Assembly (NCBI GenBank): GCA_016184225.1
Contig: JACPDA010000004.1
Location: 70,800 to 134,799, forward strand
Source of the DNA: Candidatus Daviesbacteria bacterium
GTDB taxonomy: Bacteria > Patescibacteriota > Microgenomatia > Daviesbacterales > UBA10151
Direction: 5' to 3'
DNA length: 64,000 nucleotides
The translations under genes were made by a program, and so were the position numbers. The number at the start of each line of letters is the position of its first letter. The stretch's first letter is position 1. This document shows positions 1 through 64,000 of this stretch, piece after piece. The notes under the pieces were generated by a model that was given only the letters and a program-made list of their open reading frames with translations, was not told the origin of the DNA and made no database searches.

Positions 1-57
1 GCTACAGTTCCAAATTTTGATTGCAAGACACCCGCTCTACCGTTGAGCTACGGGCCT
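1..57 (-). tRNA. tRNA-like 5' segment (acceptor strand AGGCCCG + canonical D-arm TAGCTCAACGGTAGAGC) running off the window edge; the downstream region does not fold as a normal anticodon arm
   Basis: The reverse complement of 30-57 gives GGCCCGTAGCTCAACGGTAGAGCGGG. The D-arm is identical to that of the intron-containing tRNA at 14.7-15.0 kb. The following 32 nt do not form a canonical anticodon/T arm. Confidence 0.3.
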
Positions 58-108
58 GTGATTGGAATTATAGCAAAATCGAGATTAGGATACTACGATA
101 TTAAGATA

Positions 109-486
109 TTAGGAGTTTTTAGATAATTCGCTGGTCTTGCGAATTAAACCACCAAGCAATAAATGAACTCTCTCGGTTTGCGGCCAGACTTTATCTAAGA
201 CAGATTGATTTATTAAACCCACTTTAAGCGCATCAAGTAATTCACTCTGGACTTCGCTAAGAGAACCCCTAGCATCATAATAGAATCGCAAACGATCCTT
301 ATAGTGAAACCTACTAAATCCTTCAGCTATATTAGCAGTAATAGAAACTACTGCTCTCCGAAGTTGCGAGGTTAAACCGTAAACTTCTGATTTCGGGAAT
401 CTATTAGTCAGCTTATAGACTAAATCAACCAACATGTGTGCTTCTTGCCAAGCATCCAAATCGCTGAATTTTGTAATCTTCCCCAT
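109..486 (-). CDS. four-helix-bundle protein (23S rRNA intervening-sequence protein family; Avd-like)
   Basis: 125 aa with the family-typical motifs ...FPKSEVYGLTSQLRRAVVSITANIAEGFSR...; two paralogs lie at 41439-41795 and 43064-43420. Confidence 0.7.
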   Translation of the reverse strand: MGKITKFSDLDAWQEAHMLVDLVYKLTNRFPKSEVYGLTSQLRRAVVSITANIAEGFSRFHYKDRLRFYYDARGSLSEVQSELLDALKVGLINQSVLDKVWPQTERVHLLLGGLIRKTSELSKNS

Positions 487-522
487 CTCGTAATATCCTT
501 ATATCCCAATATCCCCTATCTC

Positions 523-2868
523 TTACAATCTCGCTCTTGATGCTATGTCTCCTTCTACCTGAGTCACATCTTTGCCAAACTTAAGTCTCGACAGCTCCCT
601 GATAGCAGTACCTACTTGCGGGTTTAACATGGCCTTCCATTTTTTCATATCCTTGGTGGTATCCAGGGAAAACGGCACCACCGGTTCGCCGTTGACTATG
701 GTCTTAATATAAACATGCGGTGATTCAATGTTAACCAAATCTGCCTCGGTAAAAGTGGGTGAGAATTCATGCTGCAGGTAATTGGCATCTGTTACCCCCA
801 CCCGGAAAGCAACCAGTGTACCGACATTGCCAAATACGGCATTTTTTAAATCCTCCCCAATTTGTCCGATAAACTGATTAGCCACAATTAAGTTCAAGCG
901 GTATTTTCTGGCCTCAGATAAAATATCGGCAAAAGTATCGGTAGCAAAATTTTGAAACTCATCAACATACAAATAAAAATCCCGTCGAGATTCCATGGGG
1001 ATATCGGAGCGTGACATGGCGGCAGCTAAGATTTTTGGTACCAGGATAAGTCCTAAGAAATTGGAGTTTTCCTCCCCTATCCGGCCTTTAGATAAATTCA
1101 TAATTAGGATCTTGCCTTCATCCATAACTTTTCTAAGGTTAAAGGCAGACTTTGACTGGCCAATGATATTTCTCATCATCTTATTAGTTACAAAACGGCC
1201 GAATTTGGAAACAGTGTAGTCCAAAACTTCAGATTTGTGGAAATCCGTAGTTTGGGCGATTTGGTCTGTCCAATAACGCCTGACAACCGGGTCAGCAACT
1301 TTTGGTAGCAGTTCTTTGACAAAATCCGCATCAGTCATGATCCGGACCACTTCCACAAAAGTGGCTCCTGGATCGCTCATGGCAGTTAACATGGCATTTC
1401 TGACACCATGCTCAAATCTGGGACCGATAATTCCGGTTTTGTTGGGGTCAAACAGTTTATACATCAGGCCGATAATGGAAGCTACCACAAAGTGTTTCTG
1501 CTCCTCATTGTAGGCCTCCAGCATATTTAAGCCAAAAGGCCTGGCCATATCAGAGGGGTCAAAATAAATGACATCCTCGGCCCGGGAAGGCGGGATCAGC
1601 TGCAACATCTCCTCTGCCGCATCCCCGTGGGGATCTATAAAACATAAGCCCTTTCCGGCTAGCACATCCTGCAACATCAAGGTTTTTAAAAGCTCAGACT
1701 TACCAGTACCAGTCCGGCCGATGATATACATATGCCTTCGCCTGTCATCCTCAGCCAGATAAACCGGTCTATCCACACCCCTAAATACAGATCTTCCTAA
1801 ATAGAGACCCGATGTGGGGATTTTTTCCGGGGCCGGAGCCCGTTTGGACGAAAGCCAGCTGATGTAAGGGGTTTCTATGGATTTATTCGGAAAGTGGAAA
1901 ATAGACGCCAGCTCATCAGGAGTCAAGACCGGCACTTTCGAGTATTTCGGCATATACCGGTAAATAAAATCAGTCAAAAAACCCTTTTCCGAATAAATCT
2001 TGGCACCGGTAAACTGATTATAGGGGCCGGATAATTGTTCAAAACCAGCCTTGATATTTGCCAGGTGCGCCTTGGCAGATTCTTTAGAAGTACTGGAAAC
2101 GGCAATTCTAACCACCGCCTCAAAGCCTGACCTGGCCAGTTTCCCTTCAACTGCCTCCAACTCCTTAGCATCCGGAGGAGCTTTGGGATTTTTTTCATCC
2201 CCCGGCTCTTTTTGCTTTTTTAGCCATTTCTTCCCTGTCTCCTGCCAGTTGCCGGCTGCTGGGGAAATAATCAGCTGAATAGCTGCCCCTTCGTTAAACT
2301 GCATCTTAGCCAAGGCTGAAGTCATGGCAGAAAGAGGATCTGTTGGCAAATCACGGAAGGTTTTAATTGGGAAATGGTCAGCCTGCTTTAATTTAAGCTG
2401 GGCATAGGCCGTTTCACCGGTTTCGGAAAAGATATTATATTCAGATACTTCTTTGATTTCAGCATCCGGGTAGGCGCCGTGAATTTGTTTTTCGATCAAA
2501 TCCTGATGGGATTTATGGACTGAGACGAAAAATCTGATTGACTCATGCAAAGCTACAATCTCAAAAGATAAATGCGGCTGCGGCGTAAACACCCCAAACA
2601 ACCCACCTGATTTTCGAAGTGAAGCTAAAGTAGCAAACAATTGTTCGGCCACATCAATTTTAATCTCGTTACCCCGGGGCACTTTTATTTGCAAAAGCAC
2701 ATATTGCAAGGAAAGTTTTTCCCTATCCCGGTATTTAATCCAGCCTATGAAATATTTTTTTAACAGAAAAAATAAGCCCACCAGTACCCCGAGAGCCGCC
2801 AAAACTCCAATGATGGCTACAATCAGGCTATCAAAATTTGTTCCTGTAGTAGTTTGTGTAACTTCCAT
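523..2868 (-). CDS. membrane-anchored FtsK/HerA-superfamily ATPase, VirD4/TraG/TcpA-like type IV coupling protein
   Basis: N-terminal TM segment; Walker A GRTGTGKSE; Walker B LYVDEFQNF; arginine-finger/sensor block ARKYRLNLIVANQFIGQI. Confidence 0.5.
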   Translation of the reverse strand: MEVTQTTTGTNFDSLIVAIIGVLAALGVLVGLFFLLKKYFIGWIKYRDREKLSLQYVLLQIKVPRGNEIKIDVAEQLFATLASLRKSGGLFGVFTPQPHLSFEIVALHESIRFFVSVHKSHQDLIEKQIHGAYPDAEIKEVSEYNIFSETGETAYAQLKLKQADHFPIKTFRDLPTDPLSAMTSALAKMQFNEGAAIQLIISPAAGNWQETGKKWLKKQKEPGDEKNPKAPPDAKELEAVEGKLARSGFEAVVRIAVSSTSKESAKAHLANIKAGFEQLSGPYNQFTGAKIYSEKGFLTDFIYRYMPKYSKVPVLTPDELASIFHFPNKSIETPYISWLSSKRAPAPEKIPTSGLYLGRSVFRGVDRPVYLAEDDRRRHMYIIGRTGTGKSELLKTLMLQDVLAGKGLCFIDPHGDAAEEMLQLIPPSRAEDVIYFDPSDMARPFGLNMLEAYNEEQKHFVVASIIGLMYKLFDPNKTGIIGPRFEHGVRNAMLTAMSDPGATFVEVVRIMTDADFVKELLPKVADPVVRRYWTDQIAQTTDFHKSEVLDYTVSKFGRFVTNKMMRNIIGQSKSAFNLRKVMDEGKILIMNLSKGRIGEENSNFLGLILVPKILAAAMSRSDIPMESRRDFYLYVDEFQNFATDTFADILSEARKYRLNLIVANQFIGQIGEDLKNAVFGNVGTLVAFRVGVTDANYLQHEFSPTFTEADLVNIESPHVYIKTIVNGEPVVPFSLDTTKDMKKWKAMLNPQVGTAIRELSRLKFGKDVTQVEGDIASRARL

Positions 2869-2873
2869 AATTT

Positions 2874-3254
2874 TTAGGCTGCTTTTCTAAATAGCCTCCC
2901 TTTTAGCATTGAAATTGGTGTTCTTCCTTGTGCAGTTCGAATGTGAGTTGTGTCATTGGTGCCGCCAAACACTTCCTGAATCGTGCTTCCTACTGTATGA
3001 GTAACATCTGCCAATTTAATATCTGGTTCTGCGCCTACCCTTTCGGCTCTAGCCTGCTTTAAGGCTTGGCTGTCTGGGATGGGTTGGGTAGCATGGGGAG
3101 TTGCTTCATTTGTTGTGAAAGAAGGACCTATTTTCTTCTGGACATGTTGCACCACACGCTCTCTCCATTTTCTTTCCTGCGTCGGCAGATGCACAATCTT
3201 AGCGTTTTCTCCAGTTGGTATGCTTTGAATTTCTGTGGGAGCAGGTCCTGCCAT
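2874..3254 (-). CDS. hypothetical protein
   Basis: 126-aa ORF directly upstream of the VirD4-like gene on the same strand; no recognisable motifs. Confidence 0.3.
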   Translation of the reverse strand: MAGPAPTEIQSIPTGENAKIVHLPTQERKWRERVVQHVQKKIGPSFTTNEATPHATQPIPDSQALKQARAERVGAEPDIKLADVTHTVGSTIQEVFGGTNDTTHIRTAQGRTPISMLKGRLFRKAA

Positions 3255-3277
3255 AACAGTATTATCTCACATTCTGA

Positions 3278-3640
3278 CTACCGGACAAATATCACCTTAC
3301 CGATAATCTCCGACTGATCAATCAGACCGAAGTTCCTGCTGTCAGTACTATACCTTGCATTATCACCTATCAAATATACTTTATTACCCTCCACTTTCTG
3401 AATTCTTTTGACTATTTCACTTTGCACTTTGAACTTTGCACTTTGCACTATTACCATATCCCCTTTTTTTGGTTTGGAAAAAATATATGCCCAGTTAAAA
3501 CACAACACGTCCTGACCGGATCTTAGGGTTGGAAACATACTGTTACCATGAATCGTAAATCTCTGAATAGGAAAAATATTCATCACCAGACTATTTCTTT
3601 GTCTGCTCAAAAACTTCTGCAATTTTATCCACCGCTTCAA
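3278..3640 (-). CDS. sodX: S26-family signal-peptidase-like protease, probable NiSOD maturation peptidase
   Basis: GNSMFPTL...GD.V...GDN..S.DSR motif set; overlaps and follows sodN in an operon. Confidence 0.55.
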   Translation of the reverse strand: MKRWIKLQKFLSRQRNSLVMNIFPIQRFTIHGNSMFPTLRSGQDVLCFNWAYIFSKPKKGDMVIVQSAKFKVQSEIVKRIQKVEGNKVYLIGDNARYSTDSRNFGLIDQSEIIGKVIFVR

Positions 3641-4034
3641 TTAACTCCGCTGCCTTACCTTCATCCACTGTCCTTTTATTTTCAGAACAAAGCTTAGTTA
3701 CCTTCCAGACTAAATCATGCAAATTAGGAAACTTTTCTAAATGTTCAGCCTTAAAATAATCTGTCCAAAGAATTAAAATTTCTCTTTTGCAAAGTTCGGC
3801 ATGATCCTCCTTCACTCTAGTGAGTCTGGAGATTTGAGAGATAATCTTTTTTCTTTCATCAAAAGGGGGCTCGGAGACGCTTGGTTGCAACTCATTTATG
3901 AGTGAAACCATCTTTAGCACTGTCTTGGCAGCCAGTTGTGCAGCGTGGGGATCATAAATCCCGCAAGGAATATCACAATGGGCCAAAACCACTCTGGTTG
4001 GCAGAAGCCTGATTACTAACTTCATTAAATCCAT
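3591..4034 (-). CDS. sodN: nickel superoxide dismutase precursor
   Basis: N-terminal leader followed by the Ni-hook HCDIPCGIYDP (canonical HCDLPCGVYDP); size about 147 aa. Confidence 0.8.
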   Translation of the reverse strand: MDLMKLVIRLLPTRVVLAHCDIPCGIYDPHAAQLAAKTVLKMVSLINELQPSVSEPPFDERKKIISQISRLTRVKEDHAELCKREILILWTDYFKAEHLEKFPNLHDLVWKVTKLCSENKRTVDEGKAAELIEAVDKIAEVFEQTKK

Positions 4035-4049
4035 AAATCAATTATACAC

Positions 4050-5069
4050 TCACCCGCCGTTACCTTCTGTAGGCAATTTCATTGCTTCCAAGTACTCCTC
4101 GATATCAAAAGCTGCTTTACATCCCGCCCCGGCCGCTGTAACTGCCTGTCTATATCTATAATCTGCCAAATCACCTGCTATAAAAACCCCGGGAATTTTT
4201 GTCCGGGTTTCACCCTCAACAACTACATAACCTTTTTCATTTAGTTCCAGTTGTTCTTTTAAAAAATCCGTATTAGGCTTGTGGCCTATCGCCACAAAGA
4301 GTCCGTCAATTGGGAGTTCGCTAATCTGTCCGGTTTGAGTATTCTTTAACTTCACTCCGGTTACTTTTTCCTGTCCCAACACTTCTACTACCTCAGTATT
4401 CCAGACAAATTCCACATTTGGTTTTGTCTTCACCAACTCCGCCAAAACCGGTTGGGCTCTTAAAACATCTCTCCTGTGAATAATGATGACTTTTTGGCAG
4501 AGTTTAGCAAGATAATTCGCCTCCCTCATAGCAGTATCCCCTCCTCCCACTACTGCCACTACCTTACCTTTAAAGAAAAAGCCGTCACAAACAGCACAGG
4601 CAGATACACCTTTACCACGTAGTCTTTGTTCGGAATCCAATCCAAGCCACATGGCTGAAGCTCCGGTAGCGATAATCAAGCTGTCAGCTGTCAGTCGTCG
4701 GCTTTCAGACTGAATCACAAAAGGTTTAGCCTTTAAATCTACCGAGACAACATCCTCATTAATAAACCTGGTATTAAACCGTTCGGCTTGTTTTCGCATC
4801 TTGGCCATCAACTCCGGACCCTGGATGCCCTCTTCAAAACCCGGAAAGTCATCCACATCAGTAGTCAGCGTCAGTTGCCCGCCTGCTTCTCTACCGGCAA
4901 TAACTAGTGGATTTAAATTCCCACGGGCAGCGTAAATAGCAGCTGTTAAGCCTGCCGGACCAGAACCCACGATGATTAATTTCTCAACTTCAGCCTGAGA
5001 TCTGTTCATTATATGTATTTTAACAGATGGTTTAATCTTCCGGTTTATCAGCACCACTTCGTCTATCAC
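4050..5069 (-). CDS. trxB: thioredoxin-disulfide reductase
   Basis: FAD motif IIVGSGPAGLTAA; redox-active CAVCDG; NADPH motif VVGGGDTA; FIAGD. Confidence 0.85.
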   Translation of the reverse strand: MIDEVVLINRKIKPSVKIHIMNRSQAEVEKLIIVGSGPAGLTAAIYAARGNLNPLVIAGREAGGQLTLTTDVDDFPGFEEGIQGPELMAKMRKQAERFNTRFINEDVVSVDLKAKPFVIQSESRRLTADSLIIATGASAMWLGLDSEQRLRGKGVSACAVCDGFFFKGKVVAVVGGGDTAMREANYLAKLCQKVIIIHRRDVLRAQPVLAELVKTKPNVEFVWNTEVVEVLGQEKVTGVKLKNTQTGQISELPIDGLFVAIGHKPNTDFLKEQLELNEKGYVVVEGETRTKIPGVFIAGDLADYRYRQAVTAAGAGCKAAFDIEEYLEAMKLPTEGNGG

Positions 5070-5340
5070 TCCCAGTTGGACTTGAGGTAGGACTCGAAGT
5101 TGGACGCGGTGAGGCGGTCCGTTGCACTGCTCCCCTTGTTGCTTCCTTGCCCGAAGGTGTAGCAGATGGACTGGCTGTTGAAGTTACTTCCGGTGTTGGT
5201 GTAACCTCCTGCACTTGCTCCTCTAGCTGAGGAGAAACAGTCGGAGCAACCCTACTTCGAAGCCATACCAAATATCCGGCGATAACCACTAACACCAGTA
5301 AAACTACTACAATTGAAACATTTCTATTCATTCTCTTCAC
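5032..5340 (-). CDS. hypothetical membrane-anchored Pro/Ser/Thr-rich protein
   Basis: N-terminal TM helix followed by a low-complexity PTS-rich tail. Confidence 0.3.
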   Translation of the reverse strand: MKRMNRNVSIVVVLLVLVVIAGYLVWLRSRVAPTVSPQLEEQVQEVTPTPEVTSTASPSATPSGKEATRGAVQRTASPRPTSSPTSSPTGSDRRSGADKPED

Positions 5341-5364
5341 CTCCCCCCGGGCATTTTCCGTATC

Positions 5365-6009
5365 TTAAACCTTTTTCACTCTTAAAATCAATATAGAAGC
5401 AAAAAGGCCTGTTGAAAGTCCCAGCAGTCCCCCGCCCAATACATCCGACAACCAATGCTCACCCAAATAAACCCTGGTTATACCCATCAATACAGCTAGC
5501 AAGATTAGGGAACAAACCATAAAAAACCGGAGGGGAATGTTCCTTGAAGAAAAAACGGCCAGGAGAACAAAAATAGTGATAATGAAAATTGTCCTGGTCA
5601 TATGGCCTGATGGATAAGAAAAATCAGTGTGGATGTAAAAAGAAGGCAGTGAAGTAGGCAGGAGGCTACGGTGGAAAAAGACCGGCGGGCCGGGATGGAA
5701 AAGAACCAGCTTTCCGAAAACTTCTGCCAGGGATGCCGGAACAATCACCAACCAGCCCGGTATTGCCAGCCAGTGCCTTCTGAGAAACGACAGAAAAGCC
5801 AATGCCGCACAAAAGCCTACTGTTACCTCGGCTGAACCCAACAAGCTAAAATAGGAAAAGATGCCGTCAAAACGGCGCGAAATATGGTCTTGCAGTTTAA
5901 CCGTGGTGTCGAAATCAATCTGCTGCCATCTTTCTTTTGCCACCGTATATGAAAAGTAGGTAAAAAGGCCAACGGAAGAGATTGCGAGCAGAAATAATTT
6001 AGTTTTCAT
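5365..6009 (-). CDS. PAP2-family membrane phosphatase (BcrC/PgpB-like)
   Basis: multi-TM protein; PSGH motif (FSYPSGH); HWLSDVLGG block. Confidence 0.6.
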   Translation of the reverse strand: MKTKLFLLAISSVGLFTYFSYTVAKERWQQIDFDTTVKLQDHISRRFDGIFSYFSLLGSAEVTVGFCAALAFLSFLRRHWLAIPGWLVIVPASLAEVFGKLVLFHPGPPVFFHRSLLPTSLPSFYIHTDFSYPSGHMTRTIFIITIFVLLAVFSSRNIPLRFFMVCSLILLAVLMGITRVYLGEHWLSDVLGGGLLGLSTGLFASILILRVKKV

Positions 6010-6479
6010 TAATTGTTTAAAATTCTACTGGTGGAATGATTACCTATGACCTTTGTCACATAACGTAGTTTAGCCCCGCTTAGCTTAGCTGTACGCTTTT
6101 GGTGGTTCTTGTTTGCATAACCTGCTGTTAGCGCAATGGTATCAGGTCTAAATTTCTGTACTAGTTTATCATACAAGGTTTCCGACTCCATAAAAGGCAA
6201 CATCACAACGAGATCTACAAATTCCAGGGCTGATAAAACTTTAGCTCTCATCGGCTGAGAGTGGACCGGGCGGTTAGCTCCTTTTAATCTTTTGACCTTT
6301 TTATCGCTTTCTAATAAGACTACTAAATAGTCCCCTTCTGCCTTGGCTTTTTCCAAAAAAATCACATGCCCTGGGTGTAAAATATCAAAACAGCCTCCCA
6401 CCAATACAATCTTCTTGCCCTGAATTTTCAAATCTTTAACAATGCCTGTCGATTCCCTAATTGACACAATTTTTCCCAT
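6009..6479 (-). CDS. cytidylyltransferase-family nucleotidyltransferase (TagD / RfaE domain II-like)
   Basis: HxGH motif in GGCFDILHPGHVIFLEKAKAEGDYLVV. Confidence 0.55.
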   Translation of the reverse strand: MGKIVSIRESTGIVKDLKIQGKKIVLVGGCFDILHPGHVIFLEKAKAEGDYLVVLLESDKKVKRLKGANRPVHSQPMRAKVLSALEFVDLVVMLPFMESETLYDKLVQKFRPDTIALTAGYANKNHQKRTAKLSGAKLRYVTKVIGNHSTSRILNN

Positions 6480-6732
6480 CTTTCAAGTATACCAGGCTCA
6501 CCTGAATTCAAGCAAATAGGACTACTCATTCCTGCTCTTTTCCATGACCATAAGAGTCTCATTGAGGAGAATTTTGACCATGTATCAGCTGGTCCTTTTG
6601 AAAGAGCTGCAGGAGTTCCGGGTGATAGACCTATTATTGTCTGTGGAGCATATGATGCTGTTTGATGCTTATATTTCTAAAGAAGGGACTCTACCATTTA
6701 CTCCCAACCAACCAGCATTCAAACAAAAATGA

Positions 6733-7224
6733 CTACAATTCTGAAGCTAATTTGAAGCCTTTACTTTTATAGAACTTATCAAAGCTAAAAATAGCATCAG
6801 CTTTATATTCTTCTGCCACTGCTGCAACCACGCAATCAAATAAAGTATTTTTCTTACTAGAATTAGGGCTAAAATATTTTTGGGCATTAGTTAGAGTTTG
6901 TTTATTTACCTCCACCACCTGAACAGCTGGGTTAATCATTAACTCGGCAGTACCATAAGCAGTTGCTCCACTATTTAAGGCTCTTTGAATATGAGTAACA
7001 GCTTCAACAACTGCAGTCGCTGGATAAATTACATTGACTTGTGAATCAACCAATCCTTGGGCTATTTTAACCGCTTCATTATGATTTGAATCATCAGAGT
7101 TAGCTTGGGCAATGATTGCATCTGCATCCCCTACTACCAAATTATTTTTCATCCTTACTCCAATCCTTATCCCATAAATACTCATCCATTCTAGTAGAAG
7201 AATCTCTGGGACCTTTAACCCCAA
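6733..7224 (-). CDS. vapC: PIN-domain ribonuclease toxin (VapC-like); true start probably an internal Met (MKNNLVVGDAD...)
   Basis: acidic PIN residues and C-terminal ...DCVVAAVAEEYKADAIFSFD; preceded by a small RHH gene. Confidence 0.55.
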   Translation of the reverse strand: MGLKVPEILLLEWMSIYGIRIGVRMKNNLVVGDADAIIAQANSDDSNHNEAVKIAQGLVDSQVNVIYPATAVVEAVTHIQRALNSGATAYGTAELMINPAVQVVEVNKQTLTNAQKYFSPNSSKKNTLFDCVVAAVAEEYKADAIFSFDKFYKSKGFKLASEL

Positions 7225-7411
7225 ACTTCTTACCTAGTTCGGCTATTTTAAGCAATACCTCAGCAGAAGCAGTTCCTTGTTGTTGCACTGTACCAATACC
7301 AGTTTCTAGGGCTTGCCTGATAACTTCTGCTTTACTTCTGTTCTGAGTTTTTGCAGTATAATCAATTTTTTTATTTAAATGCTCTGGAATGTATAAATAA
7401 GTTTTTAGCAT
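7142..7411 (-). CDS. vapB: ribbon-helix-helix antitoxin (VapB/CopG-like)
   Basis: 89 aa; ...YIPEHLNKKIDYTAKTQNRSKAEVIRQALE; immediately upstream of the PIN gene. Confidence 0.5.
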   Translation of the reverse strand: MLKTYLYIPEHLNKKIDYTAKTQNRSKAEVIRQALETGIGTVQQQGTASAEVLLKIAELGKKFGVKGPRDSSTRMDEYLWDKDWSKDEK

Positions 7412-7526
7412 AAATCTATGCTAACATGTTGTATGATATGTTGTCAAGAGGTTATACTAAGACTTGTAGTGCTCTACTTAAGTTGGAGAGGCTAGGACTA
7501 GCCACATTGGAATCGGAAGAGTTGGA

Positions 7527-8621
7527 TCATGGCTGTGCAGGAATTCCTTCCTGGATCGGATGAGTTTCGGTTTTGGTTGAACCTCCTGATTTAGTTTCAA
7601 TACTGGGAGCCTTTGAAGGTATCGGAAGTGGGCGTTTTATGGTTGTTGGCGGTTCGTCATGGTGCACTATTACAGGACACCAGTCCCACCACCCTACGCC
7701 ATCGGTAAATTCTACCGAGTAAGGAATAGAATCGGGCTCATCGCGTCTTGGGCCATCAACTTTTTTTGATTTATAAGTAAAACTATTCCCATTTTGGGTT
7801 ATTTTCCTTCTATCATTGTCGGGCTTGACTAAAGTGCTCAAAGCAACCGATTTAATTTTTTGGGAAAGTGGGTCTGCTTTGATTGTAACCGTTTTTTCAT
7901 CGCCATGATTTAGAACCAAGGGATTCGGATCGCAATACGAGAAATAATCTTTTGGTGTTTCAGTTAGGTTCCAATCCTCAATCTCGCCGCTTAAAAATTC
8001 ACCGGTAGCGGTTTCATTCATTTGTTGATCTAAAGTTACTGCACCCCGAAACCAAATCTCTCTGGTATTTTTTCCAGCAGTAAATAGAACTTGGTAAAGG
8101 GCAATTTCTTCGGTTTGTTTGCTAACATCAACAGCAAAATTTTGTACTGCCCACTCAGTTCCGCATTCATCTTGGCCACCCCACCTGCCGTCCTTATTCC
8201 AATCTGCATACAAATTTAGATAGGCGGTGCCTGTCATTTTCCCCGGATTTTTAATATGCACAAAGAAGTAGGCGCTACTTTGCTTGCAAGAAGGTCCCAC
8301 AAGCTTCACCCCATCATCATTTTCATCCTTATCCACTTGTTTGGAATCTCTTTCAACAGTTACTGCTTGCCCAAGCCAGACCTCATCGGTTTTTTTAGTA
8401 CGGGCTCCATTGGAGCTAAGAAGAGAGGGGAAATTTTGTCCTTGGCTACCGTCAGGCGCATCTCCGAAGTCAAAGTCAGCCCCAACTACCTTGGGTTGTT
8501 TATCTGTAGAAAAATTTTGCTTATTTGCTATGTTTGCAGAGATAAAATACCCGACAAAACCTAAAACAAGAAGGCCTAAAACTCCAGCAACTAGTTTTTG
8601 ATTCATAACAAACTCCGTCAT
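7527..8621 (-). CDS. hypothetical secreted/membrane-anchored protein
   Basis: N-terminal hydrophobic segment; acidic repeat-poor body; no enzymatic motifs recognised. Confidence 0.4.
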   Translation of the reverse strand: MTEFVMNQKLVAGVLGLLVLGFVGYFISANIANKQNFSTDKQPKVVGADFDFGDAPDGSQGQNFPSLLSSNGARTKKTDEVWLGQAVTVERDSKQVDKDENDDGVKLVGPSCKQSSAYFFVHIKNPGKMTGTAYLNLYADWNKDGRWGGQDECGTEWAVQNFAVDVSKQTEEIALYQVLFTAGKNTREIWFRGAVTLDQQMNETATGEFLSGEIEDWNLTETPKDYFSYCDPNPLVLNHGDEKTVTIKADPLSQKIKSVALSTLVKPDNDRRKITQNGNSFTYKSKKVDGPRRDEPDSIPYSVEFTDGVGWWDWCPVIVHHDEPPTTIKRPLPIPSKAPSIETKSGGSTKTETHPIQEGIPAQP

Positions 8622-8682
8622 ACTACCACAACTGTTTTAAGTTGACAATTTGGCTCCACTTAAGTTGGAACACCACCATCAT

Positions 8683-9552
8683 TTAACCCCCAATTTTCCA
8701 TACTCCTTTTTCCCTAAAAGCCGGAATGGTCTGGCGTTTGGCAGCATTTAATATAACCGGAGCAGGTTTGTTTTGTTTAGCTGCAAATTCAGTAGCCTCA
8801 ATAATTTTGTTTCCCTTAAGATAGGCTATCCTTTTATGCAAGGACTCCATTAGAGCAAGGGTAATTACCTCCTCCATTGTTTTGGTTTTTCTGTCATCCC
8901 GATATTCCACAAAAGACCGGTAATAAACAGCTTTCTCTTTATCACGGATAATTACTCCAGGAAACCCCAATCTATATAGTTGATAATTTATAATCACTCT
9001 GCCGATTCTGCCGTTACCGTCATTAAAAGGGTGAATTGTCTCAAATTGCAAGTGAAATTTAGAAATCTTATCTACAAAATAAGCAATCTGATCACTTGAA
9101 TGTTCAATTAAAGCCTCCTCAAGCATCCGTTCTATATGCTCCGGAGCCGGAGCAATAAAAGTGCCCACCCGCACATACTCTCCCTTTTTTCGTAATCTGC
9201 CGGCAACACTGTCGTCAATATTTCCAATTAACATTTGATGAAGCAACAAAATAATCTCTTTAGAAAGTTCTTCTGAAGATTTACCCCGGATATATTCCAT
9301 TACCCGAGCCAGATTCTTAGCTTCAAATACTTCACGCAAACTGACATTTTTCGATACCTCCATCTCTAGAAGTATCTTCTCTGTTTCTTTTAAAGTAAGG
9401 GTGGAGTTTTCTATGGCATTGGAATTGTAAACACTTTCCGGGATTTCCACTTCATCAATAATTTTAAGCAAAGACTGCTTACCAAGCTTTAAACGGTCAT
9501 ACTCTTTTTTCAGAATTTCTATTCTCTTTTGAAGGTGGAGTGGCGTTGGCAT
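8683..9552 (-). CDS. Fic/Doc-family protein (AMPylase-type)
   Basis: canonical Fic motif HPFNDGNGRIGR. Confidence 0.85.
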   Translation of the reverse strand: MPTPLHLQKRIEILKKEYDRLKLGKQSLLKIIDEVEIPESVYNSNAIENSTLTLKETEKILLEMEVSKNVSLREVFEAKNLARVMEYIRGKSSEELSKEIILLLHQMLIGNIDDSVAGRLRKKGEYVRVGTFIAPAPEHIERMLEEALIEHSSDQIAYFVDKISKFHLQFETIHPFNDGNGRIGRVIINYQLYRLGFPGVIIRDKEKAVYYRSFVEYRDDRKTKTMEEVITLALMESLHKRIAYLKGNKIIEATEFAAKQNKPAPVILNAAKRQTIPAFREKGVWKIGG

Positions 9553-9631
9553 AACACGTGTATTATAGCAAATTCACGTTATTTTGTCAATTTACCGTGA
9601 ATTTAGTGCCATTTACACTATAAATTCACGG
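9553..9631 (-). promoter_or_regulatory. sigma-70-like promoter of Fic gene 1 with overlapping inverted-repeat operator
   Basis: Read on the minus strand: TTGACA (9585-9590), a 17-nt spacer, TATAAT (9562-9567), then ATG 9 nt downstream. There is a perfect 10-bp inverted repeat CCGTGAATTT(17 nt)AAATTCACGG at 9595-9631, and a third half-site ACGTGAATTT inside the spacer. Confidence 0.5.
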
Positions 9632-9791
9632 TATTTATGAATCCTAATTGGCTCGAGAATCGTAACACTAATATAACCAAGCAATTGTCTCATATTTTCA
9701 AAGCTTTCTCTGACTTTAGGCTGGTAGCTCAGATTCGAGAGGAGATTGAAAAACTGGAGACGAGTATCGCTCTGGTCAATTCGTAGAATAT

Positions 9792-10316
9792 TTAGCCAAA
9801 TTTTATTCCGCCATAAATAATTCCTGGATCATATATTTTTATCGTATCTTGAACCCTGCTTACTACTACGTTATTTCTCGATACATCTTTTAGCCATTTT
9901 TCTGCCGAATCACAAATATCCCCACAAAAAATATCAACTCTAAGTTGTAAACTTGTTTTCATTCTTTGGCCATTAACATAGTTATTTTGCATATATGTGC
10001 AATGAGGGCCACCTGTCATAAAAATAAATTTTTCTAAAATTTTTTGAGCACGCTGTTTTGTAATATCGTCACTCCCTTCATGTAAAACCGCGCATCGTAA
10101 CGCATAACAATCATTACCAGATAGAAAAGTTGTTCCGTTGTGCTCATATTTAGTACTCATATATTTGTCGAACCAGTCTTTATACCTCTTAGGGGAAGAA
10201 AGATTTGGATGTTCTACTTTACCGCAAATATCTGGAAGTGTGAGGGCCATAAATAACGCGCCATACCAATTCTTATTTTTTATAGATTTTTTTATAGCCT
10301 CGATAAAATCATTCAT
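9792..10316 (-). CDS. hypothetical protein with Rx4H motif (HEPN-like?), paralog of the adjacent gene
   Basis: ...YALRCAVLHEGSDD...; co-oriented and 22 nt from the upstream partner. Confidence 0.3.
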   Translation of the reverse strand: MNDFIEAIKKSIKNKNWYGALFMALTLPDICGKVEHPNLSSPKRYKDWFDKYMSTKYEHNGTTFLSGNDCYALRCAVLHEGSDDITKQRAQKILEKFIFMTGGPHCTYMQNNYVNGQRMKTSLQLRVDIFCGDICDSAEKWLKDVSRNNVVVSRVQDTIKIYDPGIIYGGIKFG

Positions 10317-10338
10317 AACAATACTCCAATATAAAAAC

Positions 10339-10998
10339 TTACTTTATTGAAGGGTCAAGAGTTGTAGTATTTTTGATTGGGCCAGGATATCCACTCGCTC
10401 CACTTGAAAGTGTTGTCGTACGCGTATTTGGAGAACGATATATCTGTCCTTCTCTTAAACTGTCTATTAGGGTTTTGTGTTTTGTTTTAAATCTTTCAAT
10501 CTCATCTAGCGCCTTACTCATCCTTTTCTGATATTTTTCCTCAGTCAATTGTACCTTGAATTTGTCGAGCGAATCCAAAAAATCCATTACTAAAGTTTCA
10601 ACATCCAATATTGCACCAATCCCACTCTGTTTATATACAACAGGCCTCAAATTATTCCTACTAATAGCGCCTCTTGCAAAATACTCATGCGCCAATCCAT
10701 TTCTGAAAATATCTCTCAAAATATCAATCGGGTACTCATTTTTGTGAGTAAAACATTTATCAATGTATTCTGTGGCATTATTGGTAAAGCTCCCTTCTTC
10801 TCCCAATAAAAATCCACCAAGATACTCTATGTAAGCTAGAACGCAAAGAGCAAGAGGAAAATTGATATTGCCAACCGCACCATCTAGAGCAGGAATTTCC
10901 GTTCTCATTCTCTCTAAATCATGCTTAATCCAACCAAAGACTATTTTGTTATGAAAAGTATCTAAATCCATAAAATATTTGGGTATATTAAGTGCCAA
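10339..10998 (-). CDS. hypothetical protein with Rx4H motif (HEPN/Abi-like?)
   Basis: ...DIFRNGLAHEYFARG...; the pattern resembles the HEPN Rx4-6H signature. Confidence 0.35.
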   Translation of the reverse strand: MALNIPKYFMDLDTFHNKIVFGWIKHDLERMRTEIPALDGAVGNINFPLALCVLAYIEYLGGFLLGEEGSFTNNATEYIDKCFTHKNEYPIDILRDIFRNGLAHEYFARGAISRNNLRPVVYKQSGIGAILDVETLVMDFLDSLDKFKVQLTEEKYQKRMSKALDEIERFKTKHKTLIDSLREGQIYRSPNTRTTTLSSGASGYPGPIKNTTTLDPSIK

Positions 10999-11109
10999 CT
11001 GGCTCCCCTGACCTTGAATTATTATACCCCAAAGTTTTGGAGGCTTTCAGCAATAAAAGTTACCTTGGAGAATTAAGACAAAGGTGGCTAGAGATTAAAA
11101 GGTTAAGTC

Positions 11110-11562
11110 CTAGCCTTCCTTCTTAACTAACTCTAACCGGGGTTCTCCATCACCAAAGTAGTTATCCTTCCAGCCAATGATCTTAAACCCCACCTTAAGG
11201 TAAATTCGTAATGCAACACTGTTTTGTGGATGGACAACCAGTTCCGCCTTTTTAATATTTTGGATTTGGTCCATCACCCATCTCATAGCCTCAGTTCCAT
11301 ATCCTTTACCAGTACAACTGGGGACAATAGCCAAACCATCGATATGTGCAAGCTCCTGGCCCTTAGTATTAAAGGCTACTGTTCCCACTGGCTGTTCATC
11401 TTCCATCACTAAAAATACCTGGTCTTTTTGTAAATAGTCCTTAATCTCCTTTTCAGACTCATAGGCAAGGAAAAATCGGGGTGAAACAGAAGCAGCCTCT
11501 TTTTCTAAATCCCGGACCAATTCCCAGTCGTTCTCAGTAGCTTTTCTATAGCTTAAACTCAT
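11110..11562 (-). CDS. GNAT-family N-acetyltransferase
   Basis: acetyl-CoA binding block ...IDGLAIVPSCTGKGYGTEAM... Confidence 0.8.
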   Translation of the reverse strand: MSLSYRKATENDWELVRDLEKEAASVSPRFFLAYESEKEIKDYLQKDQVFLVMEDEQPVGTVAFNTKGQELAHIDGLAIVPSCTGKGYGTEAMRWVMDQIQNIKKAELVVHPQNSVALRIYLKVGFKIIGWKDNYFGDGEPRLELVKKEG

Positions 11563-12191
11563 ATTACACTCACTTCATTTAAGTAATGTTGAATTTCCTC
11601 AAATATAATCCTGTGACCCTCTGTAGTAGGGTGTAAACCGTCAGTAAGCAGTGCCTGGTATCTTTCTTCGGGGAATTTACTCATAACCTCAACGAAAGGA
11701 ATATTTTGCTCTTTACTAACTTCTTTTAGAACTTCTTCATATTTCTTAACAAATTCAATCCTGTATGCTTTACCCGGGGTCCACGGGGTAGGATCAACTC
11801 TTTGGTCAACGGGGGTTAGACCAACAAAAATCAGATCTGCACCGTTTTGTTTAGATTGATTGATTAAAGTTACTAAATTTTTCCTGTAATCCTCTGGCAC
11901 TACCCTATGCTGATTTTCTTCTAAAACAAATTGAGAATCGTTTATACCAATTTCAATTAGTATTAAGGTCTTTTCTTCCTCATCTATTCTAGCCTTAACT
12001 TCGGTATCAAACCTTTCTAGTAGATCAGTAGTTTTGTCCCCGGAAACACCTAAACAATAAGCAGCAGTGTAATCGTCGAAATTAGCCTCGACCGCCTTAC
12101 TATCACAATAGCTTTTTAATCTTTGTGCCCAACCACCTTCTTTATCCCATGCGCCCCAAGTAATACTTGAACCAAATATAAGTAGATTCAT
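11559..12191 (-). CDS. SGNH/GDSL hydrolase
   Basis: block I FGSSIT (GDS(L)-like), block III GINDS, block V DGLHPT. Confidence 0.75.
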   Translation of the reverse strand: MNLLIFGSSITWGAWDKEGGWAQRLKSYCDSKAVEANFDDYTAAYCLGVSGDKTTDLLERFDTEVKARIDEEEKTLILIEIGINDSQFVLEENQHRVVPEDYRKNLVTLINQSKQNGADLIFVGLTPVDQRVDPTPWTPGKAYRIEFVKKYEEVLKEVSKEQNIPFVEVMSKFPEERYQALLTDGLHPTTEGHRIIFEEIQHYLNEVSVI

Positions 12192-12192
12192 T

Positions 12193-12759
12193 TTATTTTT
12201 CCATCTCCATAATCGCTTCTAAAACCTCCGGTAACGAGGTTACACTTTTTGTGTCATCTACTGGACCAGAAAAATGACCCTTATTATGTTTAATAATTAG
12301 CTTCGCCCCCAGTTTTTCTTTGAAAATATCACCATGTTTTAAGGGTACATAAGGATCATTATCTGAATGAATCGCTATGAAGCGGCTGGCTTTGCCTTTT
12401 ATCTTTTCAAAATCAATTGGAGTTTCAAAAAAGTTTTCAAGCTCTTTATAACCCAAGTTATCAGTAAAACCGGCAACCATAATTACACCGCCTATTTTCT
12501 TGCCTTCCGCCAATTGTTCTAAGTATCGGAGAATAGTAATTACTCCCGCACTATGGCCAACCAAATATAAATCTCCATCTGCTTCGCCAATTACTTCTTT
12601 AAGTTTTGGCAGCCACAAGGCAAGCTTGGGTAGATTTGTTTCTGGCATAACAGGAACTAAAACCTCGAAACCTTTTGCTTCAAGTGCTCTTTTAGTTTGG
12701 GGATACCAACAATACTCCGGATAACCATCCCAACAATGTACTATTACTGCTCTTTTCAT
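12193..12759 (-). CDS. alpha/beta-hydrolase-fold serine hydrolase (YdeN/RBBP9-like)
   Basis: nucleophile elbow LVGHSAG; size 188 aa. Confidence 0.6.
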   Translation of the reverse strand: MKRAVIVHCWDGYPEYCWYPQTKRALEAKGFEVLVPVMPETNLPKLALWLPKLKEVIGEADGDLYLVGHSAGVITILRYLEQLAEGKKIGGVIMVAGFTDNLGYKELENFFETPIDFEKIKGKASRFIAIHSDNDPYVPLKHGDIFKEKLGAKLIIKHNKGHFSGPVDDTKSVTSLPEVLEAIMEMEK

Positions 12760-12761
12760 AT

Positions 12762-13979
12762 TTATTTAAAATAAGTTTCATTGGCAAATTTGACTTGTTC
12801 AACAAACAACCTTTTAACATGGACAATACTTAACTGCTCATAAAAAAGTATTAAGGCCTTCTTAAATTCCTCTTCATCCACACTCCTGTAGGATAAAGGG
12901 TAAAGATCCCAGGCCAGCAAAATAGCGTTGGTTAACATCCTTCCTGTCCTTTTATTCCCATCAGAATAGGGCTGAAGGTAAGGAATCATAAAATGGGCAA
13001 TTAAGGCCTTCTCAAAAGGATCTTGAGTCAAATTTATTACTTTCACTATTCTCTCAAATGCCTCTTTTATTTGAAATTCATTGTCAGGCGGTCTATAAAG
13101 AGTGCCTGTTATGCCGACTGCTTGTTTTCTAATTCCAGTCGAAATAGATAAATCCTTAACTAAAATATTATGCAGTTGATTAATGACTGAAGTAGAAATT
13201 ACTTGAAAATCATTTTTATTTTTAAGTATGGTATCAAAAGCTAATTTATGATTTAAAATCATGATAGCCTCATCCTTGGTTTTACCCCTTGCTTCTTCTT
13301 GCTCCTTGATTAAACTTTCTGTTTCTAGAAGGGTATAAGTGTTGCCTTCAATTTTGGACGATTTCCAAGACAATTCAATGACAAATCTTTCCAGTTCCCT
13401 TTGTAAGATGTCTGGTTCTAAATGGCTGGTTTTTTGTTGAAAACTGAACTTCGATTTTTGCAAATCAGCCAGTTCGTTGGGTAATAAAAGATTATGCAGA
13501 AATTTAAATACACTCTCATCAAAACCTTTTTTAACATCTGCTCTTTTATCAGGATCCAGGGCAAAATACTGTTCAAGATCAAAATAGCGCAAGAGTGGAT
13601 TATCTGCAATAGATAAGTAACGAGTTGCCTTTGCGCGACCAACAATTTTTATCAGCTTAGCGCTAAGAAGAATATTCAAATCCCGGATTAATGTTGGTTT
13701 AGAAATTGGGTATAATTCTGCAACTTTTCCCTGGATTTCTTCTCTTAACAACCCTTCTGATTGGTTGATGATATTTAAAATATAACTTTGCCTTGGGGTA
13801 ATCGTATCACTCATATACATCAATCGTATCATATTGAGACGATCTGTCAAGAGGTTATAATAGACAAGGCCTGTTACAACGCTTCGCGTTATAATAACTA
13901 ATTCCAGCTCGAGAATCGTAACTCTAATATAACCACACAAGTTGCCTAAACTTGATATATTAATGACACTTGGCTCCAT
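12762..13979 (-). CDS. Fic-family protein (second paralog); real start probably an internal Met near 13814-13832
   Basis: Fic-like motif ...QPYSDGNKRTGR...; the N-terminal 50 codons of the longest ORF cover a conserved upstream element. Confidence 0.65.
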   Translation of the reverse strand: MEPSVINISSLGNLCGYIRVTILELELVIITRSVVTGLVYYNLLTDRLNMIRLMYMSDTITPRQSYILNIINQSEGLLREEIQGKVAELYPISKPTLIRDLNILLSAKLIKIVGRAKATRYLSIADNPLLRYFDLEQYFALDPDKRADVKKGFDESVFKFLHNLLLPNELADLQKSKFSFQQKTSHLEPDILQRELERFVIELSWKSSKIEGNTYTLLETESLIKEQEEARGKTKDEAIMILNHKLAFDTILKNKNDFQVISTSVINQLHNILVKDLSISTGIRKQAVGITGTLYRPPDNEFQIKEAFERIVKVINLTQDPFEKALIAHFMIPYLQPYSDGNKRTGRMLTNAILLAWDLYPLSYRSVDEEEFKKALILFYEQLSIVHVKRLFVEQVKFANETYFK

Positions 13980-14016
13980 CTGATGGAACCATTCGGAACC
14001 TATTTTCAGTTAAATA

Positions 14017-14661
14017 CTATTTCCTTAATTTCACCGTCTCATTGAATTTATCTTCGGAAATATTTCCAAATGCATGTTTTTTAACAAATAATTCATCACC
14101 AGTTTTCTTTAAAACTTTTAATCTTTCATTGTCGGGGTACAAAACCAACAACCTGTCCAAAAAGGAAGGTATTCCCAACGTTCTTCTGCCTTTAATAACT
14201 TGAGCAGCACTTTTAATCATCTTTTTATCGTTTGCTACAAGTGTTAATTGGGGATGATTTTGGCATACCAATATCTGTGCATAATCTGTCGCAGAAATGC
14301 TGTTGAGAACAATATATTTTATTTCCCCATCTTCACTTATCAAAAATCTATTTTCTTTCCGACTTCTATCCATTGATGACTCCACGTTAAGTATATGATT
14401 CAAAAAACTACCCAATTGTGTTGGGTTTATTGCTTTTGAACCCTGCATTAATTCAGAAAGAACATCATTTAGTACAAAAAAGGTAACATCAGGACATTCT
14501 TCAATAGCTTTAAATATGCTTGCCCCACAGTACTTATGCATTTCTTGGAAATAAAGTATCGTGCTAGTATCGAAAAGGAAGTTGTATTTTTTACCCTTAG
14601 ATAAAAGCAATTTGTTATTTTCCTCCATAGGGAAGGACGTTCTAAATATTAGGGTGTCCAT
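14017..14661 (-). CDS. hypothetical protein, possibly PIN-like
   Basis: ...KKYNFLFDTSTILYF... with further acidic positions; weak. Confidence 0.3.
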   Translation of the reverse strand: MDTLIFRTSFPMEENNKLLLSKGKKYNFLFDTSTILYFQEMHKYCGASIFKAIEECPDVTFFVLNDVLSELMQGSKAINPTQLGSFLNHILNVESSMDRSRKENRFLISEDGEIKYIVLNSISATDYAQILVCQNHPQLTLVANDKKMIKSAAQVIKGRRTLGIPSFLDRLLVLYPDNERLKVLKKTGDELFVKKHAFGNISEDKFNETVKLRK

Positions 14662-14711
14662 CTGTCTAAGATACCAGAAAATAAAACAAAACTTGGTATA
14701 TTAAATGCCAC

Positions 14712-14994
14712 TTGGCTCCTCGACCTGGATTCGAACCAGGAACCTTCTCGTTACACAAATCCCCATATTTCTATGAAGCGTGGACTATCTCATCTCCTTA
14801 TCCAAATACTTTTAGAGTTAGGAGTCGGATTATTAGTCTCTGAACCTTCCCACCTCTTATGGGAGTGGCTGCGGATTACCATCTGCGAATTATTTTGCCA
14901 TTAGGCTTCCCGCAATTAACCCGATTTTCACCCTGAAGTTTCCCTCAGAGGCTGCGTTCTCACAGCGAGCCGCTCTACCGTTGAGCTATCGAGG
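14712..14994 (-). tRNA. tRNA gene interrupted by a group I intron in the anticodon loop; anticodon GUU (Asn) if splicing follows the U·G pair of P1
   Basis: 5' exon: TCCTCGA-TA-GCTCAACGGTAGAGC-G-GCTCG-CTGT. 3' exon: TAA-CGAGA-AGGTT-CCTGG-TTCGAAT-CCAGG-TCGAGGA-G-CCA. The 208-nt insert carries group I P4 (AATTGCGGGAA) and P7 (GTTCAGAGACTA) consensus elements and ends in G. Confidence 0.6.
14753..14960 (-). ncRNA. group I self-splicing intron (about 208 nt) within the tRNA anticodon loop
   Basis: GGGAAACTTCAGGG, TTAATTGCGGGAAGCC and GGTTCAGAGACTAATAATCCGACTCC closely match the Tetrahymena/Anabaena P3-P4 and P7 cores. P1 can form as CTGTG/CGCAG with the U·G at the splice site. Confidence 0.55.
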
Positions 14995-15039
14995 AATATT
15001 AAGTTGTTAAAGTAACTTCTCCCCTCCCCAACCAAAAGA

Positions 15040-15122
15040 AGTTAAAGCGGCGAGCCGCTCCCCCTGGGAGTCATTTAGACTCCCGTCCGCACTTCGTGCA
15101 GGACCCGTTGGAGCTATCGAGG
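15040..15122 (-). pseudogene. partial duplicate of the tRNA 5' exon (acceptor + D-stem) carrying a roughly 45-nt hairpin insertion in the D-loop
   Basis: AATATTCCTCGATAGCTC and GAGCGGCTCGC are shared with the real 5' exon. The insert contains the hairpin GGGAGTC-TAAAT-GACTCCC. Confidence 0.4.
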
Positions 15123-15126
15123 AATA

Positions 15127-15858
15127 TTAATGTACGTCAGCTATTTTATCACCCATCAAAGCTGAAATCCATCCCATTATTTTTCTTTGCTTATCACTAT
15201 CGCTAAACTTAATGGCAAAAACCCCATATTCATGAATATTCTTCCTAATCTTTTTGCTATCAATTTTATTCTTAGCTATATATGTTTTATGAAACTGATC
15301 CTGCGGAATTTCAGTTAATGTTGACCAATACTTCTTTGCCTTTTCTGCATCTAATCCCTCATGTATCCAGATTGCTCCTCTAAACCTAGACATTGGTACC
15401 TCGCAAAATTCTTTGAACCATTTAATCATAAATTTGATAATTTTAGGGTCTGAATTAGCAAGTCCACCATCACCGTCAGCTTTATTTCCCTCACCCGCAT
15501 AAAAAGCAATGCCTGCTAAAAACCTATCTCTTTTATTTACCTCTCCAAGTTCAATTTTAGATTTTTCAAAGATTTCTTTAGTTCTCAAAAGTCTCTTTTG
15601 CCTTTTATTTTCAGCGGCAACCTGTGAACCCTTTCTTTGACCATATATCTTATTTTCAAGAAGCCTCTTTTTTTGAACTTCTGTAAGAACAATATCCCTG
15701 CACCACCTGCTGACTGTATCTTTCGAAACAGAGATTTGTAGCATTATTTCCCCATATGAAAGACCCTTGCGGCGCAGTTCTTGCGCCTCCAATTTCTCCT
15801 CTAGTTTTCCAAAATATCCCATTAACTCCATTATCAATAACGAACTTAGATACGTCAA
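15127..15858 (-). CDS. HTH-domain protein with degenerate LAGLIDADG-like block; candidate intron-associated homing endonuclease (TTG start, or internal MELMGY...)
   Basis: N-terminal HTH LSYGEIMLQISVSKDTVSRWCRD; FLAGIAFYAGEGNKADGDGG; the stop codon abuts the duplicated tRNA 5' fragment. Confidence 0.3.
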   Translation of the reverse strand: MTYLSSLLIMELMGYFGKLEEKLEAQELRRKGLSYGEIMLQISVSKDTVSRWCRDIVLTEVQKKRLLENKIYGQRKGSQVAAENKRQKRLLRTKEIFEKSKIELGEVNKRDRFLAGIAFYAGEGNKADGDGGLANSDPKIIKFMIKWFKEFCEVPMSRFRGAIWIHEGLDAEKAKKYWSTLTEIPQDQFHKTYIAKNKIDSKKIRKNIHEYGVFAIKFSDSDKQRKIMGWISALMGDKIADVH

Positions 15859-15949
15859 GTGAGTAAATATTGATTGGAGGTAAGTATAGTTCGGAATTTG
15901 AATTTTCCAATTAAAAGTAGCAAACTAAATTAGAGAGGGGGTGAGATAA

Positions 15950-16210
15950 ATGAAATTAAATCCTGGTAAAGTAGGTCTGACTGTGGGAGCCTTTGCCGGA
16001 CTTTGGCATGTAGTCTGGGGGATATTGGTGGCCTTGGGATGGGCATCAGCCTTGCAGAGCTGGATTTTGGATCTTCATTTTTTGAATAATCCATTTACTA
16101 TCCAGCCATTTGATATAACCAAGTGGGTAACTTTGATACTCGTTACCGCCATCATAGGCTATATTTTTGGGTTTGTCTTTGCCAACCTTTGGAATAGAAT
16201 CCAGAAATAG
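15950..16210 (+). CDS. small 2-TM membrane protein
   Basis: 86 aa with two hydrophobic helices. Confidence 0.3.
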   Translation: MKLNPGKVGLTVGAFAGLWHVVWGILVALGWASALQSWILDLHFLNNPFTIQPFDITKWVTLILVTAIIGYIFGFVFANLWNRIQK

Positions 16211-16220
16211 AAAATTAAGG

Positions 16221-17309
16221 TTATTCTAGGTAATCCCGAAGCTTTTTGGCACGCGTGGGGTGCTTGAGTTTCCTGATGGCTTTGGCTTCAATTTGCCTGA
16301 TTCTTTCCCTGGTGACCCCAAACTCTTTCCCTACTTCTTCCAGAGTCCGCTGTTTACCGTCTTCCAGCCCAAATCGAAGCTGGAGCACCCTTTTTTCCCG
16401 GGGTGACAGAGAGTCCAAAACTTCATCCAGGTGAATCTTTAATAGCTCTCTGGTGGCCTGTTCATCCGGCTGTAATCCCTGATCAGCGATAAAATCCCCC
16501 AAGTGGGAATCTTCCTCATCCCCTACCGGAGTCTCCAAAGAAGTTGGCTCCTGTGAAACCTTAATAATCTCCCGGGCTTTATTCTCATCTATCCCTAATA
16601 CTTTGGCTACTTCATCCGGGGTAGGTTCCCTACCCAGCTCCTGCATTAATCTCCGCTGGGTCCGGTTAAACCTATTGATTGTTTCCACCATATGGACAGG
16701 GATACGGATAGTCCTGGCCTGGTCGGCAATAGCCCTGGTAATAGCCTGTCTGATCCACCAGGTGGCATAAGTAGAAAATTTATAACCCCTTCTCCAATCA
16801 TATTTATCAACCGCCCTCATCAAACCAATATTGCCCTCTTCAATTAAATCCAACAAGCTCATCCCCCGCCCGACGTATTTTTTGGCTATTGATACTACCA
16901 ACCGCAAATTGGCACTGATCAGCTTATCCCGGGCCCTCTTTTCATTTTTTTCTGCTTTTTTGGCCAGCTCTATCTCGTCTTGTGCTGTTAAAAGCGGAAT
17001 TTTACCGATATCACGAAGGTATTGCCTAACAGGATCTGTCACCGCACCTCCCTCCAGAGTAGATAATATCTCCAACTCTTTTTCCAACTCAGAAGGGGTT
17101 TTACTCTCAGCCTCAAGTTCTTCCGTAGTAGTTTCAAAAACATCAATGTTTTCCGCAATTAACTTAATATAAAACTCGTCTAGCTCTTTTATTGTTTCCT
17201 CCGGCTTTGGGAAAATCTGCAAGATCTCTTCTTGGGTCACAAACCCCCGATCCTTACCTAATTTCAGGAGTTTTTTAACGTCTAATTGTACTTGTTTTTT
17301 CTTAGCCAT
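16221..17309 (-). CDS. rpoD: RNA polymerase sigma-70 factor RpoD
   Basis: region 2.4/3/4 blocks [24 protein letters not shown]..., [20 protein letters not shown]. Confidence 0.9.
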
Positions 17310-17320
17310 ATATTTAATTA

Positions 17321-17396
17321 GTCGTCAGCTTTCAGCTTTCAGTCGTCAGATTTTTAATTTTTAGTCTGATAGCTGAAGACTGATGACTGATAGCTA
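17321..17396. repeat. TCAG/CTGA-rich palindromic intergenic repeat (copy 1 of 3), filling the dnaG-stop to rpoD-start spacer
   Basis: The arm gtcgtcagctttcagctttcagtcgtcag is separated by an AT-rich loop from tctgatagctgaagactgatgactgatagct. Related copies lie at 36907-36984 and 60715-60784. Confidence 0.5.
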
Positions 17397-19199
17397 CTAG
17401 AGATTCTTCAACTTTACCGACAAGTCTCTAAACCGCCTGTTCAAAGACTCTACTGTTTCCATCTTATCAAATTCCTGGGCATTCTTGATTTCCAGGGAAA
17501 GTTTTTCTAGGGATGCCTTGATTAAGGCTTTTTTAAGTTCTGAAACTACCCCCTCCAGCTCCTTCTGCCAGTATTTTGCATCAATCAGCTTGCTGTCAAG
17601 TTCTATTAAGTATAATCTATCTATCTCTGAAAGCAACTCTTTTGGCAGGCCGGAGGCAAATTCATTAATATCAAATGCCCTACTCTTAAAAGATATGGAA
17701 TCCAGGTATAATACCAGCAAAACAAAAATCTGGCGCCATTTTTCGGCTAAGAATAATGTTTCCGGAAAATTAGGAAAAAAATTGGATTCCTGTGGCGGAT
17801 GTAGCAGCAAAGTAATTAAATATTCCTCCAACAGCTCCCTTCTTGATTTGATAGAAACCACATTATCAGCAGTGGTTTTCTTCAGCAAATTAACATAGCT
17901 TTTTGAGGTCTCCTGACGGGCTTTTTCTACGCTTTCTCTGATTATTTTTTCTTCGGTTTTCAAGAAGGCTGCCAGCCTTTGGATATAGCGCTCCCTGATT
18001 AAGTCATCCGTAATCTTAGCCCAGATCGGAATTAGCTCGCCCCCGATTTTCCTTAAATCTGCCGCTTTTTTAGTATCATACCTTCTGGCAGTAGAAGTCA
18101 GATAATAATCATAAATAGGAACGGACTGCTCCAGAGCTTTTTGCCAAAGCGCGGGATTCTCGCGGATTACTTCTGCCGCATCCTTCCCGCCCTCAAGTTG
18201 AATTACTTTAATATTTAACCCGGCTTTATCTGCCATTTCAATGCCGCGGCGGGAGGCGCTATCCCCGGCCAAATCCATATCAAAGCCTAGGACAATATCT
18301 TCTGTATATTTTTTAATCAGGTCAATTTGCCCCTCGGTCAAAGCAGTCCCTTTTGAGGCCACAATATTTTTAAAGCCGGCCTGGAAAGAGGCAATCATAT
18401 CCATCTCCCCTTCTACTAAAATAGCCTCTTTTTTATTCCTGATCTCTCCTTTAGCCAGATTAAGACCAAACAGAAAACTACCCTTATCAAAAATTGCAGT
18501 TTGGGGGGTATTTATATACTTTGGTTCGGCAGGAAGTAAAACTCTCCCTGAAAAACCCCGCAATTTTTCCTTGCTGTCAAGTAAGGGGAAAATAATCCTG
18601 CCTCTGAAGCGGTCGTAATTGCCGGATCTCGCGGCTACTCCCAAACCGGAGAGAGTGATTTCCTGGTTGGTAAAACCTCTTTTAAGTAAAAACTTAGTCA
18701 TGGATTCCCAAGAATTGGGGGCATAGCCTAAACCAAATTCTTCAATGGAAGAATCTGTCACCCCCCTGCTTTTAAGGTACTCCAAAGCCTTTTTGCCAAA
18801 GGAGTGTTTGGTGAGCATATAGTGAAAAAATTCCTGGGCTTTTAAATTAACTTCAAATAATCTGTCTTTAAAATCCTTTTTGTCATCAGTTCTTCTCTGC
18901 AAGATAACCCCGGCTTTTTTAGCCAGCATCTCCAAAGCTTCCTTAAATTCCATGCCCTCTTTTTCCATCAAAAAGGTGAAGATGTCGCCTCCGGCCGAAC
19001 AACCAAAACAATGCCAGATCGCTCGTTCCGGAGACACTACAAAAGAAGGGGTCTTTTCCTGATGAAAAGGGCAGTTGGCTTTAAAGTTAACACCTGATTT
19101 TTTTAAAGGGAGATATTCGGAGATTAAATCTACAATATTCAGTTTTTCTTTAATGAGTTCTGTATCATCCATAGCTTTACAATAATCCCAAAGGCTCAT
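17397..19199 (-). CDS. dnaG: DNA primase
   Basis: CHC2 zinc finger CPFHQEKTPSF...HCFGCSAGGD; TOPRIM region. Confidence 0.9.
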   Translation of the reverse strand: MSLWDYCKAMDDTELIKEKLNIVDLISEYLPLKKSGVNFKANCPFHQEKTPSFVVSPERAIWHCFGCSAGGDIFTFLMEKEGMEFKEALEMLAKKAGVILQRRTDDKKDFKDRLFEVNLKAQEFFHYMLTKHSFGKKALEYLKSRGVTDSSIEEFGLGYAPNSWESMTKFLLKRGFTNQEITLSGLGVAARSGNYDRFRGRIIFPLLDSKEKLRGFSGRVLLPAEPKYINTPQTAIFDKGSFLFGLNLAKGEIRNKKEAILVEGEMDMIASFQAGFKNIVASKGTALTEGQIDLIKKYTEDIVLGFDMDLAGDSASRRGIEMADKAGLNIKVIQLEGGKDAAEVIRENPALWQKALEQSVPIYDYYLTSTARRYDTKKAADLRKIGGELIPIWAKITDDLIRERYIQRLAAFLKTEEKIIRESVEKARQETSKSYVNLLKKTTADNVVSIKSRRELLEEYLITLLLHPPQESNFFPNFPETLFLAEKWRQIFVLLVLYLDSISFKSRAFDINEFASGLPKELLSEIDRLYLIELDSKLIDAKYWQKELEGVVSELKKALIKASLEKLSLEIKNAQEFDKMETVESLNRRFRDLSVKLKNL

Positions 19200-19275
19200 G
19201 CGAATTTGTGGCTTTCAGGTATTGCTGGCGCAATTGTACACCAAACAAATCCCAAAAACAAGCCTAAAAGAGGAT

Positions 19276-19307
19276 CTAGTGACTAGAGTCAAGAGTCAAG
19301 GTATAAT
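19276..19307 (+). promoter_or_regulatory. CTAGAGTCAAGAGTC-family repeat ending in a TATAAT -10 box just upstream of tRNA-Ser(GGA)
   Basis: ctagtgactagagtcaagagtcaagg + tataat at 19302-19307, 10 nt before the tRNA 5' end. Confidence 0.4.
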
Positions 19308-19316
19308 ATGTGAACC

Positions 19317-19404
19317 TGGAGGGATCGCATAGTGGCCTAGTGCACGATCTTGGAAAGATCGCATATCCGCAAGGGTATCGTGGGTTCAAATCCCACTCCC
19401 TCCG
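19317..19404 (+). tRNA. tRNA-Ser (anticodon GGA)
   Basis: GGAGGGA acceptor; anticodon arm CGATC-TTGGAAA-GATCG; long variable arm; T-arm GTGGG-TTCAAAT-CCCAC. Confidence 0.75.
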
Positions 19405-19480
19405 CCTTAAATCTTACGAAGGAAGACATCTAACTAGTCATCTAAAGTTGGGATGAATAAATCCTGAAGTGACTTTTGAT

Positions 19481-20026
19481 TTAGATTCCGAATCTTTTAC
19501 CTAACTCTTTAGCCTCAAGAGTTCTTTTTATTAAAAAGTAAACATCCGCCGCGCCGTTATAAAATATTTCTTTGGTCGGATTGTATTTGGTCATCTCTTT
19601 GATGGCGTTTCCTAACTCCGGCTCTTCGGCAATTACCCTTTCAACTAACTTTCTATTATACCCAGCTTTGGTCTGATCTATATTACCACTCTTTAATTCC
19701 TTAATGCGGTCTTCTACGTATATAATCGTAGCATCGCTAGATACCCGTGGTAAATTTATACCATTTAATTCTGCCTGTCTTCTTAAGATTCGATAAGTAA
19801 ACAGCGCGCCTTGCGAATATGGTAGTTGCTCAATAGGGGACGTCCTATATCTAGTGTCAAGCGCCTGAGAAAGCACCGGATTTTGGTTTTGTAGAATATC
19901 ACGTTCCTCCTTCAAAGCCTTCAATGGATCTTGTGCAATTTCTCGGAGTGCTTGTTCAGCAGCTTCTTTGCTAACGGGCAACGGCGACGACTCTTTAATT
20001 GCTTCTGGTTTTGCTTCTTCTGGCAT
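19481..20026 (-). CDS. hypothetical protein
   Basis: 181 aa; no recognisable motifs. Confidence 0.35.
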   Translation of the reverse strand: MPEEAKPEAIKESSPLPVSKEAAEQALREIAQDPLKALKEERDILQNQNPVLSQALDTRYRTSPIEQLPYSQGALFTYRILRRQAELNGINLPRVSSDATIIYVEDRIKELKSGNIDQTKAGYNRKLVERVIAEEPELGNAIKEMTKYNPTKEIFYNGAADVYFLIKRTLEAKELGKRFGI

Positions 20027-20088
20027 AGTAATTTTGATTATCCCATACTATTTCCCTAACTACAAACTTTATGTTATATAATTAATAT

Positions 20089-20334
20089 ATGTTTAACTGG
20101 AATTTGCCAAATTTTGGGCCGGCTGTTTTCTTGCTCATTTTATGGGAGGCTTTTTGGAAAGGCATTGGCCTTTGGAAATCTGCCAAAAGAGGTGATACTC
20201 TCTGGTTTATCGCCATATTTTTAATTAACCTTTTTGGGATCCTACCCATCTTTTACCTTTGGAGAACCAAACAATTGAAGGGTGTAGTAATAGATTTCCA
20301 GAATTTCTTTAAGTCAAAGTTTAAAGGTAAGTAG
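20089..20334 (+). CDS. small 2-TM membrane protein
   Basis: 81 aa; two hydrophobic helices. Confidence 0.3.
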   Translation: MFNWNLPNFGPAVFLLILWEAFWKGIGLWKSAKRGDTLWFIAIFLINLFGILPIFYLWRTKQLKGVVIDFQNFFKSKFKGK

Positions 20335-20337
20335 AAT

Positions 20338-21630
20338 TTAAGCAGCCTTTGCTGTTCTGCCTAAAGTTGCAAAAACTGCCCAGGCTTGTGGGCTACAAGC
20401 GACCGGTACACCCTTTTCCCGATACTGTAGTAAATGACCTCTTTCCCTTTCAACTGCCACTAATTCCTTTCTTTTTAGCCTTCTTTCAAGTGCGAATGCC
20501 TTATTATCCAGACTCTCCGCAAATTCAATATCCCCATAATTTTCCACTGCCTTAGCAGCGATCAGCGTTTGGTGCAGCCAAACTGTCCCGTTGTGGTAGG
20601 CGCGAGCACCGTTTACCCTAAATTGGGAAGACAAACTGCTTCTCGTTCTTAAACCCCGCTCTGTATTCATATCCGGTTGCTTTAATCTGTCAATCACAAG
20701 CTTGGCATATTCCGGATCAATCACCTTAGCCCATAAAGCAATTACCGGATCATCAGCGATAAATTCAACTCGATTACCCTTGCCGTCTATCATAGGGGCA
20801 TAAGTTCCTAAATCAGGCGCAAAAAAGCGATTATGAAACTCTTTTTTGCCTCTTGCATAGCTGCCGTTAAGTTCTGCGGCAAAAGCGGTTTCCCCCATCT
20901 CTTTTGCCAATTCCACTCCCTCGCGCAGTGCCCAAAGGTAATAGCTATTGTTAGTCAGGTATTTATAGGGAGGTTTGGGAATTCTGCCTTTTTCGTCACG
21001 GTAAGCATCATTAGAATCTTTCCAGGTATGATTTAGTAGGGCATTTTTGTTTTGGGGATCAGACTCTATTAAGCCATCATTATCTAAATCTGCAATCTTA
21101 GTATCATGATGAAAAGCCGCTTTTACATGAGGCCACATCTCTTCCAGGTATATCTGAGCAGCCAGTTGATCTCTTGATGCAAGAGCTCGATGAACTACTG
21201 CCACTGAAATGTTAAATAAGGGCGTCGCATCCCCGGCTCCGTAGTAAACCATTCCAAGTCTACCATTTTCTAGTCTATATCCGGGCCAACCAATTTCAAT
21301 CATTTCTGCTAATCTCTGTTGAGGTGAATCTCCAGTATGAATTTCGTGAGCTATTTTTCCCTTATCTTCTTCAGTAAACGGATTACACTTTTTACCTTGA
21401 TAAGCAATTGCTAATCGCTGTGAAGTTTTAGCGCACTCAAGCAAGATAGGAAGCTCGCCGTTTTGCGGCTCTGATAAAGCCGTTATAATAGAAATGTAAG
21501 CATCTCTTCCGTAGTGAACGCCGCTAAAACGTCCTCCTCCGCTCGCTTTGATACCCAAAAAGTCGTCCACAATAAAGGGAAGTTCTTCTAGACACTCTGC
21601 TCTTAAAAACCTGATAAATTCAGGTGACAT
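20338..21630 (-). CDS. six-hairpin glycoside hydrolase (glycogen-debranching / GH63-like)
   Basis: (alpha/alpha)6-type blocks ...GMVYYGAGDATPLFNISV... and ...YHNGTVWLHQT... Confidence 0.4.
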   Translation of the reverse strand: MSPEFIRFLRAECLEELPFIVDDFLGIKASGGGRFSGVHYGRDAYISIITALSEPQNGELPILLECAKTSQRLAIAYQGKKCNPFTEEDKGKIAHEIHTGDSPQQRLAEMIEIGWPGYRLENGRLGMVYYGAGDATPLFNISVAVVHRALASRDQLAAQIYLEEMWPHVKAAFHHDTKIADLDNDGLIESDPQNKNALLNHTWKDSNDAYRDEKGRIPKPPYKYLTNNSYYLWALREGVELAKEMGETAFAAELNGSYARGKKEFHNRFFAPDLGTYAPMIDGKGNRVEFIADDPVIALWAKVIDPEYAKLVIDRLKQPDMNTERGLRTRSSLSSQFRVNGARAYHNGTVWLHQTLIAAKAVENYGDIEFAESLDNKAFALERRLKRKELVAVERERGHLLQYREKGVPVACSPQAWAVFATLGRTAKAA

Positions 21631-21721
21631 ATATTGCCATTATAGGCTTATAGGCTTAAATTTATCTCCTATTAAATTACTATAAGTTAACTAGGATGCA
21701 AAAACAGTCTATGGATTTATA

Positions 21722-22387
21722 CTAAGATAATTTCTTCTGAAAAGTCAAATGGAGTAAGTATTCTTTGTTTCCGGCTCCACCCAGGATCGGTGATTCCATA
21801 ACTTTTTCTACTCTGTACCCTGTACCCTGCAACCTGTCCACTACCTCCTCTTTAACAGCTGCTGCTTTTTCTACCGGCAAGACTCCTTTTATCAAATCCC
21901 TTCTGCTTGCTTCATAGTGAGGTTTCAGTAAGGCAATAATTATTCCATCAGGCTTTAAGAAATTACTGACAACCGGCAAAACCAGCTCTAATTTTGTCCA
22001 GCCGGCATCAATGGTGACTAAGTCTACTTTCCCAGAATCCACCTCGGAGGAGTCATGGCTTCGTAAACTCAGCCTGCCACCATCCGAGGTGTTGCCATTC
22101 TCACCTTCCAGGTGGGCTTTGACTCCTGGAAGGTGGTCCAATTGCAGGATATTGGTCCGTTCCATTACTACTACCCGCGGGTCATTTCGGAGCTTCCAAG
22201 CCAACTCGCCGTATGCAGTATCCAGGGCATAAACTTTTTTGGCCCCATTTTGCAGCAGACAATCTACAAACCCGCCGGTGGATGATCCGACATCAAGAAT
22301 CACTTGATCCTTAACATCAACTTGGAATCGGCCTAATGCAGCTTGCAGTTTAACCCCACCCCTGGAAACGAATTTCTCACTTGCCAT
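21722..22387 (-). CDS. tlyA: TlyA-family rRNA 2'-O-methyltransferase (FtsJ-like), carrying an internal acidic/Gly-rich insertion
   Basis: SRGGVKLQAALGRFQVDVKDQVILDVGSSTGGFVDCLL...ALDTAYGELAW. Confidence 0.7.
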   Translation of the reverse strand: MASEKFVSRGGVKLQAALGRFQVDVKDQVILDVGSSTGGFVDCLLQNGAKKVYALDTAYGELAWKLRNDPRVVVMERTNILQLDHLPGVKAHLEGENGNTSDGGRLSLRSHDSSEVDSGKVDLVTIDAGWTKLELVLPVVSNFLKPDGIIIALLKPHYEASRRDLIKGVLPVEKAAAVKEEVVDRLQGTGYRVEKVMESPILGGAGNKEYLLHLTFQKKLS

Positions 22388-22826
22388 ATATTTCTAAAGC
22401 TTTTTTAAGAAGCACTTTATCCTGAGAAAAAGTTAATTGCCCTAGTGCCTCCTCCGGCTTAAACCAGCCTATGTCACTGACCTCCCAGTCGTGGTCTTTG
22501 ATATCACCGGAAACATATTTCATCAGAAAATAAGTCACCACTTTAAAGATTTTTTCTCCATTCAAGGTGTAGACATATTTAGAATAACCTACTTTACCAG
22601 TAATTTCAGCCACCACTCCGCCTTCTTCCTTAACTTCCCGCAAAGCTGCTTCCTCGGTGGTCTGTCCCGAGTCAATTAAGCCCTTAGGAAAACTCCAATG
22701 GTGATTTTGGGAATGCTGAGTTAGAAGCGCTTGACCTTTACTATTAAAAACTATTCCACCGGCCGAGAATTCTCGTTTCACGTTTTTTATTTCCTTTTTG
22801 GCGCCCCCAGCGGGATTCGAACCCAC
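22377..22826 (-). CDS. NUDIX hydrolase
   Basis: Nudix box ...TEEAALREVKEEGGV... Confidence 0.75.
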   Translation of the reverse strand: MGSNPAGGAKKEIKNVKREFSAGGIVFNSKGQALLTQHSQNHHWSFPKGLIDSGQTTEEAALREVKEEGGVVAEITGKVGYSKYVYTLNGEKIFKVVTYFLMKYVSGDIKDHDWEVSDIGWFKPEEALGQLTFSQDKVLLKKALEIYGK

Positions 22827-22873
22827 ATATCAGGATCCGGAATCCTGTGGTCTATCCATTAGCCTATGAGGGC
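22799..22873 (-). tRNA. tRNA-Arg (anticodon CCG)
   Basis: reverse complement GCCCTCA...CAGGA-TTCCGGA-TCCTG...GTGGG-TTCGAAT-CCCGC-TGGGGGC-G-CCA. Confidence 0.7.
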
Positions 22874-22874
22874 A

Positions 22875-22964
22875 TGGCGGTGGGAGCAGGATTCGAACCT
22901 GCGCGAGGCTTACGCCTCGATTGGTTTTCGAAACCATCCGAATAGGCCTCTCTCGCATCCCACC
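22875..22964 (-). tRNA. tRNA-Ser (anticodon CGA)
   Basis: GGTGGGA acceptor; loop TTCGAAA; long variable arm CGAGGCGTAAGCCTCG; T-arm GCAGG-TTCGAAT-CCTGC; CCA encoded. Confidence 0.7.
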
Positions 22965-22969
22965 TCAAG

Positions 22970-23042
22970 CGCGCCCGGCGGGACTCGAACCCACAACCGC
23001 ATCGTCCGCAACGATGTGCACGATCCATTGTGCTACGGGCGC
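22970..23042 (-). tRNA. tRNA-Arg (anticodon GCG, unusual for bacteria)
   Basis: GCGCCCG-TA-GCAC-AATGGATC-GTGC-A-CATCG-TTGCGGA-CGATG-CGGTT-GTGGG-TTCGAGT-CCCGC-CGGGCGC-G; perfect 5-bp anticodon stem; no encoded CCA. Confidence 0.55.
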
Positions 23043-23108
23043 AATATGGGTATTCTAGCACGAATGAGATTGCCACGGCCACTGCGTGGCCTCGCAATGA
23101 CAGAATGA

Positions 23109-23666
23109 TTAACGATGCACGTTTTCCAGCGGTAAATGCTTCTGCAGCGATTCTGACCACTTTTCCATCCATGATTTATAAGGCTTTTCGTGAAATGGTA
23201 AAAAGCGGGCTACTGTCTTTTTTATCTTTTCTTCATCCTCCTTGCCTAACACTAACATCAGTTGAGTCGGAAACCTCAGTAGTGTTTGGATATGCAAAAC
23301 TTTTAAACCGTCTTTTTCCTTAAACCAAAACGAATCTAAAAAATGCCAGAAATAAAAATCCTCCCCAATGGTAATGCCTTGGGTAGAAATCTGGTAAGTG
23401 ATGTTATGTGGCGGGACAAAGGCCAAAACATAGGTCACAAAAGCAAAAGAAGCTATTACTCCAATCAGTAAAAAATCCTGCAGCCAAAAGAAAACAACCA
23501 AAACCAAAAATATGGCTAAAACAGCAATAGTAGTGTAATAAGAACGGTCTTTTTTTCTAAAAGGCCGGGCCGGCGCTTCCCAGGAAAGCAAAGTCTTAAT
23601 TTCCTCCGTTTCCATCATCTTGGGAGTAAAAAATTCCAGTGGATTTTGTTTTTTTTCTTTGGGCAT
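23109..23666 (-). CDS. hypothetical membrane protein (two central TM helices)
   Basis: 185 aa; hydrophobic core IAVLAIFLVLVVFFW...IGVIASFAFVTYVLAFV. Confidence 0.35.
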   Translation of the reverse strand: MPKEKKQNPLEFFTPKMMETEEIKTLLSWEAPARPFRKKDRSYYTTIAVLAIFLVLVVFFWLQDFLLIGVIASFAFVTYVLAFVPPHNITYQISTQGITIGEDFYFWHFLDSFWFKEKDGLKVLHIQTLLRFPTQLMLVLGKEDEEKIKKTVARFLPFHEKPYKSWMEKWSESLQKHLPLENVHR

Positions 23667-23842
23667 TTGTTTTTAGTTTAACTTTAAAAGAGTTTTATGT
23701 AAAGATGCGGTGCCTAGTCGACTATGTTGGAAATTATTTCAAGGAACAATTAGAGCAAATTGCTACTCCTTTTCCTCAAGTCAAACCGGCACTTGTTTAC
23801 TCTAAATTATAGCAGAAGTGAAGCCCAAAATAAGTTATGTAC

Positions 23843-24502
23843 TCACCACATTACCCTTGCTTGTACCAATTGTTGCAAATTAAATAGGTGTTGTGCAAAA
23901 TCTCGCCGTTCAACCGACCATATGCAATTTTGCAACCCACTGCCTACTCCAAAGTACACTTTTGCTCCAACTAGTTTACCATTTTTTACAAGAAGCGACG
24001 CACGATGCGTACCATCAATAATTGTTAATGGTGTACTTTGTTTGTTTGATGAAATTATTACAATATCATCGGTTTTTAAATCAGCAAGCTTTGACATAAT
24101 TTCTATCTTATTATGGTGGTGTACAACCACGGGAGGCTCATTATTTAAGCGATAACCCCTATTTTGTGATAGGTGCTTAGGTACATTAGCTACCTTGAAC
24201 GTACTACCTGTATCAAGATACCAGTCAAAGACTGGCAAGATAAATATACTGTCAACATCGATGCTTTCAATTTCGGCTTCAAACCAGTCTAAAGAACTTG
24301 GAATCTCATTTAGTATGGCGCTTCTACCATAAACGTTAAATATTAAATTTTCTCGCTCATTATTTTCTTGAGGGCTATTTAAATCGGGTTGTTCTATAAG
24401 CTTAATTTGCTCGCTTGTAAGACTGGGTTTCATACGAAAAAGCTCGCTTTTTAGCCAAGCAGCATGCATATGATGTTTTGTAGTTGGTTTAACTATTTTC
24501 AT
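23843..24502 (-). CDS. hypothetical protein with ParB/Srx-like DGxHR motif
   Basis: ...TPLTIIDGTHRASLL... Confidence 0.3.
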   Translation of the reverse strand: MKIVKPTTKHHMHAAWLKSELFRMKPSLTSEQIKLIEQPDLNSPQENNERENLIFNVYGRSAILNEIPSSLDWFEAEIESIDVDSIFILPVFDWYLDTGSTFKVANVPKHLSQNRGYRLNNEPPVVVHHHNKIEIMSKLADLKTDDIVIISSNKQSTPLTIIDGTHRASLLVKNGKLVGAKVYFGVGSGLQNCIWSVERRDFAQHLFNLQQLVQARVMW

Positions 24503-24628
24503 TAGCGGATATTATAGCGTATATACAGGAGAAAAATGCTAAAATAGTAGAAGTAATTCATAAAGGGGTAACTGCTTGCCATGAAGGCACACAGGACGCC
24601 ACAGGGGCTAAAAGGAGGCTGTTAGGTT

Positions 24629-25189
24629 ATGAGTGATAAACCAGTGAGAGAAAATATAAGACAGCATCAGGCATTTCTGGCATACAGCAGCATGTCTGAT
24701 CCTTCAGTTCAAAACATGTGGGAAACATGGGGGAAAATAGGGGGGCTTTCGGAATATAAAAGACCCTCATTTAGAACTTTGGAGTTATGGTGCACTAAAT
24801 ACCAATGGGTAGAAAGGTCTCAGGCCATCCATCAGGCGGCAAAAGAGGAGGCAATAAAGAAGGTTATCGCTAATCTAACAATGGGGAAAGAGGAAATTTT
24901 GGCGATCACCCGGGCTATCATGATCCGCTTTGGTCAGCAGTTGCAGGAAAATACACAAGGGAGACTTACCATCTCGGACTTTGAGAAGGCATGGAAAATT
25001 CAAAGGATAGAGCTGGGTCTACCAACAGAGATTGGAAACCAAGAGGTTGTTGTAAAAGACAGCTATGCAGGAGTAAGTGACGAGGATCTCATTTTGCAAC
25101 TTGAGACCTTAACAGCCAAATATAAACAGAGTTTGTTACTTCGTAATAAAGAAAGGCTTAATAAATCTGGCCACTTGCAATCGTCTTGA
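24629..25189 (+). CDS. hypothetical protein (island-encoded; only a weak resemblance to phage small terminase / DNA-binding proteins)
   Basis: 186 aa; lone plus-strand gene; no firm motifs. Confidence 0.3.
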   Translation: MSDKPVRENIRQHQAFLAYSSMSDPSVQNMWETWGKIGGLSEYKRPSFRTLELWCTKYQWVERSQAIHQAAKEEAIKKVIANLTMGKEEILAITRAIMIRFGQQLQENTQGRLTISDFEKAWKIQRIELGLPTEIGNQEVVVKDSYAGVSDEDLILQLETLTAKYKQSLLLRNKERLNKSGHLQSS

Positions 25190-25269
25190 CAAGTGGTATA
25201 GTTAAATTAACTTAAGCTCTCTGTAAGTGAAAGCAGGCTTCATGCCTTGCGCGAGGAAACTCGTCTAGC

Positions 25270-26052
25270 TTACAGGGGGCTTATTTTAGTAACATCAAAT
25301 TTATTCTTTGAGTGATAAAAGTTCTTGGGATAAATATCTGTATCGTAAATATCAACTAAATAACGTATTTTATCTCCGATAAATTTATAGAACCTCATAT
25401 CTTGCTTGATAAACGCCCTTTGTATTGCCCAATTTACATAATCAATAACTTGTAAACATGGTTCGCCTGATGGGGATTGTGGATTCACTTTAACTGAGGA
25501 TTCTACCTTTTTGCCCCATTTTTTCTCAAAGCTTTGGATTGCTTTTTGAATTGCATTTTCCAGCGGAATTTGACGGGTCTTACTGCCCCTCACGGCAAAG
25601 AAAATTTCATTATGTTTTGATAAGTGAATCTTATTTTCAAATAATTTACTTACTAAGTCGTCATAAAACTCACTCTCGTTTTTATGATGTTTTTTGTTAA
25701 AGATATTTTTAATTTTTCTTGCAACAAAAATTTCAGCTGTAAAATCCAGTTTAACGATTGTTCTATAGACTCTTTCACGAACTTCTGCGCAGTCATCCTT
25801 TGCATGGAAAGATACTGCGCTTTTTTGAAGAGAAGGAATACCCTCTAAATATTCATCGGAGGCAATTTCTTTCCTTAAATTTTCAAGTTTCTGCCTAATT
25901 GTCCTGGGATCATCTGTTTTAATAAACCCAAGAATAAGAATTTTAGAGACACCTTCTTGACCGACGATATAATTGCCATATCTATCGTAAAAAGTTGGAT
26001 CCCCGGATTCATCAACAAAAAAATATGTAGTTTTCTCCTGTAATTTTTTCAT
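25270..26052 (-). CDS. DUF3800-family protein
   Basis: N-terminal ...TYFFVDESGDP... and C-terminal ...CLQVIDYVNWAIQRAF... match the DUF3800 signature positions. Confidence 0.5.
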   Translation of the reverse strand: MKKLQEKTTYFFVDESGDPTFYDRYGNYIVGQEGVSKILILGFIKTDDPRTIRQKLENLRKEIASDEYLEGIPSLQKSAVSFHAKDDCAEVRERVYRTIVKLDFTAEIFVARKIKNIFNKKHHKNESEFYDDLVSKLFENKIHLSKHNEIFFAVRGSKTRQIPLENAIQKAIQSFEKKWGKKVESSVKVNPQSPSGEPCLQVIDYVNWAIQRAFIKQDMRFYKFIGDKIRYLVDIYDTDIYPKNFYHSKNKFDVTKISPL

Positions 26053-26110
26053 TTAAGTAAAAGTGTTAGTTAAAATAATCTAGATTCTTGACCAGTAATT
26101 TCCTCCTGGC

Positions 26111-27205
26111 TCACTTCTTCCTCAGGCGTTGTATATATTCTTTATTAGGATCTTTTATATCTAGGTTCCTATAAAATTTTTCTGTCTCAGAGTGAAATTT
26201 ATGTATTAGCGATACCATCCTCGGGTTACCTTTTATTCTCTCTTTTATTTCAAGTACCTTGGTGTTTCTAATAAATTCTGTAATCTCGTCTATTTTTTTA
26301 AAAAATGAATCTCCAGTTTCAGGTCGATCAGCATATAGCTTCTCTTTAGCTGCTTGAACAGCATCTTCAGGGGTAGATTGCAAAAACTCCTTACGAGCAG
26401 GCTTACTTTTAAGAATCTCCGCTAAATCTTTTTTTACATCATAGGCAGCAGATCTAATTCTTTCCTCTAGTACCCAATTAATAAATTTCTCATTACTTAG
26501 AATTTCTGGATTTTCTCTGGCTATGCTCTGAAGCTCCGAACTCTTAAAATATTCTTCAAATATGCTGAATTTTTTTAATTGTTCTTTTTCATCTAATCCA
26601 GCAAGTTCAGTAAGTTTAGGTAAGTAACCATCTCTCATCAATTCATAAGCCTTTAGTTGAATTTTGATAGCACTAGCTGTCATACCTACAATTGCGGCTA
26701 CATAATCTATATCCATTCTATTTTCATTAATCATTCTATAGATATAACTAGCCTTTTCATAAGGATCCCAGGGAGCTTTACCTTTTATATGTAGATTTCC
26801 AAGAAGTAAAAATAGATCTTCATCGCTTATCTTAGAAAGTATTACTTTAGCTCTAATTTTCCTCCAATTTTCTTTTTGTTCAGCTGGACTGTCTCTATAG
26901 ATGTACCTATAAGCACAAAGTCTACGGTTACCCTCTATCACCTGATTACCCATAACAAATACCTCTTCCATCAATCCACCATTTTTTCTGATATCATCAG
27001 CCAAAACTTTAGTTGAATCTAGTCTCCAGAGATTTTCTTCAATTTTAGTTTGATCCAAAGAATCTCCATATTTGCTCAACACATAATTCATTCTAGGGTT
27101 CTGTGGGTAATAATTTAACTCGAATATATCAATTTCCCTAATCTCAGTAGGTATTTTTCTGTCACCAATAACAATATTTTCTGAAGTGTCTGTTAAATCA
27201 GGCAT
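26111..27205 (-). CDS. ParB/Srx-fold protein of DGQHR/DUF262-like type (paralog A)
   Basis: ...VIEGNRRLCAYRYI... plus a shared block KAPWDPYEKASYIY. Confidence 0.45.
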   Translation of the reverse strand: MPDLTDTSENIVIGDRKIPTEIREIDIFELNYYPQNPRMNYVLSKYGDSLDQTKIEENLWRLDSTKVLADDIRKNGGLMEEVFVMGNQVIEGNRRLCAYRYIYRDSPAEQKENWRKIRAKVILSKISDEDLFLLLGNLHIKGKAPWDPYEKASYIYRMINENRMDIDYVAAIVGMTASAIKIQLKAYELMRDGYLPKLTELAGLDEKEQLKKFSIFEEYFKSSELQSIARENPEILSNEKFINWVLEERIRSAAYDVKKDLAEILKSKPARKEFLQSTPEDAVQAAKEKLYADRPETGDSFFKKIDEITEFIRNTKVLEIKERIKGNPRMVSLIHKFHSETEKFYRNLDIKDPNKEYIQRLRKK

Positions 27206-27206
27206 A

Positions 27207-28616
27207 TTAATGCAAAAGTTCGATTATTTCCTCCTTAGTCAAGTAACTACTTTCGTCAATTTTATCTGTATCTCCCTGTATTACTCTTGCTATGTCTTGT
27301 TTCTTGATTAATTTATCTTCGATAAAAAGGTCAATAGTATTTTGAGCTACTAACTTGATTATATTACATCTTTTATCCTGAGAAATCCTATGGATTCTAT
27401 CTTGTGATTGAAGATAGTCAACTAGATTAAAGGATCTATCTATATAGATAGCATTATTTGCAGCTGTTAATGTAATCCCCTCCCTTGCAGCTGCAGGATT
27501 AGCCACCATTACTCTGTAATCAGGATCTTCTTGAAATAACTGAATAAATTTATTTCTTTCTAATATTGGTATCTCTCCATGTATATTTAAAGAACCGAAT
27601 CCTCTATACCTATTCCTTAAAGTCTTTACATTCCCTACAAAGGACGACCAAATGATTACTTTTTCGTTCGATTCCATAATTTCTTTTAATAGCTCATCGA
27701 GTTTTGTAAACTTACAAGGTACTTCTTGATAGTCAGGTATTAACAAACCTGGATTACTTGCGACCTGAACAAGTCTTAGAAGCTTCTTGAGAATTGCTTT
27801 TGCTTCGTCAATAATTACTCTTTCGTCAGTATTTACAATTTCTATTAGTAGCTCTTCCTTTAACTTCCTATAGATCTCATTTTGCCTGGGTGATAGCTCT
27901 ACTAAAACTGTTTTATATACTTTTTCAGGCAACTCCAAGACATCATCCTTCAGTCTCCTAATAGATTTAGGTCTAATCTTCGTTTGAAGTTCAGCAAGCT
28001 TTTCTTTTGTTAAGCTGGAATCTTTGTAATTTTTTTTAAAAGCACCAAAATCTTCCCCTAAAGTTTTACCCCCATCCAAAAAATAGAATTGAGACCATAA
28101 ATCTATCGCCTTATTAGCTACAGGAGTTCCAGTTAAAATAATTCTTCTCGATACAAGTTCTCTCACTGCATTAATGGCTTTAAAAGTTTGGCTATCGGGA
28201 TCCTTTATGCGTTGAGATTCATCTAAAACTATTAAACATTTTCTAGCTTCAAGTAACAATTTAATAATATCTAGTTCTGCCTTAACTCCCTCGTAATTTA
28301 TAATGTACATGTTGGCAAAAGAGAGAAATTTATAACCTTTCGTCTTGCCTGCCCCTTCAATAACTACTGGAATTAGATAACTATGTTTCTTAATTTCGTT
28401 CTGCCAGACATACATCAATGTTTTGGGGCATATTATTAAAACTGCTTCTGACCTCTTTTGTTTAAGAATTGTTATAACTGCATCGATAACCTCTTTAGTT
28501 TTACCTACTCCCTGTTCGTCAAATAAGGCTGCCTCACTTTTCTGTACTAGAAAATTTGTAGCTTCTAATTGATGAGGAAGAGGAGATGTTTTAGCTTTAT
28601 ATAACGTTTTCTTCAT
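27207..28616 (-). CDS. SNF2/SWI2-family helicase (SF2 ATPase)
   Basis: motif I DEQGVGKT; motif II LVLDESQRIKD; III ILTGTPVAN; C-terminal helicase domain ...QSQDRIHRISQ... Confidence 0.8.
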   Translation of the reverse strand: MKKTLYKAKTSPLPHQLEATNFLVQKSEAALFDEQGVGKTKEVIDAVITILKQKRSEAVLIICPKTLMYVWQNEIKKHSYLIPVVIEGAGKTKGYKFLSFANMYIINYEGVKAELDIIKLLLEARKCLIVLDESQRIKDPDSQTFKAINAVRELVSRRIILTGTPVANKAIDLWSQFYFLDGGKTLGEDFGAFKKNYKDSSLTKEKLAELQTKIRPKSIRRLKDDVLELPEKVYKTVLVELSPRQNEIYRKLKEELLIEIVNTDERVIIDEAKAILKKLLRLVQVASNPGLLIPDYQEVPCKFTKLDELLKEIMESNEKVIIWSSFVGNVKTLRNRYRGFGSLNIHGEIPILERNKFIQLFQEDPDYRVMVANPAAAREGITLTAANNAIYIDRSFNLVDYLQSQDRIHRISQDKRCNIIKLVAQNTIDLFIEDKLIKKQDIARVIQGDTDKIDESSYLTKEEIIELLH

Positions 28617-29013
28617 AAGGTAAAAGCCTGTCTGGTACAGGTAAAATAATTAAATTTTCGTCGTTAACCCCCAGATCTTTAATGATCTTTTGAAACTTAT
28701 CCTGTACTGACATCGGGATCCCAAAAAAAACCTGATGCCCAATTTGGTTAGACCAATTTGTATCATTAGTAAAATCTTGGAGTTGCTCCAGTGTTCTGAC
28801 AGTTAAATCGTCTGCTGTTTTTGCTTCACCTATTGCTACACCGTTTGGTTTTATTCCAATTAAATCTGGTCTGTGTCTTAGAATTTTTGGAGGCAGCTTT
28901 AGCTTTATTGCCTCTACTTCGCTAGCACCTTCAAAACCCACTACTTCATAGCCTTCTAGATTCATTCGTCTCGCTATTAAATCTGCAATAAACTGATGAG
29001 CTTTCGATGCCAT
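28597..29013 (-). CDS. small PD-(D/E)xK nuclease-fold protein
   Basis: ...RPDLIGIKPNGVAIGEAKT... (D...E-x-K); 138 aa; overlaps the SNF2 gene by 20 nt. Confidence 0.4.
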   Translation of the reverse strand: MASKAHQFIADLIARRMNLEGYEVVGFEGASEVEAIKLKLPPKILRHRPDLIGIKPNGVAIGEAKTADDLTVRTLEQLQDFTNDTNWSNQIGHQVFFGIPMSVQDKFQKIIKDLGVNDENLIILPVPDRLLPYEENVI

Positions 29014-29024
29014 CCATTCGCCTC

Positions 29025-30035
29025 CTATTCTACTACCGACTTAGTCACTACAATTAACTTTTTAAGAAGATCTTTCTTTGCTGGTTCTTCTTCTCTAATC
29101 AAATTAATTTCATATTGCCTCAAGTTTTGAAGCTGATCAATTACTTTTTCAACATCTCTAAATAAGGGTGAAGCTACGTCAGGCTTTATAGTGGCTAATA
29201 AGTCCATTGCTGTTTCATATCCTTTATCCTTAAAGACTTTGGCTACTTCTTCATTAGAAAATATCTCTGGCAGATCTCTTACATCAATAGCCCTAGGAAT
29301 TCTTTCTTCCGCCACCCACCGACAAAAATCGTCTATTGAAAAAACTCTAGTTATTTCTAAATTGCGAACCTTCTTTTTGCCTACAAGCTCTACAAAATAG
29401 CTATATTTACTAACAGGATTATCTAAGTTATCTCCATACTTAGCTAAAAAGTGATCATGCATTATCTTAAATGCTGCTAAATCATTTTTTATTTCTGTCT
29501 CTTTACTTCTAGTCTCTCGTGCTAACCTTGCAGTGGGATAACCTTTTTGATTTAAGGTATATAAATATCTAGCTCTTTCATAAGGGTCCCATGGTTGTTT
29601 ACCGCCCAAGTGAAATTCGAGCCTAAGAAAAGCTATAACTTCCTCTGAAGTATCTGGGGGTAAAATTCGTGCTTCTATTGTCTGCCATTCAGTATCATGA
29701 GGGTACTTATCATATAACTCATCGAATATTAGTTTCCTGGTATTACCCTCTATGACTACATACTTCCCGTTTTTTTCAAAAACCCAGATTGGCTCAAGCA
29801 ACCCCGCTGTCTCTATAGACTCTTTGAGAGAATCATAGTTAGTTTTAGTTTTCACCCTTTGTCCAAGCTTTAATTTAGCCTGTGTTATTTCGTCGTCTTT
29901 TACTCCTCGTGCATACTCACTGTCAATTAAGAACTGGATTCTAGGATTTTCCTTATCTAACTCTATGAGTTCTAACGGAATTTTATGAAGGGGAGCTTTG
30001 CTTATAAGAGCTGTGAGGTATTTAGATTTACTCAT
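29025..30035 (-). CDS. ParB/Srx-fold protein of DGQHR/DUF262-like type (paralog B)
   Basis: ...VVIEGNTRKLIFDEL... plus the shared block KQPWDPYERARYLY. Confidence 0.45.
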   Translation of the reverse strand: MSKSKYLTALISKAPLHKIPLELIELDKENPRIQFLIDSEYARGVKDDEITQAKLKLGQRVKTKTNYDSLKESIETAGLLEPIWVFEKNGKYVVIEGNTRKLIFDELYDKYPHDTEWQTIEARILPPDTSEEVIAFLRLEFHLGGKQPWDPYERARYLYTLNQKGYPTARLARETRSKETEIKNDLAAFKIMHDHFLAKYGDNLDNPVSKYSYFVELVGKKKVRNLEITRVFSIDDFCRWVAEERIPRAIDVRDLPEIFSNEEVAKVFKDKGYETAMDLLATIKPDVASPLFRDVEKVIDQLQNLRQYEINLIREEEPAKKDLLKKLIVVTKSVVE

Positions 30036-30046
30036 AAGAATTCTTT

Positions 30047-31420
30047 TTATTTACGTTTACAAATGAGCAGGTATTCGTTAACTATATGGTTTCCTCGCCC
30101 ATTATGCTTAAAGCGAGATCCTTGGGCAGAGTGATTATAACCGTTCTTTTTATCTATGATCTCGTAATATTGACTGGCTATCTCTATTAGTTTATCGACG
30201 GGTTTCAATAAACTATTATCCGAATAGCTTATAGCCAAGGTTGCATCGGTGCTGGAAGATATTATACCAAACATTTCCTGAAATGCTTCTTCTACTTTGC
30301 TTGTATGGGAAAAGGAGGATTGATAACGATCATCTCTATAACCCCCCTTCACTGGTGTAGTTTTTGCCCGATCTAGAGTGAGCGTAGGATAATCATACCT
30401 AACCAAAGTCTCCGGGATATGGTAAAAGCGACTGTATTGTGCATTTGTGTAAGGAGGGTCAATATAAATTAGTTTCACCCCGTTTATTTCACCATCCTTG
30501 GCCATTTGTTTAACGAGATCTTTGTAATCATAATTATAAACTTTGTTTTCCCATCTTTTTTGAAGATAGACATTGCCAAAATCCAATAATTTATTTTGGA
30601 ACTCCGAGACAATCGATATGGCACGTTGCTTAAGTAATAAGTCTTGTGCGCTTAACGAATTTTGATTCAAATATTCTGCGAAGTGTCCACTACTATTGAC
30701 CGCCTTGCTCATGGCAAACATTAAACAACTTAGATACAGGGCTTGTTTGTCTTTGTCTGATATTTGATCTATTGCATATCGCAAACTATCTATTTCGGCG
30801 CACTGTTTAAGGCTAAAAAAGGTATTCGAGTAGTAGATGGCGAAGAGTAAATAGGGGAAGCTTTTTTTGGCAACCCTTCTTTTATCTATAAATTGTTTAC
30901 TAAAATAGGGTGCTAGTTTGTATTCATCGGAGGTAACGCCTCTGCCGTAAATGGGTATTTTGAGGAAGAACTTCTTGTACTCGTCAAAACTCCCCTTATT
31001 TACTAATCTTTGTTCATCTTCGATTGCTTTGCCAAATATATCAGTAAGCTGATCAAGATTTTTGTCGTAATACTTACTCAGAGTGTCATTAAAATCGTTT
31101 TCTCTAATTTGTTCATTAAATTGAAGTAGTGCCCTTGATATTACTGCGGAGTATCCTTGAATATCATTTGCAATAATTCTCGCCTTTGGCTTCATTGCGT
31201 ATCCAATTGAAGAAGTTCCAGCAAACAAGTCTAGCACTGTATCTCCTAAGTCTAAGTATTCCTCTAAGAGAGGTACTAACCAATTTAGTAGCCTTCTTTT
31301 ATTACCCATATATTTAAGGATTTGCATTTGAGGGTATTGACCGTATGAAAAGTTTTTAGCTAGTGAAACTTGTGGGAATAGTATTGCCTGTGGATATATA
31401 AAGGATGCCATTAGTTCCAT
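30047..31420 (-). CDS. D12-class (Dam-like) N6-adenine DNA methyltransferase with long inserted region
   Basis: YMGNKRRLL (D12 signature), motif I DLFAGTSS, motif IV IYIDPPY. Confidence 0.75.
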   Translation of the reverse strand: MELMASFIYPQAILFPQVSLAKNFSYGQYPQMQILKYMGNKRRLLNWLVPLLEEYLDLGDTVLDLFAGTSSIGYAMKPKARIIANDIQGYSAVISRALLQFNEQIRENDFNDTLSKYYDKNLDQLTDIFGKAIEDEQRLVNKGSFDEYKKFFLKIPIYGRGVTSDEYKLAPYFSKQFIDKRRVAKKSFPYLLFAIYYSNTFFSLKQCAEIDSLRYAIDQISDKDKQALYLSCLMFAMSKAVNSSGHFAEYLNQNSLSAQDLLLKQRAISIVSEFQNKLLDFGNVYLQKRWENKVYNYDYKDLVKQMAKDGEINGVKLIYIDPPYTNAQYSRFYHIPETLVRYDYPTLTLDRAKTTPVKGGYRDDRYQSSFSHTSKVEEAFQEMFGIISSSTDATLAISYSDNSLLKPVDKLIEIASQYYEIIDKKNGYNHSAQGSRFKHNGRGNHIVNEYLLICKRK

Positions 31421-31524
31421 GATAGCATGTATGGTGACTTAGTGAACATTAAAATACAATAAAACTGGTAAAATACAAGCCACCCAACATTTCGGGTAAA
31501 CTGTCTTTAAACATTAAAATTATC

Positions 31525-32502
31525 ATGAAAATAACGATATTTGATAATTTGTTTATCTTCCCTCATCGGGCAAAAGTTGTTAGCCTGGAAACAAAGAACT
31601 TCTTACATTTTTTGCTTGAAGATGAATACTTCCAAAACGAACAGAAGCAATTGAGAGAAAAATATGGCATTCCGAAAGACGGCTATCCACTTGATAAGCT
31701 TTACAAGGCGGTTGAAATCATAGACGAAGTGCCTGAGGGGCTAAGTGTTGAAAAGATGGATGAATTCCATAGATTCCTTTATGAAATTGATAGCTCTGAT
31801 GAAGTTATTTTTGCTCCGGAGGATAAAGCAGCAGTGATAGACAAAAATAAAGTGAAGCTGGATACATTTTATAGCTCACTTAATAAAACAGAACGATTAG
31901 CTTTTGAAGTGTATCTCAAGAAGTACAAAGCAAGAAAAGAAAATAATAGTAAGTATAGCAACCATAAAGAAGAGTTTAGCATTCATGCATTTATGAAGCA
32001 GATGGAAAATGATTTAGACAGGCTTGCTACTTACTATAATCTCCCTTCACATTTTGATACACAGTTTTTCCTGCTTATTGCTTTTAATGCGCTTCGAGAT
32101 ATCAGGCCGCAGCCATTCCTCTTTATGACAACCAATAGGATGACCATTAGGGATCTTCTCGAGGCGGTGCCGAAAAGCAAAGAGCCAATTGGCGCTTTGA
32201 TCGTATATGAACAGGTTACGAAAAATCAACTTACCAAATGGATTGAGAATAACTGGAAGATTCTAAAAGACCTCATGCAAGAGCTACCCAAAGTCTCATT
32301 TCCCAAAAGCACAATGCTTGATATTTCAAAAGAGATCGCTGACCTTCGAGATAGAAAACATAAGCTCTTTCGAGAAATTGCATCGGATCTTACAGACAAG
32401 TATCCCGACGACATGCGGGTTACTGATGAAACATGGGTAAAAGAAACATATAGACGATATAAGAATCGATTGCGAGCCTTCACAAAAAATAAGCAACAAT
32501 AA
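31525..32502 (+). CDS. hypothetical protein (island, plus-strand module)
   Basis: 325 aa; no motifs recognised. Confidence 0.35.
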   Translation: MKITIFDNLFIFPHRAKVVSLETKNFLHFLLEDEYFQNEQKQLREKYGIPKDGYPLDKLYKAVEIIDEVPEGLSVEKMDEFHRFLYEIDSSDEVIFAPEDKAAVIDKNKVKLDTFYSSLNKTERLAFEVYLKKYKARKENNSKYSNHKEEFSIHAFMKQMENDLDRLATYYNLPSHFDTQFFLLIAFNALRDIRPQPFLFMTTNRMTIRDLLEAVPKSKEPIGALIVYEQVTKNQLTKWIENNWKILKDLMQELPKVSFPKSTMLDISKEIADLRDRKHKLFREIASDLTDKYPDDMRVTDETWVKETYRRYKNRLRAFTKNKQQ

Positions 32503-32547
32503 GTTACCAAACCCGTTGTTTCCCGAATTCATTGTTTCCCAAACATC

Positions 32548-32850
32548 TTGTTATTTTTGCCTCTTTGTATCTGTGATAGCGTGCTTGGTAACATGAGCAT
32601 TAGCAAAGATTTTCCTCGCAACCTTTTTGCCACCTATGATATTGGGCTCTCTTCTGTATTGCTTAGTTTAGGTTTTGCTTTAGATTCTCTTGATAAAACC
32701 AATCCTCAAAAAGTTCAGTTTATCTTCCAAAAAAATAAGGGTTTAGCTGAAGCGATCCAAGCGTATTGGGCTAAAAGATTAACCCTTGAACCGCAGACAC
32801 TCTTGGCAAATCTCAAACTTTTAAAGAACAGGTTGTATTCAGATGAATAG
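32548..32850 (+). CDS. hypothetical small protein
   Basis: 100 aa; start overlaps the next ORF. Confidence 0.3.
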   Translation: MLFLPLCICDSVLGNMSISKDFPRNLFATYDIGLSSVLLSLGFALDSLDKTNPQKVQFIFQKNKGLAEAIQAYWAKRLTLEPQTLLANLKLLKNRLYSDE

Positions 32851-33028
32851 CTATGGCACGAAGGGCTGGCTAAATGAAGATCTTAAAAAAGAGATTAAGA
32901 AGGTTTTTGAGCCTCGTTATAAGAGATCCTTAACTGATGAGGAGGTAACTGTGATAGCCGAAAACCTGACAGAGGTTATGGAGGCCTTTTTGAAGATGAA
33001 ATGGAAACAAAAATATGGACAACCTTGA
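32843..33028 (+). CDS. hypothetical small protein
   Basis: 61 aa; translationally coupled overlaps on both sides. Confidence 0.25.
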   Translation: MNSYGTKGWLNEDLKKEIKKVFEPRYKRSLTDEEVTVIAENLTEVMEAFLKMKWKQKYGQP

Positions 33029-33377
33029 ACTTAATATTAATATCACCGGATTCTCAGTTGAAGTAAAACCGGTCATACGCCAAGACAATATCAAGGCCTT
33101 TGTGACCTGGATATTCTTAACAGAGTCAGGAGTAGTTAAGGTATATGGAGGCACCATCCGGATAAAACCATTCGGCAAAGACAATAAACTGATATTAACT
33201 TATGAACCGCCGGCTATAAAGACCAGGGGCGGCTACATCAAGGCTATGTTTATTGAAGATAAGCAGCTGTTTAAAACGCTCTGTGACTACACTATTAATT
33301 TGTACTGCAAGCTAACCGGCGAAGTAAGAGGAATACTATCGCCAGAAGATGTTAACATCGACGAGATACCTATCTAG
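33015..33377 (+). CDS. hypothetical protein, SpoVG-like fold?
   Basis: ...IKAFVTWIFLTESGVVKVYGGTIRIKPFGKDNKLIL... resembles the SpoVG pattern; weak. Confidence 0.3.
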   Translation: MDNLELNINITGFSVEVKPVIRQDNIKAFVTWIFLTESGVVKVYGGTIRIKPFGKDNKLILTYEPPAIKTRGGYIKAMFIEDKQLFKTLCDYTINLYCKLTGEVRGILSPEDVNIDEIPI

Positions 33378-33476
33378 CCATATAGTAACAATAGATAACT
33401 ATATAGTTACTGGTATCAATATAGTAACAAGAGTTAGTATCCAGTAAGGAGTAACTATACTTAAGTTAAGATCAAT
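33378..33476 (+). promoter_or_regulatory. cluster of four TATAGTWAC 9-mers (three direct, one inverted) immediately upstream of the serine recombinase gene; candidate recombinase binding / crossover site or operator
   Basis: tatagtaac (33381-33389), tatagttac (33403-33411), tatagtaac (33420-33428), gtaactata (33451-33459). Confidence 0.4.
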
Positions 33477-35033
33477 ATGAATATAAACGGCGAGCAATTA
33501 AAATATTTTATCTACTGTAGAAAATCCTCGGATGATGAGGATAGGCAAATTTTGTCAATCGAGAGCCAAATAAGAGAGCTTAAAGAGTACGCACTAAAGT
33601 ATAATTTACAAGTAGTAGATATATTAACTGAGAGTAAAAGCGCACATTATCCCGGGCGTGAGGTATTTGATGAGATGTTAGTGCATATTAAAAGTGGCGA
33701 GGCTAATGGTTTGCTGGTTTGGCATGCTAACCGTATTGCCCGCAACTCAAAAGATGGTGGTGAGGTTATCTGGCTTATGGATAGTGGAGTAATTGCGCAA
33801 ATTGATACCCCCGGTAAGCAGTATCTCAATACTCCTGATGATAAGTTTTATTTAAGTTTAGAGTTCAGTATGGCTAAAAAGTCATCGGATGATTTAAGTG
33901 TTGTAGTTAAGCGAGGTATAAGACAAAAATATGAGCGCGGTGAATATCCCAACTTTGCCCCTATTGGTTACATCAATACAAAAATAAATGGAGTAACTAA
34001 TATCTCCCCTGATCCGGAGCGCAAAGATTTGGTTATTAAACTCTTTAACGAATACTCAACCGGCAAGTATTCTCTTGGTCAAATGGCTGAACTGATATTC
34101 ACCTGGGGACTTCGGACCCGCAGAGGTAAGCCTGTTAGTAAATCGCATCTCCACCGGATCCTTAAAAATCCGATATATTACGGTGTTTATGAACATGCAG
34201 GAGAGTTACACAATGGAACATACGAACCTCTTATCTCAAAACGTCTGTTTGATGATCTACAGGTAGTCTTACATAATAAGGCCAAGCCGAAAAAGATTAA
34301 CAACGACTGGCCATATGCTGCGCTTTTGAAATGCGGATGCGGATGCGGAGCTTCAATCATCTTTGAAACCAAGCGCAAGTATTATAAGAAGACTGACCGC
34401 TGGGCAGAATATACTTATGCCCGCTCAAGTAAAAGGTGTAGTAAGTGTACTCAAAAGGGAATAGATCTGGCTGAACTTGAGCGTCAGCTGGATGAAAAAA
34501 TTGCCCCTGTTACTATTGATGAAGAAACATGGCGTTTAGGTATTAAACTGCTCAATACCAAGTATGAATCAGAGGCAAAGCAACGGGCACAGGTGGTGGA
34601 AAGCCGGCAAAGGCAGTATCAAAGGTTACAAGGCGAGCTGGATGGCTATTTCAAGATGCGGGCCCGGGAGGAAATGACTGCTGATGAGTTTACCACCAGG
34701 AAAAAGGCCATCTTTGATGAGCAGGCAAAATTAAAAGAAAAAATAGATGACGGATTAAACGGCCAGCGCAGCTGGTTGGAACTTGCTGAAGATTTCTTTA
34801 CAACAGCCTATCAGGCACGGGAGATGCTAAATAGTGATGATTTAGAGGCAAAACGCAGGGCAGTTGCAAAGATCGGTTGGAACGTCTTGCTAAAAGACGA
34901 AAAGCTTGTCTGGACGTACCAAAAGCCTTATGACATACTGCTTAAACCTCAATACCGTTCTGACCTGCGGAGGCGGCAGGATTCGAACCTGCGAGCCCTT
35001 TCGAGCCAATGGTTTTCAAGACCATCTCCATAA
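33477..35033 (+). CDS. large serine recombinase (resolvase catalytic domain + recombinase domain + zinc ribbon)
   Basis: YCRKSSDDEDRQILSIESQ (nucleophile Ser), ...LLVWHANRIARN..., CGCGCGASI...C zinc ribbon; the last roughly 22 codons run into the tRNA-Ser on the opposite strand. Confidence 0.85.
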   Translation: MNINGEQLKYFIYCRKSSDDEDRQILSIESQIRELKEYALKYNLQVVDILTESKSAHYPGREVFDEMLVHIKSGEANGLLVWHANRIARNSKDGGEVIWLMDSGVIAQIDTPGKQYLNTPDDKFYLSLEFSMAKKSSDDLSVVVKRGIRQKYERGEYPNFAPIGYINTKINGVTNISPDPERKDLVIKLFNEYSTGKYSLGQMAELIFTWGLRTRRGKPVSKSHLHRILKNPIYYGVYEHAGELHNGTYEPLISKRLFDDLQVVLHNKAKPKKINNDWPYAALLKCGCGCGASIIFETKRKYYKKTDRWAEYTYARSSKRCSKCTQKGIDLAELERQLDEKIAPVTIDEETWRLGIKLLNTKYESEAKQRAQVVESRQRQYQRLQGELDGYFKMRAREEMTADEFTTRKKAIFDEQAKLKEKIDDGLNGQRSWLELAEDFFTTAYQAREMLNSDDLEAKRRAVAKIGWNVLLKDEKLVWTYQKPYDILLKPQYRSDLRRRQDSNLRALSSQWFSRPSP

Positions 35034-35052
35034 ACCGCTCGGACACGCCTCC
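34968..35052 (-). tRNA. tRNA-Ser (anticodon UGA)
   Basis: GGAGGCG acceptor; ATGGT-CTTGAAA-ACCAT; long variable arm GGCTCGAAAGGGCTCG; GCAGG-TTCGAAT-CCTGC. Confidence 0.7.
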
Positions 35053-35057
35053 TTAAG

Positions 35058-35141
35058 CGGTGGGTACAGGATTCGAACCTGTGTGACATTTCTGCCAGCA
35101 GTTTAGCGAACTGCCCCCTTAAGCCACTCGGGCAACCCACC
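35058..35141 (-). tRNA. tRNA-Ser (anticodon GCU)
   Basis: GGTGGGT acceptor; GCAGT-TCGCTAA-ACTGC; long variable arm; CAGG-TTCGAAT-CCTG. Confidence 0.7.
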
Positions 35142-35221
35142 AGCTTGCCTCATTTTACCAGAACCCAGTTTATATCTCCATTAGTTACATAACTTGATAC
35201 GGCCGTTGCATGTTATGTAAA

Positions 35222-35959
35222 CTACCGAGCCAAAGTTAGGGCCCAGACTTTTTTGGCTCCGTTTCTTTTCAGCACATAAGCGCATTCTCTAAGGGTTGAA
35301 CCGGTGGTCCAGACGTCATCGATAAGAAGGGTATAGGGTACAGGGTTTAGGGTATAGTCGGGAGAAATCTCAAAAGCATCTTTGATGTTTTGATGACGGC
35401 CAAAACCTTTTAATTTTACCTGGGACTTGGTATAACGAGTGCGTTTTAAACCGTCACAGTAGGCTAAACCTATTTTTTTGGATAAAATTTGTCCAATGAG
35501 TGAAGACTGGTTAAAACCCCTGTCATTACCCCTCCACCAGTGCAGTGGTACAGGGATAATAGTCCATCCTACTCCCTTATCCTTACTAATCTGATCTAAA
35601 ACAAACGGTTGATATTTAACCCAATATTCCACCAGGATATCCACCAAAGTTTCCACCAAACCACTAACCCTGCCATATTTCAACTGTTTAATAGCCTCCC
35701 TTAACGAACCTTGATAGATCCCTAAACTCCACAGTCCATCTAAACCAAACTTTCTTTTGCAAATCGGGTGAGTTTGACCTCCAACAGCCAGCTTTTCACA
35801 CTTGGGACAAACCAAATCTGTTTGCAAGATATTAGAAATGCAATCTTTACAAAAGTAAGTATCTAATTTCTTACAACCAACACACCTTTTGGGGAATAAA
35901 AGGTCCAATAAAAAGTTCATAGTTCGTAGTTCAGAGTTTATAGTAGAACAACTAATCAC
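35222..35959 (-). CDS. comFC: ComF family protein (double zinc ribbon + phosphoribosyltransferase domain)
   Basis: CxxC...CxxC pairs at the N-terminus; PRTase motif LLIDDVWTTGSTL. Confidence 0.75.
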   Translation of the reverse strand: MISCSTINSELRTMNFLLDLLFPKRCVGCKKLDTYFCKDCISNILQTDLVCPKCEKLAVGGQTHPICKRKFGLDGLWSLGIYQGSLREAIKQLKYGRVSGLVETLVDILVEYWVKYQPFVLDQISKDKGVGWTIIPVPLHWWRGNDRGFNQSSLIGQILSKKIGLAYCDGLKRTRYTKSQVKLKGFGRHQNIKDAFEISPDYTLNPVPYTLLIDDVWTTGSTLRECAYVLKRNGAKKVWALTLAR

Positions 35960-35971
35960 TAATAACTACCC

Positions 35972-36002
35972 ACTAATCACTAAAAAACCCGCCGGAAAGC
36001 GG
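35972..36002 (-). terminator. rho-independent terminator after ssrA
   Basis: Minus strand reads AAAACCCGCTTTCCGGCGGGTTTTTT: a GC stem followed by a U-tract. Confidence 0.55.
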
Positions 36003-36010
36003 GTTTTTAA

Positions 36011-36425
36011 TGGTGGAGATGTCGGCTGTGAGCCGAGTCCAAAATTGTGACTAAAAAAACTTCTACAAGCTTAGCTAATTAATTTTTATTCATTAGTTGT
36101 AACCAATTAGCAGGAAAACTAATGAATGATCAAACTTATCTTTAAGTTAATACTGATCGATCAAAATTGTATTAACAGCATCCTGACTGGGTACATACTT
36201 TAGGTTCTAGCCAGAAAAAGAATTCCTAAAATAGATGCTTTAAGCTACTGCAAATCTGGGAGCGTAAGCTGAACCAAAAAGGTCAGCTACGATACCAGCA
36301 GCCATTGCTTTGGCATCACGGACAAGTTTATTGCCGTTTGTGTTTTGAAACAATATTTAACGCTTAATGTTTCCTAAGCGGCTTGCAGTTTTTAAAGAGC
36401 AATCCTGTCGAAACTATACATCCCC
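36011..36425 (-). ncRNA. ssrA: tmRNA (ssrA), about 415 nt
   Basis: 5' end GGGGATGTATAGTTTCGACAGGATTGC (canonical GGGGCUGAUUCUGGAUUCGACGGGAUUUGCG); 3' end ...TCGG-CTCACAG-CCGA-CATCTCC-A-CCA; adjacent to smpB; open tag frame ending ...YAPRFAVA-TAA. Confidence 0.65.
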
Positions 36426-36463
36426 AGGACTGTATATTACCACAACTTAAAGCTAAAAGCAAA

Positions 36464-36910
36464 TTACTCCTTCCCTCTTAACTCCTGCTCCACTCTGCGG
36501 GCATGGTCTTTTTCTTTAAGGATCTTCCTATGGTCAAATTCTTTCTTAGATTTGGCCAAGCCTACTTCTACCTTAAACCGGTTATTTTTCTCATACATAG
36601 ATACCGGCACTAAAGTCACACTTTTCCCGGAGACTTTTCCAATCAATGAGTTAATTTGATCTTTATGAAGCAATAACTTCCTGGACCTTTGGGCATCATA
36701 TTCTTTATCCGCAGCTTGATTATACCGGGGGATATTGGCATTTATCAAAAACGCTTCCCCATTCAGCACCCTGATATGGCTCTCTCCCAGATCTAATCTG
36801 CCGGCCCTGATGGATTTGACTTCAGCACCTGAAAGCACTATCCCAGCCTCTATATGTTCGAGAATGTGATAATTATGAAGGGCTTTTTTGTTAATAATGC
36901 GCATAGTCAT
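36464..36910 (-). CDS. smpB: SsrA-binding protein
   Basis: ...LSGAEVKSIRAGRLDLGESHIRV... with the C-terminal basic tail. Confidence 0.9.
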   Translation of the reverse strand: MTMRIINKKALHNYHILEHIEAGIVLSGAEVKSIRAGRLDLGESHIRVLNGEAFLINANIPRYNQAADKEYDAQRSRKLLLHKDQINSLIGKVSGKSVTLVPVSMYEKNNRFKVEVGLAKSKKEFDHRKILKEKDHARRVEQELRGKE

Positions 36911-36984
36911 CAGTCTTCAGCTTTCAGCTATCAGACTTGTTTTATTATACCAGTCTGATAGCTGACGACTGATAGCTGACGACT
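36907..36984. repeat. TCAG/CTGA-rich palindromic intergenic repeat (copy 2 of 3), spanning exactly from the upstream stop codon to the smpB start codon
   Basis: cagctatcagact / agtctgatagctg form a perfect 13-bp inverted repeat around the loop tgttttattatac; extended imperfect arms. Confidence 0.5.
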
Positions 36985-38827
36985 ATTTCAAGTCTGCTTG
37001 AAATATCTTACTTCCCTCCAGAAGATATACTTTCTTCCCTTTCTCATCAACCACCAAATCCGTGGCTGTGGCAAACTTATTGCCAGTAATTTGCCCTTTG
37101 TAGCTGCCTGTTTTGGTTAAAATCAACAGCCGGGAATTGCCGGAATCCAAAAGGTATAAATTATCTACGTCTGATGAAGTAAACAAACTTTTTGGGTCTT
37201 TAACCCCTGAGGGAAGTCCCGCATAGGAAAAATTGTCCTTATCCCCTTTGGTAAACCTTAAAATCTCTCCCCCGCTCTTGAGCACATAAACAGAGGACTC
37301 AATCTGCATCCTTAAGGCATTACTAAAATCAGCCGTAGCACCCTTACTTAAATATTCCCTTTTATCAGAATAGCCATCAGATGTAGCGACATATTTCCAA
37401 ATCTGTCCGGAATTCAAAAGGTAAACATTGCTGCCAAAGCCATAAAGGTCTTTAATTTCTCCCCAACCACTATCCTGTTTAGCAACAGTGCTCAGTTTGG
37501 AATTTGTGGTATCAATTCTTAAAATCCCCTTATCTACCGAATAAATAAAGGCCAGTCCGCCGTTTAATGAGGCAAAACTGGCTTCGCCTAGTTGTTCTGA
37601 CCCTGCCAAAATCTGGTTGCTCTTTTTCGCTATATCCACCACTGCTAAAGTCTTAACAGCCGGGTCCAGAAGCAGTAGTTTATCCCCCGACAGGCTCATC
37701 TGGGTAGCGCGGAAGTTTTTCTTAACTAAGTCCATATCCAAAAATAGCGGAAAATCAGAAACAACAGACTCTTGTAAAATCGCGGAGGATTCCTGTTCTA
37801 TTTGATTTTTAAAGTTTTGGGCCTCTCCGTCATTTGGCTTTAAAGTTAAGGCAGATTTTACCTTGTCTTTGGCCGAATCGAGCTTCTTTTTGGCTTCAAG
37901 AGGATTTAAACTGGTTAATCCTTTAGCAGCATTAAAATCATCCTTTGCCTCTTGCAATGTTTGGATAAACTGCAACGCCTTAGCCCGGTCACGGCCGGAC
38001 TTATACTGATACCCAACACCCAAGGCAATAATGATAATTAAGACAACCGCCACTACTAACCTCCCCCTGCCACTTCTGGGAAAATGTGTTCCAATCTTCT
38101 TGAGCAAATTCAACACCTGATTTAAAATATCTTTAAAAACTAAAACCCGCGATTTTTTTGGAAAATCTTCACCAATTTCTTGATCTGTTTGAACTGTTTG
38201 ACCATTATCTTCCGAAGGAAGAGGGGAAATTTCCAAATTCTCTCCGCCAGCTGGCGGACTAATTTCCACAATCAAACCAGCTAAGCTTTCGTTCTCTGCG
38301 CTCGAAGCGCCAATTTTACTCCCCAGTTCTTCTTCGAATGTTTCTATAGGCAAATTTAAAGATTTCTCAAGTTCGTCCCCTAAAAGGGTTATTAAGCTTC
38401 TGGTAGAAAGCAGTATTTTATCCCCATCCTGCAAAAATCCGGAAATCAGTTGTGAGGGTGTACCGACTGACAAAAGGGCTGATAGCGTATCCGCTCGTTT
38501 TAGGTAAACTTCAACATTGCCTTTACCGATAAGATAGAGTGCCTTCCCGGAAATAGCTGCCAAACACAAATCAAATTCAGCTCCCTCCGGAATTTTTTTC
38601 TCTGCTTCCTTAAAAGTGGCATTTAATTTCTCAGCCATTGTCCCTTCAAACTCAAAATAGAAATCTTCCAGCTCGGATAAAATTTGCCTGCCGGAAGTAA
38701 AAGCATCGTCGGAGGTAAGCTCTAAAACCGCCAGCAGCGAGTTGTCGTCTCCCCTAATGGAGGATGCTACCTGGGCGGCTTTTTGATCGGTATTTAAGCC
38801 AATAACTTGAGCTATTTTAAGCTTCAT
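36983..38827 (-). CDS. hypothetical membrane protein (N-terminal cytoplasmic domain, one TM, C-terminal repeat-rich extracellular domain)
   Basis: 614 aa; TM VVAVVLIIIIALGVGY; no catalytic motifs recognised. Confidence 0.35.
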   Translation of the reverse strand: MKLKIAQVIGLNTDQKAAQVASSIRGDDNSLLAVLELTSDDAFTSGRQILSELEDFYFEFEGTMAEKLNATFKEAEKKIPEGAEFDLCLAAISGKALYLIGKGNVEVYLKRADTLSALLSVGTPSQLISGFLQDGDKILLSTRSLITLLGDELEKSLNLPIETFEEELGSKIGASSAENESLAGLIVEISPPAGGENLEISPLPSEDNGQTVQTDQEIGEDFPKKSRVLVFKDILNQVLNLLKKIGTHFPRSGRGRLVVAVVLIIIIALGVGYQYKSGRDRAKALQFIQTLQEAKDDFNAAKGLTSLNPLEAKKKLDSAKDKVKSALTLKPNDGEAQNFKNQIEQESSAILQESVVSDFPLFLDMDLVKKNFRATQMSLSGDKLLLLDPAVKTLAVVDIAKKSNQILAGSEQLGEASFASLNGGLAFIYSVDKGILRIDTTNSKLSTVAKQDSGWGEIKDLYGFGSNVYLLNSGQIWKYVATSDGYSDKREYLSKGATADFSNALRMQIESSVYVLKSGGEILRFTKGDKDNFSYAGLPSGVKDPKSLFTSSDVDNLYLLDSGNSRLLILTKTGSYKGQITGNKFATATDLVVDEKGKKVYLLEGSKIFQADLK

Positions 38828-38840
38828 CTACACCCTTTCT

Positions 38841-39092
38841 CTAAAGTATTCCAAAAGCCAAAATAATTAATCCTACGGCAAAACCGGCATGTACGATAGA
38901 AAAAGCCTTAAGATAGGGGGAAACTTTGGTAATTAGAGTTTTACTCATTAAATCCACCTGTCTAATCACTATCAAAGCAAATATAGCGTAAAACGCCAAA
39001 ATTATCAAAATTGCAATTTTTGCAAACATCAAGACTATCTCAAATTCAAACAGACTAGTCTGGATGGTGGTAGGCATCTCTTCCTCTCCCAT
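38841..39092 (-). CDS. small 2-TM membrane protein
   Basis: 83 aa; hydrophobic. Confidence 0.3.
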   Translation of the reverse strand: MGEEEMPTTIQTSLFEFEIVLMFAKIAILIILAFYAIFALIVIRQVDLMSKTLITKVSPYLKAFSIVHAGFAVGLIILAFGIL

Positions 39093-39672
39093 AAATCTTA
39101 TGAGCTTCGTCTAAGATAAAATCCGCCACATGGTGCGGTCTTGATACCGAATGAAAATCAATGTTTCTGGTGGCTCCGGCTGTTTGGATAAAAACATTGC
39201 CGTAGTGAAAAATAGAGTTTAAGATACCGCCCATGGAAGATGAGGTATCTTCTATGTTTCTAAGGGGAGCTACATCAATATTTTTAAATAAAAGTGAGTG
39301 GAAATCCACATCAATGATATTTTTCTCGGTCACAATGTAAACATTAAAATACCAATGCAAAAAACCTTCAAAGGTAATTATTAAAACCAAAAGATAGTTA
39401 ATAATTAAAATCATTACAATAAAGGTTTGCGGAATAGTAGATAAGTTAAAATTGAAAAACCCTAAGATTTTCGGGACAAAAAACGGTCCCAAAAAAACTA
39501 CAATAGCCGCAGTAATCCAGCCTAAATTGGTAATTGGATGAGCCCGGAGTAAAAGAAGCACCTTCTCGTCAGGATCCTGGCCTTCAAAACAGAAATCTGT
39601 CGGATGCTCTAGGTAGGACGGGAACATTAAGGCAAGTATAGCACTTTTTGAGAGTCTAGTCGCTAGAGTCAA
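39055..39672 (-). CDS. membrane protein with bacterial PH (YdbT/DUF304-like) domain; likely internal start
   Basis: two TM helices followed by ...YFNVYIVTEKNIIDVDFHSLLFKNID... Confidence 0.45.
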   Translation of the reverse strand: MTLATRLSKSAILALMFPSYLEHPTDFCFEGQDPDEKVLLLLRAHPITNLGWITAAIVVFLGPFFVPKILGFFNFNLSTIPQTFIVMILIINYLLVLIITFEGFLHWYFNVYIVTEKNIIDVDFHSLLFKNIDVAPLRNIEDTSSSMGGILNSIFHYGNVFIQTAGATRNIDFHSVSRPHHVADFILDEAHKIYGRGRDAYHHPD

Positions 39673-39690
39673 GAATCAAGAATCAAGAAT
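39651..39690. repeat. CTAGAGTCAAGAGTC-family repeat followed by (AATCAAG)x3
   Basis: gagagtctagtcgctagagtcaagaatcaagaatcaagaat. Confidence 0.4.
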
Positions 39691-41363
39691 TATTTTTTCT
39701 CTATATTAAAGAAAGCAAAGCCGCTTTGAGGGATTGACAACCTACCCGGGGCGCGGATATTAAAGGCAGTCTTAAACTCCGAGCCGGAAAGTCTTACCTC
39801 CCCTTTGTCTGTTTGGAAAACAACCTCGCTGGTCGTTCCGTTCCCCTGCACCACCGTCACCGAACTTACGCTAGACGGTCCTCCGGCCTTCTCCCGCAAC
39901 TCGGCATGAGAGTAGGGGTTTCCTCCCCAGCAAGAAGTAGTAACAGGTGTTACCCGATCATCTCTGTATTTGGCCGCGTTAATAATATCCGCCACCTCTT
40001 CCCCTGAAAGCCAGGGGTTTGATCTTCCGCATTTATCACTTGACGGGCTATAGCCTTGTGTGTACCAAGCTTTATAGACCCAGGGGGACCCGCCTGCCTT
40101 ATCGTATGATTTGTCAACAAAACTGGATCCTCCGGAACCATCCGTCGTGTCCCAACCCATGGTAGTAGTAAACCCCCCGTGGGTTGAGGCATAATAAGTC
40201 ACCACATCTTCAATCACTTGTCCCCTGGTAGCATTCACCGCATCTTTCCAGGCCTGCGGAGGACTGTCTGACTTGGATTTAGAAAACACCTGGCAAGCTT
40301 CGGTGGTACAAATTGATTGGCCGTTTTGTTTATACCGGAAAGCATAAGTTCTGGCTGCTATGGCTTGAGCTTTAAGCGCTTCAGCATGCCAGTTTGAAGG
40401 CATCTCAGCTATGCCGTACAGATATTTTTCTTCAAAATTCATTGATCCGTACCCCGACACATTAATATCCCCTCCGGTATCTTTACCGACCGGCTCTTTA
40501 CCGTAGTAAGCCCGCAAAATTGCTTTGTAATCCTGACCTGACTGGGCTCTGCCCCTGGCTCCGTATTGACTCATCCCTTTTCTGTGGGTATAGCCACCAA
40601 AGGAAAAGACTGCAAAAGATCCCGAGGGAGCGGCTTCCCTAAAACCTTTAATGGAAGCATTGTAATCGTCTGCCAACTCGCTATCTCCGATACTGGCAGT
40701 AAACTGACCTGACCTGGCTGCTAAGATTTCCTGTTGTTTGGCAGAAAGCTCGGCAATTTTGCCTGATAAGTCAGATTGATATGCTTTAGCTTTTTTAATC
40801 TCTCCGCCCAAAAAGCCGGCATTCTTGTCTACCTGCTCTTGAAAAACGGCTAACTTAGCTTTGTCTTTTTCTAGGTTTTCTTTTTGGGTCAGCAAGTCTA
40901 CCACCTCGGCTGTAATTGAGGTAATAATTTGGCGGTCTTCCCGGGTGACGGATTGGCGGTAGGATAGCTCCCTGAATAAATCACCCGAGTGGACTGAGGA
41001 TAAAATGACCAGTAGTGGATCAGTCAGATATGAACGGATATAATAGGCCTTAACCCGCTGTTCCAGGAGCGCTTGCTGCAGGGCCAACTTATCTTCCCTG
41101 ATATCCAAATCTTTTTGTTTTTGCCTGATCTTAGCCGAAAGATTGTCTAAATTGGCTTGGATTTGGGCCAGCTGCAGTTTTAGGGAATTTAGTTGGCCTT
41201 CTAAAGGTTTAGTAGCTTTTACAGACAGCTCCCGGGCCTTATTTAGCTCATCGATCTGTTTTTGTAAATCTTCTATTTCACCAGCAAAGGTAGGGTATAG
41301 GGTATAGGGTATAGGGTATAGGAAAACAGATACTAAAAATAAAAAAAGAATAATTCTTTTCAT
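39690..41363 (-). CDS. SpoIID/LytB-domain peptidoglycan-remodelling protein with N-terminal coiled coil
   Basis: signal peptide; long coiled-coil region; SpoIID block ...GGYTHRKGMSQYGARGRA... and ICTTEACQVF. Confidence 0.65.
   Translation of the reverse strand: MKRIILFLFLVSVFLYPIPYTLYPTFAGEIEDLQKQIDELNKARELSVKATKPLEGQLNSLKLQLAQIQANLDNLSAKIRQKQKDLDIREDKLALQQALLEQRVKAYYIRSYLTDPLLVILSSVHSGDLFRELSYRQSVTREDRQIITSITAEVVDLLTQKENLEKDKAKLAVFQEQVDKNAGFLGGEIKKAKAYQSDLSGKIAELSAKQQEILAARSGQFTASIGDSELADDYNASIKGFREAAPSGSFAVFSFGGYTHRKGMSQYGARGRAQSGQDYKAILRAYYGKEPVGKDTGGDINVSGYGSMNFEEKYLYGIAEMPSNWHAEALKAQAIAARTYAFRYKQNGQSICTTEACQVFSKSKSDSPPQAWKDAVNATRGQVIEDVVTYYASTHGGFTTTMGWDTTDGSGGSSFVDKSYDKAGGSPWVYKAWYTQGYSPSSDKCGRSNPWLSGEEVADIINAAKYRDDRVTPVTTSCWGGNPYSHAELREKAGGPSSVSSVTVVQGNGTTSEVVFQTDKGEVRLSGSEFKTAFNIRAPGRLSIPQSGFAFFNIEKK
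41293..41316 (+). repeat. (GGGTATA)n heptamer repeat forming a canonical G3N4G3N4G3N4G3 quadruplex motif; encodes PYTLYPIPYTLYP in the signal peptide of the minus-strand gene
   Basis: GGGTATAGGGTATAGGGTATAGGG. Confidence 0.6.
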
Positions 41364-41415
41364 AAAGTGTCTTTAATTTTAGCAAAACTTATGCTGGCAT
41401 CGGCTTTCTAATAAA

Positions 41416-41439
41416 CCCTACCCCCTAATCCCTAGACCC
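41416..41439 (-). repeat. CCCTAA-type telomere-like heptamer repeat (G4 motif on minus strand) at the 3' end of a four-helix-bundle gene
   Basis: CCCTACCCCCTAATCCCTAGACCCT. Confidence 0.55.
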
Positions 41440-41795
41440 TAACTCTTTAAGCTACTAATAAGTTTATTTAACATCTTTTGAACTTCTGTAAGTAGATTAC
41501 TAATATCTTCGAAATCTTGAACATTTAAAAAATTTAATTCCTTGGCAATCAGTACTTGTGTTTCTAATTCAGCACCAGAAGCGAATGCAGTTCTTAGAAA
41601 CTGAAGGTATTCTTGCCTATAACCCCGTGAGTAACCTTCAGCTATATTCGAAGGGATTGATACCGCACATCGGCGCATTTGCGAAACTAAACCATATAAT
41701 TCTGACTTTGGAAATTTATTGGTGATTCTGAATATTTTAATTGATAAGTCAAAAGCTTTCTGCCAAACTGTCAGCTGTTGGTAGGAAGTTAGCAT
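41439..41795 (-). CDS. four-helix-bundle protein (23S rRNA IVS / Avd-like family)
   Basis: ...FPKSELYGLVSQMRRCAVSIPSNIAEGYSR... Confidence 0.7.
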   Translation of the reverse strand: MLTSYQQLTVWQKAFDLSIKIFRITNKFPKSELYGLVSQMRRCAVSIPSNIAEGYSRGYRQEYLQFLRTAFASGAELETQVLIAKELNFLNVQDFEDISNLLTEVQKMLNKLISSLKS

Positions 41796-41814
41796 AATCT
41801 TATTTTACACTAAA

Positions 41815-41838
41815 CCCTAACCCCTAGTCCCTAAACCC
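41815..41838 (-). repeat. CCCTAAA-type telomere-like repeat (G4 motif on minus strand) in the spacer between the four-helix-bundle gene and the first pilin-domain gene
   Basis: CCCTAACCCCTAGTCCCTAAACCCTAAAA. Confidence 0.55.
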
Positions 41839-41861
41839 TAAAATGTGCTAATCTGAAATCA

Positions 41862-43031
41862 ATGTCCAAAATTTTTTCTTATAAACTAATTGTTGCAATC
41901 TTCTTTCTGTTTTTTGCATTCTCTTTGCTACCAGAGAGTACGATGGCTACCTTAAACGATTGCAGCTTTACATTCGACCCACCACAACCTAATACCTATA
42001 TGAAAGATCTGACCATCACTGTATCAAGCGCAGGACTACCCTCAAGCGGAGGTAACTATTTAATGGTAGTACAAGATCCACGTGATCATTGTGCTTATAC
42101 ATGGTCACGTGGATCGCTACCAAGTTATATTTTTGGAGGGATGGATGGAAACTGTTTCGGCTCGTATAGAGGTTGGCAAAACAGAGATTACCAGGTTTAT
42201 CTTTTCAATGGTGACGTAGATTATAAATCCGGTGCATTCGGATTTATCGGAAGAACAGATTTAAAACAAGCGATTTGCGTGGGGTCATTTCAAGTTGCAT
42301 TGAAATCAATACAAGACAGTTGCAAAGCTATCATTACTACAAAACCAATTGACCCCAATACTACAGTTCAACTAGAAGTAGAAAATATTCTACCAGACAA
42401 ATATAAAATTATTGTTGAGCCCAGAACCGCTGCTGCTACCCCTAAAAAAGAGTTCGAGGAAAAAATTGATACTTCCACTGCTCCCGCAAGATTCAATCTA
42501 GATACTTTTATTCCGGGCACTTATAGCGTTTCAATTTATAAAGATAGCAAGCTTCAGTGCGCTCAAGAATCTTTTCAGGTCGGCCCGATGGGAAGCGGAG
42601 AAGGCGGCAGAATAGTAGCTTATGCAGGAATAGATCAATGTAAACAAAAAGATGTGGCTTGTTCTCTTGCTGGAGGACAGCCAGTTACGGGTTGCAATGA
42701 TGCAGAGGTACCAGATCCAAATGATCCAAATAAAACCATACCTAACCCTAACCCGGGTATTGCTACTGCCATTGGCTGCATTCATACTAACCCGGTAGAA
42801 TTTACTAAAGACATCATGAAGTTTGTGCTGGGTATTTCCGGAGGCTTAGCATTTTTAATGATGCTTTTGGGGGCATTTCAAATACTGTCCTCTGCTGATA
42901 ATCCTGATACCTTGCATGCCGGCAGGGAAAGGTTAACCAGCGCAGTGATCGGCCTCCTGATAGTCATTTTTGCTATTTTACTATTGCAAATTATTGGAGT
43001 TGGTATACTGGATATACCTGGATTTAAATAG
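41862..43031 (+). CDS. secreted protein with large N-terminal extracellular domain fused to a C-terminal VirB2/TrbC-like pilin domain
   Basis: signal peptide; the C-terminus GISGGLAFLMMLLGAFQILSSADNPDTLHAGRERLTSAVIGLLIVIFAILLL matches the pilin paralogs downstream. Confidence 0.45.
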   Translation: MSKIFSYKLIVAIFFLFFAFSLLPESTMATLNDCSFTFDPPQPNTYMKDLTITVSSAGLPSSGGNYLMVVQDPRDHCAYTWSRGSLPSYIFGGMDGNCFGSYRGWQNRDYQVYLFNGDVDYKSGAFGFIGRTDLKQAICVGSFQVALKSIQDSCKAIITTKPIDPNTTVQLEVENILPDKYKIIVEPRTAAATPKKEFEEKIDTSTAPARFNLDTFIPGTYSVSIYKDSKLQCAQESFQVGPMGSGEGGRIVAYAGIDQCKQKDVACSLAGGQPVTGCNDAEVPDPNDPNKTIPNPNPGIATAIGCIHTNPVEFTKDIMKFVLGISGGLAFLMMLLGAFQILSSADNPDTLHAGRERLTSAVIGLLIVIFAILLLQIIGVGILDIPGFK

Positions 43032-43060
43032 AGTCAAGAGTCTAGAATCTAGAGTCTAGG
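43029..43060. repeat. CTAGAGTCAAGAGTC-family repeat filling the stop-to-start spacer upstream of the four-helix-bundle gene
   Basis: tagagtcaagagtctagaatctagagtctagg; an inverted partner lies at 43418-43448. Confidence 0.45.
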
Positions 43061-43063
43061 AAA

Positions 43064-43420
43064 ATGAGAAACAATAAAGGTTACAGAAAATTAATTGCTT
43101 GGCAGAAAGGTAACCTACTAGCTCACTTAATTTATGATGTCACAGCTAAATTCCCTAGAAATGAGCTTTTCGGATTAACTTCTCAGATGCGTCGGGCTGT
43201 TTTATCTGTTTGCGCGAATATAGCCGAGGGGTATAGCAGAAGTGGTTTAAAAGATCGCAAACATTTCTATCAAATGGCGGTTGCTTCTTTAACAGAACTG
43301 GAGTTCTTTATTGACTTTGCTTCTGAAAGAAAGTTTATAAACTCTTTCGATTATGAGAGAATATTAGATGTCCATACAGAAACAGCTAGAGTTCTAAGTG
43401 GTCTATTGAAATCCACTTGA
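43064..43420 (+). CDS. four-helix-bundle protein (23S rRNA IVS / Avd-like family), flanked by inverted repeats
   Basis: ...FPRNELFGLTSQMRRAVLSVCANIAEGYSR... Confidence 0.7.
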   Translation: MRNNKGYRKLIAWQKGNLLAHLIYDVTAKFPRNELFGLTSQMRRAVLSVCANIAEGYSRSGLKDRKHFYQMAVASLTELEFFIDFASERKFINSFDYERILDVHTETARVLSGLLKST

Positions 43421-43448
43421 CTCTAGACTCTAGCGACTAGTCACTAAC
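43418..43448. repeat. CTAGAGTCAAGAGTC-family repeat (inverted copy) filling the spacer downstream of the four-helix-bundle gene
   Basis: tgactctagactctagcgactagtcactaac. Confidence 0.45.
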
Positions 43449-43449
43449 T

Positions 43450-43749
43450 ATGATACCTGGTTTAAATGATATCTTTAAAGCCAATCCAGCACCTCAGTTT
43501 AAAAACTTAGGCGATCTTTTGTCCGGCCTTTTAAACATTATCCTTTTTGCTGCTGCCTTTGTGGCTTTTTTCTATATACTTTGGGGGGCATTTTCTTATA
43601 TTACGGCCCAAGGCAAAAAAGAAGATTTGGCCAAAGCCCGTTCCAGAATTACCTGGGCTATAATTGGACTGATTGTCGTCTTCCTGGCTTTTATTATTTC
43701 CCGGTTTATTGCCGAAGTATTTAAACCCAAAGGAGGATTGCCATTCTGA
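43450..43749 (+). CDS. VirB2/TrbC-like pilin paralog 1
   Basis: signal-like N-terminus, two TM helices, conserved loop ...ITAQGKKEDLAKARSRITWAIIGLIVVFLAF... Confidence 0.5.
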   Translation: MIPGLNDIFKANPAPQFKNLGDLLSGLLNIILFAAAFVAFFYILWGAFSYITAQGKKEDLAKARSRITWAIIGLIVVFLAFIISRFIAEVFKPKGGLPF

Positions 43750-43753
43750 AAAA

Positions 43754-43777
43754 GGGTACAGGGTACAGGGTACAGGG
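43754..43777 (+). repeat. (GGGTACA)n heptamer repeat, canonical G4 motif, in the intergenic spacer between pilin genes
   Basis: GGGTACAGGGTACAGGGTACAGGG. Confidence 0.6.
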
Positions 43778-43796
43778 TACAGTTAAGAAAGCTTTT

Positions 43797-44165
43797 TTGG
43801 CTATAGTATTTTTTGTTTTGCTATACTACATGCCCACCCCTGCTTATGCTGCCTGTGTTGAACCGGGGAAAGGCGTCCAGATTAGTGACTGTTTTGGCTT
43901 TGGGGATATCAAATCTGTGGGAGAGGCAACCAATAGAGGGATTCCTCATCTCTTTTCTCTGTTGGCAGCCATAGTGGTGGTATATTTTGTCTGGGGGGCT
44001 TTTAAGTTTATACTATCCAGAGGCAATAAAGAGGAAGTGGCAGAAGCCAGAGGAATGATTACCCATGCCATAGTAGGGTTTATATTACTAATCTTTGCCT
44101 TTTTGATCCTGCAGGCTTTGCTAAGTAGCTTATTTAAGATACAATTTAGTATTATAGGGGGTTAA
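43797..44165 (+). CDS. VirB2/TrbC-like pilin paralog 2
   Basis: ...ILSRGNKEEVAEARGMITHAIVGFILLIFAFLIL... Confidence 0.5.
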   Translation: MAIVFFVLLYYMPTPAYAACVEPGKGVQISDCFGFGDIKSVGEATNRGIPHLFSLLAAIVVVYFVWGAFKFILSRGNKEEVAEARGMITHAIVGFILLIFAFLILQALLSSLFKIQFSIIGG

Positions 44166-44172
44166 TTCATTT

Positions 44173-44703
44173 ATGAAAATTTTATTTACTAGTTTAACTC
44201 TTCTGTTTATTATTTTTTTTATTAACCCTGCTAGTGTATTCGCTACCGGTTCTCTGGGTGAAAACTCTCGCTGCTACTATCCTGCTATCTCAAACGGCGG
44301 TTGTAATGAAGATTTAGGCTTATTTTGTGAACCATCCCAAGACGATTCAACTCGAGGCGTCTGCAAAAAATCAACTGTGAAGCAGATTTTTGGCACTATC
44401 ACAGCCCCTTCTCCCCTGGCAGGTTTCCTGGCAAAAGACCCCACAGGCACAGGGGGGGCTATCAGCCAATTTTTATCTAATCTGGTAGCTTTATTCTATT
44501 CCCTGGCAGCCATAGTGGCACTTTTTATGTTTTTGTGGGCAGCATTTGAATGGATGACTTCCGGCGGGGAAAAAGAAAAAGTGGCTTCTGCCCGCAATAA
44601 AATTATCTACACCATTATCGGAATCATTCTCCTTGCCCTGGCTTTTGCCATTATCAGGATAGTGGGCCAATTTACCGGGTTTACATTCTTCAAGGGGGCT
44701 TGA
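44173..44703 (+). CDS. VirB2/TrbC-like pilin paralog 3 (with Cys-rich N-terminal extension)
   Basis: ...MTSGGEKEKVASARNKIIYTIIGIILLALAFAII... Confidence 0.5.
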   Translation: MKILFTSLTLLFIIFFINPASVFATGSLGENSRCYYPAISNGGCNEDLGLFCEPSQDDSTRGVCKKSTVKQIFGTITAPSPLAGFLAKDPTGTGGAISQFLSNLVALFYSLAAIVALFMFLWAAFEWMTSGGEKEKVASARNKIIYTIIGIILLALAFAIIRIVGQFTGFTFFKGA

Positions 44704-44739
44704 CAAGCGGTTTACTATATAGATATAGTTAAGCTACAG

Positions 44740-45144
44740 ATGAAAAAATTAATATTTCTTGGTTCTGCAACACTATCTCTTTTAACACCTATCCGGGCTT
44801 TTGCGCAATCTCCTGGTCCTGCTGTTCAAATAAATGCACCCGCAGTAGGATTTCAATCATTGTCAGACTTTATCGCCAAAGCTCTCGTGCTTGTTTTCAC
44901 AGTGGGCGCTTTTTTGGTTTTGATTATGTTAATTATCGGGGCGTATGAGTGGATCGCCTCCGGCGGGGATAAAGAAAATGTGGCTAAAGCCCGCAACAGA
45001 ATTATTAATGCTTTAATTGGCTTGATAGTCTTGGCTGTTGCTTTTGCTCTGGTAAGACTCCTCGGCCAATTTACCGGATTAACCTTAACCAACTTGAGTA
45101 TCCCTGGCCCAGCAACAGGCACTCCCAACCCCAGCGTACTCTAA
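44740..45144 (+). CDS. VirB2/TrbC-like pilin paralog 4
   Basis: ...IASGGDKENVAKARNRIINALIGLIVLAVAFAL... Confidence 0.5.
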   Translation: MKKLIFLGSATLSLLTPIRAFAQSPGPAVQINAPAVGFQSLSDFIAKALVLVFTVGAFLVLIMLIIGAYEWIASGGDKENVAKARNRIINALIGLIVLAVAFALVRLLGQFTGLTLTNLSIPGPATGTPNPSVL

Positions 45145-45164
45145 ACTTCTTCATCTGTTCGTCA

Positions 45165-45181
45165 TTGATCCCGATTAAATC
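45165..45181. repeat. perfect palindrome TCCCGATTAAATCGGGA (hairpin); the same core recurs at 53283-53297
   Basis: cccgattaaatcggg occurs in the spacers at 45.17 kb and 53.29 kb. Confidence 0.4.
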
Positions 45182-45220
45182 GGGATTGATCTTCAAAACT
45201 ATTAGTGGTAATTTTAAAGG

Positions 45221-45559
45221 ATGGGGCCGGATCCGGCAGGTTTATCTGAACTTGAAAATCTCTTTGGCAATGTAATCTCTGTGATGGTGGCTCTGGGATT
45301 TATCGCCATGTTGGTTTTATTAATCATGGCCGGGTTTAAGTACTTAACTTCCGGCGGGGAACCCAAAGCCCTGCAAGCTGCCCACCACACCCTGGCCTGG
45401 GCTATTTTAGGGGTGTTGCTGATGATAGTAGCCTGGATACTTTTACAGCTAATCCAGGCCTTTACCGGGATTAATGTTACGGTATTTGATATAAAAACCT
45501 TGTGCAAAGATGCCACAGGAGCCTTGTTGTTCTGTCCATCACCCAGCCCTGGACCTTAA
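45221..45559 (+). CDS. VirB2/TrbC-like pilin paralog 5
   Basis: ...LTSGGEPKALQAAHHTLAWAILGVLLMIVAWIL... Confidence 0.5.
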   Translation: MGPDPAGLSELENLFGNVISVMVALGFIAMLVLLIMAGFKYLTSGGEPKALQAAHHTLAWAILGVLLMIVAWILLQLIQAFTGINVTVFDIKTLCKDATGALLFCPSPSPGP

Positions 45560-45600
45560 GGAGTTGCAAAGATAGTTTGATTTAGGTTAGTGTTATAAGT

Positions 45601-47373
45601 ATGCTGCCAAAGTTTATAGTTTATAGTTTATCGTTTATCGTTTTGATACTATTTACCATCCATCCTGCTCTTGCCCAAACCCCTTCGACAAGCTCAGGGC
45701 ACGCTGCTATCCCTTCTGCTTCTTCCTCTACACCCTATACCCTATACCCTATACCCTCATCTGTCTCCCCCACTTCTCCCCTTTATACCGACTTGTTGGT
45801 AAATAACCTCTTCCACTCTTTCTCCTGCCTGGCAATCGGCCAATCTGTTATTGGCCAGCCGTGTTTAACCTACCAGGTAACTAAAAATGCCCAGGGTGCC
45901 ATCCAAAGCATACCGGTACTTTCTTCAATAAACACCTCAGGCGGAACGCTGGGGGCTGTCACCTCTGTCATAGGGATGCTCTATACTAACCCGCCGGTCA
46001 GGACTGCTGATTATCTGGCCAGTGTCGGGACTGATTTGGGAATTGTCAAGCAAGTCCATGCCCAAGGAGTAGGGGGTTCAGGAGCTGCCGTACTAAACCC
46101 CATCTTAAAGCTTTGGCAAGTTTCCAGAAATATCTCCTATGTCATATTAATCATTATCTTTTTGATCATTGGCCTGATGGTCATGTTCAGGAATAAAATC
46201 AATCCTCAAACCGTTATTACCGCCCAAACTGCCCTGCCTGGATTAGTCATCGGCCTGGTGATGATTACCTTCTCCTACTTCTTTGCCGGTCTGATTTCGG
46301 ATTCTGCCTTTATTGGTACAAATTTAGTTGGTTATTATTTTTCTGCCGCTCAAAAACAATCTACCCCTCAAAATGTCGTTGAAAGTATGCAAAATCAAAA
46401 TGTGTTAAGTATTTTCAGTCCCTTTATCGGCATCGTTAATAAAGAAAACGCGGCAGACCTGATCAGTTCCATATGGACGAGTTTAAACCAAGATACTCGA
46501 AATTTTCTTACCGGCATTTCGGCGTTTCTGGTGGGTCAAATGACTTCACCAGTTGGTAGTTTATTCGGACCGGTCGGGCAGATGGTGGTAGGTTTTGGAA
46601 CATCAACCGTGACATTGGCAAACCCAACAGGAATCGTTGGTGTTCTACTGTGGATAATGGCTACCCTAATTTTGCTTTACTCCATGTTTAAATTGTTACT
46701 ACGCCTGATTAATAACTATCTCACTATTATCTTTCTGACATTTACTGCCCCTTTTCAACTTTTAATCGCTGCTTTACCGGGTAGGCAGGGCATGGCCACT
46801 AATTGGATCTTAAATATGCTGGCCAATATTTTGGCCTTTCCGGCTGTTTTGGCTGTGCTTTATTTTGTGGCTTATCTGATGGGGCCGGTTTTTATGAATC
46901 TACATTGTACCACTCCCTGTCCCTTTAAAATTACACAAGTTAACCAAATAAACAGTAATGATCTTGTGCCGAATGCATATGCAGAAGGGGCTTCAATTGT
47001 TGATAGCCAGACTTTTCCTTTATTTGGAGGTATGAACTTGGATTTCATGAGACTGCTTTTGGCATTTGGAGCTTTAATAGCATTACCATCAATACCGGAC
47101 GTACTGGGTCGGGCCATTGGTAAAATGGGTGAAACTGGACAGCTGATCGGCCAGGAAATTGGCGGTAGTGTCGGCCAAGGCAGAGGTTATTTTGGCCAAG
47201 CCAGCCGGGCACCGGGAGCCCTAGCCCAACAGGTTGGGCCAGTTATAAACCAACCTGGGTATATGATGGAGGGTGGCAAAGTAGTCAGAGTCTACGATCC
47301 TAGATTTGGTGGAAGTTTTGGAATATTCAGTAAATTTGGAAGTTGGCGTAGGCCAAAGGGAACTCCTCCGTAA
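45601..47373 (+). CDS. polytopic membrane protein, TrbL/VirB6-like
   Basis: 590 aa with at least 6 TM helices, directly following the pilin array; the N-terminal region contains TPYTLYPIP encoded by (CCCTATA)n. Confidence 0.45.
   Translation: MLPKFIVYSLSFIVLILFTIHPALAQTPSTSSGHAAIPSASSSTPYTLYPIPSSVSPTSPLYTDLLVNNLFHSFSCLAIGQSVIGQPCLTYQVTKNAQGAIQSIPVLSSINTSGGTLGAVTSVIGMLYTNPPVRTADYLASVGTDLGIVKQVHAQGVGGSGAAVLNPILKLWQVSRNISYVILIIIFLIIGLMVMFRNKINPQTVITAQTALPGLVIGLVMITFSYFFAGLISDSAFIGTNLVGYYFSAAQKQSTPQNVVESMQNQNVLSIFSPFIGIVNKENAADLISSIWTSLNQDTRNFLTGISAFLVGQMTSPVGSLFGPVGQMVVGFGTSTVTLANPTGIVGVLLWIMATLILLYSMFKLLLRLINNYLTIIFLTFTAPFQLLIAALPGRQGMATNWILNMLANILAFPAVLAVLYFVAYLMGPVFMNLHCTTPCPFKITQVNQINSNDLVPNAYAEGASIVDSQTFPLFGGMNLDFMRLLLAFGALIALPSIPDVLGRAIGKMGETGQLIGQEIGGSVGQGRGYFGQASRAPGALAQQVGPVINQPGYMMEGGKVVRVYDPRFGGSFGIFSKFGSWRRPKGTPP
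45733..45756 (-). repeat. (CCCTATA)n heptamer repeat, canonical G4 motif on the minus strand, inside the TrbL-like gene
   Basis: CCCTATACCCTATACCCTATACCC. Confidence 0.6.
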
Positions 47374-47383
47374 GCTTGATTAG

Positions 47384-50300
47384 CTACACATATGTGGGAG
47401 GGGGGACTTGTCCAGGAAGACGAGGATTGTGACTGGGGGTCATTTTCCTCCACACTTCAGTCCAGATGCTTGATCCTTCTCTATACGAACTAGGGGTAGT
47501 GATTAATCTAATAATATCTCTAATCTCTGTATTAGCCTCTATACCACCCTGTTCCCTCTCAATATCATCTCTTTTTTCACCCTTGCCTTTTTCCGATATT
47601 AACCATTCCAAAAATCTTAAAGCAAATTTTTCGTTTTCTTCATACCCTGCACCGGAAGATAAAGCTTGTCTGTCTTCTCCCAACAATTTCTCCGTTGCAG
47701 CAATGATTGGTTCAAATCTCTTGAAAGTAGTCTCCTGCAAGTAGTTAACAATGTTTTCTCTCCATAAATTGTAAGTAGCAACATTGTCATTTTCTTTATT
47801 AGTAAGATTTTTCAGAAAATCATCCAATTTAAACTTAATCCCTCCGAACACCTTCCATAAACTATTAGCATCCACTAAGGGCTTTTCCAAAAAGCCCCAC
47901 AGTTTCTTCAGACCTCCCCCTTGCTCCTCTGCTAGACTCCCTTCCTCTCTTCCCCTAATACTAAGCATGTCTTTGAATCTTTGGGCATACATGGTCAGCG
48001 CCGGATTATCAACAGACTCCATCCCATTAGCAGTTGTATTAACGCTTAAAGCCAAATCCAAAATACTGTCAAAATCCATCTCTCTGGAAAGAGAACCCAA
48101 ACTAAACGGCATGGCGTGTACCAAATCCGCCGCTCTTGGCATGGTTCTTCGCAAATTCGTATACCAAAAAGCCTTCAGGTGTTGCAACCTTTTTACTCCC
48201 CAATTCATGCCTTGAAAACCATAATCAATCCTGTCTGCTGAAAAAGGCAGCATTCTAGGATCTGGATCTTTCCCCGGTTGCGGGAGCCCGTGGGTAGCTT
48301 CAAAATAAGCCAGACGTTCCAGTTCAGCATCAAAGGCCCTGGAGTCCTCAATCATTTGGGTCAAGTTATCAATCCTTTGTTGGGTTGTGTCGCCTTTAAT
48401 CCCTTCCCTTCCCTTTAGTCCTAATCTTCTAAGAATCTTTTGTATAGGTATTAGTCTTCCCTTGGCCACCTGCTCCAACACCACCTCATTATTAATCTGG
48501 CTCTCGGAGGATTTATAATCTGCCAAAAAGTTATTCATCACCGGTTTAAGAGAGTTCATTTTAATAATGTCTTCAAACTTAGCCGCCCCAATTTTTGCAG
48601 TATGACCATGCTGCCTGAGTTCTGTTACTGCTGCGCTAAAAGCCTGCCATTCTTCTTTTGTTAAACCTGTTTCTTGGAAACCTTCTTGCAATTCAAACTC
48701 AATCATTTTACCGCCCTGGATAGAAACTTTAAATTTACGAGGAGCCTTCGCTCTATTCAAACCTGCATCTTTCCATCCTCGGATCCATTTTTTACTTCTC
48801 CACCTAATTAATGCCAAATTATCTGCTACGCCATCCTGTTTCCAATTTTCTTTAGCTTTTTGCAAGATAGCGTATTTGTAGAATAAAACCGCATCTTGTA
48901 CACTAATATAATCACCATTATCCATCACAATGGATGGGGCGCCAAGCATGGCTGACTCACCAAAAACATTCATCACTTGCTCCGCCACTTCAAAGGCACT
49001 TGTGGCTTTTCTTTCTATCTCCTCATATATACTCTGCACCCTAGCTAATTCACTTCTCGCTCCCCTGAAGCCCTCTAAATCCTCAAAGGTAGACTTGTCC
49101 TTTGATTCCTCCACTCTCTTTAAAACTTCTTGGTATTTCTTTTCAGCTTGATCTAATATCGCCTTCGGAGACTCTCTGCGGTCAAAACAAGATAAAAATT
49201 CATCCAAAGAAGAAACATTTGTTAACTTCTCTCTGTTTTGACTTTGCTCTTTTTCATCTACACCTTTAAGTTTGTATTGCATTAGTAAACCTATCATCTG
49301 TTCTTTAAGTAATTCTCTGATGTATTTATGTGTTGTATCATCATCAAAAAGCTGGCCTTTAAAGCCTTGCGGCCTGAAATAAAGTCGGAACTTTGGATCC
49401 ATAAATAGATACAAGGCGATCCCTGTTAAACCGTCACTCATAGCAGGCAGTCTTCTTAATTTTTCAACACCCCTAATCCGCAACCTCTGTTCCATATAAG
49501 AACTAAACAGTTCCATCTGCAGATTCCGTCCGGCCCAATCCAGGATAAAAAAGTCAATCTTGTTGGTAACCGAATCTTCAATCTGTTCCATCATTTTTTT
49601 TGCATCTTTTTCGGAAACCTTCTCGCTTCTTTGCAAATCAACCGATTTCTCTCTGATCGCCTTCAGCAACATTTCCATTCTCTGCTGTATGGTGTTAAGA
49701 TCAAAGGTGGTAGCACTTTGGATAATATTGTCAGCTGCTTGATCTGCGCCCAATTCTATTTGTTGTCTATTAGTCCCTAACAACCTAATCTTGTAATAGG
49801 ATTCTTCCTGGTAGAGCGGTTCCATTCCCTCTTCCAGAACCTGCTGTTCTCTTTGTTGCGCTATTGCCCTCTCTACTCCACGAACATTCCATTCACCTAA
49901 AATCCTGGCCGGTAAAGTAGCCCCTGAAAGGGAATCTATTATTTGGGCTTGAGCTCTCCGGACAAATTCTATTCTAATACCTTGTAGGGCTTCCTTAGCT
50001 GCAGGAGGAAGCATTCCTCTTCTTTGAAGGCGATCCCAACGAGCAGCATTCTCAACAAACTGTGGCTTGCTCTCATTCAACAGGGAATCAAAATATTCTA
50101 AAATCTCATCTTCGACTTCAGCAAAAGTTTTGCGGGGAAGGCGTCCCGGAGACCCTGTCAACATATCCATCTGGCTAACCTCCCGATGAGACACCATACT
50201 GTTGCGCCATTCTATATACTTATGCTCTAATCTTTCCTCCAAATCCCCAAAAATACCTCTTCTTCTTGCTTCATGGAAATACCAACTTAATCCTTTCTGT

Positions 50301-51283
50301 GCCATCTCCAGATTGGCTGGTACAAAATTTGGATCATTAGTTTCGCTTAGAAATTGTTGTTTTTGAAACTCAGCCAGTTGCAGAGAAAAAGTAGCTGCAA
50401 CTGATCCTGGTTCTGTAATAGTAGGTTCGGCATCTCTTAATAGTATCTCTTCTAACTCTTTTTCCCATTTTTCCGGCTCTGCCCGGCGCTGTTTCACTTT
50501 TTTTTCTTGTTTTTCTCTTTGGGCTACCGCTAACTTCTCTTTTTCCTGTTTTATCCCGTCTTCTGACTTCTTTCTCACGTCCAGAAAGTCTGGGCTAGTC
50601 ATAGCCGTAATTTGTTGTTCCAATTCAGATGTTTCTGTTTTAAGTTTACCCTCTGCTTCCTGCTTTTTTCTCCAGTCTTTGTCAGAATATAAAGCTTTTA
50701 GCCCATCTTCCTTTAAAGTGTTGCTAAGTCTTCTTGATTCCTCTCTTGTTGCATCAAAGTTATCTAATAACTGCTGTAATACCTGTTGTTTTTCCGGAGG
50801 CTGTTTTTGTATTTCCTCTTCATCCTGCTGATTAAGCTTTCTTTCTAGCTTGATAATATCGTCTTCTAAACCAAGCAACTTACTTTTATGGGCATATTCT
50901 TTTAATACATCACATGCCTGTTGGTATGCACTTTTTATACTCTCTTCCTCTCTTTGCTCAGCTGACATGGTGTCTATTGTCTGTAAAATCTCGACAACAG
51001 CTGCGGGACTTTTCCCTTCGGGATTTAAGGGGTTTTCTACTGCTAGTTGATTTCTAATTTCCCGGATCACTTGTACTGATTCAGGAACTTGCCTGATCTC
51101 TGGTGGCTGGATATACCCTGCCTGTCGGACAGCTTCTACAGAAGCAGAGACACCCGGGGTATCTGCTGGTTGAGTATTTACTTTTTGCTCCGGAGGAATA
51201 TTAGGACCTGCTTGGGATCCTGCTAATACACCTTCTGATCCTGGACCGGGTGTTACTTCTGTCATAATTTCTATTCTTGCCAT
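47384..51283 (-). CDS. very large (1299 aa) highly charged coiled-coil-rich hypothetical protein embedded in the T4SS-like locus
   Basis: uninterrupted ORF with long E/K/Q-rich predicted helical stretches; no ATPase or relaxase motifs recognised. Confidence 0.4.
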   Translation of the reverse strand: MARIEIMTEVTPGPGSEGVLAGSQAGPNIPPEQKVNTQPADTPGVSASVEAVRQAGYIQPPEIRQVPESVQVIREIRNQLAVENPLNPEGKSPAAVVEILQTIDTMSAEQREEESIKSAYQQACDVLKEYAHKSKLLGLEDDIIKLERKLNQQDEEEIQKQPPEKQQVLQQLLDNFDATREESRRLSNTLKEDGLKALYSDKDWRKKQEAEGKLKTETSELEQQITAMTSPDFLDVRKKSEDGIKQEKEKLAVAQREKQEKKVKQRRAEPEKWEKELEEILLRDAEPTITEPGSVAATFSLQLAEFQKQQFLSETNDPNFVPANLEMAQKGLSWYFHEARRRGIFGDLEERLEHKYIEWRNSMVSHREVSQMDMLTGSPGRLPRKTFAEVEDEILEYFDSLLNESKPQFVENAARWDRLQRRGMLPPAAKEALQGIRIEFVRRAQAQIIDSLSGATLPARILGEWNVRGVERAIAQQREQQVLEEGMEPLYQEESYYKIRLLGTNRQQIELGADQAADNIIQSATTFDLNTIQQRMEMLLKAIREKSVDLQRSEKVSEKDAKKMMEQIEDSVTNKIDFFILDWAGRNLQMELFSSYMEQRLRIRGVEKLRRLPAMSDGLTGIALYLFMDPKFRLYFRPQGFKGQLFDDDTTHKYIRELLKEQMIGLLMQYKLKGVDEKEQSQNREKLTNVSSLDEFLSCFDRRESPKAILDQAEKKYQEVLKRVEESKDKSTFEDLEGFRGARSELARVQSIYEEIERKATSAFEVAEQVMNVFGESAMLGAPSIVMDNGDYISVQDAVLFYKYAILQKAKENWKQDGVADNLALIRWRSKKWIRGWKDAGLNRAKAPRKFKVSIQGGKMIEFELQEGFQETGLTKEEWQAFSAAVTELRQHGHTAKIGAAKFEDIIKMNSLKPVMNNFLADYKSSESQINNEVVLEQVAKGRLIPIQKILRRLGLKGREGIKGDTTQQRIDNLTQMIEDSRAFDAELERLAYFEATHGLPQPGKDPDPRMLPFSADRIDYGFQGMNWGVKRLQHLKAFWYTNLRRTMPRAADLVHAMPFSLGSLSREMDFDSILDLALSVNTTANGMESVDNPALTMYAQRFKDMLSIRGREEGSLAEEQGGGLKKLWGFLEKPLVDANSLWKVFGGIKFKLDDFLKNLTNKENDNVATYNLWRENIVNYLQETTFKRFEPIIAATEKLLGEDRQALSSGAGYEENEKFALRFLEWLISEKGKGEKRDDIEREQGGIEANTEIRDIIRLITTPSSYREGSSIWTEVWRKMTPSHNPRLPGQVPPPTYV

Positions 51284-51495
51284 AACTTCCTTTCTTCAGG
51301 AAATTCTACGGCTCACTCCAGCATAGAACCTCCAAAACTAAATGTCAAAACTCAAATCTCAAAAGTCAAAACTATAACTCAAATCTTAAAACTAAAAGTA
51401 GTTTACACTGAGAGATGCGTAAGTGCTTGATTAAATGCTGAGAAAATCCTGACGGATTAGTTCGTAGTAGGTAGTTAGTAGCAAGCAATGAGGGA

Positions 51496-52152
51496 TTATT
51501 TTTTAACCACACTCATCCCCAATTGCTTTGCTTTTTTTTTATAAAACTCTTTTAATTCCTTTAGCTCAAGCGGCTTTAGCATTTGGGGTAATGTTTCAAA
51601 AGTATCTGCCTTGAGAAAATCTATCCCCACCAAAAAAGGATCTGTTTTAAGCCTAAATTTAACTTCTGCCCCCCTCATTAAATCCCAAATCGTAAATTTT
51701 TGCAGCAGAAAATATAAATCCACAAAATCTTTTACCTCTGTCCTTTGCATGATGGTGCTAATTTTATTGACGGCGATGTCGAACAAGCTATCAATCGCAA
51801 CTAATTCAATCTTTGGCCCCGCTTCTATCCTTTTGTATGGATAATAACCAAAGTCTACTTTTAGCTTTTCCCCGTCGGCAAACTCTAAAAGATAAATTTT
51901 TACCACTTCCTGCTCTTTCAAAAGGAACTTAAAATTATTTTTTTTACCCCAGCCGGTTAATAAATTCAGAATGGATAAGTTGTCGAATGTCTCCTCTGAA
52001 AAGAAATCCAGATCTTCGGATAATCTGTGTTGCAGATAAACAGCAGAGAGGGCTGTACCGCCGGTAAAATAGAAATTCTCTTTTAAATAATCACTGCTTC
52101 TAAACTCATCAAAAATAATTCTTTGCTTGACCGTCAGATTCACGTTCCCCAT
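51496..52152 (-). CDS. AbiEii/AbiGii-family nucleotidyltransferase toxin (type IV TA)
   Basis: ...FTGGTALSAVYLQHRLSEDLDFFSEE... matches the AbiEii GGTAL...RxSxDxDF signature. Confidence 0.6.
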   Translation of the reverse strand: MGNVNLTVKQRIIFDEFRSSDYLKENFYFTGGTALSAVYLQHRLSEDLDFFSEETFDNLSILNLLTGWGKKNNFKFLLKEQEVVKIYLLEFADGEKLKVDFGYYPYKRIEAGPKIELVAIDSLFDIAVNKISTIMQRTEVKDFVDLYFLLQKFTIWDLMRGAEVKFRLKTDPFLVGIDFLKADTFETLPQMLKPLELKELKEFYKKKAKQLGMSVVKK

Positions 52153-52340
52153 ATTAAAAGTTTCATCATTTTTTTCCGCAAAGGGTCAAGGTGAAGTTTG
52201 TCCCAATTTTTTTTGACTTCGGATAAACTGATCTTTTCCCCTTTGTCCGGACCAAAATTAATCATTCTTTCCAAAATCAGCAGCCTGCCGCTTTTGGTTT
52301 TCTTTAATTTATTGATATCATAATCCCAAATGAATGGCAT
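52140..52340 (-). CDS. small hypothetical protein upstream of the AbiEii gene (possible cognate antitoxin)
   Basis: 66 aa; overlaps the AbiEii start by 13 nt. Confidence 0.25.
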   Translation of the reverse strand: MPFIWDYDINKLKKTKSGRLLILERMINFGPDKGEKISLSEVKKNWDKLHLDPLRKKMMKLLIWGT

Positions 52341-52367
52341 AGTTAAATTATACCACTTATCCGCCCT

Positions 52368-53258
52368 TTACCCGCATCTTTTAACTGCCCTGCAATTGGG
52401 ACAACTACCACCCACCTTAACCACACAATTGATCTCTTTCTCGCAAATGGGGCAGACCCTGCAATAATCAGGGTCTCTGCTGATTGAACTTGCCACATAA
52501 GTGAGGGCATTTTCAGAAAATACCCGTAAAGCAGTTCTGCCGGTGGAATTTCTGGGAGGACAACTACCAGGATAAGACCCTATCATTTGTCTGGCCGCCA
52601 TTTGAGCTTCTTGGTAAGTAATTGGCTTTGTAGAAAAGAAAAGTTGTTTTTGAATGGTTCTGGCCTGTTCTAGAGCCTTTTTTTTGGCTACTTTATCCTC
52701 CCCTTGTCTGATACCTTCCCATAACTTAGGGTCATAAATTAATCTCTCTAAAATCTCGATCCAGGATCTATCTTTAGTATCTAAAACAAGCGGAGTAGCA
52801 CGAACCTGATCTAAATCAGTAAAAATAGGCTTATTCTTAGTAAAACTGGTTAAATTCCAAGCTAATACCATGCACTCACGATCACTAAAATCAAACAAAA
52901 TTGCCCGATTAAACAGTCTTTTTACTCCATTTGCGTACTCTATTTCACTAACAATTATTTTTGTGACAGGGTATACTCCCGGGGAAGGCGGGCTTACCCA
53001 AACACTTATTCCTTTATCACTGCGGGCCGCCCACTGCTCTGTAGCAACAACTGCCTGGTATTCCAATTGTCCCAAATGGCTGGTTCTATCTTCCACTGTA
53101 TCCCTAATCCGGCAATGAGCCGTAGGAGAAAACAGTTCGCTGTCTGCGATGGTGTAGTGGTAAGGATCAGGAATCCTATTGGTTTCCAAGCTTTGCGAGG
53201 CAAGTTCTTCGACAAATTGCTCAGACGGGGTAATATCTATTCGTTCTAATACTGGCAT
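52368..53258 (-). CDS. hypothetical protein with C-terminal Cys4 zinc ribbon
   Basis: ...CRVCPICEKEINCVVKVGGSCPNCRAV... Confidence 0.35.
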   Translation of the reverse strand: MPVLERIDITPSEQFVEELASQSLETNRIPDPYHYTIADSELFSPTAHCRIRDTVEDRTSHLGQLEYQAVVATEQWAARSDKGISVWVSPPSPGVYPVTKIIVSEIEYANGVKRLFNRAILFDFSDRECMVLAWNLTSFTKNKPIFTDLDQVRATPLVLDTKDRSWIEILERLIYDPKLWEGIRQGEDKVAKKKALEQARTIQKQLFFSTKPITYQEAQMAARQMIGSYPGSCPPRNSTGRTALRVFSENALTYVASSISRDPDYCRVCPICEKEINCVVKVGGSCPNCRAVKRCG

Positions 53259-53377
53259 ATTGCTCCTGCACGGGATTTAACCCCGATTAAATCGGGGGTG
53301 GTCGGTCTCCGGACTTATGATAGGGTTTAGGGTATAGTGACTAGGGTATAGTAAAACATTTTTAGTTTCTACCTAAA

Positions 53378-53401
53378 CCCTAACCCCTAAACCCTGTACC
53401 C
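53378..53401 (-). repeat. CCCTAA-type telomere-like repeat (G4 motif) in the divergent promoter region; the G-rich partner repeats at 53321-53346 form an inverted pair
   Basis: CCCTAACCCCTAAACCCTGTACCC; upstream lies gatagggtttagggtatagtgactagggtatag. Confidence 0.55.
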
Positions 53402-53533
53402 TAACAATCACCGTTGCGGCACAGCCCAGGACTTGCACCTGGTTCCCAGTTATCTCTTGTCCTTCGATTTCACTCAGGACGAGATACCACAAAATTAAGA
53501 TAGCAAGATCAATTTGAATTATCAAGTACTAAA

Positions 53534-54664
53534 TTGATCCTTTTTGTGCCGCTTGCCAATACTTTTTTCACGTTGTATATAGAGAGTATCGATATGGATG
53601 CCCACCCAATTCCTCAAAATGTCACATCCTTCCAATTTAAGCTAATTGGGGATATGACTTTAAAACAGTTTGCCTATCTGGCGGTCGGCTCTGCTACTGC
53701 TTACTTCTTATTTGTATTTTTGGCCCATGATTATCCCCTGATAGCCTGGCCTTTAATAGCTATTTCTGCTCTTTTAGGTATCGCTTTTGCTTTCTTGCCC
53801 ATTGGTTCAAGACCGCTTGATCATTGGACAAAAGCCTTTTTAAAAGCTGTTTATTCCCCTACCAAAAGAGTTTGGGGGAAAAATGGAAAAACTTTTAAGG
53901 AAGACCCTTTGTTTGGCAGCCGCCTGGTGATGTACCTGGCCGGAGCAACCCAGATAAATCAGCAGAATCAGAGTACCAGTGGATCAGAAAGACAGATAAA
54001 GCCGGATAAACCGGCAGTCCTGTTTTCTGAAACTCCGATACTCCGACACTCTGATACACCAGCTCCTCTGCCTACCCCGGAAGAACTGGGAAAGACCGTC
54101 GACTTAGCTCGCCAAGCACAACAGCTCCAAATGAAAATTATCCAAACCGAGCGTACCCTATCTCAGATCAAAACCCAGGCCCAAAACCCCACACCAATCC
54201 CGGTAGATTACAGCCAACAAGTCAACAAAGTCCTAACTGATTTACAAAACCTGGTTGGTCAGGCATCAAAGGTAAAACAACAAATCCAAACAGTGCAAGA
54301 ACCCCAGCCAAAAACCCCGGTAGAAACCAGCCAAGCGGTAGCACGGGAGAAGGTAAAAGTGGTAGTTGCCAATAAACCGCAAAAAGCTACCCTTGCCTTA
54401 ACCACATTTCCCAATGTCATTAATGGCATTGTTAAAGACAAGCAGGGGAATTACCTGGAAGGAGTAGTTACAGTTATTTATGATAAAGAAGGTTTACCTG
54501 TCAGGGCTTTAAAAACTAACAAACTTGGCCAATTTACCGGTTCAACACCGCTTTTGAACGGAACCTATACCCTGGAACTGGAAAAGGATGGTTTTACTTT
54601 TGATGTGCTGCAGATCGAGCTAACCGGACAGGTATTATCGCCGCTTGCGATAACGGCAAAGTAA
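53534..54664 (+). CDS. membrane protein, possible VirB3/PrgI-like N-terminal 2-TM domain with C-terminal extracellular extension
   Basis: two TM helices near the N-terminus (LAVGSATAYFLFVFL, LIAWPLIAISALLGIAFAFL) directly upstream of the VirB4-like genes. Confidence 0.3.
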   Translation: MILFVPLANTFFTLYIESIDMDAHPIPQNVTSFQFKLIGDMTLKQFAYLAVGSATAYFLFVFLAHDYPLIAWPLIAISALLGIAFAFLPIGSRPLDHWTKAFLKAVYSPTKRVWGKNGKTFKEDPLFGSRLVMYLAGATQINQQNQSTSGSERQIKPDKPAVLFSETPILRHSDTPAPLPTPEELGKTVDLARQAQQLQMKIIQTERTLSQIKTQAQNPTPIPVDYSQQVNKVLTDLQNLVGQASKVKQQIQTVQEPQPKTPVETSQAVAREKVKVVVANKPQKATLALTTFPNVINGIVKDKQGNYLEGVVTVIYDKEGLPVRALKTNKLGQFTGSTPLLNGTYTLELEKDGFTFDVLQIELTGQVLSPLAITAK

Positions 54665-54675
54665 GCGTATAGAAA

Positions 54676-55440
54676 ATGAACACAACACAACAACACTTAT
54701 CAATCAAAGACATCCAAGATGATATCCTGCTTTTAAAAGACGGGGGAGGGGCAATGGTGCTGCAAATTTCCGCTGTTAATTTTGGCCTGCTTTCAGATCG
54801 GGAACAAATGGCAATTATTGGCAGTTTCGCTCAAATGCTCAATTCCCTGTCATTTTCCATCCAAATTGTCATCCATTCACAAAGGCTCAATACTACCTCC
54901 TACCTGACAGCGCTTGACAAAGCCCAAAAAGCTCAAATTAACCCACTGCTTTCACAAATGATCACCGAATATAAGCAATTTATTCAAAGCGTAGTGAAAG
55001 ATATGGAAGTGTTAGATAAGAAATTTTATGTAGTCATTCCGCTGTTCAGCCTGGAACTGGGGTTGACAGCCTCAAAGACCAACCTTGAGCAAAAAATTAG
55101 AACAGTACTGCTGCCCAGGCGGGACCAGATTATCAGACAACTCAGCAGGGTCGGGCTTCAGGCAACCCAGTTAGACAGGACAAAATTAATTGAAGTTTTC
55201 TATGATATCTATAATGGGGAGGCGACGGAAAAACCCCTAGCTCAACCAATCAATCCACAAGACCTAACTGTCAGGCTCAAAAATCCTCTTCGACTCGCTG
55301 ACGCTCGCTCAGGGCCTTCGGCCCAACAACCAACAGAGATTCCTCCCCAACCAACTAATCAAGTTAAACCAGCTCCGCCACCAACCGGGACTCAGCCATC
55401 AAGAACCCATCCGTTTGTAGTAGAGGAGTTGAGCGAATGA
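54676..55440 (+). CDS. VirB4/TrbE N-terminal-domain-like protein (split VirB4, part 1)
   Basis: ...ILLLKDGGGAMVLQISAVNFGLLSDREQMAIIGSFAQMLNSL... resembles the VirB4 N-domain; stop overlaps the next start (ATGA). Confidence 0.45.
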   Translation: MNTTQQHLSIKDIQDDILLLKDGGGAMVLQISAVNFGLLSDREQMAIIGSFAQMLNSLSFSIQIVIHSQRLNTTSYLTALDKAQKAQINPLLSQMITEYKQFIQSVVKDMEVLDKKFYVVIPLFSLELGLTASKTNLEQKIRTVLLPRRDQIIRQLSRVGLQATQLDRTKLIEVFYDIYNGEATEKPLAQPINPQDLTVRLKNPLRLADARSGPSAQQPTEIPPQPTNQVKPAPPPTGTQPSRTHPFVVEELSE

Positions 55441-57197
55441 AAATACCTAACCCATTTAAAAAACCAAATGTCCAAAGTGAACCGACCGTTCCTCAATTAA
55501 CCTTAGAGGATGTCCTGGCTCCGGCAGAAACAGAGGTGGATTTTAGTTACCTCAGGGTAGACAGCCGATATTTCCGAACTTATTTTGTATCAAACTACCC
55601 CAGGTTTGTAGAACCCAATTGGCTGGAGCCGCTGATATCTTTCGACCACTCTTTGCTGGTTTCCATGTTTATTTACCCTTCGCAGTCGCAGGGGGTACTG
55701 GACGAACTAAAACGTAAAGTTGCCGAGATGGAAGCCACCATACAAACTGATCTCGAGCGAGGCAGAGCTATCGACCCGGCTGTTGAAGTGGCCTTGGAAG
55801 ATGCCAAAAGCCTGCAGGATCAACTGGTCAGGGGGGTGGAGAGATTTTTCCAATTTTCGCTCTATATCTCGGTCCCTGCCGGATCTTTGGAAGAGCTACA
55901 AAACACCTCAAAACTGGTGGAGTCCACCCTGGCTTCTCTTTCTATAACTGCCAAGCAGGTTTCCTTGCAAATGGAGGATGGTTTTAAATCCAGCCTGCCG
56001 CAAGGAACGGATTACTTAAATTTAACCCACAACATGGATACCACTTCTTTAGCGACCACTTTTCCTTTTGCCTCATCGGAGCTGACCGAGAACGAAGGTA
56101 TTATGTACGGCATCAACGAACACAATGATTCGCTGATTCTATTTGACAGGTTTAGTTTAGAGAACTATAACTCGGTAATATTTGCCAAAGCCGGAGCCGG
56201 TAAAAGTTTTCTAGTCAAACTGGAAGCACTGCGATCCTTAATGTTCGGCACCGAAATCATCGTCATTGACCCGGAACAAGAATACTTGTCGCTGTCACAA
56301 GCTGTCGGCGGCGAATATATTAATTTTTCCGCCTCTTCTCCGGTCAAAATCAACCCTTTTGATATGTCGGCCGAAATAATTCCTGGCGAAAATGAGTTGG
56401 GACGCAAAATCCTTTCTTTAACCAGCTTTTTAAGAATTGTCCTGGGTGCCTTAAGTGCCCAAGAAGCCGCTATCTTAGACAGAGCCTTAAAACAAACATA
56501 CCAACTAAAAGGCATCACTGATGATCCAAAAACGCAGAATAAGGAAGCGCCTTTAATGGAAGATCTATATAAAGTACTGATCGGAATGGAAGAGGCTCCG
56601 GCCATGGAACTGGCGGCCAGACTGGAAAGATTCATCAAAGGTTCTCTTACCGGAATATTTTCCGCCCAATCAAACATTGATCTGTCTAATTCCTTTACAG
56701 TATTTTCCGTGCGCGACCTGCCGGATCAACTCCGGCCCTTGGCTATCCATATGATCCTGGATTATGTCTGGACCAAAATTAGGGGAAAACTCAAAAAAAG
56801 ACTGTTAATTGTAGATGAGGCTTGGTATTTAATGAGAAACCAGGATTCTGCCGACTTTTTGGTGGATATAGCCAAAAGAGCCAGAAAGTATTATTTGGGG
56901 CTCACCACTATCACCCAAGACGTGGAGGATTTCTTGGGAAGCGAGCGCGGCAAAGAAATTATTTCCAACTCCTCCATTCAGATCCTTTTGAAACAAGCTC
57001 CTGCTTCCATTGATCTTTTGGCAGAGGTGTTCAACTTATCAGAAGGGGAACAGCGGCTGTTGATGTCGGAAGGAATCGGCGAAGGGATATTTTTCGCCGG
57101 CAGCACTCATGTGGCAATGAGGGTGGTGGCCTCAGAAAATGAACATCGGCTGATCACTACCAATCCGGCAGAAATACTGGCAAGACAAAAAGAATAA
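55437..57197 (+). CDS. VirB4/TrbE/CagE-family T4SS ATPase domain (split VirB4, part 2)
   Basis: Walker A AKAGAGKSF; Walker B/DEAW block LLIVDEAWYLM; C-terminal TQDVEDF. Confidence 0.65.
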   Translation: MKIPNPFKKPNVQSEPTVPQLTLEDVLAPAETEVDFSYLRVDSRYFRTYFVSNYPRFVEPNWLEPLISFDHSLLVSMFIYPSQSQGVLDELKRKVAEMEATIQTDLERGRAIDPAVEVALEDAKSLQDQLVRGVERFFQFSLYISVPAGSLEELQNTSKLVESTLASLSITAKQVSLQMEDGFKSSLPQGTDYLNLTHNMDTTSLATTFPFASSELTENEGIMYGINEHNDSLILFDRFSLENYNSVIFAKAGAGKSFLVKLEALRSLMFGTEIIVIDPEQEYLSLSQAVGGEYINFSASSPVKINPFDMSAEIIPGENELGRKILSLTSFLRIVLGALSAQEAAILDRALKQTYQLKGITDDPKTQNKEAPLMEDLYKVLIGMEEAPAMELAARLERFIKGSLTGIFSAQSNIDLSNSFTVFSVRDLPDQLRPLAIHMILDYVWTKIRGKLKKRLLIVDEAWYLMRNQDSADFLVDIAKRARKYYLGLTTITQDVEDFLGSERGKEIISNSSIQILLKQAPASIDLLAEVFNLSEGEQRLLMSEGIGEGIFFAGSTHVAMRVVASENEHRLITTNPAEILARQKE

Positions 57198-57212
57198 TGA
57201 TAACCTAAACCT

Positions 57213-59060
57213 ATGGCCTTTTTAAGCCCCTTAGAACTTGAACGACTTAAGTTACTGCTTTCAGGAAAAACACTCCCAATGGAGGCACAAATTAGCACTT
57301 TGGATATGTTGCGCTCCAGATTTCCTGATTTCCTTACCGCTCTGCCTAATATAACAAAAGAAAATCTGCAGGATAATAAGTTTCTCATTAAATACTTAAC
57401 CAATCCATATAATAGAAACGGAATTAAAAACGCCCTTCGCAGTGAACTGTCTCTATCTCCAACTCAACAAATCGACCTGGAACAGACACTAAATGAAAAA
57501 TTTGTCGCAGCAGAAGAAGTTGGCGGACAGTCAACTAGCCAAGAAACACAACCAGCAGGAGCAGCCGGCAGTTCTGCCGGAAACATGCCTTTTGGTGGTA
57601 TGTCATCCGCTTCGCCTGTACCTTTCACCCCAAGGCGTATTTTTGTAACTCAACAAACCCCGCCGGCCAGCGGGATGGAAGGTGGTACTGACCAAAACAT
57701 GGCTGCCACAAATAAAGCAGGCCAGAGGTTTAACTTTTCAACTTTTAGATCCAAGGTGGGATCAAAAATAACTGGAGCTGCCAAAACCGGACTGGAGAGA
57801 GCTAACCCATTTCTAAAACGGATGGGCAATGGTGGGATCAAGGCTCTTTCTGGTATGGCTAATTTAGGCGGGGGACATGGGGGCGTTTTCTCCTCGCTTG
57901 GAAGATTCAGTCAAAGAGGAGGACGCGAGGGATCTATAATCAGCAAGGCTAAAGGCAGGGGGGGGTTGATATTTGCAGGAAGCATTATCGGTTTAATGCT
58001 TCTCACGGGGACATTAGCTATTATGGGCACCACCCCAACCGGAGAGGCAGCGCCTATAAGTAATACTGTTGGCCTGGATTACACTCTGCCTTTAAAAAAT
58101 ACATCTGTTCAGCCTGTGGATATTAAAGCTCAAGTTAAAACAACTTTCCCTGGGGCAAAATTGGAATATTGGGATAAAATCGTCCAAAGCAGTGTAACTG
58201 CCGGTTTCAACCCGGCCCTAGCTTTAGCTTTATGGATTGAAGAAACAGGCGCCTCGCAAACAACGCTTGCCAAAAACGACGGGAGCGAAATCCCTGTTAA
58301 TGGGGCTTTTACCAGAGGCCACCTGGGTTGCGCACCAACAGAAGATCAGACTATGGATGAAAGCTTAAGCTGTTTATTTAAATTTATGGCCGCAAATAAC
58401 TTTACCAATGACCAATTTGCGGATTTTATGGCCAAGTATTCCGGAGGGCCTGCTAATGCCCCCTTTTCTAATAACCCAGACTTCCCGAAAAACATTAAAG
58501 ACTGGTATACAAGACTGGTGCCTGCCGGAACCGGAGCCATAGTGGCAGTCACCCCCAGTTCGCCGCCCAAACAAGCCATCGCTTCTTGCCCTGTAGCCGA
58601 GGGGCACATTAGCACACCTTCTTATAACGCCAACCCAAGTACGGGTCATTGCGGGGGCAGTTACAGTTATGCCTGCAAATGCGGAACATCAGGCAGAAGA
58701 GCCAAGGCAATCGATGTCCCGACTAATGGCCAAAGCGTAATTCTACCCACTATAGAGAATCAACAGGTGACTTGGAGGTTAATTGTCGGTCCCTATGCTG
58801 TTGACAGCGGAGAGGGTGGAGGACTCGGATACACTTTCCAAGCTACCCTTGGAGGTAACTCCTGGTACCTGGACATGTTACACTTAAATCAGTCGCCCCT
58901 TGCGCTAGGAGGAGAATACCCTTCCGGTACTCCTGTAGCAAAAAGTGCGATTACGCACGTACACATGACAATAGGCAAAAACTTAAGCAGTGCACCCGTA
59001 GCGGGTTCACCTACTGATTGCGACCCCAACTGGTTACCGTCTGACTTTTTATGTCAATAA
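57213..59060 (+). CDS. T4SS-associated secreted/membrane protein with putative cell-wall hydrolase region (M23/LytM-like C-terminal block)
   Basis: Gly-rich linker, TM, ...AIDVP..GQSVILP...YLDMLHLNQ...HVHMTIG... resembles M23 metallopeptidase spacing; weak. Confidence 0.35.
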   Translation: MAFLSPLELERLKLLLSGKTLPMEAQISTLDMLRSRFPDFLTALPNITKENLQDNKFLIKYLTNPYNRNGIKNALRSELSLSPTQQIDLEQTLNEKFVAAEEVGGQSTSQETQPAGAAGSSAGNMPFGGMSSASPVPFTPRRIFVTQQTPPASGMEGGTDQNMAATNKAGQRFNFSTFRSKVGSKITGAAKTGLERANPFLKRMGNGGIKALSGMANLGGGHGGVFSSLGRFSQRGGREGSIISKAKGRGGLIFAGSIIGLMLLTGTLAIMGTTPTGEAAPISNTVGLDYTLPLKNTSVQPVDIKAQVKTTFPGAKLEYWDKIVQSSVTAGFNPALALALWIEETGASQTTLAKNDGSEIPVNGAFTRGHLGCAPTEDQTMDESLSCLFKFMAANNFTNDQFADFMAKYSGGPANAPFSNNPDFPKNIKDWYTRLVPAGTGAIVAVTPSSPPKQAIASCPVAEGHISTPSYNANPSTGHCGGSYSYACKCGTSGRRAKAIDVPTNGQSVILPTIENQQVTWRLIVGPYAVDSGEGGGLGYTFQATLGGNSWYLDMLHLNQSPLALGGEYPSGTPVAKSAITHVHMTIGKNLSSAPVAGSPTDCDPNWLPSDFLCQ

Positions 59061-59494
59061 AATTTATAAAAATTATAATATTTATAATAATTATAACCGT
59101 TATATTTTTTGTTTGGAAAAACCGGGCTATTAGTAACCCCTCTTCGCCCTCCCCAACCTCAACCCCTTCCCAATCAGACAAACCCCAGGTTGTTTCTACC
59201 AAACCCGACCCTTTGGAAGAAACAATCATAGGAGCATCTGACACGATCGAGATTACCTTTAACAGACCCCTGGAAAATGTGGGGGAATTTAAAAGTAGAA
59301 TTGAACCAAAAATAAATTATAAAATAGAGTTATCCGGAGACAGAAAAACAGCCAGGATCATACCGGAAAAACCATATCAGCTGGGTACTACTTATACATT
59401 ATTTATAGGGACTGAAACCAAATTTGATGGGGTAGGCAGATGGGGAGAAGAGAAGATATACCATTTTAGGACAATAAAATATACAGGGGTATAA
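59051..59494 (+). CDS. hypothetical membrane-anchored protein
   Basis: N-terminal TM IIIFIIIITVIFFVW; 147 aa. Confidence 0.3.
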   Translation: MSIKFIKIIIFIIIITVIFFVWKNRAISNPSSPSPTSTPSQSDKPQVVSTKPDPLEETIIGASDTIEITFNRPLENVGEFKSRIEPKINYKIELSGDRKTARIIPEKPYQLGTTYTLFIGTETKFDGVGRWGEEKIYHFRTIKYTGV

Positions 59495-59609
59495 AACTGT
59501 CATTCTGAGCGAAGCGAAGAATCTCTTGACTTGTTCAAGAATCCGAACGAGATCCTTCGGCTAATCGCCTCAGGATGACAAAATGCGTTGGGAAATTTTA
59601 CGCATTTTG

Positions 59610-60710
59610 TCAACTTAATCTCACCGGCATCACAATATATTCTAAACCTACCACTCCAACCGGTTTAATCAAGACCGCAGATAATGCCCCGGAAAATTCC
59701 ATCATAATCTGGCTAGAGGGGGCGTTTGATATGGCATCCAATAAAAACTTGGTATTAAAAGCAATAGTTAACTCCTCTCCTTCCATCTCTCCTTCTACTT
59801 CATTTTCCTGGCTCCCCAGCTCTTTGGCATGAGATTCAAGTTTCAAAAGCCCTTTTTTGGTGGTTAAAACCACTACATTAGCTTCATTCTTGGCAAAAAT
59901 GGCCGCCAGCTTGACTCCTTTTAAAAATTCGTCTTTTACTACAACCGCTCTGGCCACAATCTTTTCCGGGATAATTTTCCCCCAAGCCGGGAATTGACCT
60001 TCAATCAGCCTCGATGAAACTATAGTGCTTCCCAAGTTAAAAACTACCTGGTTTTGGTTTTGACTGGTTGCAATACTCACCTCTTCAGCTTCTTCCTCAG
60101 ACATAATTCTGAGTAACTCTTCAAAAGTCCTTCTGGGAATTAAACTCTTAAATTGGTATTTGCCTTTCGGCAACTCAACCTGGCGATGGGCCAGCCTAAA
60201 ACCATCTGTGGCCACAAAATCTAACTTGCCACTGGAAGCTTCCGTGAGTATCCCTGTTAAGATAGGCCTGCCCTCGTCAATAGCTGAGGCGAATAAAATC
60301 TGGGATGAAGTTAAAAATGCTTCCTTAGGAAAACTGATTCCGGACTCATCTGAAAGAGGGATAGCCGGAAATTCCGCTGCTGCAATGCCATTAATACTGG
60401 CTTTCAGTTTCCCCGATTGAACCGTTAATAGCCCGCCCTCTGATATTAGACTCACCTTAGCTTGCCCTAAACTCGAGATTAAATCAACTAATGTTTTGGC
60501 AGGAACCGTAATTTCACCAGGGGTTTCTGCTTCCACCTTAAGATATTTGATTACCCCAATTTCTAAATTTGTAGCAGCAGCTTTTAATTTTTGATTCTCA
60601 ACTGATAATAAAATATTATCCAGAACCGGCAGGGTTGACCTTACCCCAACTGACCTGGCTACTGCCTGGAGTACCGGCAGTAAATCTTGTTGTAAACATG
60701 AAAATTTCAT
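59610..60710 (-). CDS. dnaN: DNA polymerase III beta sliding clamp
   Basis: three-domain clamp; N-terminus MKFSCLQQDLLPVLQAVARSVG... Confidence 0.9.
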   Translation of the reverse strand: MKFSCLQQDLLPVLQAVARSVGVRSTLPVLDNILLSVENQKLKAAATNLEIGVIKYLKVEAETPGEITVPAKTLVDLISSLGQAKVSLISEGGLLTVQSGKLKASINGIAAAEFPAIPLSDESGISFPKEAFLTSSQILFASAIDEGRPILTGILTEASSGKLDFVATDGFRLAHRQVELPKGKYQFKSLIPRRTFEELLRIMSEEEAEEVSIATSQNQNQVVFNLGSTIVSSRLIEGQFPAWGKIIPEKIVARAVVVKDEFLKGVKLAAIFAKNEANVVVLTTKKGLLKLESHAKELGSQENEVEGEMEGEELTIAFNTKFLLDAISNAPSSQIMMEFSGALSAVLIKPVGVVGLEYIVMPVRLS

Positions 60711-60714
60711 AAAA

Positions 60715-60784
60715 GTCGTCAGCTTTCAGTCTTCAGCTATCAGACTAAAATTGTCTGACGACTGACGTCTGATGACTGATAGCT
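60715..60784. repeat. TCAG/CTGA-rich palindromic intergenic repeat (copy 3 of 3), between the upstream stop and the dnaN start
   Basis: gtcgtcagctttcagtcttcagctatcagact - aaaattg - tctgacgactgacgtctgatgactgatagct. Confidence 0.5.
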
Positions 60785-61238
60785 ATTCATCCCCTTTCCG
60801 AGCAGCTACAAACCGATGCACCTCATCTTCAGTTACTTTAATTAACCGAAAATTAACTCTACCGTTTACAATAAGGTTTTTAATGTGTTTTTCTTCATCT
60901 GTCAAGATATGAAAGTTACCAGACTTAACTTCGATGAAATCTATCCGCTCGTTATTTTTAATACCGATAAAGTCAATCGGCCAGCCTAAAGGAATAATCC
61001 GGTCATAATCATAGCGCAGTTCAGCATAAGTTAGCAGCTCTGCCATTTTACCTTTCTGGGGGTTAATTGATCCCTGAATAGTCTGCAGCACCCTAGCCGG
61101 TAAATCCTGTACGCCTTTGTAAAGATCGATCAGGTCTGTGGGGATATCAGCTTTACCTTTTCCGTGAAGTCGGCCTAAAAGGTACGCAATTAACAAAATT
61201 AATCCTACAACTGCAATTATCCACCAGTTTATTAACAT
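60783..61238 (-). CDS. membrane-anchored PD-(D/E)xK (restriction-endonuclease-fold / NERD-like) protein
   Basis: N-terminal TM; ...IDFIGIKNNERIDFIEVKSG... (D...E.K). Confidence 0.4.
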   Translation of the reverse strand: MLINWWIIAVVGLILLIAYLLGRLHGKGKADIPTDLIDLYKGVQDLPARVLQTIQGSINPQKGKMAELLTYAELRYDYDRIIPLGWPIDFIGIKNNERIDFIEVKSGNFHILTDEEKHIKNLIVNGRVNFRLIKVTEDEVHRFVAARKGDE

Positions 61239-61411
61239 TTTCGTAGATTATACAGTATTTATTTTAAATACAGTAGTAATAGTAATATAACCGGTGGATA
61301 TGTTGGTAAGTAAAAATTATGAGTTCGCTTTTTGGTAAATTTTCGTGTTGAGCGCTTGTTTAAAAATGGTGGATAAGTTGTGGATAACCCCTTTTATCTT
61401 GTGGATAATAA
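61239..61411. other. candidate oriC: AT-rich unwinding region plus DnaA-box cluster between dnaA and dnaN
   Basis: GGTGGATAA, TGTGGATAA and TGTGGATAA at about 61368-61408, GGTGGATAT at about 61293; AT-rich tract at 61240-61290. Confidence 0.55.
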
Positions 61412-62779
61412 TTAAGAAGCGATAAGCTTTTGTTTTATCTCAATTAACACTCTTTGCACTTCCCTGTCTTGATTAATCAACTTTTTAATTTTATCCCGGC
61501 CATGCATAACGGTAGTGTGGTCGCGCTTACCTAAAAGAAAGCCTATTTTTTCTACAGTTAAGTTTAAATCCTCACTAAGGATAAACATGGCGATATGTCT
61601 GGGCAGCACAAACTCTTTTTGTCTTTTGGCTCCGATTAGTTCTTTCTGGTTTAAGTTAAAATATTGGCAAATGGTTTCTAAGACTTTCCTGGGCTCAGCC
61701 TTGAAACCGTTTTTAGGAGCAGTTTTAGTTTGTAAATGCCGGCTGATGTTTTCCTGGGTGGGAGGCAAATTTTGGGCCTGCAGTAGTTGCAGGATTCCTA
61801 CCAATTGGCCTTCCAGCTCCCGAATGTTAGTATCAAATGAGGAGGCCAGCATTTTTAAAGTTTCCTCCGGCAAGTTGACCTGATGCTCTAAGCATTTTGA
61901 CCGCAAAATTGCCACCCTGGTGTCAAAATCAGGAGCTTGGATATCAATCATTAGTCCTCCGGCAAAGCGAGATTTGAGCCGATCTTCCAGTTTGGCGATT
62001 TCGTGCGGCGAACGGTCTGAAGTCAGAACGATCTGGCTATTTTTGCCGACCAGTTCATTAAAGGTATGAAAAAATTCCTCCTGAGTGCCTTCCCGACCGG
62101 AGAAAAATTGGATATCATCTATTAGTAAAAGATCAGGCGAGCGGTATTTGGCGCGTAAGTCACCCATTTTGTGGGTTTGGATAGCTGCCACATAATCATT
62201 CATGAATTTTTCTGAAGGGGAATAGATAACTTTGGCGTGTGGTTTTTTATCTAAGATCGCATTGCCGATGCCCAGCATGAGGTGAGTTTTGCCTACCCCG
62301 GTTCCGCCGTACAAAAATAAGGGATTATAAGAGGTACCCGGGTTTTGTACTATTGCCTGGGCTGCAGCATAAGCGACATTATTGGAGGGACCAACTACAT
62401 AGTTGGCCAGGGTGTATTTAGGGTTTAAGATAGAGGTGGTAGTGTGAGCTGGTTGGAAGAAGTCGTCTTGCTCAATTTCCTGCTTGGTTTCCAGCTCTTT
62501 GACGATAAATTCTACCTGCACCTTTTTCCCTAACAAACTTTCAAAAGTAGATTCAATTAAGGGTAAGTGTTTTTGGTTTAGAGTTTCTTTGGCAAAAGCA
62601 TGAGGGGTAGAGATAATGATTTTATTCCCGTCAATTGATTTGAGCAAAGTTTTGGCAAAAAAAGTTTTGAAATTAGCAGGGCCGATACTGGGTTTGATGG
62701 TTTCTAAAAATTTATGCCAAAGGCGTAGGTTGTCCATAGGTTTCATTGAGCAGTAATGGAGTGTTGATAAGTTATCCAC
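61412..62779 (-). CDS. dnaA: chromosomal replication initiator DnaA (true start probably Met at 62737 or 62746)
   Basis: AAA+ Walker A GGTGVGKTHL; DnaA signature ...DDIQFFSGREGTQEEFFHTFN...; C-terminal DNA-binding domain; a TTATCCACA box sits at 62772-62780. Confidence 0.9.
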   Translation of the reverse strand: MDNLSTLHYCSMKPMDNLRLWHKFLETIKPSIGPANFKTFFAKTLLKSIDGNKIIISTPHAFAKETLNQKHLPLIESTFESLLGKKVQVEFIVKELETKQEIEQDDFFQPAHTTTSILNPKYTLANYVVGPSNNVAYAAAQAIVQNPGTSYNPLFLYGGTGVGKTHLMLGIGNAILDKKPHAKVIYSPSEKFMNDYVAAIQTHKMGDLRAKYRSPDLLLIDDIQFFSGREGTQEEFFHTFNELVGKNSQIVLTSDRSPHEIAKLEDRLKSRFAGGLMIDIQAPDFDTRVAILRSKCLEHQVNLPEETLKMLASSFDTNIRELEGQLVGILQLLQAQNLPPTQENISRHLQTKTAPKNGFKAEPRKVLETICQYFNLNQKELIGAKRQKEFVLPRHIAMFILSEDLNLTVEKIGFLLGKRDHTTVMHGRDKIKKLINQDREVQRVLIEIKQKLIAS

Positions 62780-62878
62780 AACTTAGTCTACTGGGTTGTA
62801 ATTAACAATATAGAGAAACTATTAAAAACTAGATCAAAAATCGATTGTCATTGCGAGGAGCGTAGCGACGAAGCAATC

Positions 62879-63295
62879 TCATACTAAAAATATTTCTGAG
62901 CGAGGTATTTCCTCATAAATTGCAAATTCTGGGTTTGTATAATCTCCTCTTCTATAAAGAGAAACATGTTTTCTGGTTTCCATTTTAAACCATGGTTCTG
63001 AATTTCCTTCTTGGACATAACAAACAATTCCAGGTTTTAGTATAGGTATATCGAATTTCATCAAGGCATTCACTGGTTCGCCGCTTACGGTTTCAATCCA
63101 CCTAATTAATTCAAATGTCTCTCTGTGTCCCCAAAGTAGTGGATGTTCGGGGATAACGTAGATTGGTTGAAAATCGCCGTTTAGATGTTTGGGTTTAAGA
63201 GATCCAATTTTATTAATATGCTGCCACTCGCTAGATGTGGCGTACCTAAAGACTTCCATTTGCAGAATTATAATAATTTTGCAGCTAAATAGCAA
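62879..63295 (-). CDS. hypothetical protein
   Basis: 138 aa between dnaA and rpmH; no motifs recognised. Confidence 0.3.
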   Translation of the reverse strand: MLFSCKIIIILQMEVFRYATSSEWQHINKIGSLKPKHLNGDFQPIYVIPEHPLLWGHRETFELIRWIETVSGEPVNALMKFDIPILKPGIVCYVQEGNSEPWFKMETRKHVSLYRRGDYTNPEFAIYEEIPRSEIFLV

Positions 63296-63407
63296 AACCG
63301 TAACGTTTATTTTATTAGTAGCAATGTAAACATACGCAATGACAAGAATGGGAGACTTGTGCCGACAGCATCTTGTGTAGGATGTTCAAATTTAGTAAAC
63401 TACACTT

Positions 63408-63545
63408 ATGCCAAAGCGCACTTATCAACCAAAGAAATTAAAAAGAGTCAGGAAACACGGCTTCAGGGCCAGGATAGCAACTTCTGGTGGACGTAGGGTT
63501 TTAAAAAGAAGAAGGGCGGAAGGTAGAGTTCGGCTCACAGTCTAA
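63408..63545 (+). CDS. rpmH: 50S ribosomal protein L34
   Basis: translates as [45 protein letters not shown]; below the ORF-track length cutoff; stop overlaps the rnpA start (TAATG). Confidence 0.85.
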
Positions 63546-63880
63546 TGCTCCCAAAGCCTTCCCGTTTAAACTTAAAAAAAGATTTCAAATGGGTGGCAGC
63601 CGGTAAAAAACTGGAGACTAAGTATTTAAAACTTTTTATTAAAGTTGGCGACAATCAGGAGCCCCGGTTGGGGATAGCAGGTTCTGGTAAAACCTTCCCA
63701 AAAGCCGTGGAAAGGAACCGGGCCAGAAGATTAGTGTCAGCGGCATTGGAAGCTTTATATTTAAATCTGCCGAAAAGTATTAATATAGTGGCTCTTCCCA
63801 AAGCCGGGGTGATTAAGGTAAAATCAGGAGATCTGCTTTTGGATTTAGAGGAAGGGTTGAAGAAAGCCGGGTTAGTATAA
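63545..63880 (+). CDS. rnpA: ribonuclease P protein component
   Basis: follows rpmH; basic RnpA-like ...FPKAVERNRARRLV... Confidence 0.75.
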   Translation: MLPKPSRLNLKKDFKWVAAGKKLETKYLKLFIKVGDNQEPRLGIAGSGKTFPKAVERNRARRLVSAALEALYLNLPKSINIVALPKAGVIKVKSGDLLLDLEEGLKKAGLV

Positions 63881-64000
63881 CAATTATTATGGTTATAATA
63901 ATTATAAAAATTATTAATTTCTATCAAACCTTTTTATCATTTGATAAAGGAGTACTGGCCATATTTGCGCCGGGCGGCGCATGCAGGTATAATCCGTCCT

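Follow-up and report, generated by a model that had tools for sequence, protein, structure and literature searches.

The 64,000-nt stretch of a Candidatus Daviesbacteria (CPR/Microgenomates) chromosome analyzed here, called the window below, carries a run of accessory genes and a large serine recombinase between two groups of tRNA genes, which raises the question of what this interval is and how it came to lie there. A sequence-only reading took it for a mosaic island of about 12 kb, bounded by tRNA clusters and brought in by the recombinase. Window 23706-34970 is an integrative element (Table 1). The explanation that best accounts for the whole, with a probability of roughly 0.8, is that of an integrative element with an attP-spanning integrase whose tail is swapped upon integration, a satellite-like mode of spread and a defense-type cargo.

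Table 1. Features of the element and its flanks in window coordinates; L numbers denote the genomes and loci compared.
Feature	Position	Strand	Basis or remark
tRNA-Arg(CCG)	22799-22873	minus	
tRNA-Ser(CGA)	22875-22964	minus	
tRNA-Arg(GCG)	22969-23042	minus	
Host core gene, 185-aa membrane protein, left flank outside island	23109-23666	-	weak DUF5673 match (Pfam)
attL core TGCGG	23706-23710	.	L008 match overlap; same core in L012
P' arm of attP: stranded last 33 codons + stop of free-form integrase (CLVDYVGNYFKEQLEQIATPFPQVKPALVYSKL*)	23711-23812	+	
219-aa ORF	23843-24502	-	no Pfam, PHROG or PADLOC match; absent from related L001 element
Small terminase subunit (TerS) homologue, 186 aa	24629-25189	+	family matches phrog_6299 TerS
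DUF3800 protein	25270-26052	-	Pfam PF12686; PADLOC DUF3800_VII 2e-31
ParB-like, 364 aa, cassette gene 4	26111-27205	-	phrog_3694; weak PD-Lambda-5_A, PDC-M38A
SNF2-family helicase, 469 aa, cassette gene 3	27207-28616	-	Pfam SNF2-rel_dom + Helicase_C
138-aa protein, cassette gene 2	28597-29013	-	no family match; similar-sized protein at same position in plasmid cassettes
ParB-like, 336 aa, cassette gene 1	29025-30035	-	weak ParB_N; phrog_3694, phrog_4715
D12-class N6-adenine DNA methyltransferase	30047-31420	-	Pfam PF02086 2e-20; PADLOC MTase_II 1e-33
325-aa backbone protein	31525-32502	+	no family match; 71% identical in L001 element
Small backbone ORF	32548-32850	+	DUF5659 match
61-aa backbone ORF	32843-33028	+	47-92% identity in L001, L011, L012, L013, L014, L023, L030
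120-aa backbone ORF	33015-33377	+	conserved in L001, L011, L012, L013
Large serine integrase, integrated form, 518 aa	33477-35033	+	Pfam Resolvase + Recombinase + Zn_ribbon; phrog_95 integrase 3e-59
attR core TGCGG	34966-34970	.	CCGCA on tRNA strand
tRNA-Ser(UGA), intact host gene, B' arm of attB	34967-35052	minus	ARAGORN
tRNA-Ser(GCU)	35057-35141	minus	

Comparison with relatives, proposed earlier as a check, finds exact empty sites in three related Daviesbacteria genomes (L008, L009 and L010), where nothing lies between the 23109-23666 gene and tRNA-Ser(UGA). Synteny is otherwise conserved, with FtsJ, NUDIX, the tRNA cluster, the membrane-protein gene, both tRNA-Ser genes, ComF and SmpB all present without the island. 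In L008, two matches, to window 23654-23710 and to 34966-35054, adjoin each other and share 5 nt, the TGCGG core common to both junctions. These cores give an element of 11,260 bp, not the ~11.5-12 kb that separates the tRNAs. The left boundary had been placed at the Arg/Ser/Arg tRNA cluster; this is incorrect, as the 23109-23666 gene is a core gene that keeps its syntenic place in all three genomes with empty sites, at 75-78% identity. Integration at tRNA-Ser(UGA) stands, with a tRNA on one side only. The anticipated shift in base composition is present, the GC content being 36.7% inside and 0.407 and 0.420 in the flanks. The alternative that there was no insertion, and that a recombinase inverts or rearranges this segment or that it is simply a hypervariable part of the host genome, is suggested by the presence of a serine recombinase and by nothing more; it is refuted by the empty sites, the island ends bear no inverted repeats, and the domain architecture of the recombinase is that of a complete large serine integrase, so that this reading retains a negligible probability.

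On the tRNA strand, the attR core covers the two bases that end the acceptor stem, the discriminator base and two bases of the trailer. Since the core sits at the extreme 3′ end of tRNA-Ser(UGA), the tRNA remains whole and unsplit, and over 89 nt it shares 98.9% identity with its counterpart at the L008 empty site. The proposal that the element reconstitutes the tRNA fails, because no displaced tRNA fragment is found at the far end; the tRNA is host DNA. An 18-nt identity between bounding Ser tRNAs (22886-22903 and 34976-34993), put forward as an att-like core, does exist but is not the att core: it is the T-arm/acceptor sequence of all Ser tRNAs here, recurring in four tRNAs (repeat family D1), inside intact genes and off the island ends. 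Clear dyad symmetry was not found in the att sites.

The sequence-only reading correctly saw that the last 22 integrase codons overlap the antisense strand of tRNA-Ser(UGA), whose 3′ end faces the island. The reason for this overlap is that the integrase gene extends across attP and continues into whatever DNA follows the crossover, which itself lies in the final bases of the tRNA gene. The element encodes residues 1-498 (to 34970), while residues 499-518 and the stop (34971-35033) are host tRNA antisense. Read across the core, the P′ arm at the opposite end of the island continues the integrase frame, and an attP-like junction in L001 (1408-1558) holds the integrase 3′ end, TGCGG and the equivalent of window 23711-23817 contiguously. 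Sequence comparison thus shows that the integrase reading frame crosses attP. Exchange between attP and attB within the core detaches the last 33 integrase codons, leaving them at attL, and fuses 20 tRNA-antisense codons to the integrase in their place. Excision with a directionality factor would restore a 531-aa enzyme and its conserved tail, so the swap could report the integration state of the element to the enzyme, if it has any role. The three small ORFs at 32548-33377 are candidate regulators or directionality factors.

Another possibility is that the integrase ORF overlaps attP and the tRNA only because genes are packed compactly, the tail being functionless and conserved merely as P′ half-site DNA. 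Part of the tail conservation could indeed be DNA-level, since the half-site is the same DNA as the tail. The tails of integrated forms are tRNA-antisense peptides of variable length and arbitrary sequence. The AF2 model of P0002, which is 90% identical to the integrase, has a pLDDT of 86 and a folded core that stops at about residue 494, ahead of the core sequence, with a tail of pLDDT < 50 and no confident structure. A serine integrase half-site is expected to cover ~25 bp, which the ~17 conserved codons overlap. Against this, differences in tail codons 1-17 sit mostly at third positions, with 7 synonymous and 0 nonsynonymous between the window and L001 (P ~6e-5 under neutrality) and 5 synonymous to 3 nonsynonymous in the comparison with L012, a bias that argues for protein-level rather than DNA-level constraint. 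Conserved residues also reach codon 17 (51 bp), past a typical half-site. Furthermore, the motif [LW]R[CRG]x[VLCFY]-[DNEH]x[VI][RG][TN]x[FYW] is common to attP-configuration homologues down to 36% identity, the amino-acid pattern persisting in homologues just 36-40% identical. A search for an intact integrase ORF with the CLVDYVG tail retrieved none among the only 5 candidates scored. Overall, the tail appears to be under coding constraint, and the by-product explanation, though a serious contender, is given somewhat less than even odds.

The same arrangement extends over the integrase clade, in which the gene adjoins tRNA-Ser (UGA, GCU, probably CGA) or tRNA-Tyr(GUA). Homologues 61-95% identical to the window enzyme sit at tRNA 3′ ends, and in 10 metagenome loci the integrase homology stops exactly at the first base of tRNA-Ser or tRNA-Tyr. 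A T-arm-antisense peptide ([DE]SN...) occurs in the last 70 aa of 68 of the 110 full-length homologues, for a background expectation of 0.03 per protein, and a homologue only 37% identical, from a 2.9-Mb genome, overlaps tRNA-Ser(GCU) by 42 nt. A simple invertase, considered earlier, is rejected by membership in this integrase clade (phrog_95 3e-59; homologues at tRNA 3′ ends). The L012 element (7.7 kb) has the same TGCGG core and the same P′ tail at attL; in the L023 element (7.5 kb), the analogous core at tRNA-Tyr is GTCCAGG. Related elements share the integrase module and differ in cargo (DpnII-type REase; SDH protease and DUF6941; metabolic genes). No integrase relatives and no attP junction of the island were found in IMG/VR.

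The large serine integrases of phages and ICEs (phiC31, Bxb1, A118, SPbeta, TP901-1) have the same Resolvase, recombinase and zinc ribbon domains and long coiled coil, likewise show very short attP/attB identity (5 bp here) without long direct repeats, and are also encoded next to attP. In contrast, the window integrase targets a tRNA gene 3′ end and its ORF itself crosses attP, so that the protein C-terminus depends on the integration state. A literature search found no paper describing a serine integrase of this kind, which does not prove that there is none. Myxophage Mx8 also targets the 3′ end of a tRNA gene. Its int contains attP within the coding sequence and acquires a new 3′ end upon integration (PMC6070905; PMC4383910). 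This IntP/IntX pair resembles the window integrase in having attP inside int; however, Mx8 Int is a tyrosine recombinase, and the segment exchanged in the window enzyme is short (33 aa to 20 aa) and lies beyond the folded core. In mycobacteriophage BPs, whose immunity depends on integration, a C-terminal degradation tag is removed from the repressor when the phage integrates. In SSV-type archaeal integrases, an element gene spans attP and its product is altered by integration (PMC4383910). Both share with the window element an attP-spanning gene whose product changes upon integration, but SSV splits int in two, BPs affects a repressor rather than the integrase, and both use tyrosine recombinases.

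How the element spreads is suggested by its small terminase subunit. All 32 family members tested match phrog_6299 TerS, and in phage loci L035 and L038, homologues with 61-66% identity immediately precede the TerL, portal and capsid genes; Foldseek gave no structure match. The island contains no virion gene other than terS. A TerS of the Microgenomates siphovirus-like phage type without any other virion gene leads to a phage-satellite-like reading: the island most likely spreads by redirecting the packaging machinery of a helper phage, and would thus be mobile and helper-dependent. It could instead be an integrative mobilizable or transformable cargo island that is not packaged by phages, with TerS in another DNA-binding role and spread by competence or another route. 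L012 and L023 have the same integrase module and att sites and no detectable terS, CPR genomes encode competence genes, and ComF adjoins the island. Nevertheless, the TerS family otherwise lies directly upstream of TerL in phages and adjoins attP in at least three elements (window, L001 and L034, the last repeating only the left-end terS block on a contig that ends before any integrase), which makes a non-packaged island quite unlikely.

A decayed prophage remnant that kept integrase and terS by chance, gained defense genes and is now immobile must also be weighed. The tandem neighbor in L001, in which the P′ tail is followed by a 165-aa ORF and a TerL-like gene without portal or capsid genes, is clearly a prophage remnant using the same att system, and isolated 3′ ends of integrase genes occur frequently as remnants (L001 P1, L026, L027, L028, L029). 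Neither a replication module nor a repressor of the kind that satellites carry is recognized in the island. The population is also invariant: the island is present and sequence-identical in 6/6 assemblies. Neither an excised circle nor a packaged copy was seen, nor an empty site in the same population. However, none of the shared genes (integrase, terS, the 325-aa ORF and the small ORFs upstream of the integrase) is disrupted, and they are 71-94% identical to their counterparts in the L001 element, whose cargo differs entirely; a maintained backbone fits this better than random decay. L001-B also has the layout of terS and integrase without virion genes, as does L030, where the terS is unrelated and is accompanied by a primase. 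Decay is therefore considered unlikely, if worth retaining as an alternative.

As a putative satellite, the island resembles PICI/SaPI satellites and tycheposons, which are small (7-15 kb), site-specific islands with integrase and terS, no virion genes and defense or other cargo. Prochlorococcus tycheposons sit at tRNA genes, a minority with large serine recombinases and some with terS (bioRxiv 10.1101/2020.12.28.424599). Unlike these, the putative satellite in the window has no recognizable primase/replication module or master repressor and resides in a CPR host. A literature search for phage satellites in Patescibacteria found none described.

The accessory genes are as originally listed: two ParB-like proteins, SNF2, a D12 methyltransferase, DUF3800 and small ORFs. 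The combination of an N6-adenine methyltransferase with two ParB-like proteins and an SNF2 helicase is reminiscent of PD-Lambda-5, DISARM DrmD, Dpd DpdE and Zorya ZorD, which are methyltransferase-linked and have ParB-like and SNF2 components, but it meets the gene set of no known methyltransferase-linked defense system. Matches to known defense systems are weak: PADLOC reports domain-level matches to ZorD, DpdE and DrmD and weak ones to PD-Lambda-5_A and _B. The cargo, made up of the D12 methyltransferase, the ParB-138aa-SNF2-ParB genes and DUF3800, most likely forms a modification-linked anti-phage or anti-restriction module. No description of the four-gene ParB-small-SNF2-ParB cassette was found in a literature search. 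It also occurs on rhizobial plasmids, beside DGQHR/radical-SAM genes and not a methyltransferase; there, the helicases are 37-41% identical to the window SNF2 protein, the first ParB is 29-33% identical to the 336-aa protein, and the 364-aa ParB-like protein has an orthologous position.

The element lies between two groups of minus-strand tRNA genes identified with ARAGORN, with 13 plausible genes between them in the window and ordinary core genes (FtsJ, glycoside hydrolase, membrane protein, ComF and SmpB) on either flank. A search with the 3′ half of tRNA-Ser(UGA) against one genome per species returned three Candidatus Daviesbacteria assemblies, L008 (JAQTPP010000005), L009 (MFDN01000005) and L010 (MFCP01000020). 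All three lack the island and keep the order tRNA-Arg/Ser/Arg, membrane-protein gene, tRNA-Ser(UGA), tRNA-Ser(GCU) and ComF at 70-80% nucleotide identity, with SmpB also in conserved order in L008 and L010. In L008, the match to window 23654-23710 abuts the match to 34966-35054 with an overlap of five bases, TGCGG, which fixes the attL and attR cores and gives an element of 11,260 bp. GC content is 0.367 within the island versus 0.407 and 0.420 in the flanks, and is lowest in the cargo block (0.346).

Read on the tRNA strand, the core is CCGCA and comprises the last two bases of the acceptor stem, the discriminator G and two trailer bases. tRNA-Ser(UGA) is not split by the insertion, and nothing needs rebuilding. 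The predicted attB junction is ...TTTTATGTAAAGA TGCGG AGGCGGCAGG..., and identity between attP and attB is limited to the 5 bp TGCGG at both junctions, with no long direct repeats at the element ends. Dyad symmetry in the reconstructed attP and attB holds at 10 of 24 positions at most, no more than chance would give. Looking for an empty site through the membrane protein retrieved nothing but contigs identical to the window, and an exact look-up of the ComF protein gave no database record. Confidence in the integration model for the island is high, at roughly 0.9.

An earlier, sequence-only reading of this DNA was largely right in what it observed and right in outline in its interpretation. 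Profile searches bear out its list of accessory genes and a serine recombinase, the recombinase does end on the antisense strand of tRNA-Ser(UGA), and both the empty site and the GC shift that it proposed to look for were found in the comparisons described here. Its boundaries and att core had to be corrected. The 18-nt repeat offered as the core is T-arm/acceptor sequence of serine tRNAs, copies of which a repeat finder places in four tRNAs. The idea that the element reconstitutes a tRNA gives way to the finding that a 32-nt stretch of the tRNA-Ser(UGA) 3′ end, used as a probe with up to three mismatches allowed, matches only the tRNA itself. The left boundary had been drawn at the tRNA-Arg/Ser/Arg cluster; this cluster and the membrane-protein gene to its right are syntenic in the relatives and are host DNA.

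Features of the island, its flanks and related loci (window coordinates unless a locus is named)
Feature	Position	Strand	Remark
tRNA-Arg(CCG), tRNA-Ser(CGA), tRNA-Arg(GCG)	22799-23042	minus	host DNA
Membrane-protein gene	23109-23666		host DNA
attL core	23706-23710		TGCGG
P′ arm	23711-23812		final 33 integrase codons and stop
TerS homologue, 186 aa	24629-25189		PHROG match and phage synteny
Cassette: ParB336, 138-aa protein, SNF2 helicase, ParB364 (the two ParB-like proteins paralogous)	26111-30035		
Same-order cassette, Mesorhizobium pMSNZP2077NSa	L032 5059-8984		plasmid
Same-order cassette, Roseomonas p2-AD3	L033 5040-8975		plasmid
Large serine integrase, 518 aa	33477-35033	plus	Resolvase, Recombinase and zinc-ribbon domains; phrog_95 integrase, 3e-59
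Integrase overlap with tRNA-Ser(UGA)	L497 (34965-34967) to stop (35031-35033)		antisense
attR core	34966-34970		TGCGG
tRNA-Ser(UGA), tRNA-Ser(GCU)	34967-35141	minus	
Other island genes			D12 methyltransferase, DUF3800, DUF5659, several uncharacterised
Orphan junctions	L001 P1 1408-1558; L026 9731-9949; L027 2613-2909; L028 1087-1260; L029 3-160		
Further L001 junction	11453-11578 (L001)		attP-like junction
tRNA-Ser(UGA) target	L011, L012, L013, L018, L021		
tRNA-Ser(GCU) target	L017		
tRNA-Tyr(GUA) target	L014, L015, L023, L024		

The integrase has the architecture of a large serine recombinase: a catalytic domain with the serine/arginine motif, recombinase and zinc-ribbon domains, a coiled coil and minimal att identity. 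Its PF00239 resolvase domain covers residues 11-156 (model positions 2-144 of 145), PF07508 (recombinase) and PF13408 (zinc ribbon) are also matched, and in a 55-sequence alignment R15, K16 and S17 are nearly invariant and C286, C290 and C324 invariant. An AF2 model has helices at 349-396 and 402-428, in keeping with a long coiled coil embedded in the zinc-ribbon domain. The protein lies within the 400-700 aa of large serine recombinases both as integrated and at its reconstructed length. No recombination directionality factor (RDF) was identified for it, the 61-aa, 120-aa and DUF5659 proteins being candidates, and no relatives were found in IMG/VR. One homologue, P0033, from a 2.5-kb contig, has the look of a methyltransferase-integrase fusion but was discounted as either a deletion derivative or a chimeric assembly.

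A 90%-identical integrase, P0002, sits on the 115-kb ENA contig L001 (ERZ27284378 k139_285137). At 1408-1558 of the same locus, the last 44 nt of an integrase gene are followed by TGCGG and then by sequence matching window 23711-23817, exactly the junction that a circularised window island would give. The attP junction is predicted as ...CCGTTCTGACC TGCGG TGCCTAGTCGAC..., and in the integrase frame it reads ...YRSDLR-CLVDYVGNYFKEQLEQIATPFPQVKPALVYSKL-stop. Since the frame is open across the junction, the free form would be 531 aa, its final 33 codons being those now stranded at attL. In the window, L001, L012 and L027 alike, this frame stays open through the core and on into the P′ arm; the attP core lies inside the integrase ORF and the C-terminus is replaced on integration, as in the Mx8 IntP/IntX type. 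For other tail types there are uninterrupted ORFs in the attP configuration (e.g. P0002, P0026 and P0069). A protein search with the peptide of the reconstructed junction scored only five candidates, none of them an uninterrupted integrase bearing the window's tail, and the attP junction was not found in IMG/VR. That the integrase gene crosses attP is likely.

The tail appears in other elements carrying integrases of this clade. It stands with the same core at the left end of the L012 element (3809 to 11470, 7.7 kb, at tRNA-Ser(UGA)), and a related tail with the core GTCCAGG begins the 7.5-kb L023/L024 element at tRNA-Tyr. Homologues that end in non-tRNA sequence share the motif [LW]R[CRG]x[VLCFY]-[DNEH]x[VI][RG][TN]x[FYW], down to 36% identity, and are taken to be attP-configuration genes. 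Comparison of the window with L001 gives seven differences within the first 17 tail codons, all seven synonymous (probability ~6e-5 under neutrality), and later codons diverge freely. The AF2 model of P0002 (pLDDT 86) is confident to about residue 494, which puts the tail beyond the folded core; with a pLDDT below 50 there, the model offers no structural clue to tail function. That the tail swap has a functional role is a doubtful proposal.

Several smaller features surround these junctions. The host base before the attL core creates ATG-CGG and with it a 35-aa ORF (window 23705-23812; MRCLVDYVG...SKL) in frame with the stranded tail; gene callers annotated this ORF in three Logan contigs (L005-L007), and the attL of L012 likewise reads ATG-CGG. 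Window 23809, the end of the P′-tail ORF and the limit of similarity to L001, is also where three independent Logan assemblies, L005, L006 and L007 (SRR12113425, SRR12113426 and SRR12113429), all break, a hint that element variants with a common P′ arm but different sequence beyond it co-exist. The C-terminus of a 219-aa ORF (CIWSVERRDFAQHL, window 23885-23926, minus strand) resembles the free-form tail of P0033 (CAFEKIRTDFAQNL; also L027 5155-5196), a likeness so short that it may be due to chance. A sigma-70-like promoter match for the membrane-protein gene (TTTACA-17-TAAACT, window 23675-23703, minus strand) falls in the B arm adjoining the attL core; promoter and terminator scans gave nothing above shuffle expectation. 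Between tRNA-Ser(UGA) and the integrase 3′ end there is no terminator-like site, and read-through from the tRNA operon would run antisense to the integrase.

Targeting of tRNA genes extends across the integrase clade. In ten metagenome loci, with integrases 61-95% identical, homology stops exactly at the first tRNA base, and the junction peptide follows the target: YRSDL|RR at Ser and YRSN(V/M)|SRG at Tyr. An in-frame T-loop-antisense signature ([DE]SN[PL]...) occurs in the last 70 residues of 68 of the 110 full-length homologues, against a background of 0.03 per 70 residues, and a 37%-identical homologue from a 2.9-Mb genome overlaps tRNA-Ser(GCU) by 42 nt. According to the Islander paper, no serine integrase was known to use a tRNA gene as its target (PMC4383910), and the integrases of Mx8 and SSV, whose genes cross attP, are of the tyrosine family (PMC4383910; PMC6070905). 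A limited literature search found no description of a serine integrase that targets tRNA genes or has an attP-spanning gene. The window island resembles an Islander-type tDNA island in carrying its integrase and in having an intact tRNA gene at one end. However, it lacks the displaced tDNA fragment that restoration of a split tRNA leaves at the far end, sharing 5 bp instead, and its enzyme is a serine recombinase rather than a tyrosine-family integrase. At L016 1682-1862, a tRNA-Tyr element, the integrase enters a partial T-arm-like remnant and an intact tRNA-Tyr lies 96 nt further; the remnant may be a scar of earlier integration or excision.

The nature of the element is suggested by its terS gene. 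The 186-aa protein belongs to a narrow Microgenomates family, all 32 tested members of which match the TerS PHROG. In the prophage L035 and the IMG/VR contig L038, homologues 61% and 66% identical have a ParB-methyltransferase fusion gene on one side and TerL (phrog_38; 1e-68 and 3e-70) on the other, with portal and head genes coming next. Family and position together identify the protein as a small terminase subunit. No match was found by BLASTP to the Terminase_2 TerS of L030 or by phmmer to the PDB, and Foldseek of the TerS model against the PDB gave nothing below E = 1, so that the call rests on the PHROG profile and synteny. In a PHROG scan of all 13 ORFs, TerS alone gave a virion-related match; the island has no TerL, portal, capsid, tail or lysis gene.

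The island shows several features of a phage satellite (PICI-like): a site-specific integrase, a length within about 7-15 kb, its own terS and no virion or lysis genes. The L001 element has the same backbone (P′ arm, terS, 325-aa ORF, DUF5659, 61-aa and 120-aa ORFs and integrase) at 71-94% amino-acid identity with wholly different, metabolic cargo; L034 repeats the left-end layout, and in L030 a clade integrase in the attP configuration is accompanied by an HTH protein, a primase and a TerS of unrelated type. Satellite-type tycheposons likewise have an integrase and terS, no virion genes and swappable cargo (bioRxiv 10.1101/2020.12.28.424599). As these traits at 7-11 kb are the phage-satellite/tycheposon signature, a satellite-like element is favoured. 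The main rival is a decayed prophage, and L001 does hold a prophage remnant in tandem, consisting of a P′ tail, a 165-aa ORF and a TerL-like gene and nothing more. No replication module (primase/rep and ori) or helper-responsive repressor was recognised in the window island. The element is a serine-integrase island at a tRNA 3′ end, with its integrase gene crossing attP, and probably a phage satellite of a CPR bacterium; the satellite reading taken by itself is held at slightly under even odds, and dependence on a helper is presumed. In L030 (9494-21089), the terS (Terminase_2), HTH and primase genes precede the integrase P0026, and GmrSD, Eco57I/MmeI-type RM genes and a KAP NTPase lie downstream, with no tRNA within 21 kb; this region represents a free replicon or else a further tandem array with a defence island.

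Related loci also contain orphan attP-like junctions, in which an integrase 3′ remnant of 15-48 codons, the core and a P′ tail occur with no integrase upstream. That of L026 adjoins a histidine operon. L001 also has an intact integrase with the divergent P′ tail of the next element behind it, and the protein P0181 carries two P′ tails in series. These arrangements look like tandem accretion toward the tRNA, in which older, tRNA-distal copies would have decayed. For such accretion, an incoming attP would have to recombine with an attR-like site already in place. To our knowledge, canonical serine integrases recombine attP with attB only and not with attR-like sites, a rule that leaves the orphan junctions and tandem arrays unexplained.

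The central cargo is the four-gene cassette shared in the same order with two plasmids, between which and the island the SNF2 proteins are 37-41% and the ParB-like proteins 27-33% identical. The plasmid cassettes adjoin DGQHR, radical-SAM and ATPase genes; that of the island adjoins the D12 methyltransferase. The cassette has the look of an effector module, so far undescribed, whose partner DNA-modification module varies. PADLOC gave domain-level matches of the helicase to ZorD, DpdE and DrmD, weak matches of the ParB-like proteins and methyltransferase to PD-Lambda-5_A/B and PDC-M38A (E 1e-3 to 1e-8), and the model DUF3800_VII for the DUF3800 protein. Assignment to PD-Lambda-5, DISARM, Dpd or Zorya was rejected: the full gene sets are absent, with no DrmA/B/C, DpdA or ZorA/B in PADLOC. 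An island ParB-like protein had no match among phage records. Modification-linked defence or anti-restriction is the best guess for the role of the cargo. In related elements the cargo includes a DpnII-type endonuclease, or else the set of an SDH protease, a DUF6941 protein and a LexA-like HTH protein.

Unidirectional genome integration is done chiefly with serine integrases, and the way in which these enzymes sense direction is under active study. A natural clade whose C-terminus is rewritten by the enzyme's own reaction would make this question testable, by comparing the 531-aa and 518-aa forms. Mobile elements of CPR bacteria are poorly known, and we know of no genetic tools for these organisms; the integrase clade supplies exact attP/attB pairs for CPR. 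It also suggests that CPR bacteria harbour satellite-like islands which carry terS and mobilise defence cargo, an example being the four-gene ParB-SNF2 cassette common to a CPR island and rhizobial plasmids. The clade runs against the older generalisation that serine integrases avoid tRNA genes (PMC4383910). A joint reading, speculative and rather improbable as a whole, would be that of a widespread clade, from CPR to ordinary multi-megabase genomes, dedicated to the very 3′ ends of class II tRNA genes (Ser, Tyr) with its ORF running through attP. The C-terminus, bearing the motif only when free and tRNA-antisense sequence when integrated, would act as an integration-state sensor tuning directionality or protein stability. 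In Daviesbacteria the clade would drive perhaps the first phage satellites recognised in CPR, which would accumulate next to helper-type prophages in tandem arrays at a shared tRNA.

Two other regions of the window may be variable. A 670-bp insertion (19407-20076) directly follows the 3′ end of tRNA-Ser(GGA) (19318-19406); it holds one 181-aa ORF (19481-20026, minus strand) with no family match and is absent from that position in L008 and L009. At the same position L010 has 1.77 kb that include a P′-tail-like peptide (NLRCLFENIRTELA, L010 990-949, minus strand), and the site may be a second Ser-tRNA hotspot with element remnants. A second low-GC stretch (8683-15858, 0.35-0.39) has no integrase or phage gene; its accessory-type genes, namely those for two Fic/DOC proteins, a GNAT acetyltransferase, a GDSL lipase, a serine hydrolase and several uncharacterised ones, possibly mark another variable region.

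Follow-up and report, generated by a model that had tools for sequence, protein, structure and literature searches.

What do a DNA methyltransferase, two ParB-like proteins, a small nuclease and an SNF2 helicase do when they are encoded side by side? A first-pass annotation of a 64,000-nucleotide stretch of a Candidatus Daviesbacteria genome (hereafter, the window) had proposed that they form an undescribed defence module resembling restriction-modification (RM) systems. Six co-oriented ORFs are indeed located on the minus strand at positions 25270-31420. In the direction of transcription, they encode a D12-class N6-adenine DNA methyltransferase (MTase; 30047..31420, 457 aa), the ParB/Srx-superfamily paralog ParB1 (29025..30035, 336 aa), a standalone PD-(D/E)xK nuclease (28597..29013, 138 aa), a minimal SNF2-family ATPase/translocase (27207..28616, 469 aa), the second ParB-like paralog ParB2 (26111..27205, 364 aa) and a DUF3800 protein (25270..26052, 260 aa). 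The MTase/ParB1 and ParB1/nuclease junctions each measure 11 nt, the nuclease and SNF2 genes overlap by 20 nt, and the SNF2/ParB2 and ParB2/DUF3800 junctions measure 1 nt and 58 nt, respectively. All ORFs and junctions given in the annotation were borne out by the sequence, and all the motifs it quoted were found (YMGNKRRLL, DLFAGTSS, DPPY, EGNTR/EGNRR, GKxPWDPYExAxYxY and RHRPDLIG...IGEAKT). Profile searches, and structure predictions in the case of the folds, showed that its parts list and domain calls were correct.

The genes had also been assigned to an integrase-bearing island, and this was confirmed. A large serine recombinase (33477-35033, plus strand; Pfam Resolvase 2.8e-16, Recombinase 1.3e-12) abuts tRNA-Ser(tga) (34967-35052, minus strand), which is overlapped by the 3' end of the recombinase gene. 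The GC content is 0.33-0.39 over approximately 25-34 kb, compared to 0.40-0.48 in most of the remaining window.

The MTase matches Pfam MethyltransfD12 (2e-20) and PADLOC MTase_II (1e-33). Its FxGxG and DPPY motifs are intact, the motif order is of the alpha type, and a long insertion separates motif I (DLFAGTSS) from motif IV (DPPY).

ParB1 gave only sub-threshold matches to Pfam ParB_N (0.008) and to parB_part over residues 59-100, and it matched phrog_3694 (3.5e-13); a Pfam search with ParB2 returned no match. Both proteins contain an NPR motif, followed by EGNTR and a GKQPWDPYE block in ParB1 and by EGNRR and GKAPWDPYE in ParB2. Among 37 orthologs of ParB1, N30-P31-R32, E96-G97-N98-x-R100, H142, W149 and E153 are at least 93% conserved, and N36-P37-R38, E91-G92-N93-x-R95, H139, K143, W146 and E150 are invariant in ParB2. 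With 27% identity over 316 residues (E 7e-28), the two proteins are true paralogs. The AlphaFold model of ParB2 (pLDDT 86), which includes an HTH and a helical C-terminal domain, found its best Foldseek matches in Noc, CTP/CDP-bound ParB and KorB over approximately 240 columns. The ParB-like proteins are thus predicted to adopt the ParB/Noc/KorB fold, with an NTP-binding N-domain and an HTH, and not that of DndB/DUF262; no DUF262 or DUF1524 match was obtained for either of them. Of the earlier label "ParB/DGQHR-like", the DGQHR-type motif [DE]-G-[NQ]-x-R therefore stands, while the predicted fold resembles that of ParB, Noc and KorB. Their box II reads E-G-N-x-R, compared to GERRxR in the ParB N-domain, and its Asn presumably occupies the position of the catalytic Glu.

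The nuclease found no match in Pfam. Its predicted structure shows a restriction-endonuclease fold, most like restriction and nicking endonucleases, with the alpha-beta-beta-beta-alpha-beta core and the D...(D/E)xK triad of the PD-(D/E)xK superfamily; the residues concerned include H6, RHRPD50 and E63-A-K65. The SNF2 protein exceeded the Pfam gathering thresholds for both SNF2-rel_dom (1.9e-38) and Helicase_C (1.5e-14), and its ResIII match was weaker (6.8e-6). It has the SNF2 N-domain, Helicase_C and all helicase motifs, and motifs Q, I (G36-G38-K39), II (D132-E133-S134), III and VI (Q405-D406-R407-H409-R410) are conserved in 38 orthologs. In the window and the five other loci checked, the nuclease gene always overlaps the start of the SNF2 gene, by 8-26 nt.

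Across genomes, the core ParB1-nuclease-SNF2-ParB2 kept its order in about 36 of 41 loci, with hosts among the CPR, Planctomycetota, Nitrospirota, Desulfobacterota, Spirochaetota, Acidobacteriota, Chloroflexota, Clostridia and archaea. For a metagenome sample, 80 loci were picked by their nuclease only, and the other genes were counted where the sequence was long enough. ParB1 was present in 65/65, each time directly upstream of the nuclease, SNF2 in 64/64 and ParB2 in 45/45. With over 100 independent contigs showing this gene order, the arrangement goes far beyond what chance would produce, and the possibility raised at the outset, that the homologs are never co-localised, fails decisively. 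Catalytic or ligand-binding residues are conserved in all four core proteins. MTase, ParB1, nuclease, SNF2 and ParB2 are a conserved operon, hereafter the cassette. Its flanking genes are heterogeneous (MADS, RM, OLD-like and toxin-antitoxin genes, integrases); defence genes are present among them, but not dominant.

The modification enzyme is the variable part. A modification-type enzyme was found in 32 of the 32 loci with enough flank, and in most relatives it is an uncharacterised B12-like radical SAM protein, beside which a DGQHR/DpdB-like (DpdB/DndB-like) protein is inserted in many loci. In 12 loci of the window's clade, a DNA MTase abuts ParB1. These enzymes belong to three non-orthologous families, namely the long D12 type, Dam (TIGR00571, 4e-67; L001, L005, L056 and L059) and N6_N4. 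Such displacement by non-orthologous MTases is typical of RM systems. Long D12 orthologs precede ParB1 in the same position in L051 (61% identity), L052 (63%), L054 (49%), L055 (33%) and L057; their divergence in step with the core (33-63% identity) indicates co-inheritance. MTase and radical SAM protein are not strict alternatives, as L055 carries both the MTase and the radical SAM+DndB pair. The form found in the window, the MTase-type variant on a serine-recombinase island adjoining tRNA-Ser, is a minority variant among the relatives.

No named system matching the cassette was found in PADLOC, NCBIfam, Pfam and the literature searched, and PADLOC assigned none to the window genes. The claim that the architecture is not a textbook one held, as the cassette departs from the defining features of Type I and III RM, DISARM, BREX, Dpd and Zorya. 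For Type I, neither the six proteins nor the flanks matched HsdS, HsdM or HsdR (Pfam, NCBIfam, PADLOC). In Type III Res, a helicase of the SF2 (ResIII) type carries a PD-(D/E)xK nuclease at its C-terminus, whereas the cassette has an SNF2-type motor and the nuclease is a gene of its own upstream, as the annotation had noted when it described the two as split. Likewise, the motor of Type III and Type ISP systems is of the Res/HsdR type and, unlike in these systems, the MTase of the cassette is standalone and exchangeable, lacks a TRD-sharing subunit and is joined by two ParB-like proteins. Its replacement by Dam, N6_N4 or radical SAM enzymes in relatives argues against an obligate subunit of the Type III Mod kind, which provides the Res-Mod complex with its target recognition.

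PD-lambda-5 has been validated experimentally as an anti-phage system in E. coli (PMC9519451). In PADLOC, the first ~100 residues of ParB1 and ParB2 align with the N-terminal part of PD-Lambda-5_A (1e-4 to 6e-5), and the Dam MTase of L001 reaches 2e-13 against PD-Lambda-5_B. However, the A models have 428-578 positions, only the first 85-110 of which are matched by ParB1 and ParB2 (6e-5 to 5e-3), and the window MTase reached only 2e-3 against PD-Lambda-5_B. Moreover, PD-lambda-5 consists of two genes, A and the Dam-like MTase B, without the SNF2 protein, separate PD-(D/E)xK gene or second ParB paralog of the cassette. P2-like phages carry homologs of the N-terminal two-thirds of ParB1. The 7-deazaguanine system Dpd includes the ParB-like ATPase DpdB, the cassette SNF2 matches the helicase part of DpdE (5e-39, PADLOC), and some relatives carry a DpdB-like DGQHR protein (2e-33 to 3e-36). 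Yet no DpdA/TGT, DpdB or DpdC match was detected in the window (PADLOC, NCBIfam), DpdC-K are absent from the cassette, ParB1 and ParB2 do not match the DpdB models, and the DpdE models span ~1050-1290 positions compared to the 469 aa of the cassette SNF2.

DISARM and Zorya resemble the cassette in combining an SNF2 helicase with a nuclease, and DISARM also has an adenine MTase. The cassette SNF2 matches the helicase part of ZorD (9.5e-57, positions 446-882 of 908) and, weakly, DrmD (2e-18; both PADLOC). This ZorD part was the only Zorya match, with no ZorA, ZorB or ZorC, and PADLOC detected no DrmA, DrmB (DUF1998) or DrmC PLD nuclease; unlike in class 1 DISARM and ZorD, nuclease and motor are separate proteins. 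For BREX, PADLOC returned no PglZ, BrxC or PglX, only a weak BrxHI match to the C-terminal part of the helicase (4e-17). In GmrSD, SspE and Menshen, DNA is sensed by domains of the ParB superfamily (PMC12065111). The cassette proteins share with these the order of NTP-binding and DNA-binding domains and the [DE]-G-[QN]-x-R type of motif, but their fold is closer to ParB/Noc/KorB with an HTH, they occur as two paralogs, and their partners are different.

Taken together, the best reading, which we consider somewhat probable, is that the cassette is a self-contained, horizontally mobile RM-like defence cassette. The adenine MTase, given its family and its intact motifs, would mark the host's own DNA. 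ParB1 and ParB2, each with NTP-pocket motifs and an HTH, probably form a heteromeric, nucleotide-gated DNA-binding module, which may read the DNA and license attack where the mark is missing. The SNF2 ATPase would then translocate along double-stranded DNA, and the nuclease, whose fold, catalytic residues and gene overlap were observed, would cut it. The predicted folds of the nuclease and of the ParB-like proteins fit these roles. The heterogeneous flanks, the sensor role of ParB-superfamily domains in GmrSD, SspE and Menshen and the partial likeness to PD-lambda-5 also speak for this reading. Because a radical SAM protein takes the place of the MTase in most relatives, the self-mark would be an exchangeable module. 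What counts against the RM-like reading is that three MTase families stand beside one core. Restriction would need to follow the specificity of each of them, and the cassette has no evident target-recognition subunit. The presence of both enzymes in L055 and the fact that defence genes do not dominate the flanks count against it as well.

The MTase-SNF2 dyad recurs together with ParB domains in polyvalent proteins of phages and conjugative elements, where it is a counter-defence theme (PMC5512222). Like these DarB-type proteins, the cassette combines an adenine MTase and an SNF2 ATPase (with ParB domains) on mobile elements. The best matches of its SNF2 protein are phage helicases: it hits phrog_62 at 1.8e-109 and shares ~30% identity with helicases from over 1200 phage genomes. 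Both points weigh against the RM-like reading. In L001, L005, L051, L073 and L046, the last a viral contig, the cassette lies on related serine-recombinase elements; L002 adjoins a T4SS, and L050 lies on a conjugative plasmid. The cassette might therefore be a counter-defence or establishment module of mobile elements, an unfused relative of the DarB-type proteins, in which methylase and translocase, plus ParB-like nickases, shield the incoming DNA of the element from host restriction. We regard this as unlikely, since the proteins are unfused, most loci carry a radical SAM protein instead of an MTase in heterogeneous chromosomal contexts, and virion or transfer genes are not near in most loci. 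Recombinases account for only a few of the families that recur among 142 flanking genes (Resolvase/Recombinase in 3, the rve integrase core in 2), and none of the 25 recurrent families listed is a phage structural one. Furthermore, a dedicated endonuclease, predicted to be catalytically intact and overlapping the start of SNF2, has no obvious role in self-protection.

A slightly lower probability is given to a multi-protein DNA-modification machine without restriction, in which the modifying enzyme reaches the duplex with the help of the ParB-like proteins, SNF2 and nuclease, as DpdA does through DpdB, or in the way a phage ParB activates a T-dioxygenase on dsDNA. There is a precedent in the ParB-dependent 5mYOX, which acts on dsDNA (PMC13229309). 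The DGQHR proteins beside the radical SAM gene also favour this possibility, as do the Chloroflexota loci L041 and L042, in which solitary ParB-like genes have radical SAM genes as neighbours but no SNF2 or nuclease gene. It would predict a constant enzyme, but the reverse was found, an exchangeable enzyme and a constant four-gene core; the MTases of four loci are of the Dam family, known to work without helpers, and the nuclease keeps its full catalytic set and its likeness to restriction and nicking endonucleases. Less probable again is a modification-independent or modification-dependent (Type IV-like) nuclease-helicase defence with the MTase or radical SAM protein as an unrelated or auxiliary neighbour. 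The ParB/DUF262 sensors of GmrSD and SspE do recognise modified DNA (PMC12065111), and L002 and L053 have the MTase gene in divergent orientation; a neighbour of this kind, however, would hardly adjoin in all 32 loci with enough sequence and in 12/12 MTase-type loci, or diverge in step with the core. Finally, the likeness to ParB, Noc and KorB, including the HTH, and the position of the window copy on an island could indicate a maintenance, partition or regulatory module of an integrative element, with KorB/ParB-like clamps controlling element genes. This is very improbable. Pfam found no ParA or KorA among the window's island genes, none of the families that recur in the 142 flanking genes of related loci is of the ParA type, and the flanks examined contain no common replication, partition or transfer backbone. 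Such a role also fits badly with the strict linkage to nuclease, SNF2 motor and modification enzyme, and with the chromosomal contexts outside mobile elements.

The adjoining, co-oriented DUF3800 gene (Pfam 5e-9; PADLOC DUF3800_VII 2e-31) had been counted as part of the module, which could not be upheld. None of the other cassette loci examined has it. Where its nucleotide sequence is homologous to unrelated loci, the homology begins and ends inside the flanking spacers, including the 58-nt spacer; the blocks shared with L137 and L138 extend only from window positions 26053-26064 to 25212. As for a type VII retron, in which a reverse transcriptase and an msr/msd ncRNA accompany a DUF3800 effector, no RT domain was found in seven neighbouring ORFs, which make up most of the island apart from two ORFs of 100 aa and 61 aa at 32548-33028, and Rfam gave no ncRNA match at 23000-26400 with E up to 1. 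The DUF3800 family is also far commoner in CPR genomes, with more than 1000 clusters compared to 37 for ParB2. Its absence elsewhere, the larger family and the homology block ending in the spacer indicate that the gene is a separate module and not a component of the cassette.

Six minus-strand ORFs were confirmed by ORF check at 31420-25270, exactly as described in the first-pass annotation, and all the motifs quoted there are present in them. In gene order from MTase to DUF3800, the junctions measure 11 nt, 11 nt, a 20-nt overlap, 1 nt and 58 nt. Pfam identified a D12-class adenine MTase (gene 1, 2e-20), an SNF2 ATPase (gene 4, 1.9e-38, with Helicase_C) and DUF3800 (gene 6, 5e-9). Profile searches of Pfam and NCBIfam gave only sub-threshold ParB matches for ParB1 and no matches for ParB2 and the 138-aa PD-(D/E)xK nuclease. 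The two ParB-like proteins are paralogous to each other (27% identity, E 7e-28). ParB2 is 100% identical to HYU45_00745, which places the window in a Candidatus Daviesbacteria (CPR) genome. Promoter and terminator scans were uninformative, since hits were no more frequent than in shuffled sequence.

The cassette from MTase to ParB2 (26111-31420) contains a core, ParB1-nuclease-SNF2-ParB2, that recurs elsewhere. Homologs of ParB2 are scarce (37 clusters), and their gene contexts are strikingly uniform: the core was found in the same order in approximately 36 of 41 species-representative genomes. The possibility that homologs are never co-localised, which the first-pass annotation had named as refuting its proposal, is rejected. 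Carriers belong to the CPR, Brocadia and Planctomycetota, Nitrospirota, delta-proteobacteria, Spirochaetota, Ignavibacteria, Acidobacteriota, Chloroflexota and Clostridia, and two are archaea. As an independent sample, we used 80 metagenome loci with the nuclease as sole anchor. Wherever a locus had sufficient sequence, ParB1 was directly upstream of the nuclease (65/65), SNF2 directly downstream of it (64/64) and ParB2 after SNF2 (45/45). The nuclease and SNF2 genes overlap in all loci checked. Among cultured strains, Rhizobium leguminosarum WSM1325 carries the cassette at RLEG_RS34150-34120 on plasmid pR132505, and Bradyrhizobium sp. 187 carries it on p187_1. Other neighbours of the cassette are mixed, among them MADS and integrase genes, RM MTases, an OLD-like ATPase, TA pairs and genes of plain metabolism. 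At one related locus (L054, 1-4518), an OLD-like ATPase-TOPRIM protein (AAA_15/AAA_21/OLD-like_TOPRIM), a ParB_N-N6_N4_Mtase fusion and a further N6_N4 MTase are encoded beside the cassette, which looks like a defence-island context.

Clustering of the genes flanking the core revealed a radical SAM protein of ~450 aa, whose gene immediately follows that of ParB2 in most loci. This protein combines a C-x3-C-x2-C radical SAM core with a B12-binding-like N-domain. Members of this family (C[IV]R[RK]CxFC) adjoin the core in most loci, within the range L006-L136, e.g., at 4187-5551 in L014 and 13081-14712 in L050. A close characterised, solved or named relative was not found, and the B12-like family is a candidate writer of an undescribed DNA modification. 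In several clades a DGQHR/DpdB-like protein accompanies the radical SAM gene; a 278-aa protein, a metallo-beta-lactamase-fold protein and a GHKL ATPase are possible further companions. Ophion, which consists of radical SAM, PHP and PRTase, is unrelated to the cassette.

In the window's own clade, ParB1 directly adjoins a DNA MTase gene at all 12 loci, and the radical SAM gene is absent except in L055. The enzyme is a long D12 MTase of the window type in L051, L052, L054, L055 and L057 (33-63% identity to that of the window in the four of these five loci that were aligned), a Dam-family MTase in L001, L002, L005, L056 and L059, and an N6_N4 MTase in L053. Upstream of its core, L055 encodes a 360-aa radical SAM protein, a DndB-like protein and a 323-aa protein as well as the long D12 MTase (741-5084), and is an intermediate locus. 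Because it carries both enzymes, the idea that MTase and radical SAM strictly exclude each other was rejected. All 32 metagenome loci with room for such a gene carry one or the other. Two loci from Chloroflexota/Dehalococcoidia (L041, L042) have a solitary ParB-like gene that neighbours radical SAM genes from the same cluster, with neither SNF2 nor nuclease, which hints that the ParB-radical SAM link predates the full cassette.

To characterize the ParB-like proteins, ParB2 was modelled with AlphaFold using 26 homologs as input (pLDDT 86). Foldseek matched the model to Noc, CTP/CDP-bound ParB and KorB over ~240 columns, a span that covers the ParB N-domain and HTH domain, beyond the Srx-like core. 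Three motifs are conserved in both paralog families, namely N-P-R, [E]-G-N-x-R and an H..K..W..E block. The second is of the DGQHR/DGQQR type; we take it to lie at the position of ParB box II, with Asn in place of the catalytic Glu. Profiles of the nuclease, ParB2 and the radical SAM protein were searched against the sequences of solved structures and yielded nothing significant; only fold comparison worked. ParB2 had no matches in phage genomes, and ParB1 showed similarity, in its N-terminal part only, to proteins of P2-like phages. In Yersinia phages L-413C and HQ103 and Escherichia phage vB_EcoM-12474, the N-terminal ~200 residues of one protein resemble ParB1 (26-27% identity), and in L-413C and HQ103 the gene lies near a genome end. 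These phage genes (records H9-H17) are probably of the PD-lambda-5 type. Nuclease fusions, searched as clues to partners, amounted to just a few proteins of 270-340 aa with unrelated N-termini. Three of them (P0248, P0275, P0300; 333-340 aa) are Ala/Gly/Arg-rich, with the nuclease domain C-terminal to an unrelated region.

PADLOC named no system, in agreement with the novelty proposed earlier. SNF2 matched the helicase portions alone of ZorD, DpdE and DrmD, DUF3800 matched the retron type VII effector model, and the ParB-like proteins gave weak matches to the N-terminal end of PD-Lambda-5_A and to a portion of PDC-M38A; the PD-lambda-5 B model weakly matches Dam-type MTases of cassette loci. 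PD-lambda-5 is an experimentally validated anti-phage system (PMC9519451). The cassette lacks the defining features of PD-lambda-5, as well as those of Type I and Type III RM, DISARM, BREX, Dpd, Zorya and type VII retrons, and shares the nuclease-before-motor order with Type ISP enzymes. Its single domains are all known building blocks of conflict systems. Literature searches found no description of this cassette, and models of the ParB paralogs and the nuclease are absent from PADLOC-DB 2.0 (2023) and NCBIfam (2026).

The constant parts are a translocase and an endonuclease with overlapping genes and two DNA-binding NTP-pocket proteins; what varies is the modification enzyme, which uses SAM. 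This combination is most simply read as restriction-modification logic. The MTase, or elsewhere the radical SAM enzyme, would mark self DNA, the ParB pair would read DNA and gate the response, SNF2 would translocate and the nuclease would cut. Precedents are the ParB-superfamily sensors of GmrSD, SspE and Menshen (PMC12065111), PD-lambda-5 and the gene order of Type ISP enzymes. The analysis shows which domains are present, that catalytic residues are conserved, that gene order is kept and that modules are exchanged; each activity and the defence role are inferred. We rate the cassette an RM-like system of new architecture. There is a credible chance that it is more than an RM-like variant, should the ParB pair prove to be the sensor and the product of the radical SAM enzyme a new DNA mark. 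More tentatively, it might represent a new RM class. Here, a heteromeric pair of ParB-CTPase fold would serve as a nucleotide-gated sensor or clamp that spots unmarked DNA and licenses the SNF2-nuclease effector. In most members the self-mark would come from the B12-like radical SAM enzyme, by a DNA modification chemistry not yet described, and the window lineage would have exchanged this enzyme for ordinary N6-adenine methylation.

Other explanations appear less probable. A DarB-like counter-defence MTase-SNF2 module of mobile elements (PMC5512222) would account for the closeness of SNF2 to phage helicases and for the mobile-element contexts of the window's clade, but chromosomal loci of the radical SAM type predominate and the dedicated nuclease is intact. 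We consider this explanation improbable. Slightly less probable still is a pure modification machine, comparable to DpdB or the ParB-activated phage T-dioxygenase (PMC13229309); L041 and L042 would fit it, but the existence of Dam-type variants argues against it. It is also unlikely that the cassette serves defence with the modification enzyme merely incidental, and a KorB-like regulatory or partition module seems very improbable.

Confirmation of a defence role would add a restriction-like architecture that rests on twin ParB-fold proteins and is widespread, reaching from CPR bacteria to archaea. Such a finding would tie the CTP-switch ParB fold to immunity and single out a radical SAM family as the possible writer of a new DNA mark. 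With its exchangeable modules, MTase or radical SAM, the cassette offers a natural experiment on the co-evolution of self-marking and restriction, and the cultured carriers make it directly testable.

DUF3800 (25270-26052, minus strand), which the first-pass annotation counted as a sixth component, does not belong to the cassette: it is absent from every other cassette locus, belongs to a larger family and is a separate homology unit. At MTase-type loci, the gene after ParB2 varies (PDDEXK_3, a Cas4-like protein, DUF4357, DUF5677 or nothing). In CPR genomes the family of DUF3800 is far larger, with >1000 clusters at E up to 1e-10. Nucleotide homology to two unrelated loci (L137, L138) starts at 26053-26064 and ends ~57 nt past the stop codon; these limits indicate an independent unit of ~850 nt. 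RNA motifs associated with DUF3800 have been reported (PMC5737381). Rfam found neither a DUF3800-associated nor a retron RNA. A conserved element of ~70 nt 3' of DUF3800 (25205-25285, minus strand) overlaps the DUF3800 stop codon. Its fold z-score is -2.9, and the 3-sequence consensus has three stems with 4 compensatory pairs. The element is absent from Rfam and may be another motif of the reported kind.

A 186-aa ORF on the island (24629-25189, plus strand) has weak similarity to a phage small terminase subunit (phrog_6299, 5.5e-7); other phage structural genes are absent there. Direct repeats that might mark attachment sites were sought between tRNA-Ser and the island's left side, but only tRNA-to-tRNA similarity emerged; serine recombinases do not require long repeats. 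The serine recombinase ORF (region 33477-35141) overlaps the oppositely oriented tRNA-Ser(tga) by 67 nt, and a second serine tRNA, tRNA-Ser(gct), follows. The related genome L138 has the same tRNA-Ser in inverted orientation with respect to comF/smpB, on the 3' side of a DUF3800 gene; this suggests a rearrangement at the site. To the right of the island, a tmRNA gene (36011-36425, minus strand; Rfam 100.5 bits) sits immediately downstream of an ORF (36464-36910, minus strand) whose counterpart in syntenic L138 carries the SmpB Pfam family; this pair is ordinary host context.

Follow-up and report, generated by a model that had tools for sequence, protein, structure and literature searches.

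In a 64,000-nucleotide stretch of DNA from Candidatus Daviesbacteria, a member of the candidate phyla radiation or CPR (hereafter the window), seven G-quadruplex (G4)-type motifs found around a T4SS/pilin locus are merely the G-rich members of a far larger set of ~31-base, period-7 repeats, and form no special G4 class. The strongest association of these arrays, which is new to our knowledge, is with genes encoding four helix bundle (4HB) proteins, which are bracketed by inverted arrays. We put at roughly 0.55 the probability that the arrays represent arms, hairpins and solo copies of a 4HB cassette resembling rRNA intervening sequences (IVSs), with G4 potential as a by-product; the array-flanked genes are more indicative of a mobile cassette than of a pilin switch of the Neisseria kind. 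The original prediction, that G4 motifs might promote pilin variation, is confirmed in its observation of the motifs and partly supported in its overall interpretation.

Heptanucleotide arrays in the window

A search for G3+N1-7 x4 motifs recovered all seven of the predicted G3N4 motifs (Table 1), the first of which starts 1 nt later than had been given; an eighth, unrelated motif lies at 3076-3098. Such motifs are hardly expected by chance, as had been claimed, with eight loci in the window versus a mean of 0.57 and a maximum of 3 in 200 dinucleotide-preserving shuffles, and the GC content of the window is 40.6% rather than the ~38% stated for the genome. The telomere-like heptamers (CCCTAAA/GGGTATA) are non-random and fit the textbook G4 formula; what is not supported is G4 formation as a selected property, since non-G heptamers share the same length mode and orthologous sites carry units that cannot form G4. 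These orthologous sites in relatives hold AATTTTC, GTAAACT, AAAGTTA and similar A/T-rich units, and the units differ between orthologs at the SpoIID signal peptide, the pil2-pil3 spacer and the ComF segment.

Approximately 25 period-7 arrays are present in the window, with unrelated units (CTGATAG, TAGAGTC, AGTTTAT and others); beyond those of the seven motifs, ~16 arrays that have no G-tracts had been omitted from the original prediction. The claimed concentration in the T4SS/pilin locus is borne out by the 17 of 25 arrays that lie within 35-54 kb (binomial p=8.5e-5). Period 7 is dominant, with eight strict arrays versus none or one at other periods, and across the window and 79 syntenic comparison loci from Daviesbacteria/Microgenomates, TRF rows number 330 at period 7 and 94 at period 14 versus 52 at period 6 and 67 at period 8, with 139 distinct heptamer units. 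Copy number has a mode of 4.2-4.9 units (~31 nt) and a cut-off at 5, common to G3 and non-G3 units, so that the four-unit preference is not attributable to G4 formation; at periods other than 7, array lengths decay monotonically. In the relatives, array density is 2.3-fold higher on the pilin side. Densities throughout refer to the 64-kb window and to 21-kb loci picked around the same locus.

The arrays are confined to sites where ~31 additional or substituted bases are tolerated: spacers, codons of signal peptides or linkers (in frame) and, in a cobalamin riboswitch, the variable stem. Near-copies recur within one genome, and unit families recur at unrelated sites within a genome, orthologous sites following the families of each genome. 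All G-family arrays can be aligned in a single register, with four CCC tracts, the same imperfections and a 5′ flank rich in T, a pattern that suggests copying rather than independent slippage. Inverted pairs of the same unit make up 16% of neighbouring pairs versus 3.2% of random pairs, and their gaps are bimodal, at 0-100 nt (hairpins) and 300-500 nt (mostly around a 4HB gene). A short array related to the AGAGTCA/AGAATCA family is also found at 19285-19300.

Table 1. Arrays, hairpins and 4HB genes of the window, with the G4-type motifs they contain.
Position	Strand	Feature	Basis
84..515	-	Third cassette: 4HB_c gene 109-486, period-8 arms 84-111 and 492-515	TRF, NCBIfam
17325..17395	-	TCAGCTW/CTGAYAG-family hairpin, dnaG-rpoD interval	TRF, fold
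21809..21837		Degenerate G-family array, coding region outside pilin locus	TRF, register alignment
35328..35357	-	G-family array in ComF-like gene, encoding DYTLNPVPYTL; motif 35329-35352 (G strand)	TRF
36916..36984	-	Hairpin of inverted non-G arrays TCAGCTW/CTGAYAG, filling g614-smpB spacer	Fold
39665..39690		AGAGTCA/AGAATCA array, SpoIID-g205 junction	Same family as 4HB_b arms
41291..41322	-	Perfect (CCCTATA)4.6 array, SpoIID-like signal peptide; motif 41293-41316 (G strand)	TRF
41412..41442		Extra C-strand array, 4HB_a stop to SpoIID-like start; motif 41416-41439 (C strand)	TRF, 4.4 copies
41439..41795	-	4HB_a gene (PF05635 23S_rRNA_IVP / TIGR02436 four helix bundle protein)	Pfam, NCBIfam
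41810..41842	-	4HB_a 5′ arm, upstream, G-rich in gene sense; motif 41815-41838 (C strand)	TRF, 4.7 copies
43029..43059	+	4HB_b 5′ arm, TAGAGTC x4.4	TRF
43064..43420	+	4HB_b gene (PF05635/TIGR02436), between pil1 and pil2	Pfam, NCBIfam
43419..43433	+	4HB_b 3′ arm, GACTCTA x2.1, inverted complement of 43029-43059	TRF
43753..43782	+	Solo perfect (AGGGTAC)4.3 array, pil2-pil3 spacer; motif 43754-43777 (G strand)	TRF
45611..45643	+	(AGTTTAT)4.7 array without G-tract, within signal peptide of 590-aa protein	TRF
45728..45757	+	(CCCTATA)4.3 array, S/T/P linker of 590-aa protein (TPYTLYPIPS); motif 45733-45756 (C strand)	TRF
53320..53404	-	Inverted G-family pair 53320-53351 / 53372-53404; motif 53378-53401 (C strand)	Riboswitch hairpin
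60714..60779	-	TCAGCTW/CTGAYAG-family hairpin, between HJ-resolvase-like gene and dnaN	TRF, fold

Four helix bundle genes and their arms

The three PF05635/TIGR02436 genes of the window are each bracketed by inverted arrays. Of the 29 4HB genes in the CPR loci, 14 have arrays within 60 nt of both ends, 10 of one end and 5 of neither, as against 31, 219 and 1198 of 1448 other ORFs; at least one flanking array therefore accompanies 24/29 4HB genes versus 17% of other ORFs. When 4HB genes from the CPR loci, metagenomes, cyanobacterial plasmids and Riemerella were taken together, arms were found at 110 of 118, with period 7 (86), 8 (22) or 9 (2). The arms are inverted in 60/67 cases (median identity 0.85 in inverted versus 0.50 in direct orientation) and their polarity is conserved, the upstream arm being G-rich in 61/77 and the downstream arm C-rich in 77/93; in the 4HB_c cassette, too, the G-rich arm is upstream in gene sense. 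Heptamer-type arms are seen at 4HB genes in Nostoc, Calothrix, Pseudanabaena, Stanieria, Geminocystis and Riemerella, and Xanthomonas repeat #15 (GGGAATC; Rehm et al., 2015, PMC4692102) abuts the 4HB gene XCC0516 (PDB 2GSC). Arm units are common only to 4HB proteins with identities of at least 60-75% and are unrelated at 45-60% identity, which indicates that the arms turn over.

The 4HB_a protein (PF05635, 4.2e-39; TIGR02436, 2.2e-38) has 85% amino acid identity to a copy at another position in a relative, L047. Its 5′ arm conforms to the polarity rule derived from the 118 cassettes and recurs in the L047 cassette with 100% conservation and in the same register; the 3′ partner arm, C-rich in sense, is the array of the SpoIID-like signal peptide. 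Window positions 41291-41842 share 82-88% DNA identity with L047 7326-7798, which lies between pil2 and pil3, and the array, start codon and hydrophobic codons at the SpoIID-like 5′ end are 88% identical to the 5′ end of L047 pil3, the SpoIID proteins of the two genomes being merely 49% identical. The pil2-pil3 spacer that houses the cassette in L047 holds a solo array in the window (43753-43782). Cassettes of this type are reversed in L005, L078 and L028, and in L046 the same site holds a different 4HB clade. Judged from these alignments, the cassette is shown to have moved, with its arms, between positions in the pilin locus, and some recombination at arrays is plausible because the array-bounded cassette differs in position and orientation among relatives. 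The 4HB cassette carries no transposase or recombinase.

Hairpins, coding regions and a riboswitch

Both inverted pairs noted originally, 41291/41412 and 53320/53372, are genuine and fold as strong hairpins. In the former, the extra array at 41412-41442, which the L047 cassette lacks, pairs with the array at 41291-41322 in the region of the RBS and start codon of SpoIID (41288-41436, minus strand: -43.7 kcal/mol, z=-4.3). The array hairpins of the window are strong, with z from -3.5 to -8.7, and include the non-G hairpin at 36916-36984 (-39 kcal/mol, z=-8.7). They also display insertion polymorphism, the hairpin-bearing spacers of the window measuring 0-14 nt in relatives, as is the case for the g614-smpB spacer in L002, L005, L012 and L047.

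The 53320-53404 pair (-33 to -37 kcal/mol, z about -3.5 to -4) falls in the variable insert of a full-length cobalamin riboswitch (53283-53504, minus strand; Rfam RF00174, 54.9 bits) that leads a 296-aa ORF, and constitutes its peripheral hairpin. The motif that had been placed in a divergent promoter here is real, although it is part of this riboswitch stem and not simply promoter. Arrays inside genes are in frame, as had been proposed, in the SpoIID-like gene, the 590-aa protein gene and the ComF-like gene. The SpoIID-like signal peptide is encoded through the array (MKRIILFLFLVSVFLYPIPYTLYPTFA, followed by GEIEDL). In the 590-aa protein the array at 45728-45757 lies past the signal peptide, in the linker directly after it (...SSSTPYTLYPIPSS), and the label TrbL-like for that protein has no supporting Pfam or NCBIfam match. 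The array in the ComF-like gene substitutes, at equal length, for a variable segment preceding the PRPP motif.

A proposed cassette origin for the arrays

PF05635 ORFs were first found in 23S rRNA intervening sequences, and the stems of rRNA IVSs are cut by RNase III. It is proposed that the seven motifs belong to a GGGTWYA/TRWACCC family of lineage-wide heptanucleotide arrays, typically of four units plus a few bases, whose characteristic setting would be as inverted terminal arms of small cassettes carrying a PF05635/TIGR02436 gene. The arrays at 41810-41842 and 41291-41322 would be the 4HB_a arms, 41412 an extra arm, 53320-53404 a short ORF-less hairpin, and those at 43753, 45728, 35328 and 21809 solo copies. 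Pairing between complementary arms would most likely take place in the transcript, as it does in rRNA IVSs; the insert would thereby remain a structural unit of its own and do no harm to the operon or RNA that hosts it. G4 potential would be a side effect of one particular unit sequence. Arrays would be concentrated in the T4SS-like/pilin locus because it contains many short genes and spacers under loose constraint, as well as two cassettes, and not on account of pilin variation.

The three cassettes cover just ~7 of the ~25 window arrays, most of which are not beside a 4HB gene; these outlying arrays would derive from cassettes, and the reverse order, with cassettes landing in or recombining at pre-existing arrays, is possible. 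Arm mismatches comprise 57 G-U and 51 A-C, and the absence of bias gives no specific support for a sense-strand RNA stem; DNA-level structure, or no selection on the arms, is possible. Since 0/20 of the metagenomic cassettes checked lie in an rRNA gene, the IVS parallel is drawn solely from the ORF family and the inverted-arm architecture.

Alternative explanations

The arrays might be putative binding sites of the 4HB proteins, a reading that is doubtful in its own right and compatible with a cassette origin, as its molecular mechanism. Much like TRAP, a pentamer would contact five cores on RNA or ssDNA at a spacing of 7 (or 8-9) nt, which would account for the ~4.4-unit length; contacts with the arms of its own gene would serve in autoregulation or packaging, and arrays elsewhere would make up a regulon. 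The sharp mode of 30-32 nt (four units plus core) and the cut-off at five units, whatever the sequence, agree with this, as do the PDB relatives 2GSC and 2RLD with five chains each, although five chains in a crystal entry do not prove a pentamer. A pentamer that binds nucleic acid is known in the DGR protein bAvd. Arrays often start and finish with TAG as the core, the trinucleotide showing the highest enrichment is TAG/CTA (38% versus 16%) and 4-5 TAG cores occur in 52/91 arrays, yet TAG is found in only 38% of units. The three window 4HB paralogs have their own unit families, two of which also occur elsewhere, and the recurrence of families at unrelated sites, with orthologous sites matching the genome's own families, is consistent with this reading; against it, unrelated units at 45-60% 4HB identity would require very fast co-evolution of specificity, and none of the window 4HB genes is cognate to the CTGAYAG hairpins.

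Neutral microsatellites, produced by slippage with an intrinsic 7-nt preference and leaving the 4HB link and inverted pairs as by-products, are already disfavoured and unlikely. Heptamers are over-represented in several bacterial groups (PMC4692102, PMC4679880), and the tolerant positions of the arrays and the dispensability of the hairpins in relatives accord with neutrality. Slippage, however, predicts monotonic decay of copy number instead of a peak at 4.2-4.9 units that breaks off at 5, and unrelated units per site instead of recurring families with imperfections shared in register; nor does it predict inverted complementary partners at five times the random rate, or the 48% versus 2% both-ends association with 4HB genes across phyla and its fixed polarity.

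Heptamer SSRs are reportedly drivers of phase variation in Haemophilus, and gain or loss of one 7-nt unit, which is not a multiple of three, would shift the frame and toggle T4SS-associated surface proteins; the 5′ coding arrays are indeed near perfect (41291-41322, SpoIID-like, 100%; 45728-45757, 590-aa protein, 95%). Such switching is very unlikely, as all orthologs examined stay in frame through the array, arrays of just 4-5 units have little mutability, assemblies from three independent read sets match the window at 100% identity as far as the array, and most arrays are intergenic or in hairpins.

The six pilin genes encode PF18895 VirB2-type paralogs of 20-50% amino acid identity and hardly any similarity at the nucleotide level, and every one of them has conserved orthologs in the other genomes; the only DNA segment common to paralogs is a 60-nt stretch (82% identity), and the six show no expressed-locus/silent-copy arrangement. 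With paralogs this old, diverged and individually conserved, and without silent copies, Neisseria pilE-like pilin variation is not supported; the hairpin-paired arrays and the motif in a riboswitch stem likewise speak against a pilE/pilS-like system. That G-rich arrays fold into G4 and stimulate pilin-array recombination or antigenic variation as at pilE is accordingly highly improbable, for all the excess of canonical motifs, the G4 formed in vitro by similar GGGNATC repeats (PMC4692102), the clustering at the pilin locus and the variable pil3-pil4 gene content and cassette positions among genomes, as non-G units share length, positions and pairing, orthologous pilin spacers hold A/T-rich units, 4/7 motifs have a complementary partner nearby that favours duplex or hairpin, and the mRNA of coding-region arrays bears the C strand.

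Comparison with known systems

The Neisseria pilE system resembles the window in having a G4-type motif adjoining pilin genes, but the window pilins are VirB2-type rather than type IV, neither silent pilS copies nor shared recombination tracts are present, and the G4 is not conserved in relatives. Closer parallels are the GGGNATC / GGGGAYT repeats of Xanthomonas and Nostoc, which likewise have a 7-nt unit with a G3 tract, strongly favour lengths of about four units and lie for the most part in intergenic regions flanked by co-oriented ORFs, often as convergent inverted pairs; whether they are single or paired is conserved, unlike their length and sequence, and the heptamers were not linked there to 4HB genes (Rehm et al., 2015, PMC4692102). 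Here, by contrast, the unit is GGGTWYA, the host belongs to the CPR, the G family is one among many and the four-unit preference extends to non-G units.

Heptamers of the STRR type were reportedly described in cyanobacteria by Mazel et al. in 1990. TAACTGA repeats in Beggiatoaceae, cyanobacteria and Bacteroidetes (MacGregor, 2015, PMC4679880) similarly comprise 2-6 tandem copies, mostly intergenic and often directly upstream of start codons, with some translated inside ORFs, and a 4HB link was not reported for them. Their patchy cross-phylum range overlaps lineages with heptamer-armed 4HB cassettes. TAACTGA is, however, one dominant unit that is nearly always direct, with one inverted case, whereas many units and frequent inverted pairs are found here. 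REP/BIME elements and MITEs are also short, genome-specific, dispersed intergenic palindromes that form hairpins between co-transcribed genes and show presence/absence polymorphism among relatives, but the present elements have tandem-heptamer arms rather than unique palindromes, are without RAYT or transposase, and are associated with a gene for a 4HB protein.

23S rRNA intervening sequences with a PF05635 ORF occur in Leptospira and others. They share with the cassettes a PF05635 ORF bounded by stem-capable inverted repeats, a sporadic distribution suggestive of horizontal movement, and insertion where an extra stem-loop is tolerated, here a riboswitch stem. Intervening sequences of 23S rRNA with such an ORF have been described in CPR bacteria (Tsurumaki et al., 2024, PMC11270868). 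In the present case, the arrays and cassettes are instead located in protein operons, 5′ coding regions and a riboswitch, and the arms are tandem heptamers.

The heptamer-array class

A regular-expression search of the window for G-quadruplex (G4)-type motifs (G3+N1-7, four times) detected eight loci, compared with a mean of 0.57 and a maximum of 3 in 200 dinucleotide-preserving shuffles. The seven motifs of the original prediction are thus real and non-random, although window GC was measured as 40.6% and not the ∼38% that had been claimed. All seven are period-7 tandem arrays of 4.3–4.7 copies, with GGGTATA, GGGTACA or GGGTTTA as the G-strand unit and four G/C tracts per array, and those at 41293, 45733 and 35329 are translated. 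Altogether ∼25 period-7/14 arrays were detected in the window with Tandem Repeats Finder, most of them with units devoid of G tracts (non-G units being CACTTTG, TCAGCTT, CTGATAG, AGAGTCA, AGTTCAT, ACTAATC, AGAATCA, TAGAGTC, AGTTTAT, CAAAACT and CTGACGA). Under a strict lag-identity test the window contains eight period-7 arrays, compared with zero or one for each of the other periods from 4 to 12 and none in shuffles.

Features detected in the window
Feature	Coordinates	Strand	Details
PF05635/TIGR02436 gene	109-486	-	flanked by arrays
PF05635/TIGR02436 gene (4HB_a)	41439-41795	-	flanked by arrays
PF05635/TIGR02436 gene	43064-43420	+	flanked by arrays
G4-type motif	35329-35352	G strand	regular-expression scan
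G4-type motif	41293-41316	G strand	regular-expression scan
G4-type motif	43754-43777	G strand	regular-expression scan
G4-type motif	41416-41439	C strand	regular-expression scan
G4-type motif	41815-41838	C strand	regular-expression scan
G4-type motif	45733-45756	C strand	regular-expression scan
G4-type motif	53378-53401	C strand	regular-expression scan
Eighth G4-type motif	3076-3098		regular-expression scan; unrelated to heptamer set
Hairpin	36908-36990	-	-39 kcal/mol, z=-8.7
Hairpin	17318-17400	-	z=-4.1
Hairpin	60708-60785	-	z=-4.2
Hairpin	53315-53410		z about -3.5 to -4
Hairpin	41288-41436	-	z=-4.3

The SpoIID-like protein places the source organism among relatives of Candidatus Daviesbacteria (Microgenomates/Patescibacteria). 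The comparison set comprised 79 syntenic loci (83-41% identity, 1.19 Mb), all from Daviesbacteria, Microgenomates or Patescibacteria MAGs, in which period 7 contributed 330 rows, period 14 94, period 8 67 and period 6 52. The commonest of the 139 distinct canonical units in these loci are ACCCTAT (GGGTATA), ACTCTAG and AAACCCT. Copy number at period 7 has a distinct mode at 4.2–4.9 units (30–32 nt) with a cut-off at 5, and at other periods the distributions decay monotonically. The mode is evident both in units containing G3/C3 (n = 91, median 4.3) and in units without them (148 non-G arrays fall in the same bins); the possession of four G tracts thus belongs to the class as a whole and provides no evidence for G4 selection. 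G4 formation by the heptamer arrays would appear to be incidental, and G4 motif counts in array-rich genomes should not be taken as a sign of quadruplex function. The G-family arrays of the window have a T-rich 5′ flank and four CCC tracts in a single common register, and share irregular units (TAACCCC); the common register and irregularities fit copying rather than independent slippage.

The arrays are distributed over tolerated sites. They are over-represented in non-coding DNA, frequently as convergent inverted pairs, and their density is higher on the pilin side in relatives as well as in the window (3.45 per 10 kb versus 1.47 elsewhere in the locus in relatives), the pilin side also holding many short genes and spacers together with the four-helix-bundle (4HB) cassettes described below. 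A search of near-identical strains for copy-number variants, such as would switch the reading frame at a phase-variable (SSR contingency) locus, found only three Logan contigs, which match the window at 100% identity and end inside the perfect array; a megablast search of the locus against plasmids returned no match. A telomeric role was rejected because the arrays are internal and 4–5 units long.

No other array in the window is as long as (CAAAACT/CAAATCT) x9.6 at 51333-51397, which separates the start of a 1299-aa gene from a gene for an AbiEii toxin (51496-52152). Arrays of ACTAATC and AGTTCAT (35914-35983) are located directly 3′ of the tmRNA gene (36011-36425, minus strand), which adjoins smpB, and overlap a mechanically called ComF-like ORF start, the true start probably being further downstream.

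Conserved positions and divergent units

Gene order is maintained among relatives (comF-like, smpB, the neighbouring genes g614, g83 and g205, SpoIID-like, the pilin genes pil1 to pil6, and g590, encoding a 590-aa protein), and within this framework the position of the arrays is conserved and their sequence is not. The 5′ end of the SpoIID-like gene carries CCCTATA in the window and locus L005, AATTTTC x4.9 in L001, TGTATTA in L006 and CTACYAA in L009, and the array is absent in L011, L013 and L017. The pil2-pil3 spacer contains GGGTACA in the window and L011, GTAAACT x5 in L003 and A/T-rich units in L001, L002, L006 and L009. Around residue ∼200 of the ComF-like protein, arrays are of the CCCTAWA type in the window, L011, L046 and L047 and of the GACTCTA type in L001 and L009; this array substitutes, at equal length, for a variable stretch preceding the PRPP motif. 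The SpoIID-like arrays are translated within the signal peptide, always ahead of the AxA|DEIEDL cleavage site, and g590 has an AGTTTAT array in its signal peptide and a CCCTATA array in an S/T/P linker. All orthologs examined are in frame through their arrays, and the repeat-encoded peptides in signal peptides (LYPIPYTLYP and similar) are insert-derived.

Hairpins and the cobalamin riboswitch

Inverted pairing of neighbouring arrays greatly exceeds the random expectation: inverted arrays of one unit constitute 47 of 287 neighbouring pairs versus 3.2% of random pairs. The gaps of such pairs are bimodal (0–100 nt and 300–500 nt), and the short-gap pairs fold strongly. Three of the hairpins occur in spacers of housekeeping genes that share an orientation (dnaG-rpoD, g614-smpB and a resolvase-like gene-dnaN), and the g614-smpB spacer is only 0–14 nt long in L002, L005, L012 and L047, indicating that the hairpins are dispensable insertions.

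The motif at 53378, which had been placed in a divergent promoter, belongs to an array pair that sits within a cobalamin riboswitch and so is not simply a promoter element. The riboswitch (RF00174; 53283-53504, minus strand) scores 54.9 bits against a gathering threshold of 31.5 and covers model positions 1-189 of 189 (Rfam); the array pair (53320-53404) fills the variable peripheral insert of the model, such that a riboswitch stem is built from heptamer arrays. The riboswitch leads a 296-aa ORF (52368-53258, minus strand) that has no Pfam or NCBIfam match and may represent a B12-related gene of a CPR bacterium.

Four-helix-bundle cassettes

The three 4HB genes of the window (PF05635/TIGR02436; "23S rRNA intervening-sequence protein") are each bracketed by arrays, here termed arms. 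The window and the 79 syntenic loci contain 30 4HB genes, 29 of them scorable; using a period-7 array within 60 nt of a gene end as the criterion, arrays were found at both ends of 14, at one end of 10 and at neither end of five, compared with 31, 219 and 1198, respectively, of 1448 other ORFs in the same loci. The long-gap (300–500 nt) inverted pairs mostly surround a 4HB gene, and some surround a ∼100-aa pilin gene.

This arrangement extends well beyond CPR bacteria. Matches of a tblastn search of plasmids were nearly all cyanobacterial, plus Riemerella, and in all eight plasmid loci the 4HB gene is bracketed by heptamer arrays, as in Nostoc edaphicum [(AGTAGGG)7.9/(TCCCTAC)4.9], Geminocystis [(AAAAGGG)/(CTTTTCC)] and Riemerella [(GGTTTAA)/(TAAACCT)]. 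Scanning of metagenomes recovered at least 595 relatives, the best 80 of which (GC 29–67%) show the same bracketing, some with period-8/9 arms. With all sets pooled, arms are present at 110 of the 118 4HB genes examined, which span four phyla (period 7, 86; period 8, 22; period 9, two). The arms of a cassette are reverse-complementary to each other in 60/67 cases (median identity 0.85 versus 0.50 for direct orientation), and their polarity is constant with respect to the ORF: upstream arms are G-rich in 61/77 and downstream arms C-rich in 77/93. The association of 4HB genes with arrays therefore crosses phyla and has a fixed polarity. Period-8/9 cassettes (window 84-515, L089, L095, L124, L137 and others) have unit counts resembling those of period-7 cassettes, and it seems that unit number, rather than arm length in bases, is conserved.

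The closest solved structure is Xanthomonas campestris XCC0516 (2GSC, five chains). A GGGAATC repeat (#15) has been listed between bccP (XCC0517) and XCC0516, overlapping the annotated start of the latter (Rehm et al., supplementary table, PMC4692102), although the 4HB family is mentioned neither in that study (Rehm et al., 2015) nor by MacGregor (2015; PMC4679880). Literature searches, mostly outside subscription journals, found no report connecting 4HB genes with heptamer repeats, and the association is apparently undescribed.

Two plasmid cassettes have long heptamer arms, that of a Pseudanabaena plasmid (L082, 490-1063) lying between cas6 and cas4 and that of a Nostoc edaphicum plasmid (L086, 507-997) lying in antisense orientation between the genes for the beta and alpha subunits of ribonucleotide reductase. 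A large clustering study found '23S rRNA IVP' to be CRISPR-array-associated (PMC10910872), which plasmid cassettes at such sites may explain.

Cassette relocation

A single module of the window (41291-41842), made up of the array within the signal peptide of SpoIID, the start codon, the 4HB_a gene and its upstream arm, is 82–88% identical at the DNA level to L047 7326-7798. In L047, however, the module lies between pil2 and pil3, the latter beginning with the repeat-bearing signal peptide (MKKMIIFLFLLFVFLYPIPYTLYPVYA) that also heads the SpoIID-like protein of the window, whereas the SpoIID proteins of the two loci share only 49% identity. A 4HB_a-type cassette lies reversed between pil1 and SpoIID in L005, L078 and L028, where it retains its arm polarity, and L046 has at that site a 4HB gene of another clade (35% identity) between arrays of the same family. 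The cassette has thus relocated within a conserved CPR locus.

The 5′ gene end also appears portable: window 41291-41375 and L047 7326-7410 (88% DNA identity) consist of a start codon, hydrophobic codons and a (CCCTATA)n array, with the translation MKK.II.F...VFLYPIPYTLYP..A. This gene end forms the beginning of the SpoIID-like gene in the window and of the pilin gene pil3 in L047. Variable insertions of 1.3–4.4 kb are present between pil3 and pil4 in several relatives (L003, L005 and L009), where the window has a gap of 7 nt.

Proposed mechanism

It is proposed, at odds of roughly one in five, that PF05635/TIGR02436 proteins constitute, with heptamer (or 8-9-mer) arrays of ∼5 units, a single cis/trans system in CPR bacteria, cyanobacteria, Bacteroidota and Xanthomonas, in which a mobile cassette encodes a putative pentamer binding its own arms and dispersed copies on RNA or ssDNA; this would supply the origin and function of cyanobacterial STRR heptamer repeats, of the Xanthomonas/Nostoc 'G4' repeats and of ORF-bearing rRNA intervening sequences (IVSs). 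Solo arrays and short hairpins probably derive from cassettes, and, as in rRNA IVSs (PMC11270868), the arms may base-pair within the transcript to give a stem of the RNase III type. A wobble test for an RNA stem gave no strand-specific RNA signal, arm mismatches being of the G-U type in 57 cases and the A-C type in 51. A putative pentameric 4HB protein that binds five cores would be an attractive answer to the joint change of both arms, the period of 7 and the ∼4.4-unit length. Co-variation of 4HB clade with arm unit or period was sought as evidence of specific recognition; unit and period are common only to 4HB proteins ≥60–75% identical and are random below this, a pattern indistinguishable from co-inheritance of the cassette. 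The idea that arms serve as three-frame stop insulators was dropped because the frequency of all-frame stops differs neither between strands nor between the upstream and downstream arms.

Other elements in the window

The minus strand carries a group I intron (RF00028, 82 bits) at 14761-15045, flanked (14700-15130) by apparent tRNA halves (…GGTAGAGCGGCTCGCT / …GGTTCCTGGTTCGAATCCAGGTCGAGGAGCCA) with a partial duplicate of the 5′ half upstream; ARAGORN called no tRNA at this site. The gene for a large serine recombinase (518 aa; region 33477-35141) overlaps tRNA-Ser (34967-35052) at its 3′ end, beside a second tRNA-Ser, and a search for an att duplication at tRNA-Ser found none. The adjoining 24–33 kb region has a low GC content (33–37%) and no heptamer arrays, and may therefore be an integrated element.

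Comparison with known systems

The original prediction had likened the motifs to the G4 of Neisseria pilE and proposed a role in pilin recombination or variation, a reading that is largely not supported. Neisseria pilin variation employs an expressed locus and silent partial copies with conserved DNA tracts in common, whereas the present locus, lacking a pilE/pilS layout, has six full-length PF18895 VirB2-type paralogs of 20–50% amino acid identity, each with orthologs in relatives, among which pairwise comparison revealed only one shared stretch (60 nt at 82% identity). Furthermore, the Neisseria G4 has a fixed position upstream of pilE, whereas orthologous spacers here contain non-G heptamers or none.

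The arrays are a CPR instance of the bacterial heptamer-repeat phenomenon. Heptamer tandem repeats of the STRR type have reportedly been catalogued since 1990; the repeat type matches, but the host here is a member of Ca. Daviesbacteria/Microgenomates and not a (heterocystous) cyanobacterium; the heterocystous cyanobacterial origin that the STRR-like repeats had first suggested was rejected on the identity of the relatives. The G4-forming SSRs of Rehm et al. (2015) share with the present arrays a tandem 7-nt unit with a run of at least three G, a non-coding excess, convergent inverted pairs and a preference for about four units (G3/C3 median 4.3), the last also seen in non-G arrays and hence not diagnostic of G4. 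ORF-bearing IVSs likewise have a PF05635/TIGR02436 ORF, present here in three genes, and inverted repeats able to form a stem, as with the inverted arms of the cassettes, but are found in a 23S (or 16S) rRNA gene, whereas the cassettes are located between protein-coding genes. The window contains no rRNA, and none was detected in 20 metagenomic cassette loci by motif scan and Rfam.

Small CPR genomes tolerate dispersed repeats that reach core operons (dnaG-rpoD, smpB, dnaN), a riboswitch and a T4SS-like locus, the latter thought central to the episymbiotic lifestyle of these bacteria. To our knowledge, no gene or mechanism has been attached to the catalogued heptamer repeats (STRR, and the GGGNATC 'G4' and TAACTGA repeats of 2015). 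Bracketing of 110/118 genes, arrays of ∼4.4 units and cassette relocation now provide three ties between such repeats and the 4HB family, a link that opens concrete experimental routes and is worth testing.
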